The notes beneath the pieces were generated by a model. It was not told where the DNA came from and did no database searches. It was given only the letters and a program-made list of their open reading frames with translations. From assembly GCA_045541555.1 (NCBI GenBank), contig JAZQJH010000036.1, forward strand, positions 44,650 through 108,649: a stretch of DNA of 64,000 nucleotides. Reading direction: 5' to 3'. Positions 1-64,000 of this stretch are shown here, one piece after another. Numbering within the stretch: the first letter of the stretch is position 1; each line of letters starts with the position of its first letter. The translations under genes and the position numbers were made by a program. The DNA comes from Eubacteriales bacterium (GTDB lineage Bacteria > Bacillota > Clostridia > Oscillospirales > QAKW01).

Positions 1-349
1 TCGTCAATCGGGGGAGTGCTTTTATGCAATGGACGGGGGAAGAAAGTCTCACTCCTTGCAGGAAGGCGGCATGAAAATTGCGGCAAAGACAGTGGATGAT
101 TTACTTGCCGGTTCGCCGGTCAGCTTGATAAAAATGGATGTCGAAGGGATGGAAGCCGACGCTTTAAGCGGAGCGGCAAAAACAATAGTGCTCCATAAGC
201 CTTCTATGCAGATTGCCGCATACCATCGTTCGGAAGATTTGTTTAAACTGCCGATGATGGTTCAGGAACTTTGCCCCGGTGCAAAGATTTATCTACGTCA
301 TTTTCGGTGCTTGCCGGCTTGGGATACGGATTTTTATTTCAAGTTTTAA
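1..349 (+). CDS. FkbM family methyltransferase, 5'-truncated by the window edge
   Basis: Frame is open from position 2; motifs LIKMDVEGME and IAAYH..EDL are typical of the FkbM C-terminal half. Confidence 0.8.
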   Translation, partial: RQSGECFYAMDGGRKSHSLQEGGMKIAAKTVDDLLAGSPVSLIKMDVEGMEADALSGAAKTIVLHKPSMQIAAYHRSEDLFKLPMMVQELCPGAKIYLRHFRCLPAWDTDFYFKF

Positions 350-383
350 AGAGTTGTGCATATAATATCTTGAGGTGAGAAAT

Positions 384-521
384 GTGTCTGATTGTATTAC
401 TGTCATCATTGCTGCATTGATTATTGCGGCGTTTTTAGGAGATGGAAATCATTGCGGGACAAATCGCAGACGCCGCTCCGGAAATGATCGTTGTGATCTT
501 TCTTGCGGTTGTGATAATTAA
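384..521 (+). CDS. Unannotated 45-aa protein (hydrophobic N-terminal helix, Arg/Cys-rich tail)
   Basis: RBS GAGGTGA, GTG start, MSDCITVIIAALIIAAFLGDGNHCGTNRRRRSGNDRCDLSCGCDN, immediately followed by a terminator. Confidence 0.7.
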   Translation: MSDCITVIIAALIIAAFLGDGNHCGTNRRRRSGNDRCDLSCGCDN

Positions 522-524
522 ATG

Positions 525-555
525 AAAAACCCGCCTGCGCTGCAGGCGGTTTTTT
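525..555. terminator. Bidirectional rho-independent terminator
   Basis: aaaaacccgcctgc-gct-gcaggcggtttttt between convergent genes. Confidence 0.85.
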
Positions 556-1432
556 ATACCATTTCTTTGATGGATGCGGCATATTGCGATGGTGTCATAC
601 CGGTGGATTGCTTAAAGCGCCGGGAAAAGAATTGAAGGGAATTGTAGCCGAGACGATCGGAAATTTCGGTGAAATTGATATTCTTTTCGCGTATTAATTG
701 CTTGGCGCGGTCAATTTTACAACGATTATAATAATCAATGACACCGCATCCAATTCCTTCGCGAAACAGTTTCTTCAATGAGGATTCGCTCATCGAGAAA
801 TGCTGACAAACATCTCCGAATGAAAGCTTATTCTCTACATTATTTTCCAAGTATTGGCAGATATTTGCTAATCTGTTGTTGGTTTCGTGATCAACGTTAC
901 TTTGTTCTTTGGCTATATCTGCTCCATATTCGCGAATCACGCGGATCAAAAACTCTTCTAACTGAAGCTGAATCAATTGCTCGGCACCAAAATAGGTGTT
1001 TTCATTACGGACTAATTGTTCGACATGAAGCTTGCCCAAGGGGCTGGAAAAGGCGAGCTTTGCTTCTTTTACGATATTGGCAAGATATTTTTTGCATTTT
1101 TCCGGACAGGTTATTGTTTGACCGGCGATTGAATACAGGCAGGGGGATTTGGAGGAAAAGGAAATGATGAAGGAATTGGCCGCTTTTTCGCCGTTACAGC
1201 GGAGATTGTGAAACTCCATGGGGCTGTGAAGATAGAACTGTCCGGTTTTTAAAATGAGTTCATGGGCACCGGCGGTTATGAGCAGCTCTTCTTTATCGGC
1301 ATAGACTAATTCCCAAAAGTCGTGGAACTCGCCCGAATATGTAAAGTCTTTGGCATATTCAAAGTAGTGTATTGAAACCACGTCGTCTATTTTCAGCACT
1401 TTATTTAAGGGGGTTTTTACATAATTCATCAC
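554..1432 (-). CDS. AraC family transcriptional regulator with N-terminal cupin domain
   Basis: GEFHDFWELVY cupin; C-terminal double HTH (ISDRLGYNSLQFFSRRFKQSTGMTPSQY). Confidence 0.92.
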   Translation of the reverse strand: MMNYVKTPLNKVLKIDDVVSIHYFEYAKDFTYSGEFHDFWELVYADKEELLITAGAHELILKTGQFYLHSPMEFHNLRCNGEKAANSFIISFSSKSPCLYSIAGQTITCPEKCKKYLANIVKEAKLAFSSPLGKLHVEQLVRNENTYFGAEQLIQLQLEEFLIRVIREYGADIAKEQSNVDHETNNRLANICQYLENNVENKLSFGDVCQHFSMSESSLKKLFREGIGCGVIDYYNRCKIDRAKQLIREKNINFTEISDRLGYNSLQFFSRRFKQSTGMTPSQYAASIKEMV

Positions 1433-1565
1433 ATTTCACCTCAATTTAATATTATCATAACATACCTTTTTATAAATTTCAATAGAACCAAAAGTATAAA
1501 TTTTTAACCCGATTGTGCGTTGTTATGAAGATAGAATTATATTATAATTGAATCGTAAAAAATGA

Positions 1566-2990
1566 ATGGAGGCGTTATATATGATTCGTTTTGGTACCGG
1601 TGGATGGCGCGCCGAGATCGGTTCGGACTTTACAAAGGAAAACATTTGCCTGGTGGGGCAGGGTATTTGCGATTTGATGAAAAAAGAGGGAAAAACACAA
1701 AAGCCGGTCATTATCGGGTATGATCGACGCTTTCTTTCTAAAGAAGCCGGGCAATGGCTTGCTGAGGTCCTTGCAGGAAACGGAATTCAAGTAACCTTTT
1801 TGCGTCGGAGTGCTCCTACGCCCCTTGTTATGCATACTGTGAAGCGGCAGGGTCTTTATTATGGCTTGGAGGTTACGGCATCTCATAATCCGCCGCTCTA
1901 CAATGGTATCAAGTTGATTATCGAAGAGGGACGTGATGCCGACGTGGATACGACGGCTTTGCTGGAAGAACTAATCGATGCGGTTGAGCAGCCTAAGGCT
2001 ATTTCTTTTAAAGATGGTTTGGAGTCCGAATTGATTAAGTTTTGGGAAAACCCGTTTAACGACTTCCTGGATGATATTATCAGCGTATTGGACGTGCAGG
2101 CGATCCGCAACCGCGGTTTGAGAATACTCTTTGATTCCATGCACGGAAGCGCAACCTATCCCATGATGGCTATTTTCTATACCGCTCGGTGTACTTTGGA
2201 TCTTATTAATAGTAATAAAGATGCCTTTTTTGGCGGTATGATGCCGGCTCCTACCGAAGTCACTTTGCAGTCGCTGGCACGGCAGGTGGTTGAGGGGGAA
2301 TATGATCTTGGTATCGGCGTGGATGGTGATGGAGACCGGCTGGGTATTATTGACCACGACGGAAACTACATTAACGCTAATCAGATCTTGGTTCTGCTTT
2401 ACTATTATCTCCATGAATACAAGGGTTGGAAAGGTCCGGTTGTCCGTAATCTTGCCACCAGCCATATGCTGGATGCGGTGGCTAAGGATTTAGGCGAGGA
2501 GTGCTATGAGGTTCCTGTCGGCTTTAAATACATTTCTTCCAAAATTGATGAGGTGGATGCCTTATTAGGCGGTGAATCCTCCGGTGGTCTTACGGTACGT
2601 GGTCACATTCATGGAAAAGATTCCATTTACGCCGCTTCGCTTTTTGTGGAAATGATTTGTAAAACCGGGAAATCCCCCAGCGAGTTTTTGGCTGAGTTGG
2701 AAGAAAAGTATGGGAAGTATGAAATGGTAGAGTTTAACCTTCCTTTTGCACCAGAAGCCAAAGAAGAAATTATGAATCGTGTCATGGTGGAACGCGTACT
2801 GCCCGACTTCATGAAGAAAGTCGTACGCGTAAACTATGAGGATGGCTGTAAAGTGTATTTTGACGATGATTCCTTCGTGATTTGCCGCTTTAGCGGTACA
2901 GAACCCTTGCTTCGCATTTTCGCTGAAGGTAAAAATGCTGAGCAGGCTGAAAGCTATATTCAGGCTTGGAAAGAGCTCTTAAATCTTTAA
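1566..2990 (+). CDS. Phosphoglucomutase/phosphomannomutase family protein
   Basis: RFGTGGWR, TASHNP phosphoserine loop, DGDGDR metal loop, GGESSGG, RFSGTEP. Confidence 0.93.
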   Translation: MEALYMIRFGTGGWRAEIGSDFTKENICLVGQGICDLMKKEGKTQKPVIIGYDRRFLSKEAGQWLAEVLAGNGIQVTFLRRSAPTPLVMHTVKRQGLYYGLEVTASHNPPLYNGIKLIIEEGRDADVDTTALLEELIDAVEQPKAISFKDGLESELIKFWENPFNDFLDDIISVLDVQAIRNRGLRILFDSMHGSATYPMMAIFYTARCTLDLINSNKDAFFGGMMPAPTEVTLQSLARQVVEGEYDLGIGVDGDGDRLGIIDHDGNYINANQILVLLYYYLHEYKGWKGPVVRNLATSHMLDAVAKDLGEECYEVPVGFKYISSKIDEVDALLGGESSGGLTVRGHIHGKDSIYAASLFVEMICKTGKSPSEFLAELEEKYGKYEMVEFNLPFAPEAKEEIMNRVMVERVLPDFMKKVVRVNYEDGCKVYFDDDSFVICRFSGTEPLLRIFAEGKNAEQAESYIQAWKELLNL

Positions 2991-2992
2991 AT

Positions 2993-3021
2993 AAAAAAAC
3001 GGCTGTTGCAGCCGTTTTTTT
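2993..3021 (+). terminator. Rho-independent terminator
   Basis: aaaaaaacggctg-ttg-cagccgttttttt. Confidence 0.85.
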
Positions 3022-3126
3022 ATTTGTTTGTGATGTTTATATTTGCAATGTAAAATGATTTTTTATGCAATTGATTTGTAAAAAGAAAGTAATATAATCA
3101 TATTAGAATATAAAAGGAGGGCGTAT

Positions 3127-3963
3127 ATGCTGAATTTGAAAATGGCCGCGTTTGCCGATGAAGCGTCGGCTGGGTTAGAAGGGCAGATCGCTGCAATGAA
3201 GCGCAACGGCATTTCAATGCTGGAAATCAGGCAGGTAGGAGAGAAAAATATCTCCGCTGTGGAAAAGGGCGAAGCAAATGAAATTCGCAAAATGATGGAT
3301 GATAACGGTTTGTCCGTCTGGTCCATCGGGTCTCCCACCGGGAAAATTAAATTAAGCGATGAATTTGAAGCGCATTTGGATCAGTTCCGTCACCAATTGG
3401 AGTTGGCTAAGATTTTGGGCGCAAAGCATTTTCGCTTGTTTAGTTTTTATGAGGCGGACGACAGTGAAGGCGCCTTTGATCTGGTCGGCGAACGATTGGA
3501 AGCTTTTCTCAGTGCCGCAAAAGGGAGCGGCGTTATAATCTGCCATGAGAATGAAAAAGGCATTTATGGTGATACAGCAGCGCGTTGCTTGAAGCTCTAT
3601 CGTGCATTGCCGGAACTCAAGGGGATCTTTGATCCTGCGAATTTCCTGCAGTGCGGAGAGGATACTTTAGCAGCATGGGAACTTTTGGCACCCTATATTG
3701 AATATATGCACATTAAAGACTGCAATGCAGAAGGCAAGATCGTCTTGCCCGGAACCGGATGCGGAAACTTGGTTCAGCTTATAAAGAAATATGCCGATCA
3801 AGGCGGAGAAGTCGTGACCTTGGAGCCTCATTTGATGGAGTTTGTCGGATTGGATCAGCTGGAAAACGGAGAAAAGACGGAATCTGCTGTTGCTTATAAG
3901 AATAACGATGAATCTTTTGATGCGGCTGCTGCTGCATTGAGAAATATGATTATGGAGGGTTAA
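3127..3963 (+). CDS. Sugar phosphate isomerase/epimerase (xylose-isomerase-like TIM barrel)
   Basis: Metal-site motifs HENE, FDPAN, MHIKD, LEPH. Confidence 0.87.
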   Translation: MLNLKMAAFADEASAGLEGQIAAMKRNGISMLEIRQVGEKNISAVEKGEANEIRKMMDDNGLSVWSIGSPTGKIKLSDEFEAHLDQFRHQLELAKILGAKHFRLFSFYEADDSEGAFDLVGERLEAFLSAAKGSGVIICHENEKGIYGDTAARCLKLYRALPELKGIFDPANFLQCGEDTLAAWELLAPYIEYMHIKDCNAEGKIVLPGTGCGNLVQLIKKYADQGGEVVTLEPHLMEFVGLDQLENGEKTESAVAYKNNDESFDAAAAALRNMIMEG

Positions 3964-3966
3964 AAA

Positions 3967-4731
3967 ATGAAAGTCGGAGCACAAATGTATACCATTCGGG
4001 AGTTTTGCAAGACTCCTGAGAATATCGTGAAGTCTTTGGAACGATTGGCAGAAATGGGAGTTGATTGCGTTCATTTTTCCGGCTGCGGTCCGATTGATCC
4101 TAAACTTTTGAGAGAAACTTGCGAAAGATTGGGAATTGAAATTGTATTAACGCACGTCCCCTTTGAGCGGCTGATTAATGAAACCGATCAAGTGATAGAA
4201 GAGCATAAATTGATGGGCTGTAAATGCATTGGTCTTGGCGCAGTGCCGAAGGAAATGAGAAATTCTCCGGAAGATATTGAAGCCTTTCTCGATATGATCA
4301 AAGAGCCGATTGCAAAGATCCGTGCCGCAGGAATGCGGTTCAATTATCATAACCATGCGTATGAATTTAATCGCTTTAACGGCAAGCCGATTATGGAGCA
4401 AATCTTGGAACGCTATAGCGCTGAGGAGATGGGAATTACCTTAGATACATACTGGGTTCATCAGAGCGGCGCAGATCTTTATCCGTGGATTGAAAAAATG
4501 TCCGGACGTCTGGCGTATACTCACATTAAAGATCAGATTTTGGAGCCGGATGGAAAGACTGCTAAAATGGCACCGATTGGGGACGGTCATATGAATTTTC
4601 CCGGCATTATGGCGGCTTTGAAAAAAGCCGGTACGGAATATGTCTTTATTGAGCAGGATTGTTGCTATGAGCAAGATCCCTTTGAATGCTTGGAACGTAG
4701 TTTTGCTTATTTGAAATCCATCGGATATTAA
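3967..4731 (+). CDS. Sugar phosphate isomerase/epimerase (xylose-isomerase-like TIM barrel)
   Basis: YHNHAYEF, LDTYWV, HIKD, IEQD motifs. Confidence 0.87.
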   Translation: MKVGAQMYTIREFCKTPENIVKSLERLAEMGVDCVHFSGCGPIDPKLLRETCERLGIEIVLTHVPFERLINETDQVIEEHKLMGCKCIGLGAVPKEMRNSPEDIEAFLDMIKEPIAKIRAAGMRFNYHNHAYEFNRFNGKPIMEQILERYSAEEMGITLDTYWVHQSGADLYPWIEKMSGRLAYTHIKDQILEPDGKTAKMAPIGDGHMNFPGIMAALKKAGTEYVFIEQDCCYEQDPFECLERSFAYLKSIGY

Positions 4732-4743
4732 GGGGGAAATACA

Positions 4744-5889
4744 ATGAAAAAGGTTAAACTTGGAATTATCGGCATTGGAAATATGGGGACGACCCACAGT
4801 AAAAACATCATGGAGGGGAAGTGCCCTGAAATTGAGTTGGTAGCGGTGGCGGATAGCAATCCGGATCGTTTGAAATGGATCGAGGAAACATATCCGGAGG
4901 TCAAGCGCTTTGATACCGCGGAAGCTATGCTGGATAGTGGAATTCTGGATGCTTGCCTGGTTGCGGTCCCGCATTATGATCATCCGCATTACGCAATGGA
5001 ATGTTTCAAGCGTCATATTCACGTCATGGTTGAAAAGCCTGCCGGTGTATATACCAAGCAGGTGCGTGAGATGAATGAGATGGCCAAGAAGAGTGATGTG
5101 ATTTTTGGTATGATGTTCAATCAGCGTACCAATCCTCTTTATATTAAGATGCGTGAAATTATGCAGAGCGGTGAATTGGGCGCTTTGCGGCGTACTAACT
5201 GGGTCATCACCAACTGGTATCGCTCTCAGTATTATTATGATAGCGGTGCTTGGCGTGCCACCTGGAGCGGAGAAGGCGGCGGTGTTTTGCTGAATCAGTG
5301 CCCCCATCAGCTGGATCTCTGGCAATGGATCTGCGGTATGCCTGCAAAGGTGGATGTCAAGATGCATTTCGGCAAGTGGCACGATATTGAGGTTGAGGAT
5401 GATGTGACTGCTTACGTAGAATATCCTAATGGAGCAACCGGCCTGTTCGTTACCAGTACCGGTGATTGGCCCGGCAGTAATCGTTTTGAGATCACCTGTG
5501 AAAAAGGCCAAATGATTGCTGAAGGTAAAAAACTCACAATCTCTCGTCTGAATACTTCTTTGGTCGGTTTTGAAACTGATACTCCTTTTGGAAAACCGTC
5601 CGTTAAAGAAGAGGTGCTTGAATTTGATTCCGGCGAAAAGCATCCCGGTGTCTTGAATGCATTTGCAAAAGCTATTTTGGAGGGTACTCCGTTGCTGGCT
5701 GATGGAGAAGAAGGGATTAACGGCCTTACGCTCTCCAATGCCATCCACTTATCTGCTTTTACCGGAAAGGCAGTGGAATTGCCGTTTGATGAAGATCTCT
5801 ATTATGAAGAACTGATGAAGCGTGTGAAAACCTCTCGCAGAAAAGAAACGGTAAAGAGCACGGTTGCAAATACTGAGGGAACTTATTAA
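4744..5889 (+). CDS. Gfo/Idh/MocA family oxidoreductase
   Basis: GIIGIGNMG Rossmann motif, EKP, GGGVLLNQCPHQLD. Confidence 0.92.
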   Translation: MKKVKLGIIGIGNMGTTHSKNIMEGKCPEIELVAVADSNPDRLKWIEETYPEVKRFDTAEAMLDSGILDACLVAVPHYDHPHYAMECFKRHIHVMVEKPAGVYTKQVREMNEMAKKSDVIFGMMFNQRTNPLYIKMREIMQSGELGALRRTNWVITNWYRSQYYYDSGAWRATWSGEGGGVLLNQCPHQLDLWQWICGMPAKVDVKMHFGKWHDIEVEDDVTAYVEYPNGATGLFVTSTGDWPGSNRFEITCEKGQMIAEGKKLTISRLNTSLVGFETDTPFGKPSVKEEVLEFDSGEKHPGVLNAFAKAILEGTPLLADGEEGINGLTLSNAIHLSAFTGKAVELPFDEDLYYEELMKRVKTSRRKETVKSTVANTEGTY

Positions 5890-7061
5890 TGGGCGATGTT
5901 ATAAGAATTGGTGTAATCGGCGTTGGAACGATGGGTTATGCGCACGCGCGTCATTTGGCAGAGAATAAAGTCGAGGGTGCAGGATTAACTGCGCTTTGCG
6001 ACATCAATCCGGACCGGCGCGCCGAACTCTCCGATTTGTTTCCTAATGTTGCACTTTTTGAGGATGCCGAGCAGCTTTTTGCTGCAAAAATATGCGATGC
6101 TGTCATTATTGCGACTCCGCATTATGAACATCCTACTATTGGAATTCGCGCCTTTGAGTGCGGTCTTCACGTTGTTTCCGAAAAGCCTATGGCAGTTCAG
6201 CTCAGCGCGGCTAAAGCGTTTATTGATGCTGCCCAAAATAGCGGAAAAACCTTCTGTGTGATGTTTAATCAGCGCTGTAACCCTCTTTTTCAAAAAGCAA
6301 GGGAACTTGTTCAAAACGGTGTGATTGGACAGCCTAAGCGCTTAAATTGGATCATTACGAATTGGTATCGTACACAGTATTATTACGATAGTGGCTCCTG
6401 GCGCGCTACATGGCGTGGTGAAGGTGGGGGAGTATTGATGAATCAAGCTCCTCATAATCTGGATCTGATGCAATGGATCTTTGGGATGCCGAAGCGCGTA
6501 CGTGCTTTCTGCTCGGTGGGAAAGTATCACCATATTGAGGTGGAGGACGAAGCGCTCATTTACGGAGAGTATGATAATGGTGCGACGGCAGTGTTTCATA
6601 CTTCGACGGGGGAATTTCCCGGCACCAATCGCTTGGAGATTACCGGTGATCGTGGCAAAATGGTGCTGGAAAACGGTGTGCTGAAACTTTGGAAACTGCA
6701 AAAGCCGGAGCGTGAATTTTGTTTTGAAAGTAAAAAGTCTTTTAATAAGATTCCCATGGAATATGAAGAGATGAGTTTTCCGTCAAGCCATAAGGCTCAT
6801 GGAATCGTATTGCAAAATTTTGTAAATCATATTTTGTACGATGAGCCTTTACTTTCTGATGGTTGCGAAGCAATCCGTGAAGTAACGCTTTGTAATGCGG
6901 CTTATCTCTCTTCCTGGCAGGATTCTTGGGTGGAGTTGCCCTTTGACGAAAAAATTTTTAATGCTGAATTAGAAAAAAGAATTGCCGGTTCTCGGATCAG
7001 AGAATATGCGGCGGCATCCGAAAATGAAGAATATCAAGAACGCTGGCAAGTACGTTGGTAA
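5889..7061 (+). CDS. Gfo/Idh/MocA family oxidoreductase (paralog of the upstream gene)
   Basis: GVIGVGTMG, EKP, GGGVLMNQAPHNLD; TAATG stop/start overlap. Confidence 0.92.
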   Translation: MGDVIRIGVIGVGTMGYAHARHLAENKVEGAGLTALCDINPDRRAELSDLFPNVALFEDAEQLFAAKICDAVIIATPHYEHPTIGIRAFECGLHVVSEKPMAVQLSAAKAFIDAAQNSGKTFCVMFNQRCNPLFQKARELVQNGVIGQPKRLNWIITNWYRTQYYYDSGSWRATWRGEGGGVLMNQAPHNLDLMQWIFGMPKRVRAFCSVGKYHHIEVEDEALIYGEYDNGATAVFHTSTGEFPGTNRLEITGDRGKMVLENGVLKLWKLQKPEREFCFESKKSFNKIPMEYEEMSFPSSHKAHGIVLQNFVNHILYDEPLLSDGCEAIREVTLCNAAYLSSWQDSWVELPFDEKIFNAELEKRIAGSRIREYAAASENEEYQERWQVRW

Positions 7062-7065
7062 AATA

Positions 7066-7095
7066 AAAAGCTGCGACCAAACGGTCGCAGCTTTT
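7066..7095. terminator. Bidirectional terminator
   Basis: aaaagctgcgacc-aaac-ggtcgcagctttt. Confidence 0.88.
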
Positions 7096-7104
7096 ATATT
7101 TAGT

Positions 7105-9207
7105 TTAGAAAATGCTGAAATTTACCACTAAAGCGGCAAATACAATGGAAACCATTGAAAGTAGTTTGATCAGGATGTTGATCGAGGGGCCGGAAGTGTC
7201 CTTGAAAGGATCGCCGACGGTATCTCCCACAACGGCAGCTTTATGCTGATCGGAGCCTTTGCCGCCGTGTTCACCGCTTTCAATATATTTCTTGGCATTA
7301 TCCCAGGCACCGCCGGAATTGGACATGAAGATCGCCAGCAAAAAGCCGGAAACGGTTGCTCCTGCAAGCATGCCGACGACACCGGTGACACCGAGAACCA
7401 AGCCGACCAGGACGGGAACAACGATTGCAACCACGGTGGGGAGAATCATTTCGCGTAAGCTGGACTTGGTGCAGAGGTCTACACAAGAGGCATAGTCAGG
7501 ATCTGCTTTTCCGTCCATCAAACCGGCAATCTCTTTAAATTGACGGCGTACTTCCAAAACGACGGACTGTGCGGCTTTACCGACGGATTCCATCGTCAAT
7601 GCGGCAAACACAAAGGGAAGGCAAGCGCCAATGAAAAGACCGATCAGGACGGTGGGATTCATCAGACTGAGGTTGGCAATCTTGGCGGCACCGCCTTCGA
7701 TGGTGTGAACTTTATCGATATAAGATGCCATCAATGCGAGAGCGGTCAGTGCAGCGGAACCAATGGCGAAACCTTTGCCGGTTGCTGCGGTGGTGTTGCC
7801 CAGAGAGTCAAGTGCATCGGTGCGCTGACGAACCTCAGGATCCAAGCCTGCCATTTCGGCGATACCGCCGGCATTATCGGCAACCGGTCCGTAAGCATCG
7901 GTAGCAAGGGTGATGCCCAGGGTGGAGAGCATACCGACTGCGGCCAGTGCGATGCCATAAAGTCCCATGTTACCGTCTGTATTAGTAAAGCCACCGGAAA
8001 CAAAGTAGGCAATCAAAACACAGACGGAGATGATGAGGATGGGAAGGGCGGTGGAAAGCATCCCGAGCGAAAGACCGCCGATGATGATGGTGGCAGAGCC
8101 GGTTTCAGAGTTGTCGCTTAGTTTTTTAGTGGGTTTATAACTGTCAGAGGTGAAGTATTCGGTGGATTGGCCGATGAGCACACCGGAAACAAGACCGGCG
8201 ATAATAGCGAAATAAAGACCGATGTTTTCTTTGCCCAGCAGGAACCAGACCATCGGCAAGGCAATGAGTGCGATAAGGATTGCACTGAAGTTTGTGCCAC
8301 GGCTCAGGGCTTTCAAAAGGCTCTTCTGAGAAGCGCCCTCTTTGGTACGTACCAAAAACGTTCCAAATACAGAGCAAATAATACCGATAGCTGCCATCAG
8401 CATGGGGAGCGCCATGGCTCTGATGTTGCCGTTAAAGGCTGCTACGCCGAGGGCGGAGGCGGAGATGATAGAGCCAACGTAAGATTCATAAAGATCTGCG
8501 CCCATACCGGCTACGTCGCCTACATTATCACCCACGTTATCGGCGATGACGGCAGGATTCCGGGGGTCATCTTCCGGGATGCCGGCTTCAACTTTACCGA
8601 CCAGGTCGGCCCCAACGTCTGCGGCTTTTGTAAAGATACCGCCGCCCACGCGGGCAAAGAGTGCCATGGATGATGCGCCCATACCAAAGGTTAACATTGC
8701 GCCGGTAATGGCGGCAGGCTCCAATTTAAAGACATACTTCAGGAGCATGAACCATATAGAGATGTCCAAAAGACCGAGACCTACAACAGTAAAGCCCATG
8801 ACAGATCCGGCAGAGAAGGCTACGCGTAAACCGCGGTTGAGCCCTTCTTGGCAGGCGTTCGCGGTACGGCTGTTGGCGGCGGTGGCAATTTTCATGCCGA
8901 TAAAACCGGAAAGACCGGAGAAGAAGCCACCTGTGACAAATGCGAAGGGTACGTACCATGTCAACAACTCAAATGCTGCCATGATGCACAAAAGGACGAA
9001 CATGCAAGCGAAAAAGATGGATACGATGGTATATTGACGTTTTAAATAGGCGTTTGCGCCTTTGCGGATCGAACCAGCGATTTTTTTCATCAGGTCGGTT
9101 CCTTCGGAGAATTTCAGCACTTTTTTTGCCATGAAAATTGCAAAAAGCAGTGCCACCACTGCTCCGAAAAAGGTGAAGAACACCAGGCTGTTTTCCAAGT
9201 TGAACAT
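7105..9207 (-). CDS. hppA: Membrane-bound K+-dependent ion-translocating pyrophosphatase (probable Na+,H+-PPase)
   Basis: [26 protein letters not shown] (Ala, K+-dependent type), [14 protein letters not shown]. Confidence 0.95.
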
Positions 9208-9414
9208 TAAAAAACTTCCTTTCTAAATACATTTATCAGAAAACATGTTGATTTTATCACTTTTTTTCTTATTTCTCAAGAGTATTTTCTAATTTTAATA
9301 ATGTTTTCTGTTATGTTAAGAAAAAATATTTGCTTATTTGGCAAATCGTGTTATAATATACAAAATGCATAAATAGTTAATTATATTTTTATTGATAAAA
9401 TTGGAGGGATTAGC

Positions 9415-10854
9415 TTGAATTTGGAAATGGAACTCAGTTTATTGAATGATTTTTATGAGTTTACAATGAGCAATGGTTATTTCAATGAAGGAAAAGGTGA
9501 GCAGATCGTTTATTTTGATGTCTTTTTCCGTCGAGTGCCTGATCGTGGTGGATACGCAATTTGTTGCGGCCTGGATCAAGTGATCGACTATATATCTAAT
9601 CTATCCTATTCGGATGAAAGTATTGAATTTTTGCGTCAAAAAGGTCTCTTTTCTGAGGGCTTTTTAGAATATCTTCGTAATTTTAAATTCACTTGTGACG
9701 TATATGCCGTTCCGGAGGGAACTCCCATTTTCCCCGGTGAACCAATCTTGACGGTGCGTGGACCTGCCATTCAGGCGCAGCTTTTAGAGACGATGATTTT
9801 GCTTACGATCAATCATCAAAGCTTGATTGCAACGAAAGCTTCCCGTATTGTTCGTGCAGCTGATGGTCGTGGCGTCAGTGAATTTGGTGCACGCCGTGCG
9901 CATGGTACCGCGGCCTCAATTATGGGCGCACGTGCGGCATATATCGCCGGCTGCACAGGGACTTCTAATGCGTTGTGTGACAAGCTTTACGGCGTTCCCT
10001 GCTCCGGAACCATGGCGCATAGTTGGGTTCAAAGCTTTCCTACGGAATATGAGGCATTTGCTGCTTATGCGAGAAATTATCCCAACTCTTGCGTACTGCT
10101 TATTGATACCTTTAACGTACTGAAGTCCGGTTTGCCGAATGCAATTCGCTGCTTTAATGAGGTGTTGGCGCCCATGGGCGCACGTCCGGTTGCGGTACGT
10201 ATTGATTCCGGCGATATTACCTATCTTTCCAAGAAAATACGTTCAATTTTGGATGATGCAGGTTATCCGGATTGTAAGATTATGGTGTCCAATTCGTTGG
10301 ATGAATATATCATTCGCGACTGCATTAATCAAGGCGCAAAAATTGATCTTTTTGGCGTAGGGGAGAGGCTGATTACTTCCCGTAGCGAGTCGGTTTTTGG
10401 CGGTGTTTATAAGTTGGTTGCCGTCGAAGAAGCGGACGGAAGTGTTACGCCCAAAATCAAAATTTCTGAAAATATCGAAAAGATTACAGTGCCCTGCTTT
10501 AAGCAACTTTATCGCTTTTTCTCCAAAGAAACGGGGATGGCAATTGCGGATCTTTTGACCCTGCATGATGAGGAGATTGATGAAAATGAGCCGTACACAC
10601 TTTTTGATCCGGTTCATACTTGGAAAGAAAAAGTGGTCACGGATTATACCGCTGTCCCTATGCTGAAGCCAATCTTTGTTCAAGGAAAATTGGTGTATAA
10701 AAAGCCGAGTACCCAAGAAATCCGAAGCTATTGTTTGGAGCAGTTGAACTTGCTTTGGGATGAAGTGAAACGTTTCGAAAATCCCCATGAATACTACGTG
10801 GATTATTCGCAAAAGCTTTGGGAGATCAGACGAGATCTTTTGAAAAATCGATAA
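9415..10854 (+). CDS. pncB: Nicotinate phosphoribosyltransferase
   Basis: DFYEFTM, EFGARRAHG, GTMAHSWV, LIDTF, RIDSGD, FGVGERL; TTG start after GGAGGG. Confidence 0.93.
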   Translation: MNLEMELSLLNDFYEFTMSNGYFNEGKGEQIVYFDVFFRRVPDRGGYAICCGLDQVIDYISNLSYSDESIEFLRQKGLFSEGFLEYLRNFKFTCDVYAVPEGTPIFPGEPILTVRGPAIQAQLLETMILLTINHQSLIATKASRIVRAADGRGVSEFGARRAHGTAASIMGARAAYIAGCTGTSNALCDKLYGVPCSGTMAHSWVQSFPTEYEAFAAYARNYPNSCVLLIDTFNVLKSGLPNAIRCFNEVLAPMGARPVAVRIDSGDITYLSKKIRSILDDAGYPDCKIMVSNSLDEYIIRDCINQGAKIDLFGVGERLITSRSESVFGGVYKLVAVEEADGSVTPKIKISENIEKITVPCFKQLYRFFSKETGMAIADLLTLHDEEIDENEPYTLFDPVHTWKEKVVTDYTAVPMLKPIFVQGKLVYKKPSTQEIRSYCLEQLNLLWDEVKRFENPHEYYVDYSQKLWEIRRDLLKNR

Positions 10855-10866
10855 TTCTAACATCAA

Positions 10867-10934
10867 TTGTACAATGTTACCAAAAATGCCGCTCTAATTT
10901 TTTTATGAGTGGCATTTTTGTTCACTTTGTACAA
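10867..10934. promoter_or_regulatory. Two candidate TTGT-N9-ACAA operators (10867-10883, one mismatch; 10918-10934, perfect)
   Basis: ttgtacaatgttaccaa and ttgttcactttgtacaa; the same motif recurs at 31699 and 33064. Confidence 0.6.
10881..10920 (+). terminator. Terminator after pncB
   Basis: caaaaatgccgctc...gagtggcatttttg inverted repeat. Confidence 0.7.
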
Positions 10935-11014
10935 TAGATTATGTAAATCAAAAAGAAAACGAACTTTATTTTCAAAAAAATTAGCAATTTGTTTGTGAAA
11001 AATTAAAAAATATA

Positions 11015-11043
11015 TTGAAATTGTATATATATTGTGCTATAAT
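11015..11043 (+). promoter_or_regulatory. SigA-type promoter of the import operon
   Basis: TTGAAA-17 bp-TATAAT with extended TGn. Confidence 0.8.
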
Positions 11044-11172
11044 CATCCCGATAGTATGGATAAAAGCGATCAAATCTCTTTTGTGTACTTTGTTCAGTTA
11101 CGGCTGTTCAAAAAGTCAAAAGTGGTGGAAGCGCGACTTGAGATACTGATCAATTCAACTTGGAGGTAGTTT

Positions 11173-14100
11173 ATGAAAGACAAAAATGCAAGTTCTGTTC
11201 TTCGGTCTTTCCTGGCGGCTATAATGGTTCTCGTTATGGCTCTGTCCATGTCCACCTTCGTCTTTGCGGACGAAGGTGCGGATTCGGCGCCCGGAGAAAC
11301 GGCTGGAACAGAATCCGGTGATGCAGGAGAGAGTAGCTCTGCTCCTTCTACGAGTGGTCCTGCCGAAACCGTAACGCCTGAAGGTGGCGTTGGGGAGTCC
11401 GAAGTTTCTGTCGTCGGTTTCTATCGTGACGGCAGATATGTGGACTACTATAATGAGCACATTGCAGATGACGTTGTAATGCCCGAGATCGTGGTGGATG
11501 CAACTCAGATTACTGCTGCAACTGCTCCTTATGAAGTAAAAGATTCCTACGAGAATCGCGATTCGGTTGTTGTGACAACCGGTAGCGGCGAATTGACCTA
11601 TACGATCAATGTGACCAAAACCGGTATGTATGCAATCGGTTTGGAATACTTCCCCTTGCTGGGTGACGGCAACGGAAAGGATTATGAGCTTGCTGTTAAG
11701 CTGGACGGTACTCTTCCTCATGATGATGCTGCACGGTTCACTTTGAAACGTAATTGGATTGATGAGGATGATGAACATAACTTCGACGACATCGGCAATG
11801 AGCTTTATTCCAAGCAAGTTGAATCCGCAAAGTGGTTAAGTAAGGATATTCGTGATCCGGATGGCGTGTTTGATGATGCAGTGAAGTTTTATCTAACTGC
11901 CGGCGAGCACACCGTCACTTTCTCTTTCAACACCGGTGTTCTGGCTTTGGATAAGATTCGTTTCTATAACGAAGGCGAGCCGATGTCCTATGACGATTAT
12001 ATTGCTTTGAATGATTCCAATGGTGCTTCTGATGCAACTGAATCTTTCGAACTGGAAGCAGAGTCTTTCTTGGACAAGAGTGAGTCCTTGATTCAGCCGG
12101 CCTATGACCGCAGTGATCCGAAGGTTACTCCTTATAGCATCAGCAAGACCCGTCTGAACGTTATCGGCGGTGAAAACTGGAATACGACCGGTCAGACCGT
12201 CAATTGGATTATTGATGCTCCCGTCGATGGTTACTACACTATCGGCGTCCGCTACCGTCAGTCTTACGTCGAGGATTCTACTTCCTACAGACGTCTTTAC
12301 ATCGACGGTGGGGTTCCTTTTGAAGAAGCCAATACCATTGGTTTTCCCTTTGAAACCGGCTATCAGTATAAGGTTCTTGGCGGCAAGGATGAAGATGGGA
12401 AGAACTTCAATTATAAGTTCTATCTGACTGCCGGTAGACATGAGCTTTCCATGGAAGTCGTTATTGGTGATATGGCAGGGGTCAGCCGCGAGGCAGAAGA
12501 CCTGGTTTATCAGTTGAACTACATCTATCGTAAGATCATCATCATTACCGGTACTTCTCCCGATACTTATCGCGACTATGAATTGGATAAGAAGATTTCC
12601 GATCTGGAAGAAATGTTCAAATCCGTTTATAGTGATCTCCTTTCGATTAAGGAGCAGGTAATTGCCATTAACGGCAACCTGGGCTCTGCTTCCATTATTA
12701 CTATTTTGGAAAAGCAGATCAATGACTTTATTGAAAAGCCCTATGCTATTCCGGATCGTCTTTCTACCTTTAAAGATAATATAAGTACTCTCAGTTCCTG
12801 GATGCTGGCGTTGCGTAATCTCCCGGTTCAGTTTGATAAAATGATTTTCACCGGTGCAGGTGCAAAACCCACTCGTCAGACCGCAAACTTCTGGGAAGGC
12901 GTTTCCCATGAGGTACGTGCGTTTATTTCCTCCTTTGTCGATGACTACACTTCCGTCGGTGCTGAGAGCGCCAGTGGACGTACCTTGACCGCATGGGTTG
13001 GTACCGGTCGTGACCAAGCAACCGTTTTGAAAACTTTGACCACCAACTACTTCACTCCGGAAACTGATATTTCCGTGAACGTCGGTTTGGTTCCGTTGAG
13101 CATTTTGCAGAAGGCGATCGTAGCCGGCCGTGGTCCGGACATTGCACTGCATGTCAGTCGTACCGAGCCGATGAACCTGGGTTATCGTAACGCGGTTGTT
13201 GACCTGACTCAGTTTAGTGACTTTGAAGAGGTGGCAAATCGTTTTTCAAGATTCGCTCTTACGCCTTATACCTTAAGCACTTATGATGAGAATGGCAATA
13301 AGATCAATAAGATCTTTGCTCTTCCTGAGACTCAGGACTTCAAATTGATGTTCTATCGCACGGATATCTTTAGCGAGTTGGGCATCAGTGCTCCCAATAC
13401 CTGGGACGATCTGGACAATATTTTGCCTTATATTCAGGCAAACAACATGACGGTTGGTCTCGATCCCAATGCCAGTGGTGAGACCTTCTATACCTTGATT
13501 CTTCAGAGCGGTCATACTCCTTATAGAGAGGATGGTACCGGAACTAACTTTACCGAGCAGTATGCAATCGATGCGTTTGAAAGATGGACCCGCTACTATC
13601 TCCAGTACGACCTGCCCACTGACTATAGCTGGTACAGCCGTTTCAGAAACGGCGAGATGCCCTTGGTTATTCAAGGTTATTCCAGTATTACTTATCTGCA
13701 GGAGTCTGCTCCTGAATTAAATGGTCTTTGGAACGTTGCTCCCATGCCCGGTATTCTGAACGAGGAGACCGGTGTTGTTGATCGTACCGACCAATCCAGT
13801 GGTATGAGTGGCTGTATGATCATTGAGAGAACTATTGAGAAGGCGAAGAATCCGGAGCAGAAGCTTCAGGATGCTTGGACCTTCCTGAAGTGGTGGACCT
13901 CTAGAGATATCGCTGCTGAATACGGCAACCGCGTTGAGATGGCGATCGGTTCTGTTGCAAGATATTCTACTGCAAACCTGGAAGCATTTGAGAAGATCAA
14001 ATGGTCCAGCGCCGAGGCGGCCGTTATCAGAGCACAGCGTGAGTGGACGCGTGAGACTCCCGAATTGGTCGGTGGTTATTACGTAAGCCGTAACGTGATC

Positions 14101-14238
14101 AACGCTTTCCGTAACGTTGTTAACAATAAGGCGAATCCGAGAGAAAAACTCTTCTATTATAATAATGAAATCAACGATGAGATTTGGCGTAAGCGTTCTG
14201 AATATCATCTGTCTGTACCGGAGGAGGCGAGAAAATAA
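11173..14238 (+). CDS. Very large extracellular solute-binding protein (family-1 SBP C-terminus, carbohydrate-binding-like N-terminal domains)
   Basis: Sec signal peptide; beta-rich N-terminal ~430 aa; SBP features GRGPDIA, ALPETQDF.LMFYRTDIF, AWTFLKWWTS. Confidence 0.85.
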   Translation: MKDKNASSVLRSFLAAIMVLVMALSMSTFVFADEGADSAPGETAGTESGDAGESSSAPSTSGPAETVTPEGGVGESEVSVVGFYRDGRYVDYYNEHIADDVVMPEIVVDATQITAATAPYEVKDSYENRDSVVVTTGSGELTYTINVTKTGMYAIGLEYFPLLGDGNGKDYELAVKLDGTLPHDDAARFTLKRNWIDEDDEHNFDDIGNELYSKQVESAKWLSKDIRDPDGVFDDAVKFYLTAGEHTVTFSFNTGVLALDKIRFYNEGEPMSYDDYIALNDSNGASDATESFELEAESFLDKSESLIQPAYDRSDPKVTPYSISKTRLNVIGGENWNTTGQTVNWIIDAPVDGYYTIGVRYRQSYVEDSTSYRRLYIDGGVPFEEANTIGFPFETGYQYKVLGGKDEDGKNFNYKFYLTAGRHELSMEVVIGDMAGVSREAEDLVYQLNYIYRKIIIITGTSPDTYRDYELDKKISDLEEMFKSVYSDLLSIKEQVIAINGNLGSASIITILEKQINDFIEKPYAIPDRLSTFKDNISTLSSWMLALRNLPVQFDKMIFTGAGAKPTRQTANFWEGVSHEVRAFISSFVDDYTSVGAESASGRTLTAWVGTGRDQATVLKTLTTNYFTPETDISVNVGLVPLSILQKAIVAGRGPDIALHVSRTEPMNLGYRNAVVDLTQFSDFEEVANRFSRFALTPYTLSTYDENGNKINKIFALPETQDFKLMFYRTDIFSELGISAPNTWDDLDNILPYIQANNMTVGLDPNASGETFYTLILQSGHTPYREDGTGTNFTEQYAIDAFERWTRYYLQYDLPTDYSWYSRFRNGEMPLVIQGYSSITYLQESAPELNGLWNVAPMPGILNEETGVVDRTDQSSGMSGCMIIERTIEKAKNPEQKLQDAWTFLKWWTSRDIAAEYGNRVEMAIGSVARYSTANLEAFEKIKWSSAEAAVIRAQREWTRETPELVGGYYVSRNVINAFRNVVNNKANPREKLFYYNNEINDEIWRKRSEYHLSVPEEARK

Positions 14239-15200
14239 TGGCTTCTGTATCAAAGCAAAGAGAAATTGAATTATTAAAGAAGAAAAGATTATCCTTCTCC
14301 GAGAGAGCGGCATTAACTTGGCGTGAGATGAAGGATAATAAGATCAACTATTTGATGATCTTGCCCTTCGTGGTTTTCTTCACCTTGTTTACAATTATTC
14401 CTATCGGTGCTTCGATCTTTTTATCTTTTACTCGTTACGACATTTTGAATACTCCGATCTTCATCGGTTGGGATAACTACCTGAGAATGTTCTTGGAGGA
14501 TAGCGTCTTTCTGATCTCCTTGAAGAACACCTTGAAGTTTGCAATTATCACCGGCCCCGTTGGTTACCTGCTTTGCTTTATCTTTGCATGGTTTATCAAC
14601 GATCTGCCCCCGATTGCGAGAGCGTTCTTTACCGTGGTATTCTACGCTCCTACTTTGGCAAACGTTTACTTTATTTTCCAGTATCTGTTCAGTGCCGATA
14701 TGTACGGTTTGATCAACTCCATCATGATGAACCTGGGCATGATCGATGAACCGATTGCATGGTTGAAGAACACGAAGTATATGATGAATATCGTTATCAT
14801 CGTGCAGTTGTGGTGTTCTTTGGGTACCAGCTTCCTTTCCTTCGTCGCCGGTTTGCAGAACCTGGATCCCTCTCTTGCTGAGGCCGGTGCGATCGATGGC
14901 GTTCGTAATCGCTTCCAAGAACTCTTTTACATCACCTTGCCGCAGATGGGCGGTATGCTGATGTTCGGTGCGGTTATGCAGATTTCTTCTGCATTCGCAG
15001 TCGGCAGTATTTCTTCTTCGCTGCTGGGTAACCCGTCAGTCGACTACGCAGGTCATACATTGGTCTTGCATATTTCCGACTTCGGTCACACCCGGTTTGA
15101 GTTGGGTTATGCTTCCGCAATCGCAGTGGTGCTGTTTGCAATGATGATCTTGAGTAAGGTCTTGATCAACAAACTGCTTGCGCGGTTCTCACATGATTAA
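14238..15200 (+). CDS. Carbohydrate ABC transporter permease
   Basis: Multiple TM helices; EAA loop EAGAIDGV. Confidence 0.92.
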   Translation: MASVSKQREIELLKKKRLSFSERAALTWREMKDNKINYLMILPFVVFFTLFTIIPIGASIFLSFTRYDILNTPIFIGWDNYLRMFLEDSVFLISLKNTLKFAIITGPVGYLLCFIFAWFINDLPPIARAFFTVVFYAPTLANVYFIFQYLFSADMYGLINSIMMNLGMIDEPIAWLKNTKYMMNIVIIVQLWCSLGTSFLSFVAGLQNLDPSLAEAGAIDGVRNRFQELFYITLPQMGGMLMFGAVMQISSAFAVGSISSSLLGNPSVDYAGHTLVLHISDFGHTRFELGYASAIAVVLFAMMILSKVLINKLLARFSHD

Positions 15201-15220
15201 GAAAGGAGAGTGAACGAAAT

Positions 15221-16078
15221 ATGTCTACAAAATTAAGAAGAACTAAGGCTTCTGTTGTTGGCGATGTATCTACATACCTTTTGCTCGCTCTCTACGCTGC
15301 CTTCATGTCCCTGCCTTTGGTTTACGCCATTGTGCAGTCTATAAAACCTTACAACGAATTGTTCATCTTCCCGCCGCGGTTCTTTACTAAAAACCCGACT
15401 TTGATGAGCTTTAGAAAACTGTTTGATTTAACGTCTACCTCTTGGGTGCCGTTCTCCAGATATGTTTTCAATACCCTTACCAATACCATTGTAGGTACGG
15501 TTATTCATATTATTTCTGCAGCTATGTGTGCTTATCCTTTGGCAAAGAATAAGTTCCCCGGTAAAAATATTATCTTCAACCTGGTTGTTTGGTCGTTGCT
15601 GTTTACCGGTGGTGTTACCGAAATTCCTGTTTACTTGGTAATGTCCTATTTGGGTATTATCGACACCTATTTTGCTTACTGGTTGCCTGAAATTGCGGCT
15701 ACCATGGGCGTATTCCTTTTGAAACAGAATGTTGCAGAGATTCCGAATGCAATGATCGAGGCTGCTCGTATTGACGGCGCAGGGGAGTGGAAGATTCTTT
15801 GGTCCATCGTCATGCCGTCCATTAAACCGGCTTGGCTTACCCTGGCAATCTTCTCTTTCCAGAGAAACTGGAATGCAACCGCAGGATCCTACATTTATAC
15901 AGAGACCCTCAAGACGTTGCCTACCGCCTTGAGCCAGATCACTGCCGCCGGTAGTGTGGCACGTGCCGGCGAGGCGTATGCTGCTTCTGTATTGATGATG
16001 ATTCCGCCGATCATCTTCTTTATCTTTGCTCAGAGTAGTACGGTGAAGACGATGGCGCACGCCGGTATCAAGGGTTAA
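15221..16078 (+). CDS. Carbohydrate ABC transporter permease
   Basis: EAARIDGAGE EAA motif, TM helices. Confidence 0.92.
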   Translation: MSTKLRRTKASVVGDVSTYLLLALYAAFMSLPLVYAIVQSIKPYNELFIFPPRFFTKNPTLMSFRKLFDLTSTSWVPFSRYVFNTLTNTIVGTVIHIISAAMCAYPLAKNKFPGKNIIFNLVVWSLLFTGGVTEIPVYLVMSYLGIIDTYFAYWLPEIAATMGVFLLKQNVAEIPNAMIEAARIDGAGEWKILWSIVMPSIKPAWLTLAIFSFQRNWNATAGSYIYTETLKTLPTALSQITAAGSVARAGEAYAASVLMMIPPIIFFIFAQSSTVKTMAHAGIKG

Positions 16079-16091
16079 GGGGGTGCACGAC

Positions 16092-17651
16092 ATGAAAAAA
16101 AGATTGACGAAAGTCGGTGCTATTGCTTTAGTAATGCTGGCGTTGGTTTCTATGCTGGCAATGCCCTCTTCGGCCTACATTGCATATAATACCTACAATT
16201 ATAATTATTACGGAGAAGCAATTGAAACTCCTTCCGGTTATGCTCCGGAAACCATTTATTATGGAGAAGACTTAGGGATCGGTACATTATCCAATGCGAT
16301 CGACCTCTATGTCAGCCCTCAGAATGAAATTTACATTCTGGATTATTATGGAAGTGACAACCTTCCCCGGTTGCACATCTTTGATTTTAATTTTAAGCAT
16401 ATTAAAACTCTTTCGACTCTTACTGCAAACGGTAATCCCTATATCATGAAATTGCCGGAGAGTGTTGTCGTAGATAAATTTGGTTACATCTATATTTGCG
16501 ACACCGGTAACCGTCAGATCTTGAAATTGGATAAGGATAAGAGCGGTAAGATCGTTCAGACTGTTGGCGCACCGAATTCCGATCTTTTTGAGGGTGAGTT
16601 TAAACCGTCTAAGATCGCGATAGCAAAGAATATGTCTTTGTATGTTATTTGTACCGGTGCCTTGGATGGTATCATGGAGTTTGACGAAAGAGGAACTTTT
16701 CTCCGCTATTTCGGTGCTCCTGATGTTCAGATGTCTGTTACGGATATGATTGCGTTGACTTGGAGACGGATGTATCGTTCGATCCTTGGTAGTGATGCAG
16801 ATAACTCTTTTGTCACCTTCGTTCCTACTGAGTTTTCTAACTTGGTTGTAGACGATTTTGGATTTGTTTATTCCGTTATTGCCGCGACCGAGGATTCCAA
16901 TACCGAGCAGTTGCTGAAAATGAACTTCTTGGGTAACAACATTCTTGACCCGATGGCCAAGAGTACTCAGAAGGTAAATGATACCCTTTCAAAAACGTAC
17001 GGAGACCTGCAGCGTCGTGGTACTAAAACCGAAGGTAATATCTTTACGGATGTTGCAGTAGATAAGGACGGGTTCATTACCATGCTGGACTCCAACCTTT
17101 GCAAGGTGTTTGAGTACGATCCGGAAGGCAACCTGACCTTTGTTTACTCCGGTAAAGGTAGTCAGAAGGGTATGCTAAACAGACCGGCTGCAATTGCAAA
17201 GCTCGGCAAAAAGACTTTGATTTTAGATTCTCATTTTGGCTCGATTACCATTTTCGATTTAACTCAGTATGGCGACACTCTTCATGACGGCATTATGCTT
17301 TATGATCAGGGTCTTTACACCGATGCTGAAACCTATTGGAATGTAATTTTGAAGCAAAATGCAAACTGTGAATTAGCACATATCGGCCTTGGTAAGGTTT
17401 ATTATCAGTTTGGCCGCTATGAAGATGCAATTCATCACTTTAAGATTGCCAATGACCGGATGAACTATCAGGATACTTATGCGCTTTACAGAGAAGCTGT
17501 AATCGCTGATTATTTTGATTTGATCATGACTCTGTTGGTTGTATTGGTTGTCGTTGCAATCGTATGGAAGGTCTTTGGTAAAAAGATCATTGAAATGATC
17601 AAAAACAGAAAACAAGGAGGTGGAGAAGATGAGTCAGAAATTGTGGAGTAA
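16092..17651 (+). CDS. Secreted NHL-repeat (beta-propeller)/TPR protein with C-terminal membrane anchor
   Basis: Signal peptide; repeats such as PESVVVD..GYIYICDTGNRQI and PSKIAI; TPR-like AHIGLGKVYYQFGRYEDA; C-terminal TM helix; ATG 16092 follows the RBS. Confidence 0.8.
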   Translation: MKKRLTKVGAIALVMLALVSMLAMPSSAYIAYNTYNYNYYGEAIETPSGYAPETIYYGEDLGIGTLSNAIDLYVSPQNEIYILDYYGSDNLPRLHIFDFNFKHIKTLSTLTANGNPYIMKLPESVVVDKFGYIYICDTGNRQILKLDKDKSGKIVQTVGAPNSDLFEGEFKPSKIAIAKNMSLYVICTGALDGIMEFDERGTFLRYFGAPDVQMSVTDMIALTWRRMYRSILGSDADNSFVTFVPTEFSNLVVDDFGFVYSVIAATEDSNTEQLLKMNFLGNNILDPMAKSTQKVNDTLSKTYGDLQRRGTKTEGNIFTDVAVDKDGFITMLDSNLCKVFEYDPEGNLTFVYSGKGSQKGMLNRPAAIAKLGKKTLILDSHFGSITIFDLTQYGDTLHDGIMLYDQGLYTDAETYWNVILKQNANCELAHIGLGKVYYQFGRYEDAIHHFKIANDRMNYQDTYALYREAVIADYFDLIMTLLVVLVVVAIVWKVFGKKIIEMIKNRKQGGGEDESEIVE

Positions 17652-18309
17652 TCTCTATGTGTTTTTTCAGATGATCAAAGAACGCTTTTTTGTCGGGAAA
17701 AAGAATCCGTTTTTAATGATTATCCATCCCGTCGAGACGATGGAAGATCTGAAGTATAAGAAAAACGGTTCGGTTGTTTATGCAACTCTGCTTCTCCTGG
17801 CCTTTACTGTTTCTGCTATTATTCAGGATGTTGGTACCGGGTTTATTTATACCACTTTGCGGATCAAGGATTTTAATATCCTGACTGTACTGTGCACCTC
17901 TGGTTTGATGGTGTTGCTGTTTGTTGTTGCAAACTGGGCGCTTTGTACGTTGCTTAGCGGTGAGGGTAGACTGATTGATATTTATATCATGACCTGCTAT
18001 AACCTGACCCCGTTGATTGCCTACAATTTGGTTAGCACTTTCCTTTCCAGATTCTTGGTAAGCAGCGAATTCTCCTTTGTTACTATTGCAGGCGCTTGTT
18101 GCACGATGTGGTTTGTTGTCCTCATGTTCTACGGTGCCATGACCATCCATAACTACAAGTTCTGGGCAACTTTGCTGAACCTGATTGCATCCTTGGTTGC
18201 CATGGCGATCATTTTCTTCTTGATCTTTTTGTTTGTTGTTTTGGTTCAGCAGTTGTATGTATTTGTTTTGACAATCTATACGGAATGCCGTATGAGAATT
18301 CTGTCTTAA
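17629..18309 (+). CDS. Yip1-like multi-pass membrane protein
   Basis: HPVETMEDLK N-terminal motif plus about 5 TM helices; position between NHL and DUF5696-like genes. Confidence 0.7.
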   Translation: MSQKLWSNLYVFFQMIKERFFVGKKNPFLMIIHPVETMEDLKYKKNGSVVYATLLLLAFTVSAIIQDVGTGFIYTTLRIKDFNILTVLCTSGLMVLLFVVANWALCTLLSGEGRLIDIYIMTCYNLTPLIAYNLVSTFLSRFLVSSEFSFVTIAGACCTMWFVVLMFYGAMTIHNYKFWATLLNLIASLVAMAIIFFLIFLFVVLVQQLYVFVLTIYTECRMRILS

Positions 18310-18328
18310 GAAAGGGGAGAAGTGAATA

Positions 18329-20557
18329 ATGAAAAAATTAATTTCTATTTTATTGTCCATCGTGTTGCTTCTTTCCTGCATTTCGACTGTGACCCTTGTG
18401 GCGAGTGCTGCTCCGGCAACCCTTGATGTTCCCGGCAACTACAGACTCGTGAATGAAAATGCTAATCTTGCTCTTTATATTGATAGCACTGCCGGTAATT
18501 TTGGCGTTATGAACGTCAAGACCGGTACGGTTTGGTATTCCAATCCGATTGATTGGGAAAGCGATACCTTTGCTCAGGGCGAGAGCCACGAAGAGCTTAC
18601 TACGAAGGTTGCAGTTGAGTACCTTACCGAGTCCTATTCGACCGGAACGGTTACTTCGCTGAAGGCTTCTACGATTACCGAGAAGCAGGGTAAAGATTGG
18701 ATTATGACCTTCTATTTTAAAGGAAATAATACCAACTTTACTATTCCGGTTAAGCTCGCTTTAAAAGAAGATTATCTTCATATGGAATTAATGATCGACC
18801 GCATCAAAGAGCTTGGGAATACTCGCGTTCTTTCTGTGAAACTGTTTCAGTTCTTTGGTGCAGCCGGTGTGAATGATACCGGTTATGGCCTGATCCCCGA
18901 TGGTTCCGGCTCTTTAATGGAGTTTAATCGCGGTGTACTGAATTCCTATGAGTTCGGTATTGATGGCGAGGGTCAGTTCTTTGCTCCGAACCCCACTGAA
19001 GCAGCGACCGATAAATATTTCACCAACTGGAACGAACCGCTTCGTCTGCCGGTGTTTGGTATGGTGAAGAATTCTGATGCATACCTCAGCATTGTAGAAA
19101 GCGGGGCTGCTGTGGCAGATCTTCACGCTTATATCAGTGGTTTTAAGAATAGTTACAATACTATGTTTACAACGATCCACGTTCGTGATACCCAAAAGCG
19201 TCGTAGCTCCACCGGTAAAGCCGGTAGTGGTTCTTACTATTCCGATTCTTTGCCCGAAAACTATATCGCAAGATATTACTTTATGAATGGCGAAGATGCG
19301 AATTACATCGGTATGGCAGAGAAGTACAGAGAGTACTTGATTAATGAGCAGGGGATGAAGAAGGTTGACGACTCTGTGTCTAATACGCTTGCAATCTCTC
19401 TTTATGGTGCAGTTAAGAAAGCTAAGCATTTTCTCGGTATTCCTTATACCGGTCAGGAAGCACTGACGACTTATAAAGAAGCTGAAGAGTTGATCGACCG
19501 TCTGAGCAATGATAAAGTTGATAAAGTTTTTGTCAATTATTTGGGTTGGGCTTCCGGTGGTTTAGAAACAACCATGGATCCGGAGATTTCCCCGAATTCC
19601 AAGCTGGGCGGAAAGAAAGCGCTCCAGAAATTGATCGATAAGGCAAATAGCGCAAACTATATGTTGAGTTTCGATATGGATCTGCAGGCTTTCTATGGCG
19701 GAAATTCTTCTGTCAAAAAGTTTAAGAATACTGCCTATGGTCTGGATTCTTTTCCTGTTGCGATCTACAGAGACAGAATTTATGCAGCTGGCGCAAAATC
19801 TACGTCCGACATTGTTTCTCAGTTGATCCATCCCGCCCATATGCCAGGCTATGCTAATGAATTTCTTAGCAATGCTTCTGCGAAGAATATTCATAATTAT
19901 TCCTTTAACTCAGTTGGCGATACCCTTTACTGTGCATACAATCTTCAGGATGTGATCACCCGTGACGGTTCTGAGGATGCGATGATTGAACTCTTTAGAG
20001 CAGCTGCTGAAAAGGCGGATGAAAACGGCGGTATTATTAATACCTTGGGTGGTAATGGTTATGCCATGTCTTATGTTGACAACGTCTTAGAAGCTCCTGT
20101 TTATGGTAGCCATAATAACATTGCGCTTCAGGAAGTGCCGTTCTATCAAATTGTTTTCCGCGGTTATGTGAACCTTGCAAGTACCCCTGTCAATCTGGAC
20201 TCTGAGCAGGATGATTTGATTTTGAAGTTGGCTGAGACCGGCATGAGCCTCTATTATCTCTTGATGGATGCAGAGTCTACTGCTTTCCAGGATACCAACT
20301 TTACTGCTTCTTATGCTTGCGAGTTGGACGATCATTATGATGATATGTTGACTCAGTACAATCGCATGAAGCCGCTTTACAATGCAGTTGGGAACAGTGA
20401 GATTACGAATTATCAGATTGTTTCCGATACTGTGAAGATCACAACCTTCAAAAATGGCGCAAAAGTGTATGTGAATTATGGCACAGCTGAAACGACCGTA
20501 GAGGGTGTTAAGATCGGTGCAAAAGACTTTACTGTGGTAGGAGGTGCAAATGCATGA
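18329..20557 (+). CDS. Secreted DUF5696-like protein
   Basis: Signal peptide; GYGLIPDGSGSLM, LPVFGM, GW..GG, VPFYQIVF.G, KGAKVYVNY motifs recalled for this family. Confidence 0.7.
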   Translation: MKKLISILLSIVLLLSCISTVTLVASAAPATLDVPGNYRLVNENANLALYIDSTAGNFGVMNVKTGTVWYSNPIDWESDTFAQGESHEELTTKVAVEYLTESYSTGTVTSLKASTITEKQGKDWIMTFYFKGNNTNFTIPVKLALKEDYLHMELMIDRIKELGNTRVLSVKLFQFFGAAGVNDTGYGLIPDGSGSLMEFNRGVLNSYEFGIDGEGQFFAPNPTEAATDKYFTNWNEPLRLPVFGMVKNSDAYLSIVESGAAVADLHAYISGFKNSYNTMFTTIHVRDTQKRRSSTGKAGSGSYYSDSLPENYIARYYFMNGEDANYIGMAEKYREYLINEQGMKKVDDSVSNTLAISLYGAVKKAKHFLGIPYTGQEALTTYKEAEELIDRLSNDKVDKVFVNYLGWASGGLETTMDPEISPNSKLGGKKALQKLIDKANSANYMLSFDMDLQAFYGGNSSVKKFKNTAYGLDSFPVAIYRDRIYAAGAKSTSDIVSQLIHPAHMPGYANEFLSNASAKNIHNYSFNSVGDTLYCAYNLQDVITRDGSEDAMIELFRAAAEKADENGGIINTLGGNGYAMSYVDNVLEAPVYGSHNNIALQEVPFYQIVFRGYVNLASTPVNLDSEQDDLILKLAETGMSLYYLLMDAESTAFQDTNFTASYACELDDHYDDMLTQYNRMKPLYNAVGNSEITNYQIVSDTVKITTFKNGAKVYVNYGTAETTVEGVKIGAKDFTVVGGANA

Positions 20558-21807
20558 GCAATCGAAATGAAGAATTGAAAGTTGACGCAATGGAAGCTCA
20601 GGCTGATGCAACCGAAGTTACCGAAGTGATTGAAATCGAGGAAGTTGCTGAACCTGAAAAGGTAGAGTATGACAAGCAGAAGATTGCTGCTGAGATCATG
20701 GCTCGGGATCCTGAGCATGCACGTGAGATCGTGAAGGCGCGTTTGGTACAGATGACTCCCGAGCAGATTGATGCGATGCGCGTTGCAAAGGCTGAAAAAG
20801 CTGCGGCTGCAGAAGCAGAGGCAGAAACTGCTCCCGTTGTAGAGACTCCTGTTGCGGCTGCTCCCGTAAAAGTGGCTAAGGTTGAAAAGGCAACGAAAAA
20901 GAAAAAGGAGAAAAAGAATAAGCGCGGTATTTCTTATGAATCCAAGCAAGCGTTTACCGGATTTATGTTTGTTTTGCCGTGGTTCCTTGGATTCCTTTTG
21001 TTCTTTGCTGCACCTTGCTTCCAGTCCTTGCAGTTTGCCTTCTCTAAGGTATCTGTTTTTGAGAACTACAAATGTACCTGGTATGGTCTTGGGAACTTTA
21101 AAGATCTCTTGACCAGTGGTGCCGCTTACTTGCAGGCCTTGCTGTCTACCTTGACTGATCTGGCGGTTAATGTGCCGGTCATTTTGATCTTCAGTTTGTT
21201 TGTGGCTGTATTGCTGAATCGTAAGTTTGTGGGTCGTGGCTTGGTTCGTGGCATCTTCTTCCTCCCGGTAATCGTTACTACCGGTGTGGTTATGTCCACC
21301 TTTAACGCCACCAGCGATGCGAATGCAGTTATGGAAGGTAACGTTGGTAACGGCGTTTTGTTCGAAGTTGCCAATGCTGCTGATTTCCTTGGCGAATTGG
21401 GCTTGAATGAAACCTTGACCAATTATATGTCGATGGTTGCGGACCGGATCTTTAACGTGGTTTGGGATTCCGGTATCCAGATTCTCTTGTTCCTTGCCGC
21501 TTTGCAGGGTATTTCTCCTTCGCTTTATGAGGCAAGTAACGTAGAAGGTGCTACCGCTTGGGAAACCTTCTGGTTGATTACGTTCCCCAACGTGGCTCCA
21601 ATCATTCTCGTTAATATCGTTTACACCATCGTTGATACCTTTGGTGATACTGAAAATGCAGTTTTGATTGAAATTGATAAGTACATCAACAGTACCTTTA
21701 ACTTTGGCGCAGCGGCGGCAGCATCCTGGATATTCTTCCTGGTTGTATTAATTATAATCGGTGTTATTTTCGGCATCTTCCAGTTGCTCGGAAAAACCAA
21801 CGATTAA
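20554..21807 (+). CDS. Carbohydrate ABC permease with ~120-aa charged N-terminal extension
   Basis: SLYEASNVEGATAWE EAA motif; TM helices begin only after ~residue 135. Confidence 0.88.
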   Translation: MSNRNEELKVDAMEAQADATEVTEVIEIEEVAEPEKVEYDKQKIAAEIMARDPEHAREIVKARLVQMTPEQIDAMRVAKAEKAAAAEAEAETAPVVETPVAAAPVKVAKVEKATKKKKEKKNKRGISYESKQAFTGFMFVLPWFLGFLLFFAAPCFQSLQFAFSKVSVFENYKCTWYGLGNFKDLLTSGAAYLQALLSTLTDLAVNVPVILIFSLFVAVLLNRKFVGRGLVRGIFFLPVIVTTGVVMSTFNATSDANAVMEGNVGNGVLFEVANAADFLGELGLNETLTNYMSMVADRIFNVVWDSGIQILLFLAALQGISPSLYEASNVEGATAWETFWLITFPNVAPIILVNIVYTIVDTFGDTENAVLIEIDKYINSTFNFGAAAAASWIFFLVVLIIIGVIFGIFQLLGKTND

Positions 21808-21824
21808 GAAAGGGGGGAAAGTAA

Positions 21825-22823
21825 ATGAAAATTGTTAAAGCATTCAAACACCAGTTTGGTGAAAACAGCAAGAAGGCCGACAAAAGAATGTGGGGCTATC
21901 TTGCTACTAAGTTTATTGGTAATCTTACAATTGCATTGATTCTGATTGGTCTTTCTTATATCATTCTCTACCCCTTGATCTACAGTATTTCTCAGGCTGT
22001 CCGTTCTCAGTTGGATATGTATGATACGACGATCATCTATATCCCCAAGCACTTCACTCTTGAGAACTTCAAGTTGGCTTGGCGCGTACTGGAGTTCCCC
22101 GCAGCGCTGTCTAATACGTTCCACCTTTCCATCTGGCCGACTCTTTTGCAGGTTTGCTCTTGTGCCTTGGCTGGTTATGGATTTGCACGGTTCAAATTTG
22201 TGGGTAAGAATCTTTTGTTCTTCCTGGTATTGCTGACGATCATCGTACCGCCCTCTACCATCATGGTTCCTCTGTATACGAATTTCCGTATGTTTGATCC
22301 TCTGTATATCGCAACTGCGATGCATTCCTTTGGATGGATCAAGGAGCCCTATCTGATTTTGACGGACTCCCTCTGGTGCTTCCTGCTTCCTGCTTTGCTG
22401 GCGGCAGGTTTGAAGAGCGGTTTGTTTGTGTTCGTTTACCGTCAGTTCTTTAGCGGTTTCCCCAAGGAATTGGAAGAGGCTGCTTACATCGATGGTTGCG
22501 GCGCCATGAAGACCTTCTTGCGCATCTTGGTTCCCAATGCAGCACCTGCATTCGTTACGGTGTTCTTGTTCTGTATCGTATGGTATTGGAACGATTACTA
22601 CACCATTCCGATGTTCGTACCGAATATGCAGACCCTGCCTGACGCATTGGGTAACATGTACTCCACGATGACCGGTGAAACGTTTAGAGGTGAAGATGCA
22701 ATTTCCCTCTATCCGATTCTGCGTGCCGGTATTATTCTGTATATCACTCCGCTGTTGATTACATTTATTCTATTGCAGAAGAAGTTTACGGAATCTATTG
22801 CACGAAGCGGTATCGTTGGTTAA
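21825..22823 (+). CDS. Carbohydrate ABC transporter permease
   Basis: ELEEAAYIDGCG EAA motif. Confidence 0.92.
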   Translation: MKIVKAFKHQFGENSKKADKRMWGYLATKFIGNLTIALILIGLSYIILYPLIYSISQAVRSQLDMYDTTIIYIPKHFTLENFKLAWRVLEFPAALSNTFHLSIWPTLLQVCSCALAGYGFARFKFVGKNLLFFLVLLTIIVPPSTIMVPLYTNFRMFDPLYIATAMHSFGWIKEPYLILTDSLWCFLLPALLAAGLKSGLFVFVYRQFFSGFPKELEEAAYIDGCGAMKTFLRILVPNAAPAFVTVFLFCIVWYWNDYYTIPMFVPNMQTLPDALGNMYSTMTGETFRGEDAISLYPILRAGIILYITPLLITFILLQKKFTESIARSGIVG

Positions 22824-22845
22824 TCATATTGATTATATGTACATT

Positions 22846-22882
22846 AATATCCCCTATGGTATCTACCATAGGGGATATTTTT
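22846..22882. terminator. Bidirectional terminator closing the import operon
   Basis: aatatcccctatggt-atct-accataggggatattttt. Confidence 0.9.
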
Positions 22883-22887
22883 CGTTT

Positions 22888-23052
22888 TTAGAAATTCATA
22901 TGCTCCACAAAATTACCGACTGCTTTAATGGCATTTCCGGCGGTTTTAGTCATGCACTTTTTGGGTTTACTTTTAAGCGCAAGCATGCTGGCAGTTGCTC
23001 CTAAGGCTGCGCCGGCAATCATGGAAAACATCATTGTTTTTGTTTGCTTCAT
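22888..23052 (-). CDS. Unannotated 54-aa membrane-anchored protein
   Basis: RBS AAAGGGA; MKQTKTMMFSMIAGAALGATASMLALKSKPKKCMTKTAGNAIKAVGNFVEHMNF; ends at the terminator. Confidence 0.75.
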   Translation of the reverse strand: MKQTKTMMFSMIAGAALGATASMLALKSKPKKCMTKTAGNAIKAVGNFVEHMNF

Positions 23053-23106
23053 TTTATCATCCCTTTCTCGTTAGTAATATTAGTATACCAAATGTGGTGT
23101 TTTATA

Positions 23107-23155
23107 TTTACATTTGACACGGAATATAGTATAATAAATCTGTATAATTGTCGAA
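23107..23155 (+). promoter_or_regulatory. SigA promoter with a downstream Spo0A-box-like heptamer
   Basis: TTTACA(23107)-17 bp-TATAAT(23130); TGTCGAA at 23149-23155. Confidence 0.5.
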
Positions 23156-23199
23156 ATTTTTGATCTTTGGAATTTTTTGTTTTATAATGAGGTTTTTAT

Positions 23200-25413
23200 A
23201 TGCGGATTTATCAGATGGAAAAAGAAGAAGTGGCCGCTTTGCTGAATACCGATCTTGAACGTGGAAAGGAACTTCATCCGATTCGTGAAAAAAAGAATGG
23301 ATGGAGAAATGTGACTTCTTTTTTTAGCGGTCTTTTTTCGTTGCTTAAAGGAAAGTTTTATTATGTAAACATCATATTGATGGTCAGCTATTTTATAGCA
23401 GGTGTTTTTTCGTGGCTGAACCACTCTTGGGGGTTGCTTTATCTGACGATAGCGGCCGTCGTATTGACTTTTTTGCTTTATATTTTAGAGGGGATACTAC
23501 TTCATATTTATAAAAAGAAATATCATGACCGGAGTATTTGTGATTCCCAAAAAGTACAAGCTCTCCGTTTTGGAAATACGGTTGAGCTTGAACCGGATGA
23601 ATTAGTGGTTGGTGATCTGATTTGTTTGCAGACGGGTACACTTCTTTATTGTGATGCGCGTATTATTGAGAGTAATGATCTTTTCTCTGAGGAAAAGACG
23701 GTCTTTGGAACGACAATTCCGCTTGAAAAGAATGCATCTTCCATTCAAGAAGAAAACATTCCTCCTGAAAAACAAAGAAATATGCTTTGGAAAGGAAGTT
23801 ATATTTCGAGCGGTAAAGGACTTGCGATTGTAACGGCGATTGGGGCTGAATGCTATATTGCTAAAACCGGCGGTCGTAAAAGCCGTAAGCAACGTTCTTT
23901 CTTCTATAATAGACAAAACAATATCGGGCATATTGCATCTTACGTTTATATTATTATCTGCGCATTGTGTTTGCTTATTGCAGCATTATTTACCAAGAAG
24001 TTTGTCGAGGCGTTCCTGCTGATGGGTGTGCTTTCTTCGTTGATGCTTCTTAATCCGGTTTCTTGCTTGATGGAGTGGACCTACTATCGCATTGCGGCGC
24101 GGTTTTATCAGCAAGGTATCTTAATTCGGAATATCGAAGCGTTTGATGGGATGAATAAAGAAAAGGAACTTTATTTTGACGCTGATAAACTGATTACGAA
24201 TCAGTTGCGCTATTCTCATACGATTGATTTCCAAGGAACAGAAAAAAGTACGGTTTCTTATTTTTCTCTTTGCATGGGCTCCGGTTATTTTGCGAATGAA
24301 TTGGGAAGTGTCCTTTCGAAATATGATCTTACTTATGAAAAGTTGGATCGTAGCTTTCCGGTGTTTCGACGTGAAACGGATGAGGAGGGGAATGTTTTTA
24401 GCCTCTTTTCCAAGTCGGGAAGCTCGGTGGTTGTGGCCGCCGGCTATTGGAAGAAAATGCTTCCTTTAGTTCAGGAATTGGGGGAGGAATTATTAGAGCA
24501 AATTCACGAGCTTGAACTTCATGGAAAAATGGTTTATATCATGGCCAGTGATTCCATGGATTTCATTCCCAATAAATTGGAGTTTTCTCGCTTTATGGGG
24601 AATATGGTTCTTTCATCGTTGGTGGTGTTTGACTTGCCCGTTAATCAAGAAGTTCTTGCGATGATTGGTCAGTTGCGCCATTCATCTATGAAGGTTCATT
24701 TGATTTCGGATTATTCCGAAGCACTTGGAAAAACCTTGGCAAGATCCTATGATATGGATGGTTTCTTGTCTCTGCCGCCCAATCGACCCTGCTACTCGAT
24801 TCCGCATTCGGACGGCAATTCTTTAGTGGTATATAAAGATCATTCTTCACCCATCGACCGGGATCAGGCGATGGTTGTGTTAGAAAACGGAGTTGCTGCT
24901 CAAAACTTGGTTTACAGAGTGAAATGTATGTTCTGCGGAATCAGAAGATGCCTAAATTTTCTTGCTATTTCTGGTGCTTTTTTGATCTTTACAGTAATGG
25001 CTCTTTTTTTGGCGAATGTGTCGATGGAAAAAATATTATTCCCTGTTTTGGCGTTGACTCCGGTATTGATTTGTCCTTGTTATTATTTAATTGAGAGCGT
25101 TAGAAACTGTAATCAATACAGACGGAGTTTAATATTGGGGATGTTTTGCGGTTCCGCCGGATTTGTCGCTGCGTTGATCGGATGCGATGCGGCGATTTTA
25201 GCGTTTGGTTTATCGACAGTTCTGCTTTCCGGATATTTCTTGTTTTCCGGTGCAAAGCATCGTGCTGTTACAAAAGGGAGCATCATCATTCTGGCGGTTG
25301 CTTTCGTAGTGGCGATCTTGCCGTTTGTCTTTATCGGTGTAAACTGGTTACCGGCGATTTTATTGTCCCTTTTTCCTGCACTGGGGGCTTTTGTTTTGGA
25401 TCTATTTTATTGA
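23200..25413 (+). CDS. Degenerate P-type (P2-like) ATPase homolog, catalytic motifs lost
   Basis: Actuator-domain similarity (DELVVGDLICL, DARIIES, NMLWKGSYISSGKGLAIVTAIG); TGES reads FGTT, DKTGT reads DADKL, no GDGxND. Confidence 0.8.
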   Translation: MRIYQMEKEEVAALLNTDLERGKELHPIREKKNGWRNVTSFFSGLFSLLKGKFYYVNIILMVSYFIAGVFSWLNHSWGLLYLTIAAVVLTFLLYILEGILLHIYKKKYHDRSICDSQKVQALRFGNTVELEPDELVVGDLICLQTGTLLYCDARIIESNDLFSEEKTVFGTTIPLEKNASSIQEENIPPEKQRNMLWKGSYISSGKGLAIVTAIGAECYIAKTGGRKSRKQRSFFYNRQNNIGHIASYVYIIICALCLLIAALFTKKFVEAFLLMGVLSSLMLLNPVSCLMEWTYYRIAARFYQQGILIRNIEAFDGMNKEKELYFDADKLITNQLRYSHTIDFQGTEKSTVSYFSLCMGSGYFANELGSVLSKYDLTYEKLDRSFPVFRRETDEEGNVFSLFSKSGSSVVVAAGYWKKMLPLVQELGEELLEQIHELELHGKMVYIMASDSMDFIPNKLEFSRFMGNMVLSSLVVFDLPVNQEVLAMIGQLRHSSMKVHLISDYSEALGKTLARSYDMDGFLSLPPNRPCYSIPHSDGNSLVVYKDHSSPIDRDQAMVVLENGVAAQNLVYRVKCMFCGIRRCLNFLAISGAFLIFTVMALFLANVSMEKILFPVLALTPVLICPCYYLIESVRNCNQYRRSLILGMFCGSAGFVAALIGCDAAILAFGLSTVLLSGYFLFSGAKHRAVTKGSIIILAVAFVVAILPFVFIGVNWLPAILLSLFPALGAFVLDLFY

Positions 25414-25428
25414 TCAAGGAGACTATGA

Positions 25429-26178
25429 ATGGAATTTGAAGAGAAAAAACAGTCTGAATTAGTTTTTGGTAAAAATAATGTAACGGAATTGCTGCTTTCC
25501 GATGCAACGGTTGAACGTATTTATCTTGCCGGCGATCCTAAAAGTAATAATTTTAAAAAGATCATTGCTCTTTGCAAAACCAAAGGGGTTCCTATTGTTC
25601 ATACCGACACCAATGCAATCAATCGCAAGGCGCCGAAGGTCAATCATCAAGGGGTGATTGCATATTGTGCCGAAAAGGAGTATGCAACTGTTGAGGATAT
25701 TCTAAAGGCTGCAGAAGAACGGGGAGAGGCTCCGTTTATTATTGTGGCCGATGAAATTGTTGATCCGCATAATTTGGGCGCAATTCTGCGTTCTGCAGAC
25801 GCATTTGGTGCGCATGGCGTGATTATTTCCAAGCGGCGTGCAGTCGGTTTGACTCCTTCGGTTGCAAAAGCCAGTGGTGGTGCAATCCACTATATTCCGG
25901 TGGCCAGAGTTGCAAATTTGGTGCAGACTATCGAGGATTTGAAAAAGAAGAATATATGGGTGTACGGATGCGATATGGCCGGAGAAAATGTCTATTATGA
26001 GCAGGATTATTCCGGTGGAGTTGCATTAATCGTGGGAAGCGAAGAATCGGGTATATCTCGTTTGCTGCGCGAACAATGCGACTTTTTTGTCAGAATTCCA
26101 ATGAAAGGGAAGATTTCCTGCTTGAACGCTTCCGTCGCAGCATCTGTTATTATGCAGGAGATTGCTAAAAATCGTTAA
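25429..26178 (+). CDS. rlmB: 23S rRNA (Gm2251) methyltransferase, TrmH/SpoU family
   Basis: NHQGVIA, DPHNLGAILRSA, VGSEESG, CLNASVAA. Confidence 0.92.
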   Translation: MEFEEKKQSELVFGKNNVTELLLSDATVERIYLAGDPKSNNFKKIIALCKTKGVPIVHTDTNAINRKAPKVNHQGVIAYCAEKEYATVEDILKAAEERGEAPFIIVADEIVDPHNLGAILRSADAFGAHGVIISKRRAVGLTPSVAKASGGAIHYIPVARVANLVQTIEDLKKKNIWVYGCDMAGENVYYEQDYSGGVALIVGSEESGISRLLREQCDFFVRIPMKGKISCLNASVAASVIMQEIAKNR

Positions 26179-26195
26179 TTGAGTGAGGATAAAGA

Positions 26196-28229
26196 ATGAG
26201 TTTTGAACCGAAAGACTCAAAATCTACATTAGATGAGATCATGGCAAAAATCAATGAGATTCAGCAGGAAAGCCAAGCAGAGGAATCTACAAAGCGGTTG
26301 ATCCATGACCATGATAAAGTTTTAAATGAGGCGGAGGATGTCCCTTTTCCGATTGATGAAGAACTTTTTGATTTGATCAAAGAGGAAAGAACGGTTTCTG
26401 CCGAACCCGAAAAGGAAAAATCGGTCATACGACGTTTATTGGACGGGGAAGAGGACGAGAACGAAGAACACGAAGAGCCTGTGACTCGTTCTATCATTTT
26501 CGATGATGTGCCGGAGAATATCGCGGATATTGAAGATTTTGAGGCAGAAGAGGATCGCGATGAAATCTATCGCGATTTGAAAAACACCGTAGGAAAAATG
26601 GCAGTGAAGATGATTTTTATCTTCTTTATCTGCTTGGTGTCCATTTATCTTTTTGTTGCCGGATTTCATCCTGCTTTATTTGGTGGGAATGTTGACACCC
26701 CTTGGTTTGATGCGGCTTTCTTGGCGGTGGACGCACTTTGCATCTTTGTTTCTTTTGGTATTTTTACGCAAGGTCTCGGTCATTTGCTTCGTTTACGTGC
26801 AGATACTGATACGTTATTGGCGTTGCTTTCGATTTCGTTGGTGATCGTGCGTGTGATTGCACTGATTAAACCCGATCTTTTTGATTATGAGCTTAGTTTT
26901 GAGCCAATGCTGACGATCGGACTTCTTTATAATGTGATTGCCAAGAAGAAGATTGCAACTAACATTAAAAAGAACTTTAAATTTATTTCAACTTCGGGAG
27001 ATAAGCTGACAGCAACGGCTCCTCCTTCTTGCGAAGTGAATAATGATGTGATATTGGAGACCGGGGAGGGCGGAGAGATCGTCTATGCACATTCCACCGG
27101 ATTGGTTTCAAAGTTTATTGACCATAGTTACAGTGATTTTGAGTGGGATTCCAAGCTTCAGCATTTTTTCTTTGTAATCTTAGTCGCTGTGGTGGCTGGC
27201 ACTATTGTAGTATCGCAATTGACCGGTTGGGGGGCAGCTCTTTTATTTCCGTCTGCGGCAATATCTATCACGACCCCGTTTTTTTCGCGTTATTTCTATG
27301 CGAATTCAATGGCAAAGATCGGCAAAAAAACACGTAAAAATGGCGGAATTCTAACTTCTGCAAATTCAGCAAAAGAACTCTTTAATTCTGATTTAGTCGT
27401 ACTTTCCGAAGAAGATTTCCTGGGAAACGAAGCGGTCTTACTGCAGGGAGTGAAGGCGATGGGAGACGTTCAGATTGATGATTTGATCACCAATATCGCG
27501 GCGCTGTTTAATGCAGTGGGGACTCCTCTGAAGCCTCTTTTTTTAAAGATGATCGATCAAAACAGTGTTTCTTTGCCCCGCGTGGATGATATTTATTACC
27601 ACGAAGGGATGGGATACACCTGTTTGATCCACAGTAAAATGTTCTTGGTCGGGAATGATCGTCTGATGGAAAAGTTTAATATCGACTTTCCAAAAGCTTT
27701 GAAAGAGTTGAAGCTGAAGGACTGCAGATTTCCTGTATATGTGGCCTATCAATGTTTACCTGCGGGTATTTTTATTGCCAGTTATGAAAGGAATAAGCAT
27801 ACCGAAGCGATGGTGCACCTGGCTGAAGAGGGGCAGATCGGCATTGGAATTGTATCGAAAGACTTTCTCTTTGACCGTGATCTCTTGAAACGTCTTTATC
27901 CGGGTGTTCAATCCGAATTATTCCATTTCTTGTCTGCAAAAACCGGCTCTGCATGCTCGCCGCTTTTAGAGAGAGTTTCTAAGTCTCCGGATTTGATTGG
28001 TTCCGTTACCGGTGCCAGAGGAATATTCTCTTGCTTGAATGGCGCAAAAAAATTGGTTTCTGCTTTAAAAATCAATACAATTATTCGTGTTTTATACCCA
28101 ATTTTAGCGTTGGCGTTGATCTTTTTTATCGCTTTGGCCGGTTATTCTGCCAATACAGCTTTGCAAATTTTGGCGTTTCAGGCAATTTGGTTTATCCCGG
28201 TTGCTGTGATTTGTACTTTTTGCAAATAA
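26196..28229 (+). CDS. Degenerate P1B-like ATPase homolog with acidic N-terminal domain
   Basis: DTDTLLAL, FPSAAISITTP (CPC position), SDLVVLSEED (DKTGT position), EGMG..FLVGNDRLM. Confidence 0.65.
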   Translation: MSFEPKDSKSTLDEIMAKINEIQQESQAEESTKRLIHDHDKVLNEAEDVPFPIDEELFDLIKEERTVSAEPEKEKSVIRRLLDGEEDENEEHEEPVTRSIIFDDVPENIADIEDFEAEEDRDEIYRDLKNTVGKMAVKMIFIFFICLVSIYLFVAGFHPALFGGNVDTPWFDAAFLAVDALCIFVSFGIFTQGLGHLLRLRADTDTLLALLSISLVIVRVIALIKPDLFDYELSFEPMLTIGLLYNVIAKKKIATNIKKNFKFISTSGDKLTATAPPSCEVNNDVILETGEGGEIVYAHSTGLVSKFIDHSYSDFEWDSKLQHFFFVILVAVVAGTIVVSQLTGWGAALLFPSAAISITTPFFSRYFYANSMAKIGKKTRKNGGILTSANSAKELFNSDLVVLSEEDFLGNEAVLLQGVKAMGDVQIDDLITNIAALFNAVGTPLKPLFLKMIDQNSVSLPRVDDIYYHEGMGYTCLIHSKMFLVGNDRLMEKFNIDFPKALKELKLKDCRFPVYVAYQCLPAGIFIASYERNKHTEAMVHLAEEGQIGIGIVSKDFLFDRDLLKRLYPGVQSELFHFLSAKTGSACSPLLERVSKSPDLIGSVTGARGIFSCLNGAKKLVSALKINTIIRVLYPILALALIFFIALAGYSANTALQILAFQAIWFIPVAVICTFCK

Positions 28230-28241
28230 TTATTTAAATGC

Positions 28242-28270
28242 TTGCATTTTGTTTGGTGATATTGTATAAT
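28242..28270 (+). promoter_or_regulatory. SigA promoter of the EF-G paralog
   Basis: TTGCAT-17 bp-TATAAT. Confidence 0.75.
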
Positions 28271-28325
28271 GTATTCATGAATTATTTTTAGCGTTCCATC
28301 CGGAGTCGCGAAAGGAGATCTAATC

Positions 28326-30377
28326 ATGAGCACACCTGCAAAAGACATTCGTAACGTATGTTTGATCGGTCATAAAGGGAATGGTAAAACTACCCTGGCC
28401 GAGTCTATGCTTTATTTCAGTAAAATAATCGAACGGTTAGGTAAGACCGAGCAAGGTAATACGATTCTCGATTTTGACGCTGAAGAAATTAAGCGTAAAT
28501 GTTCGATTTCTCTTTCGATGGCTTCTTTTGAATATAAGAAGACCAAGATTAATTTGATTGATGTTCCCGGCAACTATGATTATGAAGGCGATCAGCTTTC
28601 CGGTCTGGAAGTGGCCGATCTTGCATTGATTGTTCTTAATGCAAAGAATACCGTCTCTGTCGGTACCGAAAAAGCTTGGCAGAAAACCGAGAAGAAGATG
28701 ATGCCACGTGCATTCTTTATTGCAGGCTTGGACGATGAAAATTCCGACTTTTATAGTATTGTTGAGCAGTTGCACGCTAAATTTGGTGCAAATCAGATTC
28801 TGCCGATTACCTTACCGATCATTGAGGATAATAAACTGGTCGGTACGGTAAACGTTATTACCAATGAAGGTTATCGTTTTGGTCAGGGTGTTGTGCCTGT
28901 TCCCGCTAATATGCAGGATAAGGTTAATACTTATTATCATTCCGCACTGGAGGCAATTGCCGAGACGGATGATGCTTTGATGGATAAATTCTTTGCAGAT
29001 GAAGAGTTTACCAAGGATGAGTTGGGCGAGGGCCTGAAAAAAGCAGTCGCAATGCGCTTGATCTATCCCATCTTCTGCGGTGTGCCGACGGAAGTTCGCG
29101 GTATTTATCAGTTGCTGGAGGCGATTGTGGATTATTTCCCCACTCCTCTTTGCAATGGTGCTACCAAGGCTCTTAAAAATGGAGATGAGGTTGATCTGGA
29201 GTGTAATCCTGACGGGCCCATGGTCCTGCGCGTATTCAAAACTGTAGCCGACCCGTTTGTGGGAAAGATGTCTTTCTTCAAGGTGTACTCCGGTACGGTT
29301 AAAAAGGATAAATCGTATCTGAATACAAAACGCGGCGAAAGCGAAAAGATTGCTCATGTTTATACGCCGTTTGGTAAAAAGCAAAATGAAGTTGATGAAT
29401 TGCAAGCCGGCGATATTGGCGTATTTACTAAACTTTCCATTACCGGTACCTCAGACGTGCTTTGTGATAAAGATTTTCCGGTTACAATTCCGGCGATCGA
29501 ATTCCCGAAAGCAAATTATAGTAAGGCGGTCATCTCCAAGGCAAAAGGCGATGAAGAAAAGATTGCTCAAGGTATTAACCGCATGATCGAAGAGGATCCT
29601 ACCCTTAAAATGAAGGTGGATGCTGAAACCAAGCAGATGGTTCTCTCGGGTTTCGGCGATCTTCAATTGGATGTCGTTGTATCGAAGCTTGCTTCTAAGT
29701 TTGGTGTTAATGTGGAATTGGGAGAAGTGAAAGTACCTTATCGCGAAGCAATCCGCAAGAAAGTTAAGGTGGAAGGAAAGCATAAGAAGCAGTCCGGCGG
29801 TCATGGTCAGTATGGTCATGTGTGGATTGAGTTTGAGCCGCTGTATGAAGGTGAATTTGAATTTGCCGAGTCGGTATTTGGCGGTGCTGTGCCGAAGAAC
29901 TATTTCCCGGCAGTTGAAAAGGGGTTGCGTGAGTCTATTACAAAGGGTGTTTTGGCCGGTTATCCTGTGACCGGTTTGAAGGCGACCTTGCTGGATGGTT
30001 CATATCACCCGGTTGATTCTTCTGAAATGGCGTTTAAGACTGCGGCATCGATCGCCTTTAAAGAGGGTATGAAGGCTGCCAATCCCGTCCTTTTGGAGCC
30101 GGTTGGTTCTCTTACCGTTCATGTATCGGATGCTTTGATGGGCGATATTATTGGAGATATTAATAAGCGTCGTGGTCAAATTCTTTCGATGGATGCTTCT
30201 GAAACCAGAGGCTATAAGATCGTTACCGCTACAGTTCCGATGAGCGAAATGAATTCTTATGCAATGGATCTTAGAAGCATGACCCATGCACGTGCTACCT
30301 TTAACCTTGAGTTTTTGGAGTATCGTGAGGCTCCGGCGAACATCACGCAAAAGGTTATCGCTGAAAAAGCAGAATAA
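28326..30377 (+). CDS. fusA2: Elongation factor G paralog (EF-G2-like)
   Basis: GHKGNGKT, EEDPT, PYRE, KKQSGGHGQYG, GSYHPVDSSEMAF; not in the str operon. Confidence 0.9.
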   Translation: MSTPAKDIRNVCLIGHKGNGKTTLAESMLYFSKIIERLGKTEQGNTILDFDAEEIKRKCSISLSMASFEYKKTKINLIDVPGNYDYEGDQLSGLEVADLALIVLNAKNTVSVGTEKAWQKTEKKMMPRAFFIAGLDDENSDFYSIVEQLHAKFGANQILPITLPIIEDNKLVGTVNVITNEGYRFGQGVVPVPANMQDKVNTYYHSALEAIAETDDALMDKFFADEEFTKDELGEGLKKAVAMRLIYPIFCGVPTEVRGIYQLLEAIVDYFPTPLCNGATKALKNGDEVDLECNPDGPMVLRVFKTVADPFVGKMSFFKVYSGTVKKDKSYLNTKRGESEKIAHVYTPFGKKQNEVDELQAGDIGVFTKLSITGTSDVLCDKDFPVTIPAIEFPKANYSKAVISKAKGDEEKIAQGINRMIEEDPTLKMKVDAETKQMVLSGFGDLQLDVVVSKLASKFGVNVELGEVKVPYREAIRKKVKVEGKHKKQSGGHGQYGHVWIEFEPLYEGEFEFAESVFGGAVPKNYFPAVEKGLRESITKGVLAGYPVTGLKATLLDGSYHPVDSSEMAFKTAASIAFKEGMKAANPVLLEPVGSLTVHVSDALMGDIIGDINKRRGQILSMDASETRGYKIVTATVPMSEMNSYAMDLRSMTHARATFNLEFLEYREAPANITQKVIAEKAE

Positions 30378-30431
30378 ACTGAAAAAACAGACCATATAAA
30401 TTATTGAAATCAATTCGGAAGAGGGTTGCTC

Positions 30432-30896
30432 ATGTTTATATGGTCTGTTAAATTAAATCGCAATTTAATATGGGGCTTTTGCGCTGCACTTTGCCTTTCT
30501 ATTGGTGGAATTGCGGTCTTTACTCCGAAGAATTCTACCGACGTATTGAAAAGTGCGGTGAATACTGCCGGCAAAACGACTGAACAGCAGATTGCGTTTT
30601 TGAATTCGTTTGGTTATGAGGTGGAAGCAGAGCCTGCCTTGATTGAAGAAGTGATTATTCCGACGGAATTTGACGAAAAATATACGGCATATAATAACTA
30701 TCAGAAATTAAGCGGCTTTGATCTTACTAAACATAAGGGCGACCGTGTTAAAAAATACACTTATAAAGTGACCAACTATCCCAATCAGAAGAGTGGTGTC
30801 AATGCCAATATTCTGGTTTATAAAGGAAAGGTTATCGGTGGAGATGTTTCTGCCGCAACTTTGGATGGCTTTGTTCACGGCTTTGTGAAAGAATAG
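30432..30896 (+). CDS. DUF4830-like protein
   Basis: N-terminal TM helix; IIPTEFD..Y..YN..QK.SGFDL..HKG..VKKYTY; KVIGGDV. Confidence 0.75.
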   Translation: MFIWSVKLNRNLIWGFCAALCLSIGGIAVFTPKNSTDVLKSAVNTAGKTTEQQIAFLNSFGYEVEAEPALIEEVIIPTEFDEKYTAYNNYQKLSGFDLTKHKGDRVKKYTYKVTNYPNQKSGVNANILVYKGKVIGGDVSAATLDGFVHGFVKE

Positions 30897-30900
30897 GGAT

Positions 30901-30928
30901 GGCTGCGCCGGATACGGCGCAGCCTTTT
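30901..30928 (+). terminator. Terminator
   Basis: ggctgcgccg-gata-cggcgcagcctttt. Confidence 0.8.
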
Positions 30929-30935
30929 GAAGGAA

Positions 30936-31634
30936 ATGAGACTGGACAAATTTTTATGTGATACTTTGAATATGACACGTACCGAGGCTAAGAAGGCAAT
31001 TTCAAAAGGACGTGTTACCCTGGGAGGCATTCCTGCTAAAAGCGGAAGTTTGCAGGTGGGAGAAGGGGAGGTCTGCCTCGATCAAGTTCCGGTGGTCTAC
31101 CAACGATATTTTTATATCATGCTCCATAAGCCGGAAGGGTATGTTTGTGCAAATCGTGACAGTAAAAGTAAAACGGTTTTTGATTTGTTACCTGCTGAAT
31201 ATCAAAAAAAGGATCTCTTTGTTTGCGGTCGCTTAGATAAAGATACGACGGGTCTGGTATTGATCACCAATCACGGAGACTTGGCGCATCGCTTACTTGC
31301 ACCAAAAAAAGAAATCTTTAAGGAATACCTCGTTACCCTGCGTGATAGGGTGACGGATGATGATATTTGTCGGCTGAAGAACGGAATTGTTTTAAAGGAT
31401 GGCTTGGTATGTAAACCGGCATATTTTCAGCAATACGAGGATCGCTATGGACTTTTGAGGATCTCGGAAGGAAAGTATCATCAAATCAAGCGAATGTTTG
31501 CGTCGCTTGGAAATGAAGTGGTTGGCTTACATCGAAAAGCGATACACGGTCTTTCGCTGGATCCCAATTTGCCGGTGGGGGAATGCCGTTATTTAACAGA
31601 GGAGGAGATTATTTCTCTGAAATCGGTGGAATAA
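30936..31634 (+). CDS. RsuA-family pseudouridine synthase
   Basis: MRLDKFL S4 domain, GRLDKDTTGL, ISEGKYHQIKRM. Confidence 0.9.
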   Translation: MRLDKFLCDTLNMTRTEAKKAISKGRVTLGGIPAKSGSLQVGEGEVCLDQVPVVYQRYFYIMLHKPEGYVCANRDSKSKTVFDLLPAEYQKKDLFVCGRLDKDTTGLVLITNHGDLAHRLLAPKKEIFKEYLVTLRDRVTDDDICRLKNGIVLKDGLVCKPAYFQQYEDRYGLLRISEGKYHQIKRMFASLGNEVVGLHRKAIHGLSLDPNLPVGECRYLTEEEIISLKSVE

Positions 31635-31698
31635 TAGGATTGAAATGTTGGTCATATCCGCTAAAAAAGTAGCCAATTATTTTTTTGACAAAACCAAT

Positions 31699-31715
31699 TT
31701 GTGCACTATAAACAA
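31699..31715. promoter_or_regulatory. Candidate TTGT-N9-ACAA operator upstream of msmX
   Basis: ttgtgcactataaacaa, upstream of an extended -10 (TGgTATAGT at 31768-31776) with a weak -35. Confidence 0.6.
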
Positions 31716-31817
31716 ATTGTAAACATTAAATTTGTTCAAAAAAAGTATTTCAATTTTGCTATTGTTGTGGTATAGTATATATCAGTAAATCTATTGCTTT
31801 ATCAGGAGGTTTAACAC

Positions 31818-32927
31818 ATGGCAAGTTTGTCATTGAAAGGTATTTACAAAAGATATCCCGGCGGTGTAGTCGCAGTTTCTGATTTCAATCTTGAGATTGA
31901 AGATAAGGAGTTCTTGGTTCTCGTCGGTCCTTCCGGTTGCGGTAAGTCTACCACCCTTAGAATGATCGCAGGCCTGGAGGAAATCACGGAAGGTGAGCTG
32001 TTTATCGGCGACAAGCTGGTGAACGACGTTGCTCCTAAGGACAGAGATATTGCAATGGTGTTCCAGAACTACGCTCTGTATCCTCATATGACTTGTTTTG
32101 ACAACATGGCATTTGGTCTGAAGCTGAGAAAGACTCCCAAGGAGGAGATCAAGAGAAGAGTAGAAGAAGCTGCTAAGATCTTGGACATCAGCCATTTGCT
32201 CGACAGAAAGCCCAAGGCTTTGTCCGGTGGTCAGCGTCAGCGTGTTGCTCTGGGTCGTGCTATCGTCCGTGAGCCGAAGGTATTCTTGCTTGACGAGCCT
32301 CTTTCCAACTTGGATGCTAAGCTCCGTGCTCAGATGAGAACCGAGCTTTCTAAGATTCATCATAATTTAAAGACCACCTTCATCTATGTAACCCATGACC
32401 AGACCGAGGCTATGACCATGGCAACTCGTATCGTTGTTATGAAAGACGGTCTGATCCAGCAGGTTGATACTCCTCAGAATCTGTATCTCTATCCCTGCAA
32501 TATGTTCGTTGCTGGATTTATCGGTTCTCCTCAGATGAACTTTGTTAAGGTTGATCTGGTCGAGAAGAACGGCGACTATTACGTTGAGTTCGCCGGTAAC
32601 TCCCTGAAACTGCCCGAATCCAAGATCAATGATGAAGTTAAGGAAAAGGCTGGTCAGAAGGTTATTCTCGGTATTCGTCCCGAGCATGTTCATGATGAGG
32701 AAGAGTACCTGGCTAAGTTGCCTGAGTATACCATTACTTGCAACGTTGAAGTTGCTGAGTTGATGGGTTCTGAGACTTATCTGTATTTGGAGATCGAGGG
32801 TAATAAGTTTACCGCTCGCGTTTCTCCTAAGTCTACTGCTGCTGCCGATGATGTTATCAAGGCTGCTCTGGATCTCTCTTATTGCCATCTCTTTGATGCT
32901 GAAACTGAGAGAACTTTGATTAACTAA
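31818..32927 (+). CDS. msmX: Multiple-sugar ABC transporter ATP-binding protein (MsmX/MalK family)
   Basis: [33 protein letters not shown]-terminal OB/TOBE region. Confidence 0.93.
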
Positions 32928-32940
32928 TTTGATTTTTGGG

Positions 32941-32968
32941 GCCTCGCTTTTGCGAGGCGCGTTTTTCT
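32941..32968 (+). terminator. Terminator after msmX
   Basis: gcctcgc-tttt-gcgaggc followed by a T-rich tract. Confidence 0.7.
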
Positions 32969-33063
32969 TATCCATTTTGTCGAACGTTTTTTGCAATAAT
33001 ATTTGTTTTTGTTTGCATCTTTGAACAACGAAATTGACTGTAAAATGGTATTTTTTTACCCCG

Positions 33064-33128
33064 TTGTGCAATGTTAACAAATTATTTTAATAAAAACTGT
33101 TGAAATCGTTGCGAGTTTGTTGTAAAAT
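33064..33128 (+). promoter_or_regulatory. TTGT-N9-ACAA site (33064-33080) and SigA promoter of the CdaR gene
   Basis: ttgtgcaatgttaacaa; TTGAAA(33100)-17 bp-TAAAAT(33123). Confidence 0.65.
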
Positions 33129-33171
33129 ATTATCAGCATTATAGTCAAAATGTATAGGAGGATTTTTGTAC

Positions 33172-34257
33172 ATGTCCAATCGTTTTTTTCAGAGTGTTGT
33201 ATACCAGTTAAAGGATAGCATCGACCGCACAGTAGGTGTTATTGATGAGAACGGTACCGTGATCTCTTGCAGTGATTTGATCAAGATCGGAGAGGTTCAT
33301 GAAAATGTGATCTCCTCTATTTCTGCTACCATGGAGAGCATCGTTGAAGATGGTTATACATATAAGCCTCTTAATTCTCGTACCGGTCTGGAGTATGTTG
33401 CATTTGTTGAGGGAACCGATGAGATGGCTGCAAAATACATTAATCTCATCACTATTACTTTGACCAATGTGAAGCAATACTATGATGAGAAATTTGATAA
33501 GAACAACTTTGTAAAGAGTGTTATCTTGGATAATATTTTGCCCGGAGATATTTTCATTAAAGCAAAAGAGCTTCGTTTTGAGGCGGAGGCTTTCCGAGTA
33601 GCGATTCTGATTCGTTTGTCTGATAAGAGTGATGTATCTGCGTATGATATTCTTCAGGGACTTTTCCCCGACCGGCAGAAAGATTTTATTATTAATATCA
33701 ATGAAACAGACCTTGTGCTTGTGAAAGAAGTGAAGAGCTTCAACGATAATAAAGATCTGGAAAAATTGGCTAAGAGTATTATTGATATTGTCAGCAGTGA
33801 GCTTTATATCAAGGCTTACGTCGGTATCGGTACGATTGTTGATAACATTCGTGATCTGCCGCGTTCTTTCAATGAAGCGCAGATTGCATTAGAGGTCGGC
33901 AAGGTTTTTGATACCGAAAAGTTTATCATGACCTACGATAACCTTGGAATTGGTCGTTTGATTTATCAATTGCCCACCACTCTTTGCGAGATGTTCCTTT
34001 CTGAAGTGTTTAAGAAGGGATCCATCGAGTCTCTTGATTATGAAACACTCTTTACCATTCAAAAATTCTTTGAAAACAATCTGAATGTATCCGAAACATC
34101 CAGAAAGTTGTTTGTGCATAGAAATACCTTGGTCTACAGATTGGAAAAAATTCGTAAACTGACCGGTTTGGATCTCAGAAGGTTTGATCATGCAATTGTC
34201 TTTAAGGTTGCTTTGATGGTCAAGCGTTATTTGACGTCCAATCCTACTAAATTTTAA
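33172..34257 (+). CDS. CdaR/PucR family transcriptional regulator
   Basis: GGDEF-like middle region (VGIG, SFNEAQIALEVG); C-terminal HTH FFENNLNVSETSRKLFVHRNTLVYRLEKI. Confidence 0.92.
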   Translation: MSNRFFQSVVYQLKDSIDRTVGVIDENGTVISCSDLIKIGEVHENVISSISATMESIVEDGYTYKPLNSRTGLEYVAFVEGTDEMAAKYINLITITLTNVKQYYDEKFDKNNFVKSVILDNILPGDIFIKAKELRFEAEAFRVAILIRLSDKSDVSAYDILQGLFPDRQKDFIININETDLVLVKEVKSFNDNKDLEKLAKSIIDIVSSELYIKAYVGIGTIVDNIRDLPRSFNEAQIALEVGKVFDTEKFIMTYDNLGIGRLIYQLPTTLCEMFLSEVFKKGSIESLDYETLFTIQKFFENNLNVSETSRKLFVHRNTLVYRLEKIRKLTGLDLRRFDHAIVFKVALMVKRYLTSNPTKF

Positions 34258-34269
34258 TTAGGAGTTATC

Positions 34270-34956
34270 ATGATCTTATTTGATGATGTTTATAAAAGCT
34301 ATCCAAATGGTACGAATGCGCTGAACGGTGTGACCTTTAAAATCGAAGACGGAGAATTTGTCTTTGTCGTTGGTCCCAGCGGTGCCGGAAAAAGTACGGT
34401 CATTAAATTATTAATGCACGAAGAGGTTCCTACCGGCGGTGTCGTCCGCGTGGGGGACTTTGATATTAAAAAAATGCGGAATTCTAAGGTGCCCATGCTG
34501 CGCCGTAGTATGGGTGTCGTCTTTCAGGACTTCCGCTTGATCGATACGCTTACTGTTTACGATAATGTTGCCTTTGCCATGCGTGCCGTTGGTTGCTCTC
34601 AACGCACCATTCGCCGCCGTGTACCCTATGTTCTCGGCGTCGTTGACTTGGGTCATAAGGCGAAGAATTATCCGCCTGAGCTCTCCGGCGGTGAGCAGCA
34701 GCGTGTTGCGTTGGCTCGCGCGTTGGTGAATAATCCGCGTCTTATTATAGCAGATGAGCCGACCGGTAACGTGGATCCTGAGATGGCACGCGAAATTATG
34801 GAACTTTTGAATCAAATCAATCAGAATGGCACGACTGTTATTGTGGTAACCCATGATAACACCCTTGTAAATGAATTTAATAAACGTGTTATTCATATTG
34901 AAAAAGGCCGCGTGGTCAGTGACCAGGTGGGCGGCTATTATGCAGAAGAAGAGTAA
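34270..34956 (+). CDS. ftsE: Cell division ATP-binding protein FtsE
   Basis: [35 protein letters not shown]; next to ftsX. Confidence 0.93.
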
Positions 34957-34967
34957 GGGGGTGGAGT

Positions 34968-35846
34968 ATGTATTTTTTGCAGTCAGCTTTTAAAAGTATT
35001 CGAAAAAACTATCTGATGACCTTTGCATCGGTTTTTGTTTTAATGGCGTGTATGCTGATTATCGGCTCCGCCTATCTTTGCTCGGCAAATATCGCTGCTT
35101 TTATGGATTCCTTGGGCGAGAAGAACGAGATTGTCGCTTATATTGACGAAGATGTGGAAGAAAGCCACTATTCTTCTTTGCAGGATGAAATTGAAGAGAT
35201 TGAGTTTGTAGAATCTGTTGAGTTTGTCACAAAGGATGAGGCTCTTCAAGAGTATCAGGAGCAATTCGATGAGGATAGCAGTTATTTATCCTGGTTTTAT
35301 GGGGAAGAAAATCCTCTTAGAAATGAATTCCGTATCACAGTAAATGAGAAACATCTTGATGAATTCGAGGGTGTTTCAATGCAGATTTCTTCCATGGACG
35401 AAATCGCCAATATTTCCGATTCTCAGGAAGTAGTTAATGTCTTGATCTCTTTGAAAAAAGTGATGGACATCCTTGGCTTTTGGATTATGGTCATTCTGGC
35501 CTTGGTTTCTTGGTTTATTGTGTCCAATACGATTAAGCTTGCCATGTATAACCGGCGGCATGAGATCAATATTATGAAATACGTTGGCGCAACCAATGCG
35601 TTTATTCGTACACCCTTTATTTTGGAAGGTATCATTATTGGTATTTGCGCTGCCGCTGTTTCCTTTGCAACGCAATGGATCATTTACGTGTATCTGCTGC
35701 AGCCCTTGGTGGCGGATCTCAGTTTTATTACCACCGTTCCCTTTGCTGAACTTACGCCGATGATTGCGGTTTATTTTGGCGGCATTGGTTTACTGGTTGG
35801 TTTGATTGGCAGTGCTTTTTCCATTAACAAGTATTTGAAGGTATAA
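34968..35846 (+). CDS. ftsX: Cell division permease FtsX
   Basis: SNTIKLAMYNRRHEINIMKYVGAT..FIRTPFILEG. Confidence 0.92.
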   Translation: MYFLQSAFKSIRKNYLMTFASVFVLMACMLIIGSAYLCSANIAAFMDSLGEKNEIVAYIDEDVEESHYSSLQDEIEEIEFVESVEFVTKDEALQEYQEQFDEDSSYLSWFYGEENPLRNEFRITVNEKHLDEFEGVSMQISSMDEIANISDSQEVVNVLISLKKVMDILGFWIMVILALVSWFIVSNTIKLAMYNRRHEINIMKYVGATNAFIRTPFILEGIIIGICAAAVSFATQWIIYVYLLQPLVADLSFITTVPFAELTPMIAVYFGGIGLLVGLIGSAFSINKYLKV

Positions 35847-35855
35847 GGTGAATTT

Positions 35856-37040
35856 ATGAGAAAATGGCGATCTATCGTAGCACTTGGCATTGTAATTGTA
35901 CTGGTTATCAGTATGTTTACTACTATCGTTTTCAGCTTGAAATCGTATGCCGATACCAGTGTCTCTGATATGCAAAGTGAATTGGACGATATAACGGCCA
36001 AAAAAGAGAAATTAGAAAAAGAATTAGAGTCCATTGCGGGTAAAAAAGATGCTGTTTTAGAACAGAAGGCCATTGTGGATCAGCAGATCAATGAATTAAA
36101 TGAAGAGGCTGATCTTCTTGAGACGGTTGTTGATAATCTTAAGAATGAGTTGAAAGTAAGCGAAAAGCGGCTGGAAGAGGCGGAGGACTCTCTCGAGGAA
36201 AATACAGAGCACGCAAAGAAAAGAATTCGTGCGATGTATGAACTGGGGGATACCTCATATCTGAGTATTATTCTGAGTTCCGATTCCTTGCATGATTTTA
36301 TTACCCGGGTTGAATTGGTGAAGCAGATGGCGGCCTATGACCGCCAGGTGATTGATAACCTGACGGCGACAAAGAACACCATTGAAGAAGAAACTAAAGC
36401 GATTGAAGTAAAAAAAGAAAAACAGCAGAGCGCTTTAAATTCTTTGGAAAGCAATGTGAGCTCCTTGAAGAAAAAGCAGTCAGAGAGCGATACTTTGATT
36501 GAAAACTTCAATAAGAAAACAGCGGCCAACTTGGCGGCGATCGAAAAAGCTGAGGCGGCTGAGAAGGAATTGCAGGCTGAGATTCGCGCGGCACTGGCCA
36601 ATAGTTCTAATGAAACGTTTGTCGGCGGTGCTTATCAATGGCCGGTTAGCGGGTATTATTCCATTACAGATAAGTTTGGTATGCGTACCCACCCGACTAC
36701 GGGCGTCTATAAAATGCATACCGGTGTTGATATTGCAGGCAGTGGTATTCGCAATAAGCCGATCCTTGCTGCCAATAGCGGCACAGTCTTAAAGGCAGGC
36801 TGGCATACTGCTTACGGCAATTACGTCGTCATTGATCATGGCGGCGGATGCAGTACTTTGTATGGTCATGCCAATCGGTTGAATGTGAGCGCAGGGCAGA
36901 AGGTGACACGCGGAGATGTCATTGCATACGTCGGTTCTACCGGGTATTCCACGGGTCCCCATCTCCATTTTGAGATTTATGAAAATGGTGAATACAAGAA
37001 TCCCCTCTCATTTTTTAACTATAATTTTAAATTCTTATAA
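35856..37040 (+). CDS. Coiled-coil M23 peptidase (FtsEX-associated murein hydrolase/activator)
   Basis: Long coiled coil; HTGVD, LYGH, STGPHLHFE motifs intact. Confidence 0.9.
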   Translation: MRKWRSIVALGIVIVLVISMFTTIVFSLKSYADTSVSDMQSELDDITAKKEKLEKELESIAGKKDAVLEQKAIVDQQINELNEEADLLETVVDNLKNELKVSEKRLEEAEDSLEENTEHAKKRIRAMYELGDTSYLSIILSSDSLHDFITRVELVKQMAAYDRQVIDNLTATKNTIEEETKAIEVKKEKQQSALNSLESNVSSLKKKQSESDTLIENFNKKTAANLAAIEKAEAAEKELQAEIRAALANSSNETFVGGAYQWPVSGYYSITDKFGMRTHPTTGVYKMHTGVDIAGSGIRNKPILAANSGTVLKAGWHTAYGNYVVIDHGGGCSTLYGHANRLNVSAGQKVTRGDVIAYVGSTGYSTGPHLHFEIYENGEYKNPLSFFNYNFKFL

Positions 37041-37055
37041 TAGGCAGGTGCGTTT

Positions 37056-38228
37056 ATGAAAAGAAAGATTGAGCTGGGAACGGTAATATTTTTTATCGTT
37101 GCCACAATCATGGTTTCTTGCATTGCAACATACATGTACATGGCGCACATGGTCGAGCGTACAACCGGAAAAAGCGAAATGTTTGAGAAGCTTACCCGTG
37201 TTTATCAGGTTATCAATAACCGTTACGTCGGTGAGTTTGATGAAGATGAAGCCATGGATTCTCTCTTGAGCGGATATATGGATGGCATTGACCGGTATGG
37301 CGTTTATCTGAATAAGGCCAGTTATCTGGAATTCAAAAATTCTGCCGAAGGAAAAGCTTCCGGAATTGGTGCGAATGTGAAATATATTGCATCCACCGGC
37401 TATTTAAAAATTACCCGTGTCCGTTCCGGATCGCCTTGTTATGATGCAGGAGTGTTGGCTGGTGACGTCATTGTGAAGATCAACGGCGATGATGTGTCTG
37501 CAATGAGTTATACCGATGCGACAAACCGATTGCAAGCAGAGCCCGGAACTGCGATTAAGCTGACTCTTTTGCGTGGAGATCAGACCTTGAATTTGACAGT
37601 ATCTGTGCAGGTCTATACAGAGGATACTGTAACTTATCGGTTGATGGTTTCCGGTGTCGGTTATGTGGCAATCAGTGATTTTGATACCAATACAACCGAA
37701 GACTTTAAGAAGACCATCGAGGAACTGAAAAGTAAAGGTGCAACGAAGTTTATTTTTGACGTTCGTAATAATACCGGCGGTTCATTGACCTCGGTTACCG
37801 AAATTCTGGACTATTTGCTGCCGGAAGGCACACTTTGCACGGTTAAGGATAAAAATGGCGACGTTACAGAGTATTCGTCTGACGAGAAGTTTTTGGATTC
37901 CCCTATGGTGGTGCTGATTAACGGCAGTACCTATAGTGGCGGTGAGTTGTTTGCCGCTGCGATCCGCGATTTTGGTCGCGGCACCCTTGTTGGTGTAAAG
38001 ACTTACGGAAAGGGAATGGCGCAGGAGATTATTCCTCTTGGTGATGATACGGCGTTGTATCTTTCTACCAATCTCTATTATCCTCCCAGTGGGGTGAACT
38101 ATGATGGGGTCGGCGTAGCGCCTCATGAAGAGGTCGCATTGACGGCAGATAAAGAAGAACGCTTCTATGAGCTGTCTTTTGAAGAGGATGACCAACTTCA
38201 GGTGGCAATGGCAAAATTGCAAAATTAA
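37056..38228 (+). CDS. ctpA: S41 C-terminal processing peptidase with PDZ domain
   Basis: GIGA PDZ loop, FDVRNNTGG, TYSGGE catalytic Ser region, KTYGKG. Confidence 0.87.
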   Translation: MKRKIELGTVIFFIVATIMVSCIATYMYMAHMVERTTGKSEMFEKLTRVYQVINNRYVGEFDEDEAMDSLLSGYMDGIDRYGVYLNKASYLEFKNSAEGKASGIGANVKYIASTGYLKITRVRSGSPCYDAGVLAGDVIVKINGDDVSAMSYTDATNRLQAEPGTAIKLTLLRGDQTLNLTVSVQVYTEDTVTYRLMVSGVGYVAISDFDTNTTEDFKKTIEELKSKGATKFIFDVRNNTGGSLTSVTEILDYLLPEGTLCTVKDKNGDVTEYSSDEKFLDSPMVVLINGSTYSGGELFAAAIRDFGRGTLVGVKTYGKGMAQEIIPLGDDTALYLSTNLYYPPSGVNYDGVGVAPHEEVALTADKEERFYELSFEEDDQLQVAMAKLQN

Positions 38229-38231
38229 TAG

Positions 38232-38262
38232 AAAGCCTTGGAGCAATGCTCCAAGGCTTTTT
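38232..38262. terminator. Bidirectional terminator
   Basis: aaagccttggagc-aat-gctccaaggcttt. Confidence 0.88.
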
Positions 38263-39188
38263 CACTGCATATCTATTAGTCGCTCAGCTGCGTTTTTTAG
38301 GTGTTTCAACTCGTTTTCATCAAGGTCGAAATCCAATATCTCTTCAACGCCGTTACGACCGAGAATGGCCGGTAAACTCATATAAATGCCGTGCAGACCA
38401 TAATGTCCATCTACTAAGACCGAAATGGGCAGGATAGAGTGCTGATCTTTAACAATACATTCGACGATGCGACCGACCGCTTTGGCAATTCCGTAATAGG
38501 TCGCTCCTTTTCCTTCAATGATGCGGTAAGCACTGTTCACCACCTGATCTTTAACCGATGCTTTTAATTCTTTGAAATCGGATTTTTTGCGAAGTTTACA
38601 AAAATCATCTAAATCAATGCCGGAAATGTTGGCACTGCTCCAGACGGGAAATTCACTGTCTCCATGCTCGCCGATCATAAAAGCATGAACGTTGCGAATA
38701 TCCACTGATAAACGTTCACCAAGCAGATATTTTAACCTTGCGGTATCCAAGACTGTTCCGGAGCCAATGACGCGTTCCGGCGGAAATCCGGAGGCTTCGA
38801 AGACCATACGGGTGAGGACATCGACGGGGTTTGAAACTACGATGATGATGCAATCCTTGTTATAACGTAATAATTGCTGAACGATGCTGTTCATGATGAT
38901 TCGGTTACGCCCTAATAGCTCAGGTCGGGTTTCTCCCGGTTTTTGGTTGGCGCCGGCGGCAATAATGATAATCCCACATTCGCTGAGATCTTTATATTCT
39001 CCTTGGTAAATCTGCAGTGGTCCGGAAAAGGGGAGACCATGACTAAGATCCATTGCCTCTCCTTCGGCGCGCTTCTTATCAATATCTAATAAGACCATTT
39101 CGGAGAAAAGTCCGGAACCTGCAAATTCATAGGCAATTGTGGCGCCGACATTTCCGCATCCGATAATGCCGATTTTCTTCATATTCAT
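38262..39188 (-). CDS. ldh: L-lactate dehydrogenase
   Basis: IIGCGNVG, GANQKPGETR, SNPVD, GTVLDTARL, GEHGDS, KGATYYG. Confidence 0.93.
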   Translation of the reverse strand: MNMKKIGIIGCGNVGATIAYEFAGSGLFSEMVLLDIDKKRAEGEAMDLSHGLPFSGPLQIYQGEYKDLSECGIIIIAAGANQKPGETRPELLGRNRIIMNSIVQQLLRYNKDCIIIVVSNPVDVLTRMVFEASGFPPERVIGSGTVLDTARLKYLLGERLSVDIRNVHAFMIGEHGDSEFPVWSSANISGIDLDDFCKLRKKSDFKELKASVKDQVVNSAYRIIEGKGATYYGIAKAVGRIVECIVKDQHSILPISVLVDGHYGLHGIYMSLPAILGRNGVEEILDFDLDENELKHLKNAAERLIDMQ

Positions 39189-39200
39189 CGTCGTTCACCA

Positions 39201-40472
39201 TCAAAGGAAAACGGCACTTCCGGGATAATAACTATGCACGCCGATTACTGACTCAATCCCCATCAAACGGTTATATTTTGTGACGCGCTCACTTCGTGCC
39301 GGTGCACCGGTCTTAATCTGACCGGCATTGACAGCCACAGCGAGATCTGCAATAAAAGGATCGGCGGTTTCACCGCTACGGTGCGAAATAATCGTTTTAT
39401 AGCCGTTATTCTTTGCCATTCGAATTGTTTCTAAGGTCTCGCTCAAAGTACCAATCTGGTTCAATTTTATCAATATGGCGTTGCCGCTATTCATAGAGAT
39501 CCCTTTTTGTAATCTCGAACTATTGGTTACGAAGAGATCATCGCCAACAATCTGAATACCGGTGCGCTTTTTAATTTCTGCAAATCCTTTAAAATCGTCA
39601 TCACCTAATGGGTCTTCCAGGGAAATGATAGGATATTTTTTAATGAGGTTTTCAAAATAATCGATCATTTCTTCAGTTTGATATTCTTTTCCGGTCTTTG
39701 GTTGCTTATATCCGGTTGCAGTTTTCCATTCGCTGGCTGCGGCATCTAACGCGATGGCAATATCGCGCCCCGGTTCAAAACCGGTGCGTTCGATAGCACG
39801 AATCAAAAGCTGCAGGGCTTGCTCGTCGTTCTCCAGATTTGGAGCAAATCCGCCTTCGTCACCTACGGTGGTGTTCAACCCCGATTCCTTGAGAATATGC
39901 CCCAAGCTATGATAGACGCGTGTACTCAGCTCCATCGCCTTAGTGAAGGTTGGGGCGCCGAGGGGAACGATCATAAACTCCTGAATTTCCACGTTGTTGT
40001 TTGCGTGCGCTCCGCCGTTCAGAACATTTAACATTGGAACCGGCATGGTCATAGCTGCGGTACCGCCAAGATAACGAAATAACGGCATGCCACAAGCGAT
40101 GGCTGCCGTTCTGGCGGCTGCTAATGAAACGGCAAGGATTGCGTTGGCGCCAAGATTGGATTTATTCTCAGTACCGTCCAATTCAATCATTTTTCGGTCA
40201 ATTCTGGTTTGATCAAAGATGTCGAAACCTATAAGCGCTTCATTGATTCTATAATTAATATTTGCTACAGCATTATAAACACTTTTTCCATTATAAATAT
40301 CTGCTTCATCTCGCAATTCCACTGCTTCATACTGTCCGGTCGATGCTCCGCTGGGAACGGCGGCAGATGCGGTCATTCCGTTGTTCAGCAAGATCTGTGC
40401 TTCCACAGTCGGGTTTCCTCTGGAATCGAGAATTTGGCGTGCGAAGATTTGTTGTATTGTCGTGTTGCTCAT
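39201..40472 (-). CDS. eno: Enolase
   Basis: DSRGNPTVE, PSGASTG, GDEGGFAP, VGDDL, IKLNQIGT, SHRSGET, RSERVTKYN all intact. Confidence 0.96.
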   Translation of the reverse strand: MSNTTIQQIFARQILDSRGNPTVEAQILLNNGMTASAAVPSGASTGQYEAVELRDEADIYNGKSVYNAVANINYRINEALIGFDIFDQTRIDRKMIELDGTENKSNLGANAILAVSLAAARTAAIACGMPLFRYLGGTAAMTMPVPMLNVLNGGAHANNNVEIQEFMIVPLGAPTFTKAMELSTRVYHSLGHILKESGLNTTVGDEGGFAPNLENDEQALQLLIRAIERTGFEPGRDIAIALDAAASEWKTATGYKQPKTGKEYQTEEMIDYFENLIKKYPIISLEDPLGDDDFKGFAEIKKRTGIQIVGDDLFVTNSSRLQKGISMNSGNAILIKLNQIGTLSETLETIRMAKNNGYKTIISHRSGETADPFIADLAVAVNAGQIKTGAPARSERVTKYNRLMGIESVIGVHSYYPGSAVFL

Positions 40473-40495
40473 AAATGAACCTCCTTCGTTTTTAT

Positions 40496-40505
40496 TAGTA
40501 TAACC
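40496..40505 (-). promoter_or_regulatory. SigF/SigG-like -10 element upstream of eno
   Basis: Minus strand GGTTATACTA matches GGnnAnAnTA; -35 weak; no SigA -35. Confidence 0.45.
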
Positions 40506-40540
40506 ATTTGTCGCTTTTCCATTATTTTTTTAATCGTTGG

Positions 40541-40568
40541 TCTATTTGGATGGTGTTGTCCATAAAAT
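40541..40568 (+). promoter_or_regulatory. SigE-type promoter of spoIIIA
   Basis: TCTATT-14 bp-CATAAAAT. Confidence 0.7.
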
Positions 40569-40594
40569 AAAAGCAAAGGGAGGGACAACTATTC

Positions 40595-41536
40595 ATGAAA
40601 AAAGAAGTGGATTTAAAAGGAATTTCGGAAATTTTCCCTTACATAAAAGAAGAATGGGTTAATCTTATTCGAGAACAACCAAAAGAACTTTTAAAAAAGG
40701 CAACGGAATTACGATTTCGTGCAGGACAGAGCTGCTCACTTACTTGCGGAAGCGGAAACTATATCGTAGATGGCATTGACGTTACGACGGATGACATAGC
40801 GGAAATGCTGAACAAAATATATCGCGGTGCCGCTTATCAATATGAAAATCAAATAGGAAACGGCTATATTCCACTTCCGGGCGGACATCGTGTCGGGATA
40901 TGCGGAACCTATGTGGAAGATGCGTCCGGAGAGGTTCGTATCAGAGATCTATCATCTTTGAATTTCAGAATATGCCGCGAAATTCGCGGCATTGCTGAGG
41001 ATCTGTTTCCAAAACTTATATGCAACGGAAAATTTTGCTCTACTTTAATTGTTTCTGAGCCATGCGGTGGAAAAACAACACTTTTAACCGATTTGGTACG
41101 GGTTCTTTCAAAAGAAGGGTATCGCTCGGCAGTCGTTGATGAAAGAGGCGAAATAGGTGCGTCTTTTCAAGGAGTGGTGCAAAAAGATCTTGGTGCACTT
41201 GCGGATGTATTGGATGGGTATCCAAAGCCCTATGGGATGATGATCGCTCTTCGGACACTTTCTCCGCAGGTACTGGTCTGCGACGAAATAGGTACGGAGG
41301 AAGAGACGGAACGGATGCTGGAGGCAATGAATGCCGGGGTGCCGACATTAGTGACGGCTCACGCGAGTGACGAGGAGGAATTATTTAATCGTCCTCAGAT
41401 CAAGCGTTTGACGGACGCCGGAGCAATCTCTAAAATCGTCCTGATGAAGGGCGCAAAATCCCCTGGAAAGATCCGAAAGGTCATGGCGGTGAATCATTAT
41501 GATGGTGAAGAATTTTGGAGCAGCACTGATTGTTAG
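40595..41536 (+). CDS. spoIIIAA: Stage III sporulation ATPase AA
   Basis: GYIPLPGGHRVGICG, SEPCGGKTT, VDERGEI, SPQVLVCDEIG; first of eight collinear genes. Confidence 0.92.
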   Translation: MKKEVDLKGISEIFPYIKEEWVNLIREQPKELLKKATELRFRAGQSCSLTCGSGNYIVDGIDVTTDDIAEMLNKIYRGAAYQYENQIGNGYIPLPGGHRVGICGTYVEDASGEVRIRDLSSLNFRICREIRGIAEDLFPKLICNGKFCSTLIVSEPCGGKTTLLTDLVRVLSKEGYRSAVVDERGEIGASFQGVVQKDLGALADVLDGYPKPYGMMIALRTLSPQVLVCDEIGTEEETERMLEAMNAGVPTLVTAHASDEEELFNRPQIKRLTDAGAISKIVLMKGAKSPGKIRKVMAVNHYDGEEFWSSTDC

Positions 41537-41936
41537 TGGTGGATATTTTATCGGCTGGGTGAGAGTGCGTCAATGGAAACAGCGCTTGGACTTATTAAAA
41601 AAGGTTGATGCTTTGATCAGATCTTATTTGGATGAATTGAAACGAAACCGCCGCTCGCTTCAAGATAGTCTGAGCGATGATGATTCTACTTCACAGTTCA
41701 TTCTTTCAGGTGGAGTGCATAAAGCGCTTTTAAAGGAAGATCAAGTCTTGATTGGCAATTTAGTCGATTCGTTAAAAAACAGTTCATATCAACAATCTAT
41801 TGTACTTGTTGAAGAGTTCCTTATTACTCTTGAAAAAACAATCGAAAAACTGCAGGAGGAAGCTGCGTCTCAAGGAAAAGCGCTCCCGCTTGTTACGGGT
41901 GCGATTGGTTTTTTGATCGCAGTTCTTTTATATTAG
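41499..41936 (+). CDS. spoIIIAB: Stage III sporulation protein AB
   Basis: Position; N- and C-terminal hydrophobic helices; divergent. Confidence 0.72.
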   Translation: MMVKNFGAALIVSGGYFIGWVRVRQWKQRLDLLKKVDALIRSYLDELKRNRRSLQDSLSDDDSTSQFILSGGVHKALLKEDQVLIGNLVDSLKNSSYQQSIVLVEEFLITLEKTIEKLQEEAASQGKALPLVTGAIGFLIAVLLY

Positions 41937-41937
41937 T

Positions 41938-42135
41938 ATGGAAGTAGAATTGATTTTTAAAATAGCGGTAGTTGGAATTGTGGTTGCGGTGGTCAATATG
42001 GTGCTGAGTAAACTGGGACGTGATGAGTATGCGACCCTGACAACATTGGCTGGTATTATCATTGTTCTGGCAGTTTTGCTGGGAGAGATCAGTGCATTAT
42101 TTGAGACAATAAGCTCGGTGTTTGAACTGAAATGA
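41938..42135 (+). CDS. spoIIIAC: Stage III sporulation protein AC
   Basis: LIFKIAVVGIVVAVVNMVL..LGRDE; 65 aa. Confidence 0.92.
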   Translation: MEVELIFKIAVVGIVVAVVNMVLSKLGRDEYATLTTLAGIIIVLAVLLGEISALFETISSVFELK

Positions 42136-42518
42136 CTATTTTTCAATTGTTGGCGGCGGTAATTGCCGGTCTTTTACTCTATCTTTTGCTAAAAGGTTTT
42201 AACGAGCGGTTCGCAGTGTTTGCATCCGTGGCCGGTGCGATCATGATCTTATTTTATATTTCTGCAAAGCTTACGTCAGTATTCACCTTTTTGGAGCATT
42301 TAGCAGAGCACGCAGGGGTCAATAACGATTATTTTAAGACGGTTCTTAAGGGCTTAACCGTTTGTTACCTTGGCGAGTTTACGGCGAGTGCTTGCAAGGA
42401 TTGCGGTCAAAGCGGCTGGTGCGATAAGGTGGAATTGGCGTGCAGGAGTACCCTTTTAGTTTTGTCTATTCCGCTTTTTGAAGACTTTCTACACGTTATT
42501 TTAGGGTTGTTAGAATGA
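42132..42518 (+). CDS. spoIIIAD: Stage III sporulation protein AD
   Basis: YLGEFTASACKDCGQ...KVELA. Confidence 0.9.
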   Translation: MTIFQLLAAVIAGLLLYLLLKGFNERFAVFASVAGAIMILFYISAKLTSVFTFLEHLAEHAGVNNDYFKTVLKGLTVCYLGEFTASACKDCGQSGWCDKVELACRSTLLVLSIPLFEDFLHVILGLLE

Positions 42519-43609
42519 AAAAGATGTTGATAATATGGCTGATTCTGCTTGATTTTTGGATGTTTATAATACCAATACATGCCCAGACGGATTATGCTGA
42601 TGATTTTCGTTACGCTGTTCGCCCGGAAGATTCCCTTCTTTCTGAGGATACCGATCTTAATAATCCCAATTCTCTTGCAGAGGATTTGAGCTTTGGTAAT
42701 TTTTTTGATTTTTTTATCATTCAGATTAAAAGGGCTTTTGGAGAAGCTTTGGAAACGATGGTTAAAGGAATTTCCTTGGTTTTACTTTCAGTAGCGATCA
42801 ATCGCTGCAGCGGAAATATCCAAAATCAGAATATGCAGATGTTATTTTCGTTTATGGTATCACTATCCATCGCTTTATTGTGTGAAAGCAGTCTGCGAGC
42901 GGGAGCTTCCGATTTACAAAAAGGCATTGAAGATATGGGGGTATTTACGGGGGCGTGTATTCCTTCTTTTACGGTTGTGATGATCGCAGCGGGGGAGGCG
43001 GGCGGTGCATCGGTTTTCTCTGCTGCAATGGTATTGCTGGGCGAGGTTGGGGCATTGGTGTCGAAAAATCTATTGTTACCCCTGAGCGATGTATATCTCG
43101 CCATAGGAATTTGCTCAGCGGTCAGCGATGAATATAATTTTGCTGCAATCGGCAAAAACATCCGTCGTTTTTTGATTTGGACAATCGGGATCTTGGTAGC
43201 TGGTTTTCGTATGATTTTAAAATTACAAACCGGGGCGGCGGCTTCCGGTGATCATTTAGCGAAAAAATACATTCGATCTGCTGTGGGCGGATTTATTCCG
43301 ATGGTTGGGAATACCTTATCTCAGGGTGTGGATGGACTTTTTAGCGTGGCACTTGGTGTCAAAACCTCATTTGCAATCGCCGGCGTCTTAATTACACTTT
43401 CTCTTTTGCTGCCAGCCTTAATTCCAATTGGGATCAATGGACTTATTTGGAGCCTTTGCAGATGGGTTGCTGATTTTATGAATGACCAGACGGTGCGTTC
43501 TATTGCAGATGTTTTGGCGAACAGTTTCTTTTTGATGCTGGCACTTGGCGGAAGTGTAGCGCTGATGGGGTTGTTCTCCTTTTTTGGATTAATTACGCAG
43601 GTAACTTAA
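42515..43609 (+). CDS. spoIIIAE: Stage III sporulation protein AE
   Basis: Polytopic; GGFIPMVG..LS; position in the operon. Confidence 0.85.
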   Translation: MKKMLIIWLILLDFWMFIIPIHAQTDYADDFRYAVRPEDSLLSEDTDLNNPNSLAEDLSFGNFFDFFIIQIKRAFGEALETMVKGISLVLLSVAINRCSGNIQNQNMQMLFSFMVSLSIALLCESSLRAGASDLQKGIEDMGVFTGACIPSFTVVMIAAGEAGGASVFSAAMVLLGEVGALVSKNLLLPLSDVYLAIGICSAVSDEYNFAAIGKNIRRFLIWTIGILVAGFRMILKLQTGAAASGDHLAKKYIRSAVGGFIPMVGNTLSQGVDGLFSVALGVKTSFAIAGVLITLSLLLPALIPIGINGLIWSLCRWVADFMNDQTVRSIADVLANSFFLMLALGGSVALMGLFSFFGLITQVT

Positions 43610-43610
43610 A

Positions 43611-44057
43611 ATGAGTACTATTAAAAGCGTCGGTTTAATAATATGTATATTAATGGTTTTGATGGCATATTTAAAGCAGGTAATACCGCGCGGAAAAACA
43701 ACGTATCTCATGAAAGCGATCATTTCCATTTTTATTCTTTTATCCTTTATAAACGGCGTGAAGAATTTTGACTTTCAATCCATTCAAGATTTGATACAGC
43801 GTCCTTATTCACATAATGAGGAAGTATGGACCAAGGCGGCTGAGTTGATTGAAGAGGGGCTGGAAAAAGAGTTTCAAAATTTTCTTGATGGTGAAGAGGT
43901 AGATGCGGAGGTGAAAGGGGTGGCTGTAGATGGAAACCAAGATTCATTTAAGGTAAAAAAAGTGATTCTGTCTGGACGTGATTCCGAGGCGGCGCGTAAT
44001 CTGATTGCGGGTCGTTATCAGATAGGATTGGCATATTTTGAGGTGCAGAATGAATGA
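43611..44057 (+). CDS. spoIIIAF: Stage III sporulation protein AF
   Basis: Two N-terminal TM helices; position. Confidence 0.75.
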   Translation: MSTIKSVGLIICILMVLMAYLKQVIPRGKTTYLMKAIISIFILLSFINGVKNFDFQSIQDLIQRPYSHNEEVWTKAAELIEEGLEKEFQNFLDGEEVDAEVKGVAVDGNQDSFKVKKVILSGRDSEAARNLIAGRYQIGLAYFEVQNE

Positions 44058-44517
44058 GATTATAAAAAAGATCCCTTCGGATTTTAAGAGATATTGGTTT
44101 ATACCGATTTTGATTTTGTTGGGTGTCTTTATGATGATTCATCAATATGATCAACCGAAGGTGGTGGAAGTTACGTCAACCCTGGAAGATCAACAGTATA
44201 TTGCTCAAACCGAAAAGCAGATCCGAGAGATGCTGAAAGGAGTTGATGGTGCCGGAGATTGTTATGTAACCATCACATTGTCGTCCGGCGGTAAAAAAGA
44301 ATATGTACGCGAAGAGGGAAGTGTGCTGGTAATTACGGATAAAGATGGAAATCAATCTGCGGTTGTGTCACGCGAAAACACACCGGAGATCGCCGGGGTT
44401 ACCGTTGCGAGTAAAGGTGCAGGAAGTTTGGCGGTTCGACATAATATTATTGAATCGGTCAGTACGGTTCTTGGAATCGGTACGAATAAAATTTGCGTGG
44501 TGACGATAAGTGGGTGA
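44050..44517 (+). CDS. spoIIIAG: Stage III sporulation protein AG
   Basis: LKGVDGAGD..VTIT, PEIAGVTVASKGAG, VSTVLGI..NKICV. Confidence 0.88.
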   Translation: MNEIIKKIPSDFKRYWFIPILILLGVFMMIHQYDQPKVVEVTSTLEDQQYIAQTEKQIREMLKGVDGAGDCYVTITLSSGGKKEYVREEGSVLVITDKDGNQSAVVSRENTPEIAGVTVASKGAGSLAVRHNIIESVSTVLGIGTNKICVVTISG

Positions 44518-44521
44518 GTAT

Positions 44522-45079
44522 ATGAAAATTAACAAAAGACAAATTGTATTTTTATCCTTGGCGCTGGTGGTTTGCATCGCAGTTTACTTGAATTGGCGTT
44601 TTCTTAATAATGTTGATATGGATGAAAGTATGGTGCCGGTCGAAAATGGCGCGGTTCAAGAAAACGTTGAGGAGGGGAAAACCTTAGGTCAGGCTCAACT
44701 GGTTGAAACGGTGGCAAAGGATGTGACGGCATATTTTACGGAATGCAGAATGAATAAACAGCAGACAAGAGATGAGGCTTTAGAGTTGCTTAAGTCCGTC
44801 GCGGATAGTGAAGATTCGACGACTGAAACCAAGGAAAAAGCCAATAATGACATGATTGCGATGGCGAAAACAACTGATGTTGAGGGAACCATCGAAAGCC
44901 TTGTAAAGGCAAAAGGCTTTACGGATTGTATGGTTTATATTAGTGACGAAGCCGTGAACGTTGTAGTGGCATCGTCGGGACTTTCCTCAGAGCAGGCGGC
45001 ACAGATCAATGAAATCGTCATTTCGGAGTCGGGGCATGATGCTGCGGCAATCAAAATTGTGGAGATCAAAACGGAGTGA
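44522..45079 (+). CDS. spoIIIAH: Stage III sporulation protein AH
   Basis: YFTECRMNKQQTRDE, IESLVKAKGFTDCMV. Confidence 0.9.
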   Translation: MKINKRQIVFLSLALVVCIAVYLNWRFLNNVDMDESMVPVENGAVQENVEEGKTLGQAQLVETVAKDVTAYFTECRMNKQQTRDEALELLKSVADSEDSTTETKEKANNDMIAMAKTTDVEGTIESLVKAKGFTDCMVYISDEAVNVVVASSGLSSEQAAQINEIVISESGHDAAAIKIVEIKTE

Positions 45080-45175
45080 TATGGCTACACCTTTGGAATA
45101 AAATAAAAAACTTGCAATTAGCATAGTCTATGTGATATAATAATCACATAAAGTTATTTCAAAGGAGAGATAATC

Positions 45176-45532
45176 ATGGATATTTCCAATGAATTGGGAA
45201 CTGTTGAAATTTCCGAAGAGGTACTCTGTACGATTGCAAGCGTTGCCGCGAACGAAGTGGAAGGTGTTGCCGGTCTTGCTGCATCCTTGGGCGGTAATCT
45301 CAAAGATTTGCTTACCAAGAAGTATGCCGGTAAGGGAATCAGTGTCGAAATGACAGATGACGGCCTTACGATTACTGCAAGCATTGTCGTTAAATATAAG
45401 TGCAATGTTCAGGATGTGGCTGTTAAGGTGCAGGATGCGATCCTTTCTGCTGTCCAGGATATGACGAATTATGAAGTTGCAGCAGTCAATGTGAATGTTG
45501 TGAACGTTCAGATTGTAGATGAGGCAAAATAA
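45176..45532 (+). CDS. Asp23/Gls24 family protein
   Basis: GTVEISEEVLCTIA..AA.EVEGV; VNVNVVNV. Confidence 0.88.
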   Translation: MDISNELGTVEISEEVLCTIASVAANEVEGVAGLAASLGGNLKDLLTKKYAGKGISVEMTDDGLTITASIVVKYKCNVQDVAVKVQDAILSAVQDMTNYEVAAVNVNVVNVQIVDEAK

Positions 45533-45539
45533 AAGATTA

Positions 45540-45605
45540 CCCCCGAAGCCAAAGCTTCGGGGGCGATTTTTTAAAAGAATTAGAGGCTCCCATTGGGGAG
45601 CCTCT
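45540..45605. terminator. Two adjacent hairpins between convergent asp23 and secF
   Basis: cccccgaagc-caaa-gcttcggggg and agaggctccc-attg-gggagcctct. Confidence 0.75.
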
Positions 45606-45610
45606 TGAAT

Positions 45611-46516
45611 TTATTTGGATTTTTTGAATGCACACCAAATGCAGGGAGCAAGCAGGGTAGAGGAGTAGCAACCGGAGATGATACCGACCATCATGGGAAG
45701 TGCAAAATTGACGATGGAATCAAGTCCCTTGATAGCGCCAAAGATTAAGACTAAAACCAAGGCTACAGTAGACATCAAAGTGGTGTTGATGGTACGGGTC
45801 AAAGACTGATTGATGCTCTTATTGACCAAAACGTCCAGCGGAAGCTTATTACCGGAAAGACGCTTATTCTCGCGGATACGGTCAAAGATAACCAATGTAT
45901 CATTGACGGAATAACCGAGAATTGTCAGTATAACGGCGATGAACCCATCGTTGATGGGAATGCCGAAGAGGACAAAGACAAAGAATACCAAGGCCAAGTC
46001 GTGCAGCAGGGCAATCAACGCGGTCAGCGCGGCAGTGAAGCCGGAGACGACCGAGAAGCGCAGGGTTACATAGATGATGATGAACAATGCGGCAAGACCG
46101 ATGGCGATTAATCCGCGAACCAGGAAACGACGACCGATGGCGGGCTCGACGTTGGTGGTGGAGCCTTGCTCTATTTTGCTGTCTGCATATTTTTTATTTA
46201 ATGCTTCGTAGAGCTTATCTTGCTCATCGGTGGTCAGACTTTCGGTGCCGGCCAGGCTGATGACCAGGGACTGATCATTATTCTGATAACCGGTAGCGGT
46301 CTGAGCGGTGGAATCGCGATCTAAGGTTTCTTTTACCAATTTTTCAACGTCTGCTGTATTGATGGTGTTGCCGGTGTAGCTATAGGTGAGCTTGGCGCCA
46401 CCGCTGAAGGTGATGTCCATCTTGACACCGCGTACAAAAATACCGATGATGCCGGCAACAATTAAAGCCAGGGAGATAATGTAGTAGATTTTTCTTTTAG
46501 CGTAAAAATTAATCAT
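45611..46516 (-). CDS. secF: Protein translocase subunit SecF
   Basis: MDITFSGG, GYSVNDTLVIFDRIRE, SLTRTINT. Confidence 0.93.
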   Translation of the reverse strand: MINFYAKRKIYYIISLALIVAGIIGIFVRGVKMDITFSGGAKLTYSYTGNTINTADVEKLVKETLDRDSTAQTATGYQNNDQSLVISLAGTESLTTDEQDKLYEALNKKYADSKIEQGSTTNVEPAIGRRFLVRGLIAIGLAALFIIIYVTLRFSVVSGFTAALTALIALLHDLALVFFVFVLFGIPINDGFIAVILTILGYSVNDTLVIFDRIRENKRLSGNKLPLDVLVNKSINQSLTRTINTTLMSTVALVLVLIFGAIKGLDSIVNFALPMMVGIISGCYSSTLLAPCIWCAFKKSK

Positions 46517-46518
46517 GA

Positions 46519-47853
46519 TTACTTTACCTCCTTTGCTTTTTTATAACCGTAAAATGCAGGATTGCTGCACGCTTTATAGCAGGAAAGAGACTGGAGCATC
46601 AGCTTGCTGGAAATGATGGATAAACCAAAGTTGAGGAAAATACCGATCAGCAAGGTATATGCAAAAGAAAGCATAGAGCCGGTGCCGAAGAACATCAGCA
46701 AGAGACCGACTGCTGCGGTGGTGACGTTACAGTCAAGTACTGCGGAGAATGCGCGGTTATAGCCGGCAGAGATCGCACCCTTTAAGGTCTTGCCTGCATT
46801 GATCTCTTCTTTAATTCGCTCGGCAATGATAATGTTGGAGTCAACGCCCATGCCGATAGAAAGAATGATACCTGCAATACCGGGCAGGGTCAAGGTCAGA
46901 CCCATCAGATGGAAGATCAGAAGCTGACCGGCGGTCTGCAGAAGCAGGGTGATGGAAGCCACAACGCCGGGCAGGCGATAGTAGATGCTCATAAAGAGGA
47001 TAATGATACATAGTGCGATCATACCGGCCAGCAGCATGACGTTCAACGCATGAGCACCCATGGTAGCACTTACTGCGGAGTAGTTGGTGGACTCCATGGT
47101 GAAGGGGAGTGCACCGGAATTGATCTTAGAAGCCAGATCTCTGGTCTCAGCAGCAGTAAAGTTACCGCTGATGTAGCCGGAGCCTTCGGTGATAGCGGAT
47201 TCGATGGTGGCAACGCTGATTAAGGTATCGTCCATCAAAATACCGATCAAATCGCCGACGTGCTCGGAAGTCGTCTCGCCAAAGATCTTTTTACCTTCGG
47301 AGTCAAATTCAAGGTTCACAATGTATTCGCCTTGCAGATAACCGGCTTCAGCCTTTGCTACGCGTGCACCGTCCATAAATTTTTCGTCGATTGTATAATC
47401 GGCATGACCGCCCTCATACTCGAATTCGACTGCACCTTCAGTGCCATGCTCCGCTTCCTCTACGATCGCAAAGGTGAGCTGGGCAGTTTCACCTAATTCT
47501 TCGATGGCGGCAACGGGATCAAAATCTTTTTCATTTGCTTGCCAGGGGAATTCGACCAGTACCGAATGGTTTTCTTTATCGATGGTAACGGTACGGTCCA
47601 AAATATTGTTGCCGTCCAACCGAAGCTCGATAATTGCTTTTGCCGATTCCAATTGATCGTCGGTGGGGACGATTGCTTCGTCTGCCGATTGGAAAGTGGC
47701 ACTTACGCCGCCTTTAATGTCGATGCCAAAACGCATATAGCTGTTTCGCTCGGTATAAATACCAAATGCGGTATAAGCTACAATTGCGAGAATGACAAGA
47801 GCGACAATAAAGAAGGATACTTTTTGCCAGATGCTGGCTTTTCTTGCTCTCAT
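46519..47853 (-). CDS. secD: Protein translocase subunit SecD
   Basis: FGIDIKGG, TLTLPGIAG, GMGVDSNIIIAERIKEE. Confidence 0.93.
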   Translation of the reverse strand: MRARKASIWQKVSFFIVALVILAIVAYTAFGIYTERNSYMRFGIDIKGGVSATFQSADEAIVPTDDQLESAKAIIELRLDGNNILDRTVTIDKENHSVLVEFPWQANEKDFDPVAAIEELGETAQLTFAIVEEAEHGTEGAVEFEYEGGHADYTIDEKFMDGARVAKAEAGYLQGEYIVNLEFDSEGKKIFGETTSEHVGDLIGILMDDTLISVATIESAITEGSGYISGNFTAAETRDLASKINSGALPFTMESTNYSAVSATMGAHALNVMLLAGMIALCIIILFMSIYYRLPGVVASITLLLQTAGQLLIFHLMGLTLTLPGIAGIILSIGMGVDSNIIIAERIKEEINAGKTLKGAISAGYNRAFSAVLDCNVTTAAVGLLLMFFGTGSMLSFAYTLLIGIFLNFGLSIISSKLMLQSLSCYKACSNPAFYGYKKAKEVK

Positions 47854-47934
47854 TGTTTACCTCCTTTTCGGCAATTATGGATCGCCGAAATTAAAAAAAT
47901 CACTAAATAATTATATATATAATATTAAAAAATG

Positions 47935-48576
47935 TCAATTCTTTTTTGACTTCTTATAATAGGTACAAACCTCTGTTAGGGGACATTCACAACAGTTTGG
48001 TTTTCTGGCGTCGCAGATTGCTCGTCCGTGGTGTACCAGGTTATGACAAAATTTGGTCTGGCGTTCCGGTGGGATTACCGCTTTTAGTTGCCGTTCCACG
48101 ATTTCAGGGTTGGTGCTGGTCGCTAATCCTAAGCGGTTAGAGAGACGAATGCAGTGGGTATCTGCAATAATGGCAGGCTTTCCGTATATGTCGCCACAGA
48201 TTAGATTGGCTGTCTTTCTGCCGATGCCGGAAAGGCTGGTCAGATCATCGATGTTGTCCGGCACCTTACCATCAAAGCGTTCCAGAATGGCTTGGCTCAT
48301 TTCGATGATACTTTTGGCCTTGCCGCGAAAGAAGCCGCAGGAATGGACCATTTCGCAGAGTTCGTCAAAATCCGCTTCGGCAAAGGCCTCCAAGCTGGGA
48401 TACCGCTTAAAGAGGGCAGGGGTTACTTTGTTCACTCTTTCGTCAGTACACTGCGCCGAGAGACGAGTGGCAATTAATAGTTCATAGGGCTCTGTATAAT
48501 GCAGGGCACACTCTGCTTTGGGATAAAGTCGATCCAGTTCGTTTAGTATCAATTGGATTTTATCGGCTTTCTTCAT
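47935..48576 (-). CDS. nth: Endonuclease III
   Basis: LSAQCTDERVN, GIGRKTAN HhH, C-x6-C-x2-C-x5-C Fe-S motif. Confidence 0.95.
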   Translation of the reverse strand: MKKADKIQLILNELDRLYPKAECALHYTEPYELLIATRLSAQCTDERVNKVTPALFKRYPSLEAFAEADFDELCEMVHSCGFFRGKAKSIIEMSQAILERFDGKVPDNIDDLTSLSGIGRKTANLICGDIYGKPAIIADTHCIRLSNRLGLATSTNPEIVERQLKAVIPPERQTKFCHNLVHHGRAICDARKPNCCECPLTEVCTYYKKSKKN

Positions 48577-49832
48577 TGTTTCTCCTTGATCTTATTCCAA
48601 TATTCACGCGACGCATTTTCCAATTTGTTGTCACCGAATTTATAATCACGCTTGCCCTTCAGATCGGCAGGCATATAGTTTTGCTCGATATAATGATTGG
48701 GAAATGCGTGGGGATAGAGATAACCTTCGCCGTGACCCAGCTTGCCGGCGCCTCCGTAATGACTATCCTGAATATTGTGGGGAATAATTTGCCCTTTGCC
48801 ATTTTGAACGTCGGCCATCGCTTCGTCGATTGCCATGATGGCAGAATTGGATTTTGGTGCCGTTGCCAGTAAAATGACGGCCTCGGCCAAAGGAATACGC
48901 GCTTCCGGTAATCCCAGAGCCTGGGCGCAATCCACGCAGGATTTAACAATAGAAATCGCTTGGGGATAAGCCAGCCCAATATCCTCGGCGGCAATGACCA
49001 TCAAGCGGCGGCAGGGAGCAATAAGGTTTCCGGCCTCTAAAAGACGCGCTAAATAGAGAAGTGCGGCATCGGGGTCGGAACCTCGAATGGATTTTTGAAA
49101 AGCAGAGAGGATGTCGTAGTGGAAATCACCGTCTTTATCATAGTGATTACCACTGCGCTGAGAGGCTTCTTGAATCATTTCTAAGGTAATCTTCGGCGAT
49201 TCCCGGGTTAAAGCAAGAGAAATGACTTCGATGCAATTACAACATTTTCGCACGTCTCCACCACAGCCATAAGCAATGCGTTCAATGAGTTCCTCCTCGC
49301 ATAGGACTTTAAAGCCGCGTTGTTCCTCTAAATAAGAAAGGGCACGCTTGATAAATGGGATCATTTCTTTTGCGGAAACCGGTTTGAATTCAAATACGGT
49401 ACATCGGCTGAGGATCGCATTATAAACATAGAAATAAGGATTCTCTGTCGTAGATGCGATCAAGGTAATGCTGCCGTTTTCAATGAACTCCAAAAGAGAT
49501 TGCTGCTGTTTTTTATTGAAATACTGGATCTCGTCCAGATAAAGCAAAATTCCATTTGGGGCGGTGAAGGGGTTGATATCATTAATGATCTCTTTAATAT
49601 CACTGATGGATGCTGTGGTCGCATTCAACTTATAGAGTTTGCGGTCTGACTTTTCGGAAATGATCCGTGCCAGCGTTGTTTTGCCGACTCCGCTGGGACC
49701 ATAAAAGATCATATTGGGGATTTCTTTTCCTTCGGCGATAGAGCGCAAGAGCTTTCCTTGGCCGAGGAGATGGCGCTGACCCACCATATCATCAATGGTA
49801 GTGGGACGCAATATATCAGATAACGGACGCAC
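48573..49832 (-). CDS. rarA: Replication-associated recombination protein A
   Basis: GPSGVGKTT, DEIQ, TTENP, SAFQKSIRGSDPDAA; GTG start after AGGAGG. Confidence 0.93.
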   Translation of the reverse strand: MRPLSDILRPTTIDDMVGQRHLLGQGKLLRSIAEGKEIPNMIFYGPSGVGKTTLARIISEKSDRKLYKLNATTASISDIKEIINDINPFTAPNGILLYLDEIQYFNKKQQQSLLEFIENGSITLIASTTENPYFYVYNAILSRCTVFEFKPVSAKEMIPFIKRALSYLEEQRGFKVLCEEELIERIAYGCGGDVRKCCNCIEVISLALTRESPKITLEMIQEASQRSGNHYDKDGDFHYDILSAFQKSIRGSDPDAALLYLARLLEAGNLIAPCRRLMVIAAEDIGLAYPQAISIVKSCVDCAQALGLPEARIPLAEAVILLATAPKSNSAIMAIDEAMADVQNGKGQIIPHNIQDSHYGGAGKLGHGEGYLYPHAFPNHYIEQNYMPADLKGKRDYKFGDNKLENASREYWNKIKEKQ

Positions 49833-49971
49833 AGAACCGCCTCCTTTCAACATTTAATAACATTATAACAAAATAGAAATGGCTATTCAACAGTTTTTTG
49901 ATTGATTTCCATTGACTTTATTTGAAAGAAAGTATAAAATAGATTTAAATAAAAATAAGGAGGCTCTCCAA

Positions 49972-50808
49972 ATGATTGAAGAGGTCAATTTGCAGTTGAA
50001 AAAGAATGCAAACACCATTCGGATGGACATTATTGAGCAGGTGCATAGCGCTAAGGCTGGTCATCCCGGCGGCTCCCTGTCTATTGCAGATATTGTTGCA
50101 TATCTTTACTTTGTGGAAATGAATATCGATCCCAAGAACCCTGATTGGGCGGATCGTGATCGTTTTGTCTTGTCCAAGGGTCATACTTGTCCGGCAGTTT
50201 ATTCCGCTTTGGCACGCCGCGGCTATTTTGATCCTGAAATCCTGCCCACCTTCCGTCACATCGGAAGTATTCTGCAGGGTCACCCCGATATGAAGCATAT
50301 CCCCGGTATTGATATGTCCAGCGGTTCTTTGGGTCAGGGTATCTCTGCCGCTTGCGGTATGGCTTTATCTGCGAAGAAGTCTAATAAGGATTACCACGTT
50401 TATACCATCCTGGGTGACGGCGAGATCGAAGAGGGTCAGGTTTGGGAAGCTTTGATGTTTGCTGCCCATTATAAACTGGACAATCTTTGCGTCGTTGTTG
50501 ACGATAACGGTTTGCAAATTGACGGGCCTGTGGCAGAAGTTATGAATAGTGCTTCTATCGTTGAGAAGGCAAAGGCCTTTGGTCTGGAAGTCTTTGAGAT
50601 GGATGGTCATGATTTTGAGTCCATTGAAAAGGCCTTTGAGGCAGCAAAGAAGGTTACCGGTAAGCCGGCTTTGATCGTTGCTAAGACTGTCAAGGGTAAG
50701 GGCGTTTCTTATATGGAAAATCAGGTGAGCTGGCATGGTACTGCTCCCAATGATGAGGATTATGAGAAGGCGATGAATGAATTGAAGGAGGCTGCAAAAT
50801 GTCTTTAA
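49972..50808 (+). CDS. Transketolase, N-terminal subunit
   Basis: GHPGGSLS, RDRFVLSKGH, GSLGQG, GDGE TPP motif; ATG at 49972 after the RBS. Confidence 0.93.
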   Translation: MIEEVNLQLKKNANTIRMDIIEQVHSAKAGHPGGSLSIADIVAYLYFVEMNIDPKNPDWADRDRFVLSKGHTCPAVYSALARRGYFDPEILPTFRHIGSILQGHPDMKHIPGIDMSSGSLGQGISAACGMALSAKKSNKDYHVYTILGDGEIEEGQVWEALMFAAHYKLDNLCVVVDDNGLQIDGPVAEVMNSASIVEKAKAFGLEVFEMDGHDFESIEKAFEAAKKVTGKPALIVAKTVKGKGVSYMENQVSWHGTAPNDEDYEKAMNELKEAAKCL

Positions 50809-51737
50809 AAGAAGCAACCAGAGAAAGTTATGGTAAAGCCCTGGTAGAGTTTGCCGAAGAATATGATCTTTATGTTATGGATGCAGATCTTGCTGCGGCT
50901 ACCAAAACTTCTATTTTTAAGAAAGCATATCCCGAGCGTTTTATCGAGTGTGGCATTGCGGAAGCCAATATGATGGGTGTTGCTGCCGGTTTGGCTACCA
51001 CCGGTAAGACTGTTTTTGCCAGCAGCTTTGCAATGTTTGCGGCCGGCCGTGCGTATGAGCAGGTTCGTAACTCCATCGGTTATCCCCATCTGAACGTTAA
51101 GATCGGTGCTACTCATGCCGGTATTTCCGTCGGTGAAGACGGTGCTACCCATCAGTGCAACGAAGACTTGGCTTTGATGCGTACCATTCCCGGCATGGTT
51201 GTCCTGAATCCTGCCGATCCTGTTGAGGCTCGCCTTTGCGTAAAGGCTGCCATTGAACATGACGGTCCCGTTTACCTCCGCTTCGGCAGAATGCCCATTG
51301 ATTCCATCTTTGATGAGAACTATAAGTTTGAGATCGGTAAGGGCGTTGTTCTGCAGGAGGGTAAGGACGTTGCAATCGTCGCCACCGGCTTGATGGTTGA
51401 GCGTGCTCTTCAGGCTGCTGAACTGCTGAAGGCTGAAGGAATTGAGGCGGCTGTTATCAACATGGCTTCCATCAAACCCTTGGATAAGGAGTTGGTTCAG
51501 AAATATGCCGCAAAGTGCGGTGCCATCGTTACCACCGAGGAACATTCTGTGATCGGCGGTTTGGGCAGTGCGGTTTGTGAAGCGGTCAGTGAGCAGGGCG
51601 GTTGTCCTGTCGTACGCCATGGCGTTGAGGATTGCTTCGGTAAGAGCGGACCCGCTTTGAAGTTACTGGATCTCTACGGGCTGAATGCTGAAGGGATTGC
51701 AGAGAAAGCAAAGCTTGCTATTTCTCTTAAAAAATAA
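50799..51737 (+). CDS. Transketolase, C-terminal subunit
   Basis: ECGIAEANM, GEDGATHQ, EEHSVIGGLGS. Confidence 0.93.
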   Translation: MSLKEATRESYGKALVEFAEEYDLYVMDADLAAATKTSIFKKAYPERFIECGIAEANMMGVAAGLATTGKTVFASSFAMFAAGRAYEQVRNSIGYPHLNVKIGATHAGISVGEDGATHQCNEDLALMRTIPGMVVLNPADPVEARLCVKAAIEHDGPVYLRFGRMPIDSIFDENYKFEIGKGVVLQEGKDVAIVATGLMVERALQAAELLKAEGIEAAVINMASIKPLDKELVQKYAAKCGAIVTTEEHSVIGGLGSAVCEAVSEQGGCPVVRHGVEDCFGKSGPALKLLDLYGLNAEGIAEKAKLAISLKK

Positions 51738-51741
51738 TCGT

Positions 51742-51774
51742 AAAACGGTGTCGAAATTCTCGACACCGTTTTTT
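51742..51774 (+). terminator. Terminator after transketolase
   Basis: aaaacggtgtcga-aattc-tcgacaccgtttttt. Confidence 0.85.
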
Positions 51775-51785
51775 ATAAATTTCTC

Positions 51786-51814
51786 TTGACGAAAGAGAGA
51801 AAAGAGTGTATACT
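51786..51814 (+). promoter_or_regulatory. SigA promoter of the tRNA
   Basis: TTGACG-17 bp-TATACT. Confidence 0.8.
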
Positions 51815-51830
51815 TTATAAAGTGATTTAT

Positions 51831-51904
51831 GCGGGTATAATTCATCGGTAGAATGCGACCTTCCCAAGGTTGATAGGTGGGTTCGACTCCCATTACCCGC
51901 TCCA
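51831..51904 (+). tRNA. tRNA-Gly (CCC)
   Basis: Acceptor GCGGGTA/TACCCGC, D-stem ATTC/GAAT, anticodon arm CGACC-TTCCCAA-GGTTG, TTCGA T-loop, encoded CCA; 74 nt. Confidence 0.95.
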
Positions 51905-51907
51905 TGA

Positions 51908-51935
51908 AAGGGACCTCTTGCGGGGTCCCTTTTTT
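51908..51935 (+). terminator. Terminator after the tRNA
   Basis: aagggacc-tcttgcgg-ggtccctttttt. Confidence 0.75.
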
Positions 51936-51954
51936 AAAAAAGGGAGGTGCGTAT

Positions 51955-52440
51955 ATGAGAAAGGACAAAGTAAATTACTATCTGGATATGGCGGATGCCG
52001 CTACCGGTCGTGCCACTTGCTTACGTCGGGCTTTTGGCGCAATTATTGTGAAGAACGATGAGATTGTTTCTACCGGTTATAACGGTGCACCTCGCGGTCG
52101 TGATAACTGCACCGATTGCGGAAAATGCATTCGTCAGGAATTGGGTGTTAATCGCGGGGAGCGCTATGAGCTTTGCCGCTCGGTACACGCGGAAGCGAAT
52201 TGCATTATTTCTGCGGCGCGCCGTGATATGATTGACTCCACGCTCTTTTTGGTGGGTCATGAAGTGGATAGTGGAGAATATGTAAAAAACACCGCCCCTT
52301 GCGCAATGTGTAAGCGATTGATTATCAATGCCGGCATTAAAGAAGTAGTGGTACGTGATAGCCAGAAGGAATTCCATTCTTTCCTTGTTGAGGATTGGAT
52401 CAAAAACGACGAATCCTTGGATGGCACGTTAGGATATTAA
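51955..52440 (+). CDS. dCMP/cytidine deaminase family protein
   Basis: STGYNGAP, HAEANC, PCAMC zinc motifs; ATG 51955 after GGGAGGTG. Confidence 0.9.
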   Translation: MRKDKVNYYLDMADAATGRATCLRRAFGAIIVKNDEIVSTGYNGAPRGRDNCTDCGKCIRQELGVNRGERYELCRSVHAEANCIISAARRDMIDSTLFLVGHEVDSGEYVKNTAPCAMCKRLIINAGIKEVVVRDSQKEFHSFLVEDWIKNDESLDGTLGY

Positions 52441-52448
52441 GAATTAAG

Positions 52449-52476
52449 CCCGGAAATGCAAAAGCATTTCCGGGCT
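52449..52476. terminator. Bidirectional hairpin terminator
   Basis: gcccggaaatgc-aaaa-gcatttccgggc. Confidence 0.8.
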
Positions 52477-52480
52477 GTTT

Positions 52481-53263
52481 TCAGCAATTGCCGTTTTCCG
52501 GAGGGAAGAATTCATTGGTGGGGAAGTTAAGCTTTTCAAAGAAACTGCAAGGCTCTTCTTCGCAAGGGCCGGAGCATTCCTTCTCAGGCAGGCAGAATTT
52601 GGACGCCGGAATCTTAACCTGTACATCCCGAACGATGCGTACAACACTGAAGAGACCCAGCGATACGACCAACTTGCGGTTTGCGGTGTCGGTAAGACCT
52701 TCGGGGAAAAGAACTGCGACGCAATCCGGGAGATTTAAAGTGTCGTAATCCGAGCAGCAACAGTTGCAGGAGGGGTTAATAATCCTTGTGTTGAGAACGA
52801 TGGGGTCCACTACCTCAACTTCGGCGACGGGCATGTTTCCAACCTGCGTACAAGTGGGATCGCAGGCATTATTGCAAGCCGAAGAGAATGTCGTCGTGCT
52901 GCCTTCACTGCCGTAAAGGATTACCTTCTTATTAAAATAAGAAAGACCTTCGACGATGGTAGGACGTGAGGTGCCGGTATAGACTTCGAAGTCTGTCTTG
53001 AAATAAAACATCATGTCTACACTATAGAACCCTTTATTAAATGGTACATCCTCCAGATTTACGTCGGTCCAGACCAATTCGGATCTGCGCGCGCGGATAT
53101 TTACAGCGTTGTCGATTAAGGTCTGATCGCCGGAGCTTAAGTACACACGCATATCGGATAAACAGTCTTTGTCTTTGCAGGTATCGTAGATCTTTTGGAC
53201 ATTTACACAAATGTCCTCCTCATAGTTTTGGACACAGCAATTCTCAGTATTATTAATATCCAT
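52481..53263 (-). CDS. Cys-rich hypothetical protein, probable spore coat component
   Basis: CV.VQKIYDTCKDKDC, CNCCC, CLPEKECSGPCEEEPC; upstream AC-16 bp-CATAAAAT. Confidence 0.6.
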   Translation of the reverse strand: MDINNTENCCVQNYEEDICVNVQKIYDTCKDKDCLSDMRVYLSSGDQTLIDNAVNIRARRSELVWTDVNLEDVPFNKGFYSVDMMFYFKTDFEVYTGTSRPTIVEGLSYFNKKVILYGSEGSTTTFSSACNNACDPTCTQVGNMPVAEVEVVDPIVLNTRIINPSCNCCCSDYDTLNLPDCVAVLFPEGLTDTANRKLVVSLGLFSVVRIVRDVQVKIPASKFCLPEKECSGPCEEEPCSFFEKLNFPTNEFFPPENGNC

Positions 53264-53385
53264 AGCTACCTCCTTATAGTTTAGTCTATTGTATTTTATG
53301 AAAGAAATGATATTTCGTGAAAATTTATTGAAAAAATATGCATGCTGTGATATACTGACTTCATAAATCTTAAAGGAAGTTTAGC

Positions 53386-53982
53386 ATGAAACGTATAATT
53401 CTATTAGTACTTGCTTTCGCTTTACTTCTGACGTCTTGCGGTATTGGCACATCGGCCGAGGCTCGGACGTTAGAGAAGTTCACGGAGGCAATGAAGATAT
53501 ATGATAAACAGGCGATGATGGAATTGTTGACCGCATTTCCGGATAAAAGTCCCTACGTATATCTTGATGATATTTTTAATGATGCAAAATATCAAGATCT
53601 GTATCGATTGCTTTATACTGACATAACTTATGCAATCAAATCTTTAAAAAATAACCGGATAACAGCAGAATTTACTATGCCGAACGTTCAGAAGCTTTAT
53701 GCGAATGCGGCGGCGATGGTGACTAATTTGGCCTTTGTGGACGAGACGCTGGTTGAAAAACTCAATGAAAACGAGGAAAACGGCATTATTTTAATTCAGG
53801 AATTAATGCTGGAAATGGCAAAACAAGAAAATAATGTTGAAATCATGAAGCAAGAGTTTACCCTTTCTTTTGCGGAAAAGAATGGAAAGATAGTTATCGT
53901 TTGTGATGATGAATTGAAAGCACTGCTGACCGGGAATTTCTTCCTTTCAAAAAATGTGAAGGTTCCGGAAGATATTGATTAA
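53386..53982 (+). CDS. Hypothetical lipoprotein
   Basis: Lipobox LTSC after a hydrophobic signal; own SigA-like promoter TTGAAA-17 bp-TATACT. Confidence 0.75.
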   Translation: MKRIILLVLAFALLLTSCGIGTSAEARTLEKFTEAMKIYDKQAMMELLTAFPDKSPYVYLDDIFNDAKYQDLYRLLYTDITYAIKSLKNNRITAEFTMPNVQKLYANAAAMVTNLAFVDETLVEKLNENEENGIILIQELMLEMAKQENNVEIMKQEFTLSFAEKNGKIVIVCDDELKALLTGNFFLSKNVKVPEDID

Positions 53983-54020
53983 TCTGGATTTATTTTGACG
54001 ATGATATTACCAAAGGAGAT

Positions 54021-54590
54021 GTGAGAATGAACGAACCTATTTTTAATGTTGGGAGCGGCATCGAGAACTTAGATGCGCGCATGATGGAAAGCAGAAAGGT
54101 CCTGGCTTTCGGTGAACTGGATGAAAATGCAGCTTGCCGCATTATCGCAAAGTTGCTTTATCTGGCGGAAGAAGATGCTTCTGCGCCTATTACGCTTTAC
54201 ATCAATTCCTCCGGTGGATGGGAAACTGAAATTTTGGCTGTTTACGATGTGATGAAAAATATTTCCTGCCCGGTTGAGACGGTATGCGCTGGAAAAGCGC
54301 ATGGTCTTTCGGCGTTGTTGCTCGCCGGCGGTGAAAAAGGAAAGCGTTTCGCTTACGCCAATAGCGAGATCATGCTGACCCAGGTTGGGCGTGATCGGAC
54401 CTTTGGTCAAGCATCTGACATTGAATTGGAGACAGAGCATCTGCTTCAGACCAAAAAGCGGATCAATAAGCTGCTGGCTTCTCTCTGTGGACGAAGCGAA
54501 GAGGGTTTGGCGGCTGACCTGGAACGTAAATACTGGCTGTTTGCTGAGGAAGCAAAAGCGTATGGTTTGATCGACGGTATTATTGAATAA
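54021..54590 (+). CDS. ClpP-like protein lacking the Ser-His-Asp triad
   Basis: Full-length ClpP fold motifs (ITLYINSSGG, GEKGKR, AEEAKAYGLIDGI); triad positions read G, T and K. Confidence 0.85.
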   Translation: MRMNEPIFNVGSGIENLDARMMESRKVLAFGELDENAACRIIAKLLYLAEEDASAPITLYINSSGGWETEILAVYDVMKNISCPVETVCAGKAHGLSALLLAGGEKGKRFAYANSEIMLTQVGRDRTFGQASDIELETEHLLQTKKRINKLLASLCGRSEEGLAADLERKYWLFAEEAKAYGLIDGIIE

Positions 54591-54595
54591 AAAAT

Positions 54596-54630
54596 GCAGC
54601 TCACAGAAACATTTCTGTGAGCTGTTTTTT
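54596..54630 (+). terminator. Terminator
   Basis: cagctcacagaaa-cat-ttctgtgagctgtttttt. Confidence 0.8.
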
Positions 54631-54683
54631 AACTTGATTTTTAAGGTGGTTATGCTAAAATAAAAATAGAAGGCGGTGTTGAT

Positions 54684-55580
54684 TTGGCAAGAAAACGAAT
54701 AAAAAAAGATTATATTAAAAGCATCGGGATCATTATTTTTATTGCCGTCGGTATTGTTTCGGCCTTATATGCAAAGGAGGGACGCCTTTTTCCAAAACCT
54801 GATGAGGATTTTACGTCCGATTGTTATGTGGATTTTATTGATTGTGGTCAAGGCGACAGTACCTTGATGGTGTCGGATGGTGCAGTTGCGTTGGTTGATG
54901 CGACAACGGGAGATGAGGCTAAAAGTGTGATCGACCATTTGAAGCGGCGCGGCATTGAAAAAATTGATCATTTTTTCTTGACCCACCCTCATGAAGATCA
55001 TATCGGTGGCGCCCAAGAGATCTTGGAAACTTTTGATGTTAAAAATATTTATATGAGGCGACCTACTGCCGGCACAGAACCTACTACCTCAGTCTATCTA
55101 AATCTCCTGAAAACGATCAAAAAGCAAGGTAAAACCGTACACGCCGTTGAACCGGATGAGATGATCCAATGCGGTGATCTTAAAATCGAGATTTTGGGGC
55201 CGGTGGAGGATTATAAAGATTTAAATGATCAATCGATCGTATTACGGGCAGAATATGAAAAGATTTCTTTTTTGATTACCGGTGATCAGGAAATTCTAGC
55301 TGAGAAAGATCTTTTGTCTTATCATGGCACTGCTTTAAAGAGCACAGTTTTGAAGATGGGGCACCATGGAAGCAGCACCTCTTCCGGTGCAGCGTTTTTA
55401 AACGCGGTATCTCCGGACTTTGCTGTGATCTCTTGCGGAACGGATAATTCTTACGGGCACCCCCATAAGGAAACAATATCACGCCTGGAGGCGAGGGGGA
55501 TCGAGTATTACAGAACTGATCTGCAAGGAACCGTTACTTTTTATACAGATGGTTCAAATATAAAGGAGGAATTGACGTGA
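54684..55580 (+). CDS. ComEC/Rec2-type metallo-beta-lactamase fold hydrolase
   Basis: CGQGDS, THPHEDHIGG, TGD, KMGHHGS, NSYGHP; N-terminal TM helix. Confidence 0.9.
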   Translation: MARKRIKKDYIKSIGIIIFIAVGIVSALYAKEGRLFPKPDEDFTSDCYVDFIDCGQGDSTLMVSDGAVALVDATTGDEAKSVIDHLKRRGIEKIDHFFLTHPHEDHIGGAQEILETFDVKNIYMRRPTAGTEPTTSVYLNLLKTIKKQGKTVHAVEPDEMIQCGDLKIEILGPVEDYKDLNDQSIVLRAEYEKISFLITGDQEILAEKDLLSYHGTALKSTVLKMGHHGSSTSSGAAFLNAVSPDFAVISCGTDNSYGHPHKETISRLEARGIEYYRTDLQGTVTFYTDGSNIKEELT

Positions 55581-55792
55581 AACAATATGGTGTAGATCGC
55601 TTTGAAGAAAATGTATGCGTTTTGGTAGATGGGAATGGCGTGGCTGTTTCTATTGAGCGTATGCTCTTACCTGATGGTGTACAAGAGGGCGACATTCTTT
55701 CCTTTGATGGTTCTGCATATTATCTCCAAGTGGATGCTACAAGCGAAAAACGCGCCGAGGCAAAAAGTTTGATTGACGAACTTTTTAACTGA
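55577..55792 (+). CDS. DUF3006 family protein
   Basis: VDRFEE..CVL, LPDGVQEGDIL; usual neighbour of ComEC-like MBL genes. Confidence 0.85.
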   Translation: MKQYGVDRFEENVCVLVDGNGVAVSIERMLLPDGVQEGDILSFDGSAYYLQVDATSEKRAEAKSLIDELFN

Positions 55793-55865
55793 AAATATCG
55801 TATAATTCAGAAAAAACCTTCATATCCATATACAAAACGAGTATGGAAGTATGGAGGTTTTTTTG

Positions 55866-57344
55866 ATGACCAACACAAGTATTTATCAGGACATAGCTAC
55901 CCGCACCGGCGGCGATATTTATATTGGTGTCGTGGGGCCTGTGCGAACCGGAAAATCTACGTTTATCAAGAAATTCATGGAGAATTTAGTAATTCCAAAT
56001 ATCTCTAATGATTATAAACGTGAACGGGCAATTGATGAATTACCGCAATCGGCTGCGGGCAAGACCATCATGACGACGGAGCCGAAGTTCATTCCCGATG
56101 AAGCGGCAGAAATTGTGATGGAGGATCAAACAAGATTTAACGTCAGATTAATTGATTGCGTGGGTTATGTGGTCGATGGTGCAATGGGACAGACTGAAAA
56201 CGGCGAGGCGCGCATGGTTGAAACGCCGTGGAGTGATGAAAAAATGGAGTTTCAGCAAGCTGCTGAGATGGGGACGCGGAAGGTGATCTGCGAACATTCA
56301 ACCATTGGTCTGGTTATTACAACAGATGGTAGTATCGGCGAGATCTCCCGGGACGATTATGTCGAAGCAGAGCAACGAATTATCCGTGAACTGAAAGCGA
56401 TCGATAAACCTTTTGCAGTTCTGATCAATACGATGTTCCCGGAAAGCGACAGTGCACAAGAACTAAAAGAGCGTTTGATTCATGAGTATGATGTGCCTGT
56501 TATGACTGTAAATTGCCTGGAACTGGATCGGGAAAAAATCATTTCAATCATTCAGAACGTTTTATTGGAGTTTCCCATCAAAGAAATCATGGTGCATTTA
56601 CCCACTTGGGTGGGCGGTCTTGAAAAGGATCATTGGTTGAAGCGCGAGGTATACTCCAGTCTTTTGGAAAATGCTAAAAGCATTGATCGTGTACGCAGTG
56701 TCAAGAAAATGGCACTTGATCTTGGAAAGGAAGAACGTCTTTCGCGTTGCGAGATCGAGAGCGTCGATTTGGGCGAGGGAAGTGCAGATCTTAAGGTTGA
56801 ACTGAAGCCGGAGCTTTATTATAATATCATTAGTGAAGCCGCAGGGGTACGGATCGAAAATGACGGAGATCTGGTGGCAATGATCAAGGAACTTTCGAGC
56901 GCTACCAGAGAATACGAAAAGATGAAGGATGCCTTTGCAGAAGCACAATCCAAGGGATACGGAATTATCTTTCCTACTATGGAAGAGATGCATTTGAGTG
57001 AACCCCAGGTGTTCAAGCAAGGCGGTCGGTTTGGAGTAAAACTCTCGGCGGAAGCGCCTTCTTATCATATCATACAGGCGAATATCCGTACCGAAATTTC
57101 TCCTATTGTGGGTAGCGAAAAACAGTCGGAGGAATTGATTGATTATCTGCTAAGAGATTTTGAGGAAGATCCTTCTAAGATTTGGGAATCAAATATTTTT
57201 GGCAAGTCTGTGCATGATCTTGTGAACGAAGGTTTACATAATAAATTGTCCAGAATGCCGGATGATGCGCGGTTTAAGCTTCAGGAAACACTTTCCAGGA
57301 TTATTAATGAGGGAAGTGCCGGATTGATCTGTATAATCCTTTAA
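55866..57344 (+). CDS. spoIVA: Stage IV sporulation protein A
   Basis: IYQDIATRTGGDIYIGVVGPVRTGKSTFIK; C-terminal GLICIIL. Confidence 0.97.
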   Translation: MTNTSIYQDIATRTGGDIYIGVVGPVRTGKSTFIKKFMENLVIPNISNDYKRERAIDELPQSAAGKTIMTTEPKFIPDEAAEIVMEDQTRFNVRLIDCVGYVVDGAMGQTENGEARMVETPWSDEKMEFQQAAEMGTRKVICEHSTIGLVITTDGSIGEISRDDYVEAEQRIIRELKAIDKPFAVLINTMFPESDSAQELKERLIHEYDVPVMTVNCLELDREKIISIIQNVLLEFPIKEIMVHLPTWVGGLEKDHWLKREVYSSLLENAKSIDRVRSVKKMALDLGKEERLSRCEIESVDLGEGSADLKVELKPELYYNIISEAAGVRIENDGDLVAMIKELSSATREYEKMKDAFAEAQSKGYGIIFPTMEEMHLSEPQVFKQGGRFGVKLSAEAPSYHIIQANIRTEISPIVGSEKQSEELIDYLLRDFEEDPSKIWESNIFGKSVHDLVNEGLHNKLSRMPDDARFKLQETLSRIINEGSAGLICIIL

Positions 57345-57377
57345 AATATAGAGATACTTATCCATGAGGTGAGCCAA

Positions 57378-57533
57378 ATGAATAGTGAAGCACAAGCGTT
57401 TTTTGACACTTTGCCGAAGTGGCTCCGGGAAGATATTCTTCAGTCCGGTGTCAATTTTAGTACCAGAAACGAATTGGAAGAAATTGCACGCAATTTTTCG
57501 GCAGAGCGGAAAGAAAAGCCGGATCCCAAGTGA
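57378..57533 (+). CDS. Unannotated 51-aa protein
   Basis: RBS GAGGTGA; MNSEAQAFFDTLPKWLREDILQSGVNFSTRNELEEIARNFSAERKEKPDPK; terminator follows. Confidence 0.78.
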   Translation: MNSEAQAFFDTLPKWLREDILQSGVNFSTRNELEEIARNFSAERKEKPDPK

Positions 57534-57537
57534 TTTA

Positions 57538-57578
57538 TAATACCGGAGAGTCTCCTGACTCTCCGGTATTATTTTTTT
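57538..57578 (+). terminator. Terminator
   Basis: taataccggagagtc-tcct-gactctccggtatta followed by a T tract. Confidence 0.88.
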
Positions 57579-57605
57579 GACATTTGACTGCTTTTGTCGT
57601 ATAAT
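57577..57605 (+). promoter_or_regulatory. Consensus SigA promoter of comEC-holA-rnmV
   Basis: TTGACA-17 bp-TATAAT. Confidence 0.85.
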
Positions 57606-57626
57606 GAGCAATAGGGGGCGAGCGAT

Positions 57627-59921
57627 TTGTCAAAACGTTATTTAATGTGGACGTTGACCACTTTTGTGGTGACGCTTTTTCTATGCACGGTACTGTCCTT
57701 TAAAGTACTTGCAATTGCAGCATTAATAATTTTATTGACGCTCATCCCTGCGATTTTTTTTCGTTATTCTTGGAAGAAACTGGCCATTCCTTGCTTAATT
57801 GCATTTATTCTTTCGTTTGCTTACTATAGCTGGACTGATTATAGATTAAACACAATTCAAAATGGTTTGGTTGGGAGCAAGGTAAAAATCGCCGGTGAAA
57901 TTGTAGATGTTGGAGAAAATGCGGCAGGCAATCTTTGCCGATATACGGTGCGGTTATCTGACTTTGACGGAAAGAATGTTACATTCTACGATTCCTCCTA
58001 TGTTCAATTGTATCTTTCCAAAGGTGCGTTACATATGCCCGGCACTATGATTGAAGGCGGTGTCACATTTTTCGAAACACCGGTTAAATTTGGTGCTGGT
58101 CGCGAGGATCGTATTTTGCTGAATGGAACCTGCGAGATAGAGGAATTACTATTTACAAAGCCTTTAAGAAAGACCCTTTCTGCGATGCTTTTTGTATTTC
58201 GAAACGCAATGCAAAGCAACCTTTCTTTTGGGAGGGAGAAAACCATCGGTCTTTTACGCTCGGTTTGCTTTGGTGACAAGGATACCTTGGATTCTGGTTT
58301 GAATGTTTCTTTGCGTCGTTGCGGACTTACCCATGTGACGGCAGTAAGCGGTCTGCATCTTTCTTTTACGGTGTTGCTGTTCAATATGCTGATGATGTCG
58401 ATCGGACTTCATTATCGGGTGCGGTACGTCATAGATATTTTTATCTGTATTTTATTTACTGCTATGGTGGGATTTCCACTGTCCTGTATCCGAGCGTGTA
58501 TTATGATGGTATTGATGTGCATCGCATTGTCGGTGAACCTATTTGATGATGGTTTGACTTCGCTTTCTGTTGCGGCATTTTTAATTGTTCTTTTCAATCC
58601 CTACGCCATACGCGATGTGGGCTTTTTACTGAGTGTCACCGCAACTGCCGGAATTATCACGATGCGGCTCCCAATTGAACATTTTCTTTTTCCAAAGAAA
58701 ATCGGTACCAACTTCAGGGTCAATTGGCTCTATCGTAAGTTTACGGGTGCCTTTGCTTGCTCTGTTGCAGCCACACTGGCAACGCTACCGATCATGATCT
58801 TTGTATTCGGCTCTATCAGCTTGATCGGTCCTATTGCAAATGTTTTATTGATTTATCCGCTTCAATGGATTTTTATGATGGGTATTTTGATGGTCATGCT
58901 TGGATGGATCCCATTTCTTGGATCTGTCTTTGGATGGCTTTGCGATCTTCTTTACGTTGTTGTGGACGGAATGGCTGGTGTACTGGGGCGCTTTCCGTTT
59001 GCCAGTGTTTCTTCTTTCAATTTGATTGGCGTATTTATATTGACTCTCTTTTTGTGTGTTATCGGTATTGGTTTATATCACTATTTTGCCAAGAAACGGC
59101 GAAGTACATTAATCCTTTTGACATTGTTGCTTTGCTTGACATTTACCTTTCAATTTATCTATGAAAAGCTGCATCCGAATGATCATGTCGAGATCGCTTT
59201 TGTTGATGTGGGACAAGGGGATTGTACTGTGATTTCGCGTGGTCATTCTGCTGTCGTACTTGATTATGGCGGCACTTCGCAAAAACGCTATAATCTGATT
59301 GAATACTTGAAAAAGAAGAATATCTATGCTGTTGAACTTTTGGGGTTCACGCATTTGCATTCTGACCATGCCAATGGATTCAATACTTTGCTGAAGCATG
59401 TATATGTCAATGAAATTCTTTATCCTGAGATTGAGGAAACAAATCCTGAACTTTTGACAACAATTCGCTCTGAAAATGGAATTGAAATTACCCGTAATCT
59501 TTCAAAGAAGGTTTTGGGGGAGGTCGAAGTATCGGTTTTTGCAGACACATTATCAAATGAAGCAACTAAGATCGGCAATGAATGTTGTGTTTGTTATCGC
59601 GTTACCATTGGCGAAACCGTTGTGCTGGTAACCGGTGATTTGAGTGGTGAGGCGGAGTTACTGCTGAAGGATCAAATTGGAGACACAACAATTTTGAAAG
59701 TTTCTCATCACGGGAGTGATACCTCGTCATTATATCCGTTTATCAAGATAGTTTCGCCGGAAATTTCGGTAATATCTGTGGGTGAAAATCCCTATGGTTT
59801 ACCGAAGAATTCCGTGGTTGAACGATTAAAAACAGTTTCTTCTGCAGTTTATCAAACCGCGGAAGAAGGAACCATTATTTTTAGGACGGATGGAAAACAT
59901 TTGGAAAGGATCTTTAAATGA
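57627..59921 (+). CDS. comEC: ComEC/Rec2 competence protein
   Basis: THVTAVSGLH, GFLLSVTAT, VGQGDC, THLHSDH, KVSHHGS. Confidence 0.9.
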   Translation: MSKRYLMWTLTTFVVTLFLCTVLSFKVLAIAALIILLTLIPAIFFRYSWKKLAIPCLIAFILSFAYYSWTDYRLNTIQNGLVGSKVKIAGEIVDVGENAAGNLCRYTVRLSDFDGKNVTFYDSSYVQLYLSKGALHMPGTMIEGGVTFFETPVKFGAGREDRILLNGTCEIEELLFTKPLRKTLSAMLFVFRNAMQSNLSFGREKTIGLLRSVCFGDKDTLDSGLNVSLRRCGLTHVTAVSGLHLSFTVLLFNMLMMSIGLHYRVRYVIDIFICILFTAMVGFPLSCIRACIMMVLMCIALSVNLFDDGLTSLSVAAFLIVLFNPYAIRDVGFLLSVTATAGIITMRLPIEHFLFPKKIGTNFRVNWLYRKFTGAFACSVAATLATLPIMIFVFGSISLIGPIANVLLIYPLQWIFMMGILMVMLGWIPFLGSVFGWLCDLLYVVVDGMAGVLGRFPFASVSSFNLIGVFILTLFLCVIGIGLYHYFAKKRRSTLILLTLLLCLTFTFQFIYEKLHPNDHVEIAFVDVGQGDCTVISRGHSAVVLDYGGTSQKRYNLIEYLKKKNIYAVELLGFTHLHSDHANGFNTLLKHVYVNEILYPEIEETNPELLTTIRSENGIEITRNLSKKVLGEVEVSVFADTLSNEATKIGNECCVCYRVTIGETVVLVTGDLSGEAELLLKDQIGDTTILKVSHHGSDTSSLYPFIKIVSPEISVISVGENPYGLPKNSVVERLKTVSSAVYQTAEEGTIIFRTDGKHLERIFK

Positions 59922-60937
59922 AGATTGAAGTATTAAAAAAACAATTACAGGATGCGAATCTTTCGTCTTTATATTACCTTTTCGGCGATGAACAGTTTTT
60001 GCTGGATCATTATTATAAGAAATTCAAAGAATGCTGTTCTGGAGTTTTGCCGGAACTGAATCTGATTGAACTGGATGGGAAAAAGATTGATTTTGATTAT
60101 CTCGCTGATGCCTGCACATCTTATCCGGTCATGGCTGAGAAAAAGCTGGTTGCTGTAATTGATCTGGAACCGGGCTCGGCAAAGGGTGGCAATGAAAAAA
60201 AGCTTACGGCAGCTTTGGCGGATATAGCACCCGGTGTTACGGTCTTATTTTGGGAGCATGCAAAGGAAAAATCAAAATCGAATAGTTTAGAAAGCCTGAT
60301 CAAACAATTGGGCGGAGAAGCGATTCGTGCCGATCGTCCGAAACCCGAAGCAATGATTCCTTGGATTCAGGGAATCGCCAAACGCGGCGGCGTATTGATC
60401 GACAGTAAGGATTGCGCTTATCTTGCGGAATTGACCGGTAATTCTATGCTGCGCATTAATAATGAGCTTCAGAAGATGATTGCTTACTTGGGTGGCGGAG
60501 AAATCGATCGTGCTCTTATTGATAAAATGGTAGCGCCTGAAGAAAACTCTTCCTGGTTTGGGATCTCAAATGCAATCTCCGAGCATGATTTCGATCTTTT
60601 GATGCAAGCGATACAATCACTATATCAGCAAAATGTGGATGAAACGGTGATTGCAGGCATGTTTTATCGCGCTTATATTGATCTTTGGAGAGGAGAGACT
60701 GCGCTCAAAGAAGGGAAATCCTCTGCAGAATTGGCGTCCGTTTGTGGTATCAGCCCCTATGCGGCGGCCCGAATTATGCGAAGTGCGGTAAAATTAGGAG
60801 AAGGGGAAGCGTTGGACGGTTTGCGCCGTTGCCGTGAATTGGATGCAAAGCTTAAAACTTCCGGGCTTAATAAAAAGGATTTGATTTACAGTTTTGCTGC
60901 AGGCCTTTTGGCGTTTCAAATGAAAGATCATGAATAA
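59918..60937 (+). CDS. holA: DNA polymerase III delta subunit
   Basis: LYYLFGDEQFL, YPVMAEKKLV, NELQKM; follows comEC. Confidence 0.87.
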   Translation: MKIEVLKKQLQDANLSSLYYLFGDEQFLLDHYYKKFKECCSGVLPELNLIELDGKKIDFDYLADACTSYPVMAEKKLVAVIDLEPGSAKGGNEKKLTAALADIAPGVTVLFWEHAKEKSKSNSLESLIKQLGGEAIRADRPKPEAMIPWIQGIAKRGGVLIDSKDCAYLAELTGNSMLRINNELQKMIAYLGGGEIDRALIDKMVAPEENSSWFGISNAISEHDFDLLMQAIQSLYQQNVDETVIAGMFYRAYIDLWRGETALKEGKSSAELASVCGISPYAAARIMRSAVKLGEGEALDGLRRCRELDAKLKTSGLNKKDLIYSFAAGLLAFQMKDHE

Positions 60938-61502
60938 GATTTCGATCAGCCAAATTGTGATCGTTGAAGGTAAGTATGATAAGATCACGTTGGATAATAT
61001 TATTGATGCGACTATCATCCCGTGTGACGGCTTTGGCATTTATAAAAATGAAGAGCAGAAAAAGTCCTTGCGAGAGATGGCGAAAAAGTATGGGGCAATA
61101 ATTCTGACTGATTCTGATCGTGCCGGCGGAAGGATTCGCTCTTTTTTGCAGACTATTTTGCAAGGGGCTGAGATTTATCTGCTGTATATCCCGGCGATTG
61201 AGGGCAAGGAGAAGAGAAAGTCTGTATCATCAAAAGAAGGATATTTGGGTGTTGAGGGAATGGATTCCAAAACGCTTTATAAACTTTTTGAAGAATTTCG
61301 TGCAGAACCTATCGCCTCAGCTATTCAAACCGGAGACTTATTTGCGCTGGGTTTTTCAGGCGTGCCGGGGGCTGCAGAGCGAAAAAAGCATCTTATTCGC
61401 CGCTTAAACCTACCGCCGAACATTTCGCAAAAAGGCTTGCTGAGGGAATTGAACCGCCGCTTTGATCCAGAAACTTTCAAAAAGTTTCTGGAAGAAACAT
61501 AA
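60930..61502 (+). CDS. rnmV: Ribonuclease M5-like Toprim protein
   Basis: IVIVEGKYD, IILTDSDRAG..IR, GVEG. Confidence 0.8.
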   Translation: MNKISISQIVIVEGKYDKITLDNIIDATIIPCDGFGIYKNEEQKKSLREMAKKYGAIILTDSDRAGGRIRSFLQTILQGAEIYLLYIPAIEGKEKRKSVSSKEGYLGVEGMDSKTLYKLFEEFRAEPIASAIQTGDLFALGFSGVPGAAERKKHLIRRLNLPPNISQKGLLRELNRRFDPETFKKFLEET

Positions 61503-61532
61503 AAAAGGTACCTCGTTTGAGGTACCTTTTTT
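61501..61532. terminator. Bidirectional terminator
   Basis: aaaaaaggtacctc-gttt-gaggtacctttttt. Confidence 0.9.
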
Positions 61533-61545
61533 ATGTTAATTTTAA

Positions 61546-61788
61546 TTAGTCACTGACGTAGGGGAGCAGAGCGATGACACGAGCGCGCTTGATGGCGCTG
61601 GTCAACTGACGCTGATGCTTCGCACAGGTGCCGGTTACGCGGCGGGGAAGGATCTTTGCACGCTCAGAAATGAACTTTCTCAGCTTGGCGGTATCCTTAT
61701 AGTCGATTTCAGTAACTTTATCCACGCAGAATGCGCAAACTTTACGTCTGGGCTTTCTGTTGGGTCTGTAATTCTTTTCTCTTTCCAC
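61546..61788 (-). CDS. rpsR: 30S ribosomal protein S18
   Basis: [24 protein letters not shown]. Confidence 0.97.
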
Positions 61789-61809
61789 AGCTAAATCCTC
61801 CTTTTCAGA

Positions 61810-62232
61810 TTAGAAGGGCAATTCGTCATCTTGAACTTCTTCGAATTCAACGGTATTGCCACCGGTAACCGGGGGAGCCTTGAATTCGGGAGCTACAGGA
61901 CGAGAAGAGTCCTTTTTGGATTCTACAAAGTGAGCCTCGTCGGCAACAACCTCGAAGGCGGTTCTCTTTGCGCCGGTCTTATCCTCATAGTTACGAGACT
62001 GCAGAGAGCCTACCAAAGCGATCAGATTTCCCTTTTCAAAAAACTTGCAGATGAAATCAGCAGTATTTCTCCAGGCAACGCAGTTAATAAAATCAGTGGG
62101 ATAATTGCCGTCCGGACCTTTATACTGACGCTGAACAGCGACAGAAAAAGAAGTGACCGAAACATCGGAGGAGGTCTTTCTCAACTCCGGTGTGGCGGTC
62201 AAACGACCGGTCAAAATAACTTTGTTTAACAT
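61810..62232 (-). CDS. ssb: Single-stranded DNA-binding protein
   Basis: NKVILTGRLT, DFINCVAW, C-terminal DDELPF. Confidence 0.96.
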   Translation of the reverse strand: MLNKVILTGRLTATPELRKTSSDVSVTSFSVAVQRQYKGPDGNYPTDFINCVAWRNTADFICKFFEKGNLIALVGSLQSRNYEDKTGAKRTAFEVVADEAHFVESKKDSSRPVAPEFKAPPVTGGNTVEFEEVQDDELPF

Positions 62233-62247
62233 AGCAGAATCCTTTCC

Positions 62248-62544
62248 TTACTTTTCTTCTTTGTTCACGACGATGGAACGCAGAATGCCGTCAGTAATGC
62301 CGTAAATTCTTTCGAGCTCGGCGGGGAAGGTAACGGGTGCTTCAAAGTTGATCAGCACATAGTGACCTTCGTTGACGAAATCGATCGGATAGGCAAGCTT
62401 CTTGACGCCCCAGTCTTCGACAGATTCAACATTACCGTGCTTTGCGATCAGTTCTTTGAACTTCTCGACAAGTGCGGTGTGATCCTCCTCTGTCAAATTA
62501 GGCCGGGTGATGAAAATAGTTTCATACTTGCGATTTTCAGCCAT
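62248..62544 (-). CDS. rpsF: 30S ribosomal protein S6
   Basis: KYETIFI, WGVKKLAYPI; rpsF-ssb-rpsR order. Confidence 0.96.
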   Translation of the reverse strand: MAENRKYETIFITRPNLTEEDHTALVEKFKELIAKHGNVESVEDWGVKKLAYPIDFVNEGHYVLINFEAPVTFPAELERIYGITDGILRSIVVNKEEK

Positions 62545-62552
62545 GATTTACA

Positions 62553-62596
62553 CCTCCTTATGGACATTTGGCTCATTTATCCAATGAGCAAGGACT
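62553..62596 (-). ncRNA. rpsF leader (S6:S18-binding RNA element)
   Basis: Minus strand GTCCTT-GCTCATT-ggata-AATGAGC-caaatgtCCAT-AAGGAG; CCTT pairs with the SD; CCA in the internal loop. Confidence 0.7.
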
Positions 62597-62601
62597 TTAA
62601 T

Positions 62602-62629
62602 ATTATACTATAATTTATTAAAATGTCAA
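62602..62629 (-). promoter_or_regulatory. SigA promoter of rpsF
   Basis: TTGACA-16 bp-TATAAT on the minus strand. Confidence 0.75.
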
Positions 62630-62798
62630 GACCTATTATTAAAATTATAATGTTTAATAGTATTGATTTTTTGTTCATTATATGTTAATATATCACTACA
62701 ATGTGATGCGATTTTATCCTGGTGTTTTGCGTTTTTTGTTTTGATTTATTGCTTAACAAGCGACGATTAATTTTGGTGGATTTGAGGTAAAAACGTTT

Positions 62799-64000
62799 AT
62801 GAAAACTTTATTTTCAAAGGGAAAACGACTTCGGATTATGTTTATACTGGCAATATTGGATGCGCTTTTTATTGCCGGGTCATTTTTTTGCGCCATTTGG
62901 TTGCGGTTTGATTTTAAATTCTCTGAAATTCCCGAACCCTTTGTGGACACCTTTGTTAAAACCATAGGTGTCTGGATTATAATATCTTGGGTTGTGTTCG
63001 GCTTTTTAAGACTCTACAACAATATCTTGAGCTTTGTTGGGCAAGAGGATCTGTTTAGAATCGTAATAGCATATATAATCTTAGCAGGAATTGGTCTTGT
63101 CTTTATTTCTGCTCTGCGATTGAATATGCCGCGGTCTTATTATGTTCTCGGATGGATATTCAGCTTTGTCTCTACGGTTGTTATTCGTTTTGGTAAAAGA
63201 ATACTATTTGTTATTATCAATTTGTTCTCCAAGCATCACGCAGACTCCGATAAGACCGAGCGCATTATGATTATCGGTGCAGGCTTTGCCGGACGAATGA
63301 TCTTGCGTGAATATTTGGAAAGCGAAAAACTGAACGGTCGCGTTGTATGCTTCATTGATGATAATCCCCAGAAAAAGGGATGCCGCTTAGAGGGTGTACC
63401 CATTGTAGGCGATCGGGAGTGCATTGTTCGCGCAGCGGATGATTATATGGTTGATAAGATCATCTTTGCAATCCCAAGCTGCACCGGTGATATACGTAAG
63501 CGTATTCTGGATGCTTGCTTTGAAACCGGTTGCAAAGTAGAGGTTGTCCCCGGTATTTATCAGCTGGTAAACGGTCAGGTGTCTGCAAGCAAGTTGAGAA
63601 AAGTCCAGATCCAAGATCTATTGGGACGTGATCCGGTCGTTGTAAATTTGGATGAAATCTATAGATACATTTCCGGAAAAGTGGTTATGGTTACCGGTGG
63701 CGGTGGTTCTATCGGTAGCGAACTGTGCCGTCAGATTGCGCTTAGCTCTCCTAAGAAACTGATCATATTTGACATATATGAGAATAATGCATATGATATT
63801 CAAATGGAGTTACAACGTAAATATCCGCATCTCAAATTGGAAGTATTGATCGGTTCTGTACGTAACACATCGCGCCTGAATTGGGTGATGGAGAAGTATA
63901 AGCCTGAAATCGTCTTTCATGCGGCTGCGCACAAGCACGTTCCTTTGATGGAAGATAGCCCAAATGAGGCGATCAAAAACAATGTATTCGGTACTTATAA
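62799..64000 (+). CDS. Polysaccharide biosynthesis nucleotide-sugar dehydratase (CapD/PglF family), 3'-truncated
   Basis: Absent from the ORF track; ATG after GAGGT; N-terminal TM helices, IIGAGFAG, VTGGGGSIGSEL, FHAAAHKHVPLME. Confidence 0.9.
   Translation, partial: MKTLFSKGKRLRIMFILAILDALFIAGSFFCAIWLRFDFKFSEIPEPFVDTFVKTIGVWIIISWVVFGFLRLYNNILSFVGQEDLFRIVIAYIILAGIGLVFISALRLNMPRSYYVLGWIFSFVSTVVIRFGKRILFVIINLFSKHHADSDKTERIMIIGAGFAGRMILREYLESEKLNGRVVCFIDDNPQKKGCRLEGVPIVGDRECIVRAADDYMVDKIIFAIPSCTGDIRKRILDACFETGCKVEVVPGIYQLVNGQVSASKLRKVQIQDLLGRDPVVVNLDEIYRYISGKVVMVTGGGGSIGSELCRQIALSSPKKLIIFDIYENNAYDIQMELQRKYPHLKLEVLIGSVRNTSRLNWVMEKYKPEIVFHAAAHKHVPLMEDSPNEAIKNNVFGTY

Follow-up and report, generated by a model that had tools for sequence, protein, structure and literature searches.

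A 64,000-nucleotide stretch of DNA from a Eubacteriales bacterium (hereafter the window) carries an eight-gene importer operon without an ATPase, an orphan MsmX-type ATPase gene and, beside the latter, a gene for a PucR-family regulator. Are these units controlled together and, if so, by which protein? A preliminary description of the window had proposed co-regulation from three perfect 17-mers of the form TTGT-N9-ACAA, which we found at 10918-10934 (TTGTTCACTTTGTACAA; site 1, importer), 31699-31715 (TTGTGCACTATAAACAA; site 2, msmX) and 33064-33080 (TTGTGCAATGTTAACAA; site 3, regulator gene). Both degenerate copies that it mentioned were also recovered: the one at 10867-10883 (TTGTACAATGTTACCAA) has one mismatch, and the one at 11081-11097 (TTGTGTACTTTGTTCAG) consists of the left arm alone. 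A fourth perfect copy, at 59200-59216, falls within a coding ORF; coding sequence had been left out of the earlier scan. Start sites throughout were predicted from -10 boxes only.

A conserved dyad upstream of msmX and the PucR-like operon

The part of the window that carries sites 2 and 3 has the following features.

31699..31715, no strand assigned: site 2 (TTGTGCA-cta-TAAACAA), in front of msmX and centred at about -76 relative to its predicted start
31768..31776, + strand: extended -10 of msmX, TGgTATAGT, read by eye, with a weak -35 (TTTCAA) 17 nt upstream
31818..32927, + strand: msmX, gene for an orphan MsmX/MalK/UgpC-type ABC ATPase with ABC_tran, OB_MalK and TOBE_2 domains (PF00005, PF17912, PF08402)
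32941..32958, + strand: terminator hairpin separating msmX from the PucR-like gene (terminator scan)
33064..33080, no strand assigned: site 3 (TTGTGCA-atg-TTAACAA), followed after 19 nt by the -35 and centred at about -63 relative to the predicted start
33100..33128, + strand: promoter of the PucR-like operon, TTGAAA-17-TAAAAT (promoter scan)
33172..34257, + strand: gene for the PucR-family regulator, the candidate dyad binder, 361 aa from ATG, with Diacid_rec, GGDEF_2 and HTH_30 domains (Pfam)
34270..38228, + strand: ftsE, ftsX and genes for a coiled-coil M23 peptidase (PcsB-like) and an S41 protease (CtpA-like) (Pfam)

The hairpin at 32941..32958 marks msmX and the PucR-like gene as separate transcription units. 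The gaps from the regulator gene through the S41 gene are only 9-15 nt, so ftsE, ftsX and the M23 and S41 genes are probably co-transcribed with the regulator, under site 3. The msmX product scored 488 bits against the UgpC/MalK subfamily model (cutoff 432), and the assembly encodes no other MalK/MsmX-type ATPase: the matches that follow it in rank are PotA and an unrelated importer ATPase. Its gene lies between rluB and the PucR-like gene with no permease genes linked; this unlinked position, the MalK-type C-terminal domain and the presence of ATPase-less CUT1 permease operons in the assembly are the marks of the MsmX type. The msmX -35 had been described as weak and, indeed, the promoter scan shows no + strand promoter with at least 9/12 matches there, while the GTATAGT block of the -10 is conserved in the alignment of this region (A3).

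We compared both sites with their counterparts in relatives. In nine orthologous regions from species-level relatives, TTGTGCA and TAACA of site 3 are invariant and always lie 18-20 nt upstream of the -35; 12 of the 14 arm columns are invariant, versus 29 of 232 elsewhere (p=7e-9). The -35 block of the operon promoter (TGTTGAAA) is invariant in alignment A2, whose mean column identity of 52% indicates that the relatives are not too close for intergenic divergence. The dyad also stays with the PucR-like gene in three relatives (L087, L088 and L090) in which msmX is not adjacent. Site 2 is kept, with a changed spacer, in L002, L003 and L086, and in L004 and L089 its better arm is found on the opposite side (TAGTTTA-TTT-TGCACAA and TAGTGTA-ATT-TGCACAA, respectively); 9 of its 14 arm columns are invariant, versus 36 of 173 elsewhere (p=1e-3). 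A variable spacer, together with a better arm that switches side in two relatives, is what a site bound by a dimer should show. Within the window, sites 2 and 3 are identical at 17 of 20 positions, and the dyad consensus read from the conserved sequences is TTGTGCA-N3-TnAACAA. Judged by these footprints, sites 2 and 3 are real cis-elements and, most likely, one shared operator with conserved arms and a free spacer, and a chance origin of the two is largely refuted.

The PucR-like protein as the predicted binder

As the motif fronts both the orphan ATPase gene and the neighbouring regulator gene, one regulator probably controls both. The product of the latter matched HTH_30 (PF13556) with 70.2 bits (cutoff 27; residues 297-351) and the GGDEF-like domain (PF17853) with 46.6 bits (cutoff 24.5), each of which places it in the PucR family, whose characterised members all have a GGDEF-like domain except GabR. 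It is the single PucR-family match in the assembly, which, together with the inverted repeats bound by its relatives, makes it a plausible predicted binder of the dyads. Across Oscillospirales the protein is 65-68% identical, and conservation of its HTH (residues 301-345) reaches about 99% among 78 orthologues. The order pucR-ftsE-ftsX-M23-S41 is likewise conserved across Oscillospirales, being present in about 75 of 80 loci. The name CdaR, under which the regulator had been introduced, did not hold: the equivalog model NF008550 gave 87.4 bits against a cutoff of 612, matching only residues 159-350, and no glucarate, galactarate or glycerate genes were found near the gene in the window or in about 75/80 loci, its neighbours being msmX upstream and ftsE-ftsX-M23-S41 downstream. 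A literature search found no function for this ftsEX-linked PucR-like regulator.

The dyads might instead be genuine operators of a different transcription factor encoded elsewhere, the PucR-like operon then being a target and not the source of the binder. Site conservation is silent on the identity of the binder, and in other genera about 55-60 of 67 regulator orthologues have no such dyad upstream although their HTH is almost invariant. Yet the dyad accompanies the pucR-like gene even without an adjacent msmX, and it is enriched upstream of distant regulator orthologues: 12 of the 67 upstream regions from other genera reached a score of at least 14 with a position weight matrix (PWM) of the dyad, versus 0.49 in shuffles, and a relaxed dyad had seven matches in 20 kb upstream of such orthologues versus seven in 540 kb elsewhere. 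The motifs of other families also misfit the arrangement of two 7-nt arms around a 3-nt spacer (7-3-7), and we know of no motif of another family that fits it. Rex and CRP/FNR sites are TTGT-N10-ACAA, TnrA sites are TGTNA-N7-TNACA, XylR sites have an N7 spacer and the sites of LacI/CcpA are palindromes of even length centred on CG. On such geometry we set aside TnrA/GlnR, Rex, CRP/FNR, XylR, CcpA cre, Fur-type 7-1-7, FadR-type GGT-N3-ACC and SpoIIID. We consider a different factor unlikely, though by no means negligible, and retain the PucR-like protein as the candidate.

We also inspected the Ruminococcus orthologues separately. The element upstream of them, TTAACAGTTTGTTAACAAATT, shares only TGTTAACAAATT with site 3, and the k-mer enrichment there reflects mostly promoter elements, so that it was not taken as a form of the dyad.

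The importer as a less secure target

Site 1 precedes the importer in the following setting.

10888..10919, + strand: pncB terminator hairpin, GCCGCTC / GAGTGGC with a 12-nt loop, plus T-tract, read by eye; the T-tract runs into the left arm of site 1
10918..10934, no strand assigned: site 1, TTGTTCA-ctt-TGTACAA, adjoining the T-tract, centred at about -124 relative to the predicted start of the importer
11015..11043, + strand: importer promoter, TTGAAA-17-TATAAT with TG, 11/12 matches, nearly invariant in six orthologues
11081..11097, + strand: leader element TTGTGTAcTTTGTTCAg, about +32 to +48, with the half-site TTGTGTA
11173..22823, + strand: importer, eight genes and no ATPase (Pfam): a 1021-aa SBP, two permeases, a TPR/NHL protein, Yip1, DUF5696 and two more permeases

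The importer had been described as missing its ATPase. Indeed, none of its genes encodes one, which leaves the msmX product as the sole MalK/MsmX-type candidate in the assembly. A second ATPase-less sugar system, on contig C19, has two permease genes to the importer's four; both are CUT1 permease sets, and they are the only two possible MsmX partner systems in the assembly. A search of the C19 system for the dyad gave no site.

Orthologous importer regions were gathered via homologues and their contigs; a metagenome scan with the SBP added one uninformative fragment. In five relatives site 1 reads TTGGTTA-tta-TGCACAA, TTGTTTA-ttt-TGCACAA (L085), TTGGTTA-tat-TGAACAA, TTGGCTA-tta-TGCACAA and TTGGTTA-tat-TGACCAA (L093). 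The TTGT/ACAA frame is thus lost in four of the five, the left end being TTGG in all four and the right end CCAA in L093, while the pattern T-T-G...A...T-G..C-A-A is kept in the six sequences. In L085, compensatory changes (GACCTGCA / TGCAGGTC) preserve the stem of the pncB terminator, which the terminator scan misses because its loop exceeds 8 nt. Within the leader, the element at 11081..11097 is the best-conserved block, with TTTGT.TA.TTTGTTC invariant in six orthologues. A possible hairpin in the leader had no covariation support, and an Rfam search of 10000-34500 gave no family matches.

These observations bear on a second alternative, in which only the msmX and PucR-like operon sites function, the importer copy matches only by accident, in AT-rich sequence next to the pncB terminator, and the importer is consequently not co-regulated with msmX. 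Conservation of site 1 does not rise above that of the sequence around it (p=0.14), the terminator T-tract extends into its left arm, and its centre lies far from a promoter that, being 11/12 consensus already, should need no activator. Moreover, with 19 genomic copies the bare pattern can hardly be called rare, and the adjacent copy at 10867-10883, whose left arm is kept in none of five relatives, is clearly unconserved and probably a chance match. On the other side, the six sequences show little or no variation in the right arm, TG(C/A/T)(A/C)CAA, or in the TTG...A of the left arm, the L085 version is almost the reverse complement of site 2, the leader holds its conserved half-site, and MsmX has so few possible partners. 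A fortuitous importer copy seems to us rather improbable, and the importer link itself is only suggestive. The claim of co-regulation therefore divides: the msmX and regulator sites stand as one conserved element, whereas the part that concerns the importer site is not borne out by the flank comparison.

Frequency of the dyad in the window and the genome

The bare pattern TTGT-N9-ACAA has four matches in the window versus 1.44 expected, a count of at least four being reached in 6 of 100 shuffles, so that by itself it is not significant. Across the 1.78-Mb assembly, spacing 9 gives 19 matches versus 8-18 for spacings 3-15, without a spacing-specific excess; comparison of the motif frequency with background, a check put forward in the preliminary description, thus went against genome-wide enrichment of the bare pattern. 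The refined form TTGTNCA-N6-ACAA gave three sites (four strand matches) in the window versus 0.15 expected, a count reached in 0 of 100 shuffles. That all three copies are chance short palindromes in AT-rich intergenic DNA is very unlikely: although the bare counts would allow it and the motif was picked after inspection of the sequence, the arms are invariant in relatives while spacers and flanks diverge, the refinement exceeds every shuffle, and the pucR site keeps its distance from the -35 in nine genomes.

In a genome PWM scan the best matches were the window sites and one further intergenic site; the PWM was trained on the window sites, which makes this ranking circular. The further site, TTGTGCAAAAAAAACAA (C33:30077), lies 11 nt upstream of a -35, and the gene there encodes a cohesin/dockerin GLUG-repeat surface protein (scaffoldin). 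Both relatives have exactly the same sequence upstream of this gene, so the region carries no footprint information. Another PWM match, at 28253-28269, was rejected, as it falls within the spacer and -10 of the promoter of an EF-G paralogue. Helical phasing was also discarded as a common feature: the centres, at about -54, -63, -76 and -124 from start sites that are only predicted, are out of phase.

A predicted regulon around the orphan ATPase

We propose that a dimeric HTH regulator recognises the asymmetric 7-3-7 dyad (TTGTGCA-N3-TnAACAA), the most probable candidate being the sole PucR-family protein of the assembly, encoded at 33172-34257. One copy precedes the -35 of the operon that begins with the regulator gene itself (pucR-like, ftsE, ftsX, M23 peptidase, S41 protease), and another lies in front of msmX with its weak promoter; bound there, the PucR-like protein would autoregulate and, probably as an upstream activator, set the level of the only MsmX-type ATPase. 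The eight-gene importer, with its distal dyad at about -124 and its conserved leader half-site, and the scaffoldin gene on contig C33 are probable but less secure targets. That MsmX powers the importer would be a further step. Taken together, this proposal (a PucR-like binder, autoregulation, control of msmX, and the importer and C33 as less secure targets) is a real possibility that we hold tentatively; the importer link, its attractive part, is also its weakest.

The regulon is of an ordinary type and not described before. If the PucR-like protein binds the dyads, a regulator present in thousands of Oscillospirales genomes, those of Ruminococcus, Anaerotruncus and Ethanoligenens among them, and always beside ftsEX, would gain its first target motif and its first regulon members, and a shared 'multitask' ABC ATPase would be under a dedicated regulator and not only under the global catabolite control that governs msmX in B. 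subtilis. Since the HTH is near-invariant, any cultivable relative could supply the protein for a test of the motif. A broader and rather unlikely extension is that the PucR-like protein couples growth to uptake in gut Oscillospirales, tying cell separation (FtsEX, M23, S41) to MsmX, the giant importer and scaffoldin display via a small acid ligand at the Diacid_rec/GGDEF-like domains; such a growth-coupling circuit would be previously undescribed.

Comparison with known systems

In B. subtilis, PutR (PrcR) reportedly binds TTGTGG-N5-CCACAA. PucR-type regulators bind inverted repeats and are mostly activators, and the 17-bp length that had been given for the PutR operator agrees with published work (PMC7652997, PMC13599513). 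PutR (PrcR/YcgP), which acts on putBCP, is an activator of the PucR family that likewise combines a GGDEF-like domain with HTH_30 at the C-terminus (PMC7652997, PMC13599513), and its 17-bp inverted repeat lies upstream of the promoter; the dyad described here has equal length and geometry and lies upstream of the -35. PutR, however, acts locally, on an operon for proline catabolism, whereas here the regulator gene heads a cell-division hydrolase operon, the sites also precede a transport ATPase gene, and binding is predicted. CdaR (SdaR) of Escherichia coli, whose binding site is not known (PMC7652997, PMC13599513), has the same domain set (Diacid_rec, GGDEF_2, HTH_30), but the equivalog score (87 versus 612 bits) and the absence of glucarate, galactarate and glycerate genes nearby separate the two. 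GabR of Corynebacterium glutamicum, a PucR-type oligomeric activator, binds a pair of inverted repeats immediately in front of the -35 (PMC7652997), a placement like that of the dyad here; it differs in its 21-bp repeats, its lack of a GGDEF-like domain and its strictly local regulation.

ATPases of the MsmX type work in trans for several importers (PMC5730181, PMC7658222), in line with the preliminary description. B. subtilis MsmX is, like the protein described here, an orphan MalK-type ATPase whose gene has its own promoter and which works with CUT1 operons that have no ATPase (PMC5730181, PMC7658222); here, service to such clients is predicted. The present case differs in having only two candidate client systems, and in that the ATPase gene shares its dyad with a neighbouring regulator gene.

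A conserved palindrome upstream of msmX and a PucR-like gene

All three perfect 17-mers of the form TTGT-N9-ACAA that a preliminary description had reported upstream of an ATPase-less importer, msmX and a regulator gene are present in the window. They lie among the following features, the start sites of all three promoters being predictions from the -10 boxes:

10918-10934, site 1, perfect 17-mer TTGTTCACTTTGTACAA, upstream of the importer
11015-11043, importer promoter TTGAAA-17-TATAAT with TG, 11/12 matches; site 1 centred at about -124 from the predicted start
11173-22823, importer: 1021-aa solute-binding protein (SBP), two permeases, TPR/NHL protein, Yip1 protein, DUF5696, two further permeases
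31699-31715, site 2, perfect 17-mer TTGTGCACTATAAACAA, upstream of msmX; centred at about -76 from the predicted start of a promoter with an extended -10, TGgTATAGT, alone and a poor -35
31818-32927, msmX, MalK/UgpC/MsmX-type ATPase
32941-32958, terminator between msmX and the PucR-like operon
33064-33080, site 3, perfect 17-mer TTGTGCAATGTTAACAA, upstream of the PucR-like gene
33100-33128, PucR-like operon promoter TTGAAA-17-TAAAAT; site 3 centred at about -63 from the predicted start
33172-34257, PucR-family protein with Diacid_rec, GGDEF_2 and HTH_30 domains

The frequency of the bare pattern is not remarkable: the window has four copies (the fourth inside a coding sequence, at 59200) against 1.44 expected, and at least four occurred in 6 of 100 shuffles. 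Across the assembly (1.78 Mb, 62 contigs; the window is C36:44650-108649) there is no spacing-9 excess, with 19 copies at that spacing and 8-18 at spacings 3-15. The refined pattern TTGTNCA-N6-ACAA is rarer, being expected 0.15 times in the window, and none of 100 shuffles matched the observed count. The resemblance between sites 2 and 3 goes well beyond what the pattern demands, with identity at 17/20 positions (TTGTGCA.T.T.AACAAATT).

Comparison with relatives indicates that sites 2 and 3 are real instances of one conserved, shared operator. In nine regions orthologous to that of site 3 (80-96% protein identity, 52% mean column identity), TTGTGCA and TAACA are invariant in 9/9 while the rest diverges, and the element always lies 18-20 nt 5' of an invariant -35, TGTTGAAA. 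Its arms have 12/14 invariant columns versus 29/232 elsewhere (Fisher p=7e-9). The element is also present in L087, L088 and L090, where folD and two unknown genes replace msmX upstream. The msmX site reads TTGTGCA-gga-TCAACAA in L002, TTGTGCA-tta-TTTACAA in L086, TTGTGTA-aga-TGTACAA in L003, TAGTTTA-ttt-TGCACAA in L004 and TAGTGTA-att-TGCACAA in L089. It behaves as a dimer-binding site, because the arms are kept (9/14 columns invariant versus 36/173 others, p=1e-3), the spacer is free and the near-consensus arm switches, to the opposite side of the dyad in L004 and L089.

Other blocks were seen upstream of the PucR-like gene. Six Ruminococcus loci (L026, L038, L041, L044, L046, L053) carry TTAACA(G/C)TTTGTTAACAAATT about 100-150 nt 5' of it, preceding a conserved TGTTACAATTTGTAATAT promoter region and having only TGTTAACAAATT in common with site 3. 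Three loci from other genera (L007, L009, L059) have TTGCAA(A/T)TGCACAAAAAA directly 3' of the -35, which places the strong-arm heptamer TGCACAA within the promoter spacer, a repressor-like position.

The importer site and leader

A tie of the importer to the shared operator is suggestive only, judging by five orthologous regions (SBP identity 73-89%). The outline TTG...A...TG..CAA is kept (TTGTTTA-ttt-TGCACAA, TTGGTTA-tta-TGCACAA, TTGGTTA-tat-TGAACAA, TTGGCTA-tta-TGCACAA, TTGGTTA-tat-TGACCAA), the right arm usually being the reverse complement of TTGTGCA. Weighing against the tie, TTGT becomes TTGG in four relatives and ACAA becomes CCAA in L093. The arms (9/14 invariant versus 145/317 other columns, p=0.14) do not stand out because the whole region is so conserved, and the near-consensus promoter with site 1 far upstream weakens the case further.

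In L093 (1245-1261; SBP 73% identical) the site is TTGGTTATATTGACCAA, both outer arms having changed together (TTGT/ACAA to TTGG/CCAA) with dyad symmetry preserved; in L082-L084 the change is in the left arm only. A further weakness of site 1 is that its left arm and the T-tract of the pncB terminator overlap. The hairpin of this terminator (10888-10913) is missed by the terminator scan because of its 12-nt loop; its stem is kept by fully compensatory changes in L085.

Of two degenerate copies described earlier, that at 10867 is not conserved in the importer orthologues compared. That at 11081-11097 (about +32 to +48) is the best-conserved leader block, TTTGT.TA.TTTGTTC being invariant in six orthologous leaders with variable flanks, and matches the dyad in its left arm only. 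It has no match in Rfam, and no covariation supports a hairpin with GTTCAAAAAG..CAAA; it may serve as a half-operator or as an element of the RNA.

The regulator and its neighbours

The regulator had been named CdaR. Scoring 87 bits where the CdaR equivalog model requires 612, the protein is not CdaR; it is a PucR-family protein of an ftsEX-associated orthogroup. Downstream, with gaps of 9-15 nt, lie genes for FtsE, FtsX, a coiled-coil M23 peptidase and an S41 protease (cluster 33172-38228), and, among 80 Oscillospirales loci (Ruminococcus, Oscillospiraceae, Acutalibacteraceae, others), these come after the regulator (64-96% identity) in nearly every one for which downstream sequence exists; msmX adjoins it in only about 15. 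The regulator is better conserved in these loci than FtsE or FtsX of its own cluster (across families 64-68% identity versus 53-64% and 27-39%). More than 7800 proteins match it at E<=1e-100, and a literature search found no paper tying PucR to ftsEX in the sense of this cluster; the regulator is uncharacterised yet very widespread.

We infer that the PucR-like protein may bind the dyads. The dyad accompanies its gene whether or not msmX adjoins, the protein is the sole PucR-family member in the assembly, and its HTH (residues 301-345) is about 99% conserved in 78 orthologues. Among upstream regions of orthologues from other genera, 12/67 score at least 14 with the position weight matrix (PWM) versus 0.49 in dinucleotide shuffles, although related loci are non-independent, the control disregards promoter-like composition, and four of the 12 are TTGTGTAAAAT/TTGTGTATAAT-type matches overlapping an extended -10. 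A relaxed dyad gave 7 matches in 20 kb of this upstream DNA versus 7 in 540 kb elsewhere. TTGTGCAAGATAAACAA occurs in L026, and TTGGTGA-N3-T.CACAA in L017 and L055. Counting against this binder, about 55-60 of the 67 distant orthologues have no such dyad upstream.

The PWM was built from the orthologous sites, so that its top ranking of those in the window is circular. The next match, followed by a steep drop in score, is a perfect TTGTGCAAAAAAAACAA on another contig (C33:30077-30093), intergenic and 11 nt 5' of TTGCAA-16-TACAAT. It precedes a gene (from C33:30203, cut by the contig end) for a secreted protein of >1341 aa with GLUG repeats, whose full-length relatives (about 2090 aa) are scaffoldin-like, combining GLUG motifs with cohesin and dockerin domains. 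The upstream DNA shows no differences between the two relatives found, so the site yields no footprint information.

Proposed mechanism

As a dimer or higher oligomer, the PucR-like protein would bind TTGTGCA-N3-TnAACAA ahead of the -35 both at msmX and at the five-gene operon that includes its own gene, and would activate transcription from this upstream position; the weak -35 of msmX, noted previously, agrees with activation. Other targets are probably the importer and the scaffoldin. For the former, speculatively, repression or looping would suit the combination of strong promoter, distal dyad and half-site in the leader better than plain activation.

The importer lacks an ATPase gene, as described, and MsmX would be expected to power it, given how MsmX-type ATPases are known to behave (PMC5730181, PMC7658222) and given the gene inventory: no other ATPase of the MalK type occurs in the assembly, where the matches ranking after MsmX are an unrelated importer ATPase and PotA, in a potABD-type cluster. 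Another CUT1 sugar ABC system (C19:7925-10940; 434-aa SBP and two permeases) is likewise without an ATPase gene and would also depend on MsmX; no dyad was found upstream of it.

The interpretation in the preliminary description is partly supported, and what is new is an operator with a small regulon, both predicted, for a regulator that is very widespread yet uncharacterised. Precedent also favours the PucR-like protein as binder: characterised PucR-type regulators (AdeR, PrcR/PutR, MabR, GabR) bind inverted repeats and, PucR itself excepted, are activators only (PMC7652997, PMC13599513). The target of PutR is, as stated in the preliminary description, a 17-bp inverted repeat (PMC7652997, PMC13599513), and the window dyads are likewise 17-mers.

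Follow-up and report, generated by a model that had tools for sequence, protein, structure and literature searches.

We have found in a small-genome gut Clostridia bacterium (genome of 1.78 Mb) an eight-gene locus that we read, with a probability of roughly 55%, as the minimal, free-standing version of a Bacillota cassette that is old and widespread; how its accessory proteins work, and everything mechanistic beyond domain identity in describing a glycan capture and import system, is what we infer. The cassette would comprise two complete CUT1-type ABC importers together with three membrane-tethered surface proteins. A tethered giant binding protein (g1) would capture oligo- or polysaccharide chains via two CBM6/35-like modules and pass the ligand on to the Lin1841-like binding domain that it carries itself and that would dock on the first permease pair (g2/g3). 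In other genomes the second pair (g7/g8) would rely on ordinary binding proteins (SBPs), which vary; in this one its partner would probably be one of the genome's three orphan binding lipoproteins, acting in trans. A shared ATPase would drive both pairs. An NHL-propeller/TPR/Yip1 component and a GH129-shaped lipoprotein may be non-catalytic subunits that sit on the outer side of pair 2 and serve in binding or organisation. More tentatively, and with the odds against it, the cassette may be an unrecognised multi-subunit machine of monoderm bacteria, in which an NHL/TPR/Yip1 scaffold and a pseudo-glycosidase glycan receptor organise two importers that cooperate on long glycans, the 'giant-SBP' channel being constant and the other substrate-specific; it would be a counterpart of Sus-type systems in function only.

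In the window, the whole 64,000-nucleotide stretch of DNA that was analysed, all eight open reading frames (g1 to g8) were confirmed on the + strand, spanning 11173-22823. The features of the locus and the associated ATPase gene are as follows.

10883..10920, + strand: terminator hairpin of the NAPRTase gene, read from the sequence; 5' boundary of the predicted operon
11015..11043, + strand: sigma-A type promoter, TTGAAA, 17-nt spacer, TG-n-TATAAT; top site in the scan of the region
11050..11172, + strand: 5' UTR of ~120 nt with the conserved boxes GATAGTATGGA and TTTGTGTAATTTGTTCA and the ribosome-binding site GGAGG, from the alignment
11173..14238, + strand: g1, giant binding protein, 1021 aa (Pfam, AF2, Foldseek)
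14238..15200, + strand: g2, MalF/UgpA-type permease of pair 1, with EAA loop (Pfam BPD_transp_1)
15221..16078, + strand: g3, MalG/UgpE-type permease of pair 1, with EAA loop (Pfam BPD_transp_1)
16083..17651, + strand: g4, predicted extracellular six-bladed NHL beta-propeller plus TPR, C-terminal TM helix and short charged tail (profile search); true start likely the ATG at 16092
17620..18309, + strand: g5, Yip1-family membrane protein with five hydrophobic segments (Pfam Yip1)
18329..20557, + strand: g6, DUF5696 lipoprotein, lipobox LLSC, Cys17 (Pfam, AF2, Foldseek)
20554..21807, + strand: g7, MalF/UgpA-type permease of pair 2, with EAA loop (Pfam BPD_transp_1; UgpA-like in NCBIfam)
21825..22823, + strand: g8, MalG/UgpE-type permease of pair 2, with EAA loop (Pfam BPD_transp_1)
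22846..22879, + strand: intrinsic terminator, 15-bp stem followed by a T-run; sole strong terminator in the scan
31818..32927, + strand: solo MalK/UgpC/MsmX-type ABC ATPase, 369 aa, ~9 kb downstream of the cassette

The cassette is flanked upstream by H+-PPase and NAPRTase genes and downstream by a P-type-ATPase-like gene. Adjacent genes overlap by 1 nt (g1/g2), 32 nt (g4/g5) and 4 nt (g6/g7) or are separated by 20 nt (g2/g3), 4 nt (g3/g4), 19 nt (g5/g6) and 17 nt (g7/g8). The promoter has 11 of 12 matches plus the TG and is preceded by an A-rich, UP-like tract. In an alignment of nine relatives, whose proteins have already diverged to 65-70% identity, the promoter, the upstream A-tract, the 5' UTR boxes and the ribosome-binding site were invariant, and the stem of the NAPRTase terminator varied in sequence yet kept its pairing through compensatory changes. 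The reading frames, the promoter and terminator scan and the conservation among these relatives thus bear out the preliminary description of the locus as an eight-gene predicted operon with one promoter, tight junctions and one terminator. No Rfam match was obtained in the 5' UTR (11050-11172), and a search of the operon's 5' region for cre sites with at most one mismatch returned none. The dN/dS values of g1 to g8 (0.02-0.09) are similar to that of the adjoining housekeeping NAPRTase gene, and all eight genes are under strong purifying selection.

A Pfam scan of g1 to g8 found no ATPase, no recognised glycoside hydrolase and no regulator, the last as had been described. Gram-positive polysaccharide utilisation loci (gpPULs) combine a transporter with a regulator and glycoside hydrolases. 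Elsewhere the cassette resembles these loci, its variable neighbours including GH10, GH106-like, pectate lyase and LacI genes. The window copy differs from them in having neither a regulator nor a Pfam-recognised glycoside hydrolase between its flanking housekeeping genes, and the accessory trio appears in no gpPUL description that we found.

The transport components resemble CUT1 importers (TC 3.A.1.1, with a shared MsmX/MsmK-type ATPase) in their SBP_bac_1/8-type domain, MalF- and MalG-like permeases and EAA loops, and EAA-x3-G motifs are readable in all four permease translations. A clade-specific charged cytoplasmic extension of ~125 aa forms the N-terminus of g7. The cassette departs from CUT1 systems by fixing two permease pairs in one operon, by including three extra conserved membrane or surface proteins, by about 600 extra residues in g1 (CBM6/35-like modules and a helical bundle) and, in the window copy, by the lack of a cis SBP for pair 2. 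Absence of the ATPase from the operon is usual in Gram-positive CUT1 systems, and here too the ATPase, with its MalK-type C-terminal domain, is encoded apart from the permeases. An OB_MalK search of the organism's own 1.78-Mb genome gave one match, the protein encoded at 31818-32927, which scores 488 bits against the UgpC subfamily of NCBIfam and 440 bits against MalK. Since this solo gene 9 kb downstream is the genome's sole MalK/MsmX-type ATPase, and is presumed to energise both permease pairs, the reported lack of an ATPase holds for the cassette but is explained and ceases to be an oddity.

An ordinary SBP of about 450 aa is present in most other copies of the cassette, which usually bring genes for sugar-degrading enzymes as well. 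The preliminary description of a single SBP for two permease pairs is correct in cis but not genome-wide, because three orphan SBP-like lipoproteins are encoded outside the cassette on contigs C12, C34 and C20, none of which has a BPD_transp_1 match. Outside the window's genus these orphans do not co-occur with the cassette, and their link to g7/g8 is therefore only circumstantial.

The giant binding protein g1 is laid out as a signal or anchor segment, an acidic linker of ~45 aa, two CBM6/CBM35-like beta-sandwiches, a four-helix bundle and a CUT1-type sugar-binding domain. Pfam places SBP_bac_8 only at residues 645-917 (E 1.8e-13), and a profile of this domain matches sugar SBPs in the PDB, the nearest being Lin1841 (5ysb, E 2.5e-28). 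Residues 62-640 gave an AF2 model with a pLDDT of 86, and Foldseek aligned it to single CBM6/CBM35 chains at E about 1e-5 and TMt 0.60-0.67; Pfam itself returned no CBM match in g1. Tethering of g1 to the membrane is uncertain, because its signal peptide looks cleavable and no lipobox was found.

The DUF5696 protein g6 matches the Pfam family (PF18952) at E 3.5e-149 and 498.6 bits, against a cut-off of 25.6. Its AF2 model (pLDDT 88, pTM 0.88) is that of a GH129-like three-domain fold with a central (beta/alpha)8 barrel between N-terminal and C-terminal beta-sandwiches, as in the NagBb alpha-N-acetylgalactosaminidase (5wzn) and the Zobellia 3,6-anhydro-D-galactosidase DagB (5opq, 8rzg; PMC5698469). 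Foldseek gave E 7e-35 to 5opq and E 7.5e-30 to NagBb, with 5opq, 8rzk and 5wzn as top matches (TMt 0.70-0.74). A sequence profile of g6 against the PDB gave a GH129-type match (E 2.4e-12) covering the N-domain and the first half of the barrel, and the catalytic half of the barrel searched alone against PDB sequences gave none. The earlier statement that the cassette has no glycoside hydrolase consequently stands for Pfam-recognised families and needs qualifying for DUF5696, which has the GH129 fold in model and profile.

Catalytic positions were mapped by hhalign against four PF11308 proteins, a remote profile alignment, with the nucleophile (NagBb D435, DagB D486) and the acid/base residue (NagBb E478; compare DagB E517) of GH129 as references. 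In this alignment the GH129 nucleophile loop 'WFIDCD' falls on a 6-residue gap in g6 and 'SEGGND' aligns on 'TLGGNG'. Position 528, beside the missing loop, is Ser in g6 and acidic in 24% of 175 family members, and position 573, the acid/base equivalent, is Leu and acidic in 39%. Thus g6, unlike the GH129 enzymes, probably lacks both the nucleophile and the acid/base residue. Five other acids of the family, at 191, 221, 536, 600 and 636, are each kept in 77-97% of the 175 members, and 96 of them have all five. The window protein has D191, N221, A536, L600 and E636, a pattern common to just 7 of the 175, where Asp or Glu occupies 221, 536 and 600 in 91%, 81% and 77% of the family, respectively; the loss of these three is common to the window's genus. 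Since the GH129 residues are probably absent and three of five family acids are lost in the genus, a role in binding or as a scaffold is more likely for g6 here than hydrolysis, although a relocated active site may exist, e.g. via the retained D191 and E636.

A competing explanation, which we consider rather unlikely, is that DUF5696 is an active non-canonical glycosidase or transglycosylase that trims chains captured by g1, the products entering via pair 2 (capture, cut, import). It would account for the complete three-domain fold of GH129/GH101/GH31 type, the sequence homology that can be detected with DagB and NagBb, both active enzymes, the frequency of the five acids in the family and the constant position of the gene directly 5' of g7/g8, and N-domain residues adjoining the equivalent of position 221 line the active site of DagB (PMC5698469). 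It is opposed by the deleted nucleophile loop, by an acid/base position that varies family-wide and by the lack of an enzyme partner at the window locus. If acids 221, 536 and 600 are catalytic, the window copy is inactive, yet its gene is strongly conserved. DUF5696 proteins also differ from GH129 enzymes in being lipid- or TM-anchored and always encoded within an ABC operon. The suggestion of a cryptic hydrolase, although the fold agrees with it, is hence weakened for the window copy, and we favour a non-catalytic role there.

For g4, Pfam detects both NHL and TPR weakly. A profile built from 25 homologues matched the Pizza propellers derived from the PknD sensor at E 1e-50 to 1e-68, with 4-6 matched stretches across Pizza/PknD, and PknD itself (1rwi) at E 1.6e-37; a consensus TPR was also matched. 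The repeated blades detected by profile argue for the NHL beta-propeller assignment. In g5, Pfam Yip1 covers residues 33-201 (E 7.3e-13). The two proteins had been described as separate subunits; since 11 of 20 distant relatives carry them as a fusion (the genes overlap in the window), they are better regarded as one unit, the halves of a single protein. YknW, which belongs to the YknWXYZ ABC system of Bacillus, is likewise a bacterial membrane protein of the Yip1 family that is encoded with an ABC transporter and works together with it; there YknXYZ is of MacB type and exports a peptide toxin (PMC4887032), whereas the cassette Yip1 would be the membrane anchor of an NHL/TPR ectodomain beside type I importers.

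These features also bear on a less probable alternative, that the accessory trio stands outside the uptake path and works in sensing or regulation, detecting an extracellular glycan or envelope signal and gating or localising the transporters, or that the system serves to recycle envelope polymers of the cell itself. The g4 propeller comes closest to the sensor domain that the kinase PknD exposes outside the cell, and YknW, the sole bacterial Yip1 protein that we found described, is an ABC-system accessory (PMC4887032). The housekeeping surroundings without regulator or enzyme, the strong invariant promoter and the conservation of the giant-SBP half whatever enzymes adjoin it would also fit. 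Against sensing, no output domain (e.g. kinase, HTH, cyclase) is recognisable in any of the eight proteins, and elsewhere the cassette adjoins xylanase, rhamnosidase-like and pectate lyase genes, which fits the nutrient acquisition of the preferred reading.

The gene order of the window is kept in about 15 close relatives, and the cassette was present in all 20 distant contexts sampled, from about 15 GTDB families of Bacillota. Thirteen of these have the full order, three have the g1-g3 block relocated behind g8 (L056, L058 and L060) and four have the core only. The core of g4(+g5), g6, g7 and g8 is contiguous and identically ordered in 18 of the 20, the exceptions being L063, with two inserted ORFs, and L064, cut by a contig end, and the giant binding protein always lies immediately 5' of pair 1. 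This survey upholds the preliminary description of a co-conserved unit with similar orders in other Bacillota. It is very improbable that two ordinary and mutually independent sugar ABC importers simply flank unrelated surface proteins here without functional coupling, since, although each half is like a normal CUT1 system and the g1-g3 block is mobile relative to the core or missing, the core stays together in distant contexts, start and stop codons overlap, a single conserved promoter and a single terminator enclose the genes, and every permease belongs to its own cassette-specific, phylum-wide orthologue group (20 distant contexts).

DUF5696 is encoded by 17 of the 18 genomes from the same genus and by 35 of the 401 Bacillota genomes sampled (about 9%), with up to six copies in one 1.8-Mb genome, and the family counts 2067 representative clusters (50% identity) at E <= 1e-30. 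Mean pairwise identity is 42% for the SBP domain of g1, 47.5% for g2 and 45% for g3, compared with 37% for g7, 39% for g8, 28% for g6 and 20% for the small SBPs. That g1-g3 are most conserved, and the small SBPs and neighbouring enzymes variable, suggests that one half is constant and the other substrate-specific; the conservation of g1-g3 could instead stem from the demands of assembly and not from a ligand that stays the same.

The uptake of complex glycans by Gram-positive fibre degraders and gut Clostridia is far less understood than the Sus paradigm of Bacteroidota. The cassette may share with SusCD, by analogy, only the idea of surface glycan-binding proteins coupled to a transporter, and it has no homologous parts, outer membrane or TonB-dependent transporter. 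In the literature searched, we found no mention of DUF5696, PF18952 or this gene set, in line with the earlier remark that a mechanistic description was lacking, and a fixed, widespread module of this kind thus constitutes a concrete, testable gap in knowledge. The window copy shows which parts persist after enzymes, regulator and ordinary SBP are gone, among them a GH129-shaped protein that selection strongly maintains although its likely active-site acids are lost. Cultivable Paenibacillus species carry the cassette as well and are amenable to genetics.

The eight-gene cassette is a real observation, an ABC importer with accessory subunits that we have not found described, and the roles of those subunits are inferred. 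Our literature search returned no paper mentioning DUF5696, PF18952 or this combination of NHL, Yip1, SBP and permease genes. The parts fit a system for glycan capture and import in which two CUT1 importers draw on an ATPase encoded in trans; the comparison with SusCD made in the preliminary description is only an analogy. Newly brought out here are the location of the presumed trans-acting ATPase, the contrast between a constant and a variable half of the cassette, five acidic residues of the DUF5696 family of which three are lost in this genus, and orphan binding proteins that possibly serve the second permease pair (g7/g8).

ORF calling placed eight plus-strand genes at 11173-22823, as first described, and they are tightly packed: three junctions overlap (by 1, 32 and 4 nt) and the others leave gaps of 4-20 nt. 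The sequence fits the proposal of one promoter and one terminator, as the top-scoring promoter-like site in this region and its sole strong terminator bracket the eight genes:

11015-11043, + strand: promoter-like site (TTGAAA, 17 nt, TG-n-TATAAT), top score in the region
g1, + strand: 1021 aa, Pfam SBP_bac_8 at residues 645-917 only
g2, g3, g7 and g8, + strand: permeases, Pfam BPD_transp_1 in each
g4, + strand: Pfam NHL and TPR, both weak
g5, + strand: Pfam Yip1
g6, + strand: Pfam DUF5696, E 3.5e-149
22846-22879, + strand: intrinsic terminator with a 15-bp stem, the only strong one in the region

NCBIfam gave no match for g1, g5 or g6. In an alignment of nine relatives, whose proteins fall to 65-70% identity, the promoter, an upstream A-tract, two 5' UTR boxes and the ribosome-binding site are invariant. 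The conserved non-coding boxes around the promoter (window 10940-11172) are GATAGTATGGA and TTTGTGTAATTTGTTCA within the operon 5' UTR and, about 75 nt 5' of the -35 hexamer, ATTATGTAAAC; they are invariant or nearly so in these relatives and could be operator sites. An Rfam scan of 10500-23500 yielded no match at E <= 0.1 and no known riboswitch or leader RNA. A cre (CcpA) operator was sought near the promoter and rejected, as none occurred at <=1 mismatch and the window-wide count of cre sites was at chance level. For each of the eight genes dN/dS falls within 0.02-0.09, similar to the NAPRTase gene upstream, the terminator of which carries compensatory stem changes among relatives. The cassette is flanked by housekeeping genes; downstream, at 23200-28229, lie genes for a P-type-ATPase-like protein and a SpoU methylase and a 677-aa ORF without a Pfam match, and their position beside the cassette is kept in most relatives.

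The operon indeed lacks an ATPase gene, as was first stated, but this is not unusual. In Firmicutes, one MsmX/MsmK-type ATPase can serve several CUT1 systems, so the absence of such a gene from the operon is ordinary. The genome (1.78 Mb, 97.5% complete) encodes exactly one ATPase of the MalK/MsmX type:

31818-32927, + strand: solo MalK/UgpC/MsmX-type ATPase, 369 aa, the only copy in the genome

The gene sits between those for an RsuA-like pseudouridine synthase (30927-31634) and a CdaR-family regulator (33166-34257). EAA loops were found in the translations of all four permeases, and on this evidence both pairs, g2/g3 and g7/g8, should be ATPase-coupled importers. The g7 protein begins with an extension of about 125 residues (residues 1-125, window 20554-20930) that is highly charged and rich in Glu, Lys and Ala; it is absent from distant orthologues (about 300 aa), and in close relatives only the first ~70 residues are kept (38-50% identity), followed by a variable linker.

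The DUF5696 protein (g6) had been proposed as a possible second receptor or cryptic hydrolase. Its AF2 model was confident (pLDDT 88, pTM 0.88), and Foldseek matched it best to the GH129-like DagB (5opq, E 7e-35, TMt 0.70), next to GH129 NagBb (E 7.5e-30), and then to GH101, GH31 and GH36. The DUF5696 profile reached DagB (E 2.4e-12) and NagBb (E 7.6e-9) in the N-domain and first barrel half only, and a profile made from the catalytic half alone hit no GH129 structure in the PDB. DagB requires D202, D486, E517 and E531, and NagBb uses D435 and E478 (PMC5698469). The GH129 catalytic residues were mapped onto g6 by hhalign and by spacing arguments from the DagB numbering (PMC5698469). Against four Bacillota PF11308 proteins (probability 98.7%), the 'WFIDCD' nucleophile loop fell in a 6-residue gap of DUF5696 and the GH129 'SEGGND' was paired with 'TLGGNG'; one Bacillota PF11308 protein aligned with DagB in short stretches only. 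At the probable counterparts of the GH129 catalytic residues g6 has S528 and L573; of 175 family members, only 24% and 39%, respectively, have an acid there.

The strongest rival reading is that the DUF5696 protein is an active, non-canonical glycosidase. Among the same 175 proteins, five acids are widely kept, namely D191 (97%), D/E221 (91%), D536 (81%, within 'YSD[FY]'), D600 (77%, within 'DExVPFY') and E636 (93%), with all five present in 96, and on the strength of this conservation the family may include non-canonical enzymes. Position 221 corresponds, in our reading of the profile alignment and of PMC5698469, to the substrate-site residue K208 of DagB. In the window's g6 and its genus the five positions read D, N, A, L and E, a pattern found in 7 of the 175. 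The hydrolase proposal is weakened for this copy, which has the GH129-like fold but lacks the canonical GH129 residues and three family acids. The loss of three of the five candidate residues under strong retained constraint (dN/dS 0.04-0.06) points to a binding or structural role for this g6. The protein is a lipoprotein with an LLSC lipobox in the window's genus and has an N-terminal TM anchor elsewhere. In four same-genus genomes (G402, G406, G409 and G414) an additional protein of about 585 aa aligns with the DUF5696 model only at ~186-612 (264-610 in G414), with E of about 1e-26 to 1e-29; it may be a shorter, distant paralogue, and none was seen in the window's genome.

A profile of g4 built from 25 homologues matched six-bladed propellers derived from the PknD extracellular sensor domain, PknD itself and consensus TPR; its translation starts with a signal sequence and ends in a TM helix followed by a short charged tail. 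Distant synteny was examined in 20 genomes from about 15 GTDB families, with 20 kb of context in each, using HMMs built from the window's clade. To judge from the fusion of g4 and g5 into one protein in 11 of these 20 contexts, the NHL/TPR and Yip1 proteins form one functional unit, which the window encodes as two genes. Three features suggest that the accessory trio (g4, g5 and g6) is tied physically or functionally to the second permease pair: its constant place ahead of g7/g8, its Yip1 anchor in the membrane, and its binding modules of PknD-like and TPR type. A rival reading makes the trio a sensor or gating device; the resemblance to the PknD sensor domain suits it, whereas the lack of any enzymatic or signalling output domain in the eight proteins speaks against it. 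For a bacterial Yip1 protein that acts with an ABC system, the closest precedent is YknW, although that system is an exporter (PMC4887032); our literature search for YIP1 family proteins with ABC transporters otherwise turned up only bacteriocin loci.

With g6 as query, 19 loci were recovered from gut and rumen Clostridia MAGs, and every sufficiently long locus carried the eight genes in identical order, one at only 26-49% identity. Among the 20 distant contexts, 13 had the full order (giant SBP, g2, g3, NHL/TPR(+Yip1), DUF5696, g7, g8), three had the giant-SBP/g2/g3 block shifted behind g8, and four had the g4-g8 core alone, one of them interrupted by a contig end. The cassette order thus recurs across Bacillota, and the weakest rival, that its parts are unrelated neighbours, can draw on the shifted and core-only contexts but fits this recurrence poorly. 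By HMM scoring of these contexts the four permeases form four separate orthologue groups, with g2-type proteins scoring about 400 bits against the g2 model vs about 50 against the g7 model. One context (L063, 11608-14078) has genes for a HlyD-type membrane-fusion protein and a MacB-type periplasmic-core-domain protein between DUF5696 and g7. With even sampling, PF18952 exceeded its cut-off in 35 of 401 Bacillota genomes; it occurs in 17/18 genomes of the window's genus and in 6/12 other families of the order, with six copies in one 1.8-Mb genome. As many as 2067 clusters (50% identity) match g6 at E <= 1e-30, and the DUF5696 family is present in cultivable Paenibacillus species, where the sole annotation is 'DUF5696 domain-containing protein'.

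The giant binding protein (g1) starts with a signal peptide whose cleavage-type site reads VFA/DE, followed by an acidic linker of about 45 residues; a lipobox sought at this N-terminus was absent, and other g1 orthologues have clear TM anchors. The AF2 model of residues 62-640 (pLDDT 86) comprises a pair of beta-sandwiches and a four-helix bundle as well as the beginning of the binding domain, and Foldseek matched CBM6 and CBM35 modules (TMt 0.60-0.67 for single-module chains). In a profile search of the PDB, the binding domain was nearest to sugar SBPs, the best being Lin1841, a sophoro-oligosaccharide binder (E 2.5e-28). Mean pairwise identities across about 15 families were 42% for the SBP domain of g1 (minimum 32%), 47.5% and 45% for g2 and g3, 37% and 39% for g7 and g8, 33% and 28% for g4 and g6, and 20% for the small SBPs beside the cassette. 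From this gradient we infer a constant half on the giant-SBP side vs a variable half; the giant-SBP transporter would handle a similar ligand regardless of nearby enzymes, and the small SBPs would carry substrate specificity.

Elsewhere the cassette is usually accompanied, before g1 or after g8, by an ordinary SBP_bac_1 protein of about 450 aa, and GH10, a GH106-like protein, pectate lyase and LacI vary from locus to locus; in the window's genus none of these kinds of SBP, enzyme or regulator occurs in cis. The claim of a single SBP is true in cis, but most copies elsewhere have a second, and the genome itself, with no more than 12 BPD_transp_1 domains and just 5 SBP_bac_1 hits, encodes three SBP-like lipoproteins on contigs without any BPD_transp_1 hit:

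C12:18006-19352, - strand: orphan SBP_bac_1 lipoprotein, Pfam-confirmed
C34:15269-17110, - strand: orphan SBP-like lipoprotein, 613 aa, residues 200-465 resembling the cassette-linked small SBPs of eight other loci
C20:10744-12288, + strand: orphan SBP-like lipoprotein, 514 aa, paralogue of the C34 protein

Alone among the permease pairs, g7/g8 lacks a binding protein in cis, which makes the three lipoproteins candidate partners for it. The evidence for this link is circumstantial, as the C12 protein, conserved in 18/18 genomes of the genus (43-83% identity), is genus-specific, missing from other cassette-bearing families of the order, and so does not track the cassette elsewhere. A BLAST search of the genome for orthologues of 12 small SBPs linked to the cassette was negative. 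The C34 protein is assigned as an SBP from the pairwise similarity between its residues 200-465 and Pfam-confirmed SBPs, its matches in the PDB being of low complexity only. In the C34 and C20 proteins the linkers are long acidic repeats, (DKDS/T)n in the former, and the SBP-like domain is divergent and unrecognised by Pfam; neither gene adjoins a permease gene; the C34 gene is flanked by two genes for SLH-domain surface proteins, and the C20 gene adjoins one for a CotH-like protein. By eye only, the neighbours of the C12 gene are a spoIIR-like sporulation gene and genes for a ferredoxin-NADP reductase-like subunit and a glutamate-synthase small-chain-like oxidoreductase.

Follow-up and report, generated by a model that had tools for sequence, protein, structure and literature searches.

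Within the window, by which is meant the whole 64,000-nucleotide stretch of DNA analysed, the gene called pA1 here heads a three-gene unit, pA1-rlmB-pA2, in which two catalytically dead P-type ATPase homologues flank an rRNA methyltransferase gene. The features of the locus are collected in Table 1. The genes of the unit are spaced by 16 and 18 nt, no notable terminator lies inside it, and the gene order is identical in all orthologous loci. The triad with both ATPase homologues intact is present in the window and in every complete locus of the window's GTDB genus (g1), as well as in the sister genera g4 and g2 and in two further genera, and this rlmB is the only close copy of the gene in the genome. 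Behind pA2 lies an EF-G paralogue, in family f1 as well as in 7 of the 20 loci sampled from other families.

Table 1. Features of the pA1 locus, with positions counted from the first letter of the window.
Feature	Position	Strand	Description
Terminator hairpin	22846..22879	+	Strong; 15-bp stem and T run; ends the upstream ABC-importer operon, separating it from the pA1 unit
54-aa small membrane protein gene	22888..23052	-	Divergent from pA1; conserved
Promoter of pA1-rlmB-pA2	23107..23135	+	Sigma-A-type, TTTACA-N17-TATAAT; 11 of 12 consensus positions; both hexamers invariant in 10 orthologous upstream regions
pA1	23200..25413	+	P2/P3-type ATPase homologue of 737 aa, catalytically dead; A, P and N domains, with 10 TM helices predicted
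pA1 actuator (A) domain	23548..24021	+	aa 117-274; PF00122, E 8e-16; hhalign; dN/dS 0.07-0.16
pA1 former phosphorylation motif DADKLIT	24178..24198	+	aa 327-333; D327 at the phospho-Asp position, unconserved
pA1 K-C-M-F-C-G (CxxC)	24922..24939	+	aa 575-580; cytoplasmic stalk, start of M5; genus-specific
rlmB	25429..26178	+	rlmB-type SpoU/TrmH rRNA 2'-O-methyltransferase; 16 nt past pA1
pA2	26196..28229	+	677-aa dead P1B (copper-type) ATPase homologue; acidic disordered N-terminus; genus-specific CxFCK C-terminus
EF-G paralogue	28326..30377	+	Second of two in the genome; context only

Transcription from the sigma-A-type promoter would make pA1 the first gene of the unit. Sporulation-type regulation was considered and rejected, the conserved promoter being sigma-A-like and a second promoter-like site (23160-23188) not being conserved. 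Between 22700 and 28500 no riboswitch or known RNA element, such as the M-box of mgtA-type genes, was found at E <= 1. A role in anti-phage defence was likewise set aside, there being no PADLOC match for pA1, pA2 or the 54-aa protein. This last protein has a hydrophobic, Gly/Ala-rich N-terminal half and a C-terminal motif KTAGxAxxAxGxFxEHMxF. Its homologues are 78-96% identical and identically placed at all g1 loci; in g4 they are 41-46% identical and again divergent from pA1, and the g2 homologue is on another contig. Weak homologues occur in genomes where no pA1 adjoins. The Shine-Dalgarno region of the gene is invariant in the alignment of upstream regions, and its product is a possible small partner that may be involved with pA1 and pA2.

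The pA1 frame starts with ATG and runs without a single interruption in the window sequence, as an earlier, sequence-only reading of this DNA had it. The clear actuator domain noted in that reading gives the sole passing Pfam match of the protein (E1-E2_ATPase) and is its best-preserved part. The top NCBIfam match, MgtA TIGR01524, scores 65.9 bits where the cut-off is 610.75, and TIGR01494 (HAD-IC family) scores 18.9 where it is 62.3. The AF2 model has a pLDDT of 87.7 and a pTM of 0.81, and Foldseek matches it over its full length to MgtA, LMCA1, SPCA1 and Na,K-ATPase, with E down to 4e-25 (MgtA). Alignment by hhalign of 19 pA1 orthologues with 14 genuine P2 pumps gives a probability of 99.9 and an E of 6.8e-35 over columns 2-619. 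By all three methods the A, P and N domains and the 10-helix M domain of a P-type ATPase are in place, and an open frame of 737 codons together with a full-length fold predicted at such high confidence is far beyond chance. Known P2A/P2 Ca2+ ATPases and the P3B pump MgtA (LMCA1 6zhf/6zhh, SERCA1a, SPCA1 8iwp, MgtA 8uy7/8uy8) share this architecture with pA1 along the whole length, from the Cation_ATPase_N start through the A domain and M1-M10 to the P and N domains. The A-domain framework GD..L..G...PAD.R and NM..G and the M4 proline are also kept. Unlike these pumps, pA1 is without TGES, DKTGT, KGAPE, DPPR, TGD, GDGxND, the Glu of PEGL and the M5 ligands, is about 130-160 residues shorter, and has NCBIfam scores about a tenth of the cut-offs.

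All seven signature motifs of a P-type ATPase are thus replaced or deleted in pA1, and profile alignment with hhalign gives the same substitutions as had been read from the letters. TGES has become FGTT (aa 169-172, at 23704-23715) and reads FG[TSKA]T across orthologues, with the Glu in none. DKTGTLT has become DADKLIT, with D327 aligned on MgtA D373; KGAPE aligns on AGYW ([AVT]GYW in orthologues), TGD on SDY and DPPR on DLPV, and the segment GDGVNDAPALK is deleted. The M5 cation ligands, equivalent to SERCA N768/E771, are S/G and L/F. To call the M4 motif PEGL missing was slightly overstated: its Glu is lost (the motif reads NPVS, and the Glu position is now V/I) but the helix-breaking Pro286 is kept, in at least 90% of the orthologues. 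Judged from these residues, pA1 presumably neither binds nucleotide nor forms or removes an aspartyl-phosphate, and its canonical M4/M5 sites should no longer coordinate cations. The view that it is not a pump is supported, the residues of the phospho-cycle and of the M4/M5 cation site being all gone.

The frame is nevertheless held by selection, as had been proposed from its intactness. Where neutral decay would have spoken against this, the alignment of orthologues finds purifying selection, with dN/dS of 0.10-0.17 for pA1 in the six closest orthologue pairs (rlmB 0.02-0.04, pA2 0.05-0.07), and of the 30 species genomes of g1, 26 have an intact pA1. Domain by domain the ratio stays below 0.35, apart from the 30-residue N-terminus (0.51 in one pair); it is lowest in M3-M4 (0.03-0.10) and in the N-terminal half of the P domain (0.02-0.11), and is 0.05-0.15 in M5-M10. 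New motifs have arisen that are invariant within the genus. The most conserved of them, NIEAFDG, KCMFCG and RNCNQ, sit in the hub that couples head to membrane, namely the N-terminal half of the P domain, the S5 stalk and the L6-7 loop. At the same time pA1 evolves faster than any other gene of the locus (32-80% identity against 78-97% for EF-G), with a rate 3-5 times that of its neighbours, which fits a loosely constrained role, and about twice that of pA2.

Syntenic pA1 orthologues of the sister genera form a graded series of catalytic loss. In g2 (4 species, 41-68% identical) DKTG[TVI]LT and KGxPE are kept in all and TGES and GDGxND are lost; [TS]GD is kept in three of the four species, the fourth reading TED. 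In g4 (7 species) and in g1 all these motifs are lost. Across the genera the protein shortens from about 870 aa, by way of about 800, to 737, and close pairs within g2 and g4 have dN/dS of 0.10-0.12. A tree places the dead clade as sister to a clade with an intact P2 pump of 893 aa from this genome (SH-aLRT 98), the stem of g1 measuring 1.2 substitutions per site. Four pumps are still intact in the genome, two of them P2/P3 and two P1B.

The second dead pump of the unit, pA2, reads SEEDFL at the DKTGT position. Its profile matches HMA4 in the PDB at 1.7e-4 and is colinear with CopA 3rfu; its AF2 model has a pLDDT of 80.6 and finds CopA 4bbj by Foldseek at 3.8e-16. A recent paralogy of pA1 and pA2 was rejected, since hhalign gives a probability of 0.7% and the subfamilies differ (MgtA/LMCA1 against CopA/ATP7B). 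pA2 is a dead pump of independent origin, P1B-derived where pA1 is P2/P3-derived. It adjoins rlmB across the order, in all 20 sampled loci of other families, and in none of these 20 is there a P2-like gene within about 8 kb, so that pA2 in general needs no pA1. Unlinked degenerate P2-like ATPases are present in three of eight such other-family genomes (L092, L093, L096). The pA2-type family, which follows rlmB in many uncultured gut Clostridia, resembles pA1 in keeping its fold without catalytic motifs, in its operon and in being under purifying selection. Its place next to rlmB is order-wide, unlike that of the rlmB-linked pA1, which is restricted to a single GTDB family with its close relatives.

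The two proteins share a peculiarity in g1. The KCM[FLI]CG motif of pA1 and the C-terminal CxFCK of pA2 are both in essentially all g1 genomes and are absent outside the genus (0 of 6 pA1 and 0 of 26 pA2 sequences), and pA1 and pA2 gained these cysteines together, once, on one stem branch. The residues are C576 and C579 in pA1 and C673 and C676 in pA2. Cysteines conserved specifically in g1 also occur in RlmB (three) and EF-G (one). Within pA1 the CxxC and C637 (RNCNQ, L6-7 loop) make up a new conserved set, which could alternatively be a site wholly internal to the protein. The pairwise non-synonymous distances in pA1 are correlated with those in pA2, with r = 0.83 and with a partial r of 0.69 once rlmB and EF-G are removed; the partial r of pA1 with rlmB is 0.17. 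Such a mirror-tree correlation can arise simply from both proteins evolving fast, since fast genes track the phylogeny better than slow neighbours do.

The best explanation, to which about an even chance is given, is that pA1 is a pseudoenzyme of P2/P3 descent that works in the membrane without catalysis, as a scaffold or as a conformational partner of pA2, and is neither transporter nor phosphatase. It would descend from a Ca2+/Mg2+-type ATPase and have retained the complete 10-helix, A/P/N-domain architecture, and it may be linked to pA2 via the Cys motifs gained jointly on the cytoplasmic face of the membrane.

An unlikely alternative is that pA1 remains a passive transporter, a channel or an ion or ligand sensor, whose TM domain binds or conducts and whose head reports without ATP. 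The constraint on the TM helices (M3-M4 and M5-M10) suits this, as do the near-invariance of Pro286 and nearby Glu292 in M4 and the concentration of the most conserved new motifs in the coupling hub. Against it, the canonical cation ligands are gone, a hydrophobic residue replacing the M4 Glu and Ser/Gly and Leu/Phe the M5 Asn and Glu, the partly conserved CPC of M6 is lost in divergent orthologues, and upstream there is neither a riboswitch nor a metal-responsive element. Dead paralogues modulate active relatives in other enzyme families, and pA1 might in the same way be a regulatory pseudo-subunit of the intact 893-aa P2-type ATPase or of another pump. That pump does belong to the clade sister to the dead one, and MgtA, the best structural match of pA1, is dimeric in its solved structures. 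The intact pumps are, however, unlinked to pA1, on contigs C2 and C10, the conserved linkage being with rlmB and pA2, and this reading is distinctly improbable. Very improbable is a functionless, slowly decaying relic kept open only as head of the rlmB operon, for downstream transcription or translation. The high rate of evolution and the stepwise shortening would suit a relic, but the low dN/dS in all domains, the lack of any disrupted copy among the approximately 26 species of g1, the invariance of the new motifs within the genus and the confident, full AF2 fold do not; the protein sequence is conserved, which would not be expected of a mere operon spacer.

P domains of P-type ATPases have the HAD fold, and the sequence-only reading had taken the former DKTGT to have become a HAD-like DAD. 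In 43 pA1 orthologues position 327 is D in 27, E in 8, N in 6 and S in 2, the K, T and G of DKTGT being absent and the fifth position of the motif being Leu; position 329 is D in only 12 and carries 11 different residues overall. With regional dN/dS so low, this variability is specific to the two positions. Since DxD occurs in only 7 of the 43 and other HAD and P-domain catalytic elements are replaced or deleted, the DAD of the window sequence is a lineage accident and not a conserved motif. The D-A-D-K-L (aa 327-331) of the window sequence and its closest relatives speaks for a repurposed phosphatase using the DAD at the old phosphorylation site as DxD nucleophile and acid/base pair. Such a phosphatase is nevertheless scarcely credible and is refuted at family level by the DxD count; the motif II Thr (TGD) is Ser or otherwise variable, and the motif IV segment (GDGxND), with its Mg2+-binding Asp residues, is deleted. 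Of the earlier proposal, then, the absence of pumping and the selected frame stand and the phosphatase falls.

To return to the scaffold or partner of pA2, a bolder joint version of it can be drawn, which as a whole is unlikely. Here pA1 and pA2 would form a dedicated heteromeric membrane complex with a shared Cys4 metal site, tuned by the 54-aa peptide, and would act as an ATP-independent, E1/E2-like device on or with RlmB and the EF-G paralogue. In this genus the KCMFCG of the pA1 S5 stalk and the C-terminal CxFCK of pA2 would be the clasp, and the old E1/E2-like coupling of head to membrane would be reused as a conformational device. The fold, the motif losses, the purifying selection in all domains, the conserved operon and promoter and the graded series are shown, and from there on a physical partnership of pA1 with pA2, any link to RlmB or ribosome biology and the job of such a complex are inferred.

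Parallels in known systems are partial. Some P4-ATPase-like guanylate cyclase fusions have degenerate catalytic motifs. Such P4-ATPase-like domains, fused to guanylate cyclases in Apicomplexa, ciliates and stramenopiles (PMC6592433; bioRxiv 10.1101/2020.09.07.285734; PMC13466520), resemble pA1 in that the P-type scaffold is kept beyond classical ion pumping. They are, however, eukaryotic, flippase-type and joined to a catalytic cyclase, whereas pA1 is bacterial, of P2/P3 type and stand-alone, in an operon with a dead pump. As with sarcolipin and phospholamban at SERCA (4h1w, 4y3u), a small membrane peptide is found here by a P2-type homologue, conserved in two genera. The 54-aa peptide has no sequence similarity to these or to KdpF, MgtS or MgtR, and its tie to pA1 is one of gene neighbourhood. 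Sarcolipin, phospholamban, KdpF, MgtS and MgtR are all small proteins with one TM helix that regulate P-type ATPases.

Few membrane enzymes are understood as well as the P-type ATPases. A bacterial family of dead P-type ATPases that keeps the fold is not described in the literature searched, among it a JBC review of 2023, 'P-type ATPases: many more enigmas left to solve'. New here are the pA1-rlmB-pA2 operon, the graded series of sister genera, the joint gain of cysteines and the conserved 54-aa peptide, and the features that tell most are rlmB and pA2 as operon partners, the series of graded loss and the Cys motifs peculiar to the genus. One operon brings together a dead P2/P3 pump under selection, a dead P1B pump of separate origin and an rRNA methylase with a housekeeping role. 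Its orthologues, frozen at different stages of loss, raise the questions of what use the scaffold has after pumping and in what order a pump is dismantled. Should the joint complex be real, no non-catalytic complex of P-type ATPases would have been described in bacteria before it, and the three genera would be a stepwise series from phosphorylatable to fully dead. Annotation calls for care too, as genes of this kind go by 'cation-translocating ATPase' or stay hypothetical. In the broader clade, about 50 of the best 150 representatives are degenerate P2-like ATPases.

pA1, the P2/P3-type P-type ATPase homologue of the window, is a real and selected pseudo-pump. Its 737 codons run without interruption and include an actuator domain, both as the sequence-only reading had claimed, and this domain (PF00122, aa 117-274, E 8e-16) is the sole part recognised by Pfam. 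All NCBIfam P-type ATPase models match pA1 at about one tenth of their cut-offs (the best, MgtA, at 65.9 bits vs 610.75), and phmmer against the PDB finds MgtA (1e-14), LMCA1, SPCA1, SERCA and Na,K-ATPase over aa ~60-350 only. The AlphaFold2 model built with 19 orthologs as input is confident (pLDDT 87.7, pTM 0.81), has three cytoplasmic domains and ten TM helices, and by Foldseek matches MgtA, LMCA1, Na,K-ATPase, SPCA1 and SERCA over the full length (E down to 3.9e-25). Motif correspondences were fixed by profile-profile comparison with 14 genuine P2 pumps (probability 99.9%, E 6.8e-35, columns 2-619), and so every observed element of the earlier reading is borne out, with a single refinement. 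TGES has become FGTT, DKTGTLT D-ADKLIT, KGAPE AGYW, DPPR DLPV and TGD SDY, GDGVNDAPALK is deleted and the Asn/Glu cation ligands of M5 are replaced; PEGL, which had been called missing from M4, reads NPVS and keeps its proline. With all catalytic and canonical cation-site residues lost, the view that pA1 is not a pump holds.

The gene is under selection and not decaying. Among 5.8 billion proteins pA1 has 36 orthologs, whose lengths span 688-737 aa and, with one exception, 725-737 aa; their identity runs from 100% down to 34%, and the matches that follow are directly real pumps (E ~1e-17). Of the 30 species-level genomes of g1, the GTDB genus with the window's form of pA1, 26 carry an intact full-length copy, and three of the four lacking it are <90% complete. 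By the Nei-Gojobori method, over the six least-saturated ortholog pairs, dN/dS is 0.10-0.17 for pA1, 0.05-0.07 for the downstream P1B-type homologue pA2, 0.02-0.04 for rlmB and 0.015-0.03 for the EF-G paralogue, and no gene of the locus evolves faster than pA1 (32-80% identity vs 78-97% for EF-G and 76-96% for RlmB). Constraint is found in every part of pA1, with dN/dS of 0.03-0.10 in M3-M4, 0.02-0.11 in the N-terminal half of the P domain, where the dead phosphorylation site lies, 0.07-0.16 in the A domain and 0.05-0.15 in M5-M10; M1-M2 and the N-terminus are loosest. Neutral decay is not seen in the orthologs, in keeping with the selection suspected earlier from the lack of stops, and a functionless relic is the less likely explanation.

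The proposal that DKTGT had become a HAD-like DAD, possibly of a repurposed phosphatase, does not survive the ortholog alignment. The phospho-Asp position varies (D 27, E 8, N 6 and S 2 in 43 orthologs), just 12 carry D at the second Asp position of DAD, and DxD occurs in only seven; the other catalytic elements of the HAD/P domain have been either replaced or deleted. A HAD-like phosphatase is thus less likely, its DxD form being ruled out. Motifs conserved within g1 sit away from the DxD site, and comprise C218-Y-x-x-K-T-G-G-R in the A-M3 linker, N-I-E-A-F-D-G immediately ahead of the former phosphorylation site, two N-domain motifs (G-Y-W and H-G-K), the S5-stalk motif K-C-M-F-C-G, R-N-C-N-Q in loop L6-7 and a terminal L-D-L-F-Y.

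Features of the pA1 locus in the window
Feature	Position	Strand	Remarks
Strong terminator	22846-22879		ends the ABC-importer operon upstream of pA1
Small membrane protein, 54 aa	22888-23052	-	divergent from pA1
Promoter TTTACA-N17-TATAAT	23107-23135		precedes pA1
pA1	23200-25413	+	uninterrupted ORF, 737 codons
rlmB-type SpoU methylase	25429-26178	+	starts 16 nt after pA1
pA2	26196-28229	+	677 aa; 18 nt after rlmB; without Pfam match
EF-G paralogue	28326-30377	+	follows pA2; the genome has two EF-G genes

pA1, rlmB and pA2 form a conserved operon with pA1 at its head, and neither hexamer of the promoter varies among ten orthologous upstream regions. The divergent 54-aa protein, with a single and weak Pfam match (DUF6944, E 0.003) and a C-terminal motif KTAGxAxxAxGxFxEHMxF, has 78-96% identity across all g1 loci, a conservation far above that of pA1. 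In the sister genus g4 of the same family its homolog shares 41-46% identity and is likewise transcribed away from pA1, the ABC operon not being adjacent there; in g2, another sister genus, it lies on a different contig, and weaker homologs occur in 33 of 201 genomes of the order. Its resemblance to small TM proteins that regulate real P-type ATPases is one of position only.

pA2 is a second dead pump, of the P1B type. Its family profile is colinear with Legionella CopA and matches three Cu-ATPases (HMA4, CopA and CopB; best 1.7e-4), and its AF2 model (pLDDT 80.6) matches CopA 4bbj (3.8e-16), ATP7B, ZntA and KdpB over the full length; in place of DKTGT it has SEEDFL. The protein is marked by an N-terminus that is acidic and disordered (aa 46-114, pLDDT <50) and by an invariant, genus-specific C-terminal CxFCK. 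That pA1 and pA2 are paralogues of each other is ruled out (hhalign probability 0.7%).

Non-synonymous pairwise distances of pA1 and pA2 correlate (r = 0.83; partial r = 0.69 with rlmB and EF-G regressed out, against 0.17 for pA1-rlmB and 0.01 for pA2-rlmB), which is suggestive only as a sign of partnership, since any pair of rapidly evolving proteins will have more phylogenetic signal in common. Both cysteines of K-C-M-[FLI]-C-G occur in 21 of 23 g1 pA1 loci and the C-x-F-C-K end of pA2 in 23 of 23; outside g1 the same cysteines are in none of 6 pA1 and none of 26 pA2 sequences, and their gain is a single event on a single branch. By homology the S5-stalk motif and the end of the last pA2 TM helix would both be close to the membrane on its cytoplasmic face. 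S5 and L6-7 are in contact in SERCA, and C576/C579 could alternatively form an intramolecular site with C637 of the pA1 L6-7 loop. Conserved g1-specific cysteines are also present in RlmB (C49, C181, C231) and EF-G (C293); those of RlmB are rare in other genera of the order (8-23%) and were gained on the same stem branch.

pA1 is most likely a non-catalytic membrane component that would work together with pA2. A conformational coupling or docking role would be more attractive than an inert spacer, because the strongest constraint falls on the hub which links the P domain to the membrane in real pumps, namely the N-terminal half of the P domain, S5, L6-7 and M3-M4. A passive transporter or sensor is less likely, as is a regulator of an intact pump, of which the genome encodes four elsewhere (two P2/P3 and two P1B with CPC). 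RlmB and the EF-G paralogue may be functional partners or just operon neighbours.

Full-text literature searches returned no bacterial pseudo-, inactive or degenerate P-type ATPase, and the 2023 JBC review on P-type ATPases, searched by term, gave no mention of a bacterial pseudo-pump. Among published systems, the P4-ATPase-like domains in guanylate cyclases of alveolates come closest (PMC6592433; bioRxiv 10.1101/2020.09.07.285734; PMC13466520). Added here are the selection measurements on pA1, the refutation of DxD, the cysteine co-gain, the small peptide and a graded series of decay.

The rlmB-pA2 pair is widespread in the order (a narrow pA2 profile matches 55 of 201 genomes), and in 20 of 20 inspected loci of other families rlmB is directly upstream of pA2, with a P2-like gene within ~8 kb in none of the 20 and the EF-G paralogue downstream in seven. 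The triad pA1-rlmB-pA2 is found in g1, g2 and g4 of the window's family, and in the genomes carrying the representative proteins P0207 and P0191. Its flanks vary while the triad is kept, as the P0191 genus has a GtrA-family gene (locus L088, 5560-5985, +) between the small peptide gene and pA1, and IMPDH instead of EF-G downstream of pA2.

Syntenic pA1 orthologs differ in the extent of decay. In g2 (four species, 871-879 aa) DKTG[TVI]LT and KG[TAS]PE are retained in all and [TS]GD in three, the fourth having TED; TGES reads TSEN, TGKP, SDAS or SDAT, GDGxND reads GESVDD, GDVVSD or GNKASD, and the Glu of PEGL is lost in two of the four. These proteins (L034 7083-9698, -, and L110-L112) are candidate intermediates, phosphorylatable but not dephosphorylating as judged from their motifs. 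All motifs are lost in g4 (seven species, 792-831 aa) and in g1 (26 species, ~737 aa), where the GDGxND segment is also deleted, and the window's pA1 is the most reduced form seen. Close g2 and g4 pairs have a pA1 dN/dS of 0.10-0.12.

A maximum-likelihood tree from a quick search, with long branches present, pairs g1 with g4 as sister groups, and their stems are long (1.2 and 0.9 substitutions per site, respectively). Both are nested in a larger clade that is well supported and consists of P2-like proteins degenerate in part or in full; its sister clade contains the genome's intact 893-aa pump. Among ~120 full-length proteins (>= 680 aa) in the top 150 representatives matched by the pA1 profile, ~28 lack the Asp-Lys of DKTGT and ~20 more retain it without TGES or GDGxND. 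Some degenerate proteins lie in unrelated gene neighbourhoods, and three of eight sampled genomes of other families carry such genes unlinked to rlmB. Since degenerate forms recur both among the profile matches and in other families, dead or dying P2-type pumps appear to be recurrent in these Clostridia. The unlinked genes of these three genomes are at L092 (genome G227), L093 (G214) and L096 (G099), with motif sets such as TGDN/MPFV/DKSAVVA/SSD.

What the first reader, a model, noticed from the sequence alone, without database searches (positions are those of the whole stretch)
23200..28229. Two different dead P-type ATPases bracket rlmB in one apparent operon
Seen: same strand, gaps of 15 and 17 bp, no internal terminator, and a new promoter only before fusA2. 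The two genes appear to derive from different P-type subfamilies. Inferred: independent loss of catalysis plus co-location hints at a cooperating pseudo-enzyme pair of unknown function, a candidate undescribed system. Alternatively the adjacency is lineage-specific shuffling.
Basis: inference. Interest (0 to 1): 0.65.

Follow-up and report, generated by a model that had tools for sequence, protein, structure and literature searches.

The report
Two dead ion pumps flanking rlmB
Two intact membrane proteins that descend from different ATP-driven ion pumps but can no longer pump sit on either side of the rRNA methylase gene rlmB; the downstream one belongs to an unnamed family kept directly after rlmB by almost every bacterium of a whole order of gut Clostridia, while the upstream one is a recent local addition, so they did not arise as a pair.

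Summary
A (23200-25413, 737 aa), rlmB (25429-26178) and B (26196-28229, 677 aa) lie on one strand with 15 and 17 bp gaps. Each gene has its own ribosome-binding site. One conserved promoter precedes A and a second precedes fusA2.

A has the fold of a P2-type calcium or magnesium pump with 10 membrane helices. B has the fold of a P1B copper pump with 8. Both lack the phosphorylated DKTGT aspartate, the TGES motif and the ion-binding residues. Both are under purifying selection (dN/dS about 0.10 and 0.06).

The "cooperating pair" reading is only partly supported.
- B belongs to a large unnamed family: 646 clusters at E<=1e-30, and about 148 of 151 sampled genomes of the order.
- That family sits directly after rlmB in 139 of the 140 genomes where both lie on one contig and strand.
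- It occurs there without A.
- A exists only in one clade (24 species-level loci). It evolves about twice as fast as B.
- Sister genera carry intermediates at the same position, including a nearly canonical pump.

One hint favours interaction. B ends in CxxCK only in the A-bearing clade, and A carries KCxxCG.

Function is unknown. A non-pumping role of B linked to RlmB is my best inference.

The parts
22846..22879 (+). Strong intrinsic terminator that ends the upstream ABC-permease operon
   Evidence: 15-bp stem with 6 G-C pairs followed by a T-run.
22888..23052 (-). 54-aa small hydrophobic ORF transcribed divergently from A
   Evidence: Read from the sequence. Its ribosome-binding site and start codon (CATCCCTTTCT on the + strand) are conserved in related loci.
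23107..23135 (+). Sigma-70-type promoter of the A-rlmB-B unit (TTTACA-17-TATAAT)
   Evidence: Matches 11 of 12 consensus positions. Both hexamers are conserved in 19 related loci.
23200..25413 (+). A: 737-aa non-catalytic derivative of a P2A/P3-type P-type ATPase
   Evidence: - Pfam E1-E2_ATPase 58.5 bits, and no other P-type domain.
- PDB profile hits: MgtA 8e-19, LMCA1 1e-17.
- AlphaFold2 pLDDT 87, 10 membrane helices; Foldseek top hit LMCA1 9e-26.
- Motifs lost.
- dN/dS 0.096.
25429..26178 (+). rlmB, 23S rRNA Gm2251 2'-O-methyltransferase
   Evidence: TIGR00186 243 bits against a 160 cut-off; SpoU_methylase and SpoU_sub_bind domains.
26196..28229 (+). B: 677-aa non-catalytic derivative of a P1B-type ATPase with an acidic disordered N-terminal tail (residues 1-116)
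   Evidence: - No Pfam model.
- Broad family profile against Legionella pneumophila CopA (LpCopA, PDB 3rfu): 9.8e-25.
- AlphaFold2 pLDDT 79, 8 membrane helices; Foldseek top hit LpCopA (PDB 4bbj) 4.8e-16.
- Motifs lost.
- dN/dS 0.056.
28242..28270 (+). Separate promoter for fusA2 (TTGCAT-17-TATAAT)
   Evidence: Nearly invariant across 19 related loci.
28291..28309 (+). Small hairpin in the fusA2 5' leader, just before the ribosome-binding site
   Evidence: Its sequence differs between loci while both arms stay complementary. This was seen by eye in the alignment and not tested statistically.
28326..30377 (+). EF-G paralogue (fusA2-like), often found downstream of B in the order
   Evidence: NF009381 869 bits. 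It follows B in the 19 A-clade loci that extend that far and in 7 of 24 order-wide loci.
30426..30896 (+). DUF4830 membrane-anchored protein that travels with fusA2
   Evidence: PF16112 105 bits; synteny.
30927..31634 (+). S4-domain pseudouridine synthase (RsuA/RluB-like)
   Evidence: PF00849 and PF01479.

Best explanation
SHOWN. A, rlmB and B are arranged as one polycistronic unit behind a conserved sigma-70-type promoter.

B is the local member of a very large, unnamed family.
- It is restricted to the order of the window's genome and is nearly universal there. The order is probably Oscillospirales, judged from the only named members.
- Its members are P1B (copper-pump) ATPase derivatives. 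They have lost the phosphorylated Asp, the A-domain TGES loop (most of the A domain is gone), the CPC metal site, the HP motif and GDGxND.
- They keep the 8-helix membrane fold, the P/N head and the two nucleotide-pocket glycine motifs (GxG and GN). These glycines are the only invariant residues of the family.
- They carry an acidic disordered N-terminal tail of 100-700 residues ending in a conserved EIxDYE-like motif.
- The family sits directly after rlmB in about 95% of sampled genomes, while all other flanking genes vary.

A is much younger.
- It belongs to a second, fast-evolving P2A-type pump lineage that lies before rlmB only in this GTDB family.
- Sister genera show the decay in steps. 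First the ion site and the TGES glutamate are lost while DKTGT is kept (genome G094). Then everything is lost (G048, G130 and the window's clade).
- Both proteins are under purifying selection, so both do something other than pumping.

INFERRED.
- B most likely works as a non-enzymatic membrane partner of RlmB. It could tether or regulate the methyltransferase, or a late step of 50S maturation, through its tail or head, and may still sense adenine nucleotide. I give about 45% to a functional link with RlmB.
- A is an accessory recruited later into this operon. It may dock onto B in this clade through matching CxxC motifs. I give that about 15-20%.
For: Anatomy:
- ORFs, gaps and ribosome-binding sites.
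- Promoters conserved by footprint.
- No real internal terminator.

B identity:
- PDB profile hits only to P1B pumps.
- AlphaFold2 model and Foldseek, LpCopA 4.8e-16.
- Motif mapping onto LpCopA.
- Invariant G473 and G486.

B distribution:
- 646 clusters at E<=1e-30.
- 151 of 151 order genomes hit, about 148 strongly.
- All 15 of the weakest hits I fetched lack DKTG, CPx, TGE and GDGxND, whereas true CopA scores at most 173 bits.
- 11 of 11 same-order genomes and 0 of 289 other-order genomes in the class sample.
- rlmB directly upstream in 139 of the 140 genomes with both on one contig and strand.
- Flanks otherwise variable.

A identity and history:
- Pfam, NCBIfam and PDB hits and fold.
- 24 loci, all with A-rlmB-B wherever the contig reaches that far.
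- Genes at A's position in sister genera.
- Graded motif loss.
- TIGR01522 score falls 635, 463, 55, 40 bits.
- Tree separates this lineage from the housekeeping P2 paralogue.

Selection: dN/dS 0.096 for A and 0.056 for B, against 0.02 for rlmB and fusA2.

CxxC motifs appear together.
Against:
- Strict gene order can be kept for co-expression alone, so the RlmB link is inference.
- The conserved glycines of the N domain could be purely structural.
- Orthology of the genes at A's position rests on synteny and on a tree where long branches meet.
- In G094 the gene at A's position is separated from rlmB by a gene on the opposite strand.
- The joint appearance of the CxxC motifs is a single evolutionary event.
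- In the class-level search only two candidates per genome were scored, so absence outside the order is a floor estimate.
Confidence: 0.6

Rival explanations
1. One reading: A and B are a cooperating pseudo-enzyme pair, a heteromeric membrane complex that works as one undescribed system.
For: - A-rlmB-B is kept in all 24 species-level loci of the clade wherever the contig extends far enough.
- Both proteins are under purifying selection.
- B ends in C-x-x-C-K in 20 of 20 complete B proteins of the A-bearing clade and in none of about 50 B proteins elsewhere. A carries K-C-M-F-C-G in 22 of 23.
- Both motifs are predicted to lie on the cytoplasmic side close to the membrane.
Against: - B exists without A in more than 140 sampled genomes.
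- A evolves much faster than B (32-80% against 49-89% identity over the same loci).
- The sister genus with a dead 818-aa protein at A's position has no CxxC in B.
- In G094 the gene at A's position is almost canonical and is not in the rlmB operon.
- The CxxC correlation is one event.
Confidence: 0.18
2. B's position after rlmB is only a frozen operon arrangement. B has a membrane job unrelated to ribosomes, for example a nucleotide- or ion-sensing scaffold, a passive channel, or a regulator of the genome's active P-type pumps. A likewise would regulate its active P2 paralogue.
For: - The genome has four canonical P-type ATPases that could be regulated.
- Pseudoenzymes often regulate active paralogues (review PMC10211241, listed, title and abstract only).
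- The retained GxG and GN motifs fit nucleotide sensing.
- Nothing in B resembles an RNA-binding domain.
Against: - Adjacency of 139 in 140 across 30 families and 96 genera, with every other neighbour changing, is far tighter than usual for unrelated genes.
- The active pumps lie on other contigs.
Confidence: 0.3
3. A and/or B are decaying pseudogenes, or artefacts of sequencing or assembly.
For: All catalytic motifs are gone. A evolves fast.
Against: - Intact reading frames of constant length in 24 species for A and in about 148 genomes for B.
- dN/dS of 0.06-0.10.
- Confident full-length fold predictions.
- Many invariant residues.
Confidence: 0.02
4. The proteins still pump, using non-canonical catalytic residues that have moved elsewhere in the fold.
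For: Some B members have an Asp at the aligned phosphorylation position (G108, G048, G008). D556, the Asp of the TGD motif, is nearly invariant.
Against: - The Asp column is not conserved. Within the window's clade it is mostly Ser, with Lys, Gln, Arg, Asn and Ala variants; in more distant B members it is Asp, Arg, Lys, Cys or Ser.
- K, T, G and T of DKTGT, the TGES motif, GDGxND, and the CPC or PEGL ion sites are all missing.
- Most of B's A domain is deleted.
Confidence: 0.03

Closest known systems
P1B-type heavy-metal P-type ATPases (CopA of Legionella pneumophila, PDB 3RFU/4BBJ; ATP7B; HMA4; ZntA)
   Same: B shares the 8-helix membrane topology, the P and N domains, the M4 proline, the GxG and GN motifs of the N domain and the Asp of TGD. 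The family profile scores 9.8e-25 against 3rfu and Foldseek gives 4.8e-16 against 4bbj.
   Different: B has no DKTGT, no CPC, no TGES (the A domain is cut to about 40 residues), no HP motif and no GDGxND. It has no metal-binding HMA domain and carries an acidic disordered tail instead. It is always encoded after rlmB.
P2A/P3B pumps (Listeria LMCA1, PDB 6ZHH; SERCA; SPCA; E. coli MgtA, PDB 8UY7)
   Same: A shares the 10-helix topology and a recognisable actuator domain (Pfam PF00122). The overall A/P/N arrangement matches: Foldseek 9e-26, and TM-score up to 0.61 normalised to A's length.
   Different: - TGES reads FGTT and PEGL reads NPVS.
- DKTGT reads D/E/N/S-A-D-K-L.
- KGAPE, DPPR, TGD, GDGVND and the M5, M6 and M8 ion ligands are lost.
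- The P/N head is about 150 residues shorter.
- A scores 40 bits on TIGR01522, against 635 for the genome's real pump.
Membrane pseudoenzymes reused as scaffolds or regulators (iRhom pseudoproteases; the non-catalytic HAD-family protein PcrP/PA2803, PMC12632274, title and abstract only)
   Same: The concept is the same: an enzyme fold kept under selection after losing its chemistry. PcrP belongs to the HAD superfamily, to which the P domain also belongs.
   Different: These are different folds or soluble proteins. I found no P-type ATPase example in the papers searched, and the 2023 review of the superfamily (PMC10654040) does not mention inactive members.

Membership tests
Functional P-type ATPase (any subfamily), tested on protein A | Phosphorylated Asp in DKTGT | tested here: not met
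   The aligned site reads LYFDADKLIT. The Asp column varies (D, E, N, S) across 32 family members.
Functional P-type ATPase (any subfamily), tested on protein A | TGES dephosphorylation loop in the A domain | tested here: not met
   FGTT or FGST in the family.
P2A Ca2+-ATPase, tested on protein A | Ion ligands: Glu of the M4 PEGL motif, and the Asn, Glu and Asp of M5 and M6 | tested here: not met
   NPVS replaces PEGL, and the N..E and N..D positions of M5 and M6 are not kept. TIGR01522 scores 39.7 bits against a 798 cut-off.
P-type ATPase fold, tested on protein A | 10 membrane helices plus A, P and N domains; Pfam E1-E2_ATPase | tested here: met
   PF00122 58.5 bits, above the 28.1 cut-off. 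AlphaFold2 pLDDT 87 with 10 long helices. Foldseek LMCA1 9e-26.
P1B heavy-metal ATPase, tested on protein B | DKTGT, the CPx metal site in M4, TGE(S/P), the HP motif and GDGxND | tested here: not met
   - The DKTGT stretch reads SEEDF in the window, and the Asp column is variable in the family.
- CPC aligns to F-P-S (family consensus v-P-f).
- SEHPL aligns to GTPL or GGPL.
- GDGIND aligns to TGARGI.

P1B heavy-metal ATPase, tested on protein B | N-terminal HMA metal-binding domain(s) | tested here: not met
   No Pfam hit. Residues 1-116 are acidic and predicted disordered.
P1B-type fold, tested on protein B | 8 membrane helices (MA, MB, M1-M6) with a P/N head; GxG and GN motifs of the N domain | tested here: met
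   AlphaFold2 model. Foldseek places P1B pumps first. G473 and G486 are the only invariant residues of the broad alignment and align to the GKG and IGN motifs of LpCopA.
Unnamed rlmB-linked dead-P1B family, tested on protein B | Encoded directly after rlmB on the same strand | tested here: met
   17 bp gap in the window. True of 139 of the 140 order genomes where both lie on one contig and strand.
Unnamed rlmB-linked dead-P1B family, tested on protein B | Acidic disordered N-terminal tail ending in an EIxDYE-like motif just before the first membrane helix | tested here: met
   The window has DIEDFEAEEDRDEIYRDLK. The motif appears in the consensus of the broad alignment.
RlmB (23S rRNA Gm2251 methyltransferase), tested on the middle gene | Score above the curated equivalog cut-off; SpoU methylase plus substrate-binding domain | tested here: met
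   TIGR00186 243.4 bits against 160.15; PF00588 and PF08032. The methylation activity itself cannot be tested here.

The most novel reading that the evidence does not exclude
In this clade the two dead pumps form a heteromeric membrane complex. It would be held together by an intermolecular four-cysteine metal clasp, using A's KCxxCG on the cytoplasmic stalk of M5 and B's C-terminal CxxCK. Together with RlmB, the complex would couple a late step of large-subunit ribosome maturation, or its nucleotide-dependent control, to the membrane. More broadly, the B family would be the first recognised clade of non-catalytic P-type ATPases, with a ribosome-related role.
Probability: 0.12. Interest if true: 0.8.

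Novelty: new variant of a known kind. Interest (0 to 1): 0.6.

Why it matters
P-type ATPases are among the best-studied membrane enzymes. Neither the 2023 review of the superfamily nor my other paper searches describe a non-catalytic member.

- B shows that a whole order of abundant gut bacteria keeps a pump-shaped protein that cannot pump, and keeps it glued to a ribosomal RNA methylase gene. This points to an unknown link between the membrane and ribosome biogenesis, or to a new use of the pump scaffold.
- Cultured members exist (Caproicibacterium, Youxingia), so the link can be tested.
- The A lineage offers a natural series from working pump to dead pump. The order of losses (ion site and dephosphorylation loop first, phosphorylation site later) can be read from it.
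- Annotation is also affected. NCBI calls these genes 'hypothetical protein' and IMG calls them 'cation transport ATPase'.

Tried and rejected
- Direct relation of A to B: hhalign gave probability 0.6%, so none.
- The narrow genus-level profile of B (alignment A2) found B in only 35 of 151 order genomes and hit true CopA in other orders at about 1e-13. I replaced it with a broad profile (A4) and calibrated that against true CopA.
- My ORF-and-BLAST neighbourhood tally (19 of 24 loci) missed several rlmB genes. I replaced it with coordinate comparison of two whole-genome searches.
- Pseudogene reading: rejected by dN/dS and intact frames.
- rlmB-B gene fusions: the long open frames around some rlmB matches extend upstream, not into B (by arithmetic). 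No fusion was seen.
- Other conserved neighbours that might hint at function: apart from fusA2, DUF4830 and the pseudouridine synthase in some families, the flanks vary (shikimate kinase, VanY, MreB, MetRS, TatD, GNAT, RNase H).
- Literature: four full-text searches and one review found no description of non-catalytic P-type ATPases or of this family.
- Complex prediction for A+B or RlmB+B could not be run with the single-chain tool.


Full report
**1. What is there.**

The window holds four same-strand ORFs:
- A, 23200-25413, 737 aa
- rlmB, 25429-26178, 249 aa
- B, 26196-28229, 677 aa
- an EF-G paralogue, 28326-30377

The gaps between A, rlmB and B are 15 and 17 bp. AAGGAG and GAGGA ribosome-binding sites precede the rlmB and B start codons.

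A strong terminator at 22846-22879 closes the upstream ABC-permease operon. The hairpins inside A, rlmB and B are weak and no more frequent than in shuffled sequence.

A promoter TTTACA-17-TATAAT at 23107-23135 is conserved in 19 related loci. The 96-bp spacer before fusA2 holds a second, nearly invariant promoter, TTGCAT-17-TATAAT at 28242-28270.

**2. What the two proteins are.**

*Protein A.*
- Its only Pfam match is the E1-E2 actuator domain.
- The family profile hits MgtA, LMCA1, SERCA and the Na,K-ATPase in the PDB, from 8e-19 down.
- The AlphaFold2 model (pLDDT 87) has 10 long helices and an A/P/N head. Foldseek ranks LMCA1 (9e-26), MgtA, SPCA and the Na,K-ATPase first.

*Protein B.*
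- It has no Pfam or NCBIfam family.
- Its profile hits only P1B pumps, up to 9.8e-25 against Legionella CopA with the broad profile.
- Its model (pLDDT 79; residues 1-116 disordered) has 8 helices. Foldseek ranks CopA, ATP7B and ZntA first, followed by the P1A pump KdpB, from 4.8e-16.

A and B show no direct profile-profile relation.

*Catalytic motifs.*
- In A, TGES reads FGTT and PEGL reads NPVS. The DKTGT site reads D/E/N/S-A-D-K-L, with a variable first residue. KGAPE, DPPR, TGD, GDGVND and the ion ligands of M5, M6 and M8 are gone.
- In B, CPC aligns to F-P-S, DKTGT to S-E-E-D-F, SEHPL to G-T-P-L and GDGIND to T-G-A-R-G-I. The A domain is reduced to about 40 residues.

The genome has four normal P-type ATPases elsewhere.

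**3. They are not pseudogenes.**

Against the closest relative, dN/dS is 0.096 for A and 0.056 for B. It is about 0.02 for rlmB and fusA2. Reading frames of constant length persist across 24 species for A and about 148 genomes for B.

**4. B is old, universal in its order, and tied to rlmB.**

- An exhaustive profile search found 646 clusters (50% identity) at E<=1e-30. Lengths run from 700 to 1389 aa because the N-terminal tail varies.
- A broad profile hit 151 of 151 sampled genomes of the order, spanning 30 families and 96 genera.
- True CopA scores at most 173 bits against that profile. All 15 of the weakest hits I fetched (196-332 bits) lack DKTG, CPx, TGE and GDGxND.
- Only three genomes have doubtful scores, and two of those are less than 90% complete.
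- In a class-wide sample, 11 of 11 same-order genomes and 0 of 289 genomes of other orders reached 1e-45. This is a floor estimate, because only two candidates per genome were scored.
- I combined B's coordinates with those of rlmB (TIGR00186). In 140 genomes both lie on one contig and strand. In 139 of these, rlmB lies directly upstream, and the apparent gap of 13-1544 bp is B's own variable tail. In seven further genomes the two lie on different contigs, mostly at contig ends. One genome separates them by 28 kb.
- Other neighbours vary widely. An EF-G2, DUF4830 and pseudouridine-synthase block follows B in several families.
- The only named members are 'hypothetical protein' of Youxingia wuxianensis and Caproicibacterium lactatifermentans, both Oscillospiraceae. 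IMG calls the latter 'cation transport ATPase'.

Across the broad family only G473 and G486 are invariant. They align to the GxG and GN motifs of the CopA nucleotide pocket. This could mean that adenine-nucleotide binding is retained, or it could be purely structural.

**5. A is young and local.**

- True A-type proteins were found only in one clade: 36 full-length proteins in the protein search and 24 species-level MAG loci from animal guts.
- Every locus shows ABC permease | A - rlmB - B - fusA2 - DUF4830, as far as its contig extends.
- Over those loci A keeps 32-80% identity to the window. The figures are 49-89% for B, 76-96% for rlmB and 78-97% for fusA2.
- In the sister genus (G048, G074, G130) the gene before rlmB is a different dead form of 816-818 aa.
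- In a third genus (G094) it is an 872-aa protein with all five P2 Pfam domains and an intact DKTGT. It has TGKP for TGES, PASF for PEGL, TED for TGD and GDVVSD for GDGVND, and the M6 aspartate is lost. It is separated from rlmB by a gene on the opposite strand.
- Scores on the P2A model TIGR01522 fall from 635 bits (the genome's housekeeping pump) to 463, 55 and 40.
- A tree places these genes outside the tight clade of housekeeping P2 paralogues. Long branches meet there, so orthology rests mainly on position.
- Outside this GTDB family, the best A-like hits are ordinary pumps that are not near rlmB.

**6. Are they a pair?**

- At order level the answer is no. B does its job without A in more than 140 genomes.
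- Inside the clade they are always together.
- One observation speaks for contact. B ends in C-x-x-C-K in 20 of 20 complete proteins of the A-bearing clade and in none of about 50 elsewhere, including the sister genus. A carries K-C-M-F-C-G in 22 of 23.
- Both motifs are predicted to lie on the cytoplasmic side next to the membrane.
- This is a single evolutionary event, so it is a lead and not evidence.

**7. Most likely mechanism.**

*Shown:* neither protein can run the P-type cycle or bind the canonical ion, and both are maintained by selection.

*Inferred:*
- The near-absolute rlmB-B gene order, with short or overlapping junctions, is the kind of conservation usually seen for proteins that act together. 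This is general knowledge of gene-order conservation.
- I therefore favour B as a membrane-anchored, non-enzymatic partner of RlmB or of late 50S maturation (about 45%). It would act through its acidic tail and motif or its remodelled P/N head, possibly responding to nucleotide.
- The main rival is an unrelated membrane role with a frozen operon position (about 30%).
- A is best read as a later recruit, either an accessory to B or a regulator of the active P2 pump.

**8. Known or new.**

No Pfam or NCBIfam model covers B. Four full-text searches and the 2023 review of the superfamily gave no description of non-catalytic P-type ATPases.

Earlier notes of this scan describe the same B family, and one two-pump locus, in other genomes. 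I read them after my own analysis. They agree with it but are not independent evidence.

I class the finding as a new variant of a known kind: pseudoenzyme forms of P-type ATPases.

Noticed in passing
window 28230-28325: The B-fusA2 spacer is strongly conserved in 19 loci. It holds a near-invariant promoter (CTTGCATTTTGTTTGnnnATATTGTATAAT) followed by a leader hairpin whose sequence changes while both arms stay complementary. The hairpin lies just before the GAAAGGAGA ribosome-binding site.
   Followed up: partly
window 22888-23052 (- strand): A 54-aa hydrophobic ORF (MKQTKTMMFSMIAGAALGATASMLALKSKPKK...) is transcribed divergently from A. Its ribosome-binding site and start codon are conserved upstream of A in most related loci.
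   Followed up: partly
L007:4380-6998 (G094) and L062:628-3204 (G042): Two full-length P2A pumps of the same order have unusual motifs. G094 has TGKP, PASF, TED and GDVVSD. G042 has TGDS, DKTGI and GDSISD. They keep the phosphorylation Asp, so they may be pumps with a crippled dephosphorylation step or early stages of decay.
   Followed up: partly
window 28326-31634 and loci L007, L013, L017-L020, L026: An EF-G paralogue, a DUF4830 membrane protein and an S4-domain pseudouridine synthase form a block that follows rlmB-B in several families of the order. The wider neighbourhood therefore has a translation theme.
   Followed up: partly
own genome, contig C2:84360-97105: Three of the genome's four canonical P-type ATPases (745, 624 and 926 aa open frames) lie within 13 kb of each other on another contig.
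   Followed up: no
B family N-termini (L006, L007, L011, L012, L009, L016; window B residues 11-20): A second short motif, hydrophobic-x-x-D-[DE]-I-[LM]-x-[DE], recurs at or near the extreme N-terminus of B proteins. Examples are FDLDDIL, FSIDDILNEYG and LLDDILKEFG; the window has LDEIMAKI. It is sometimes duplicated.
   Followed up: no
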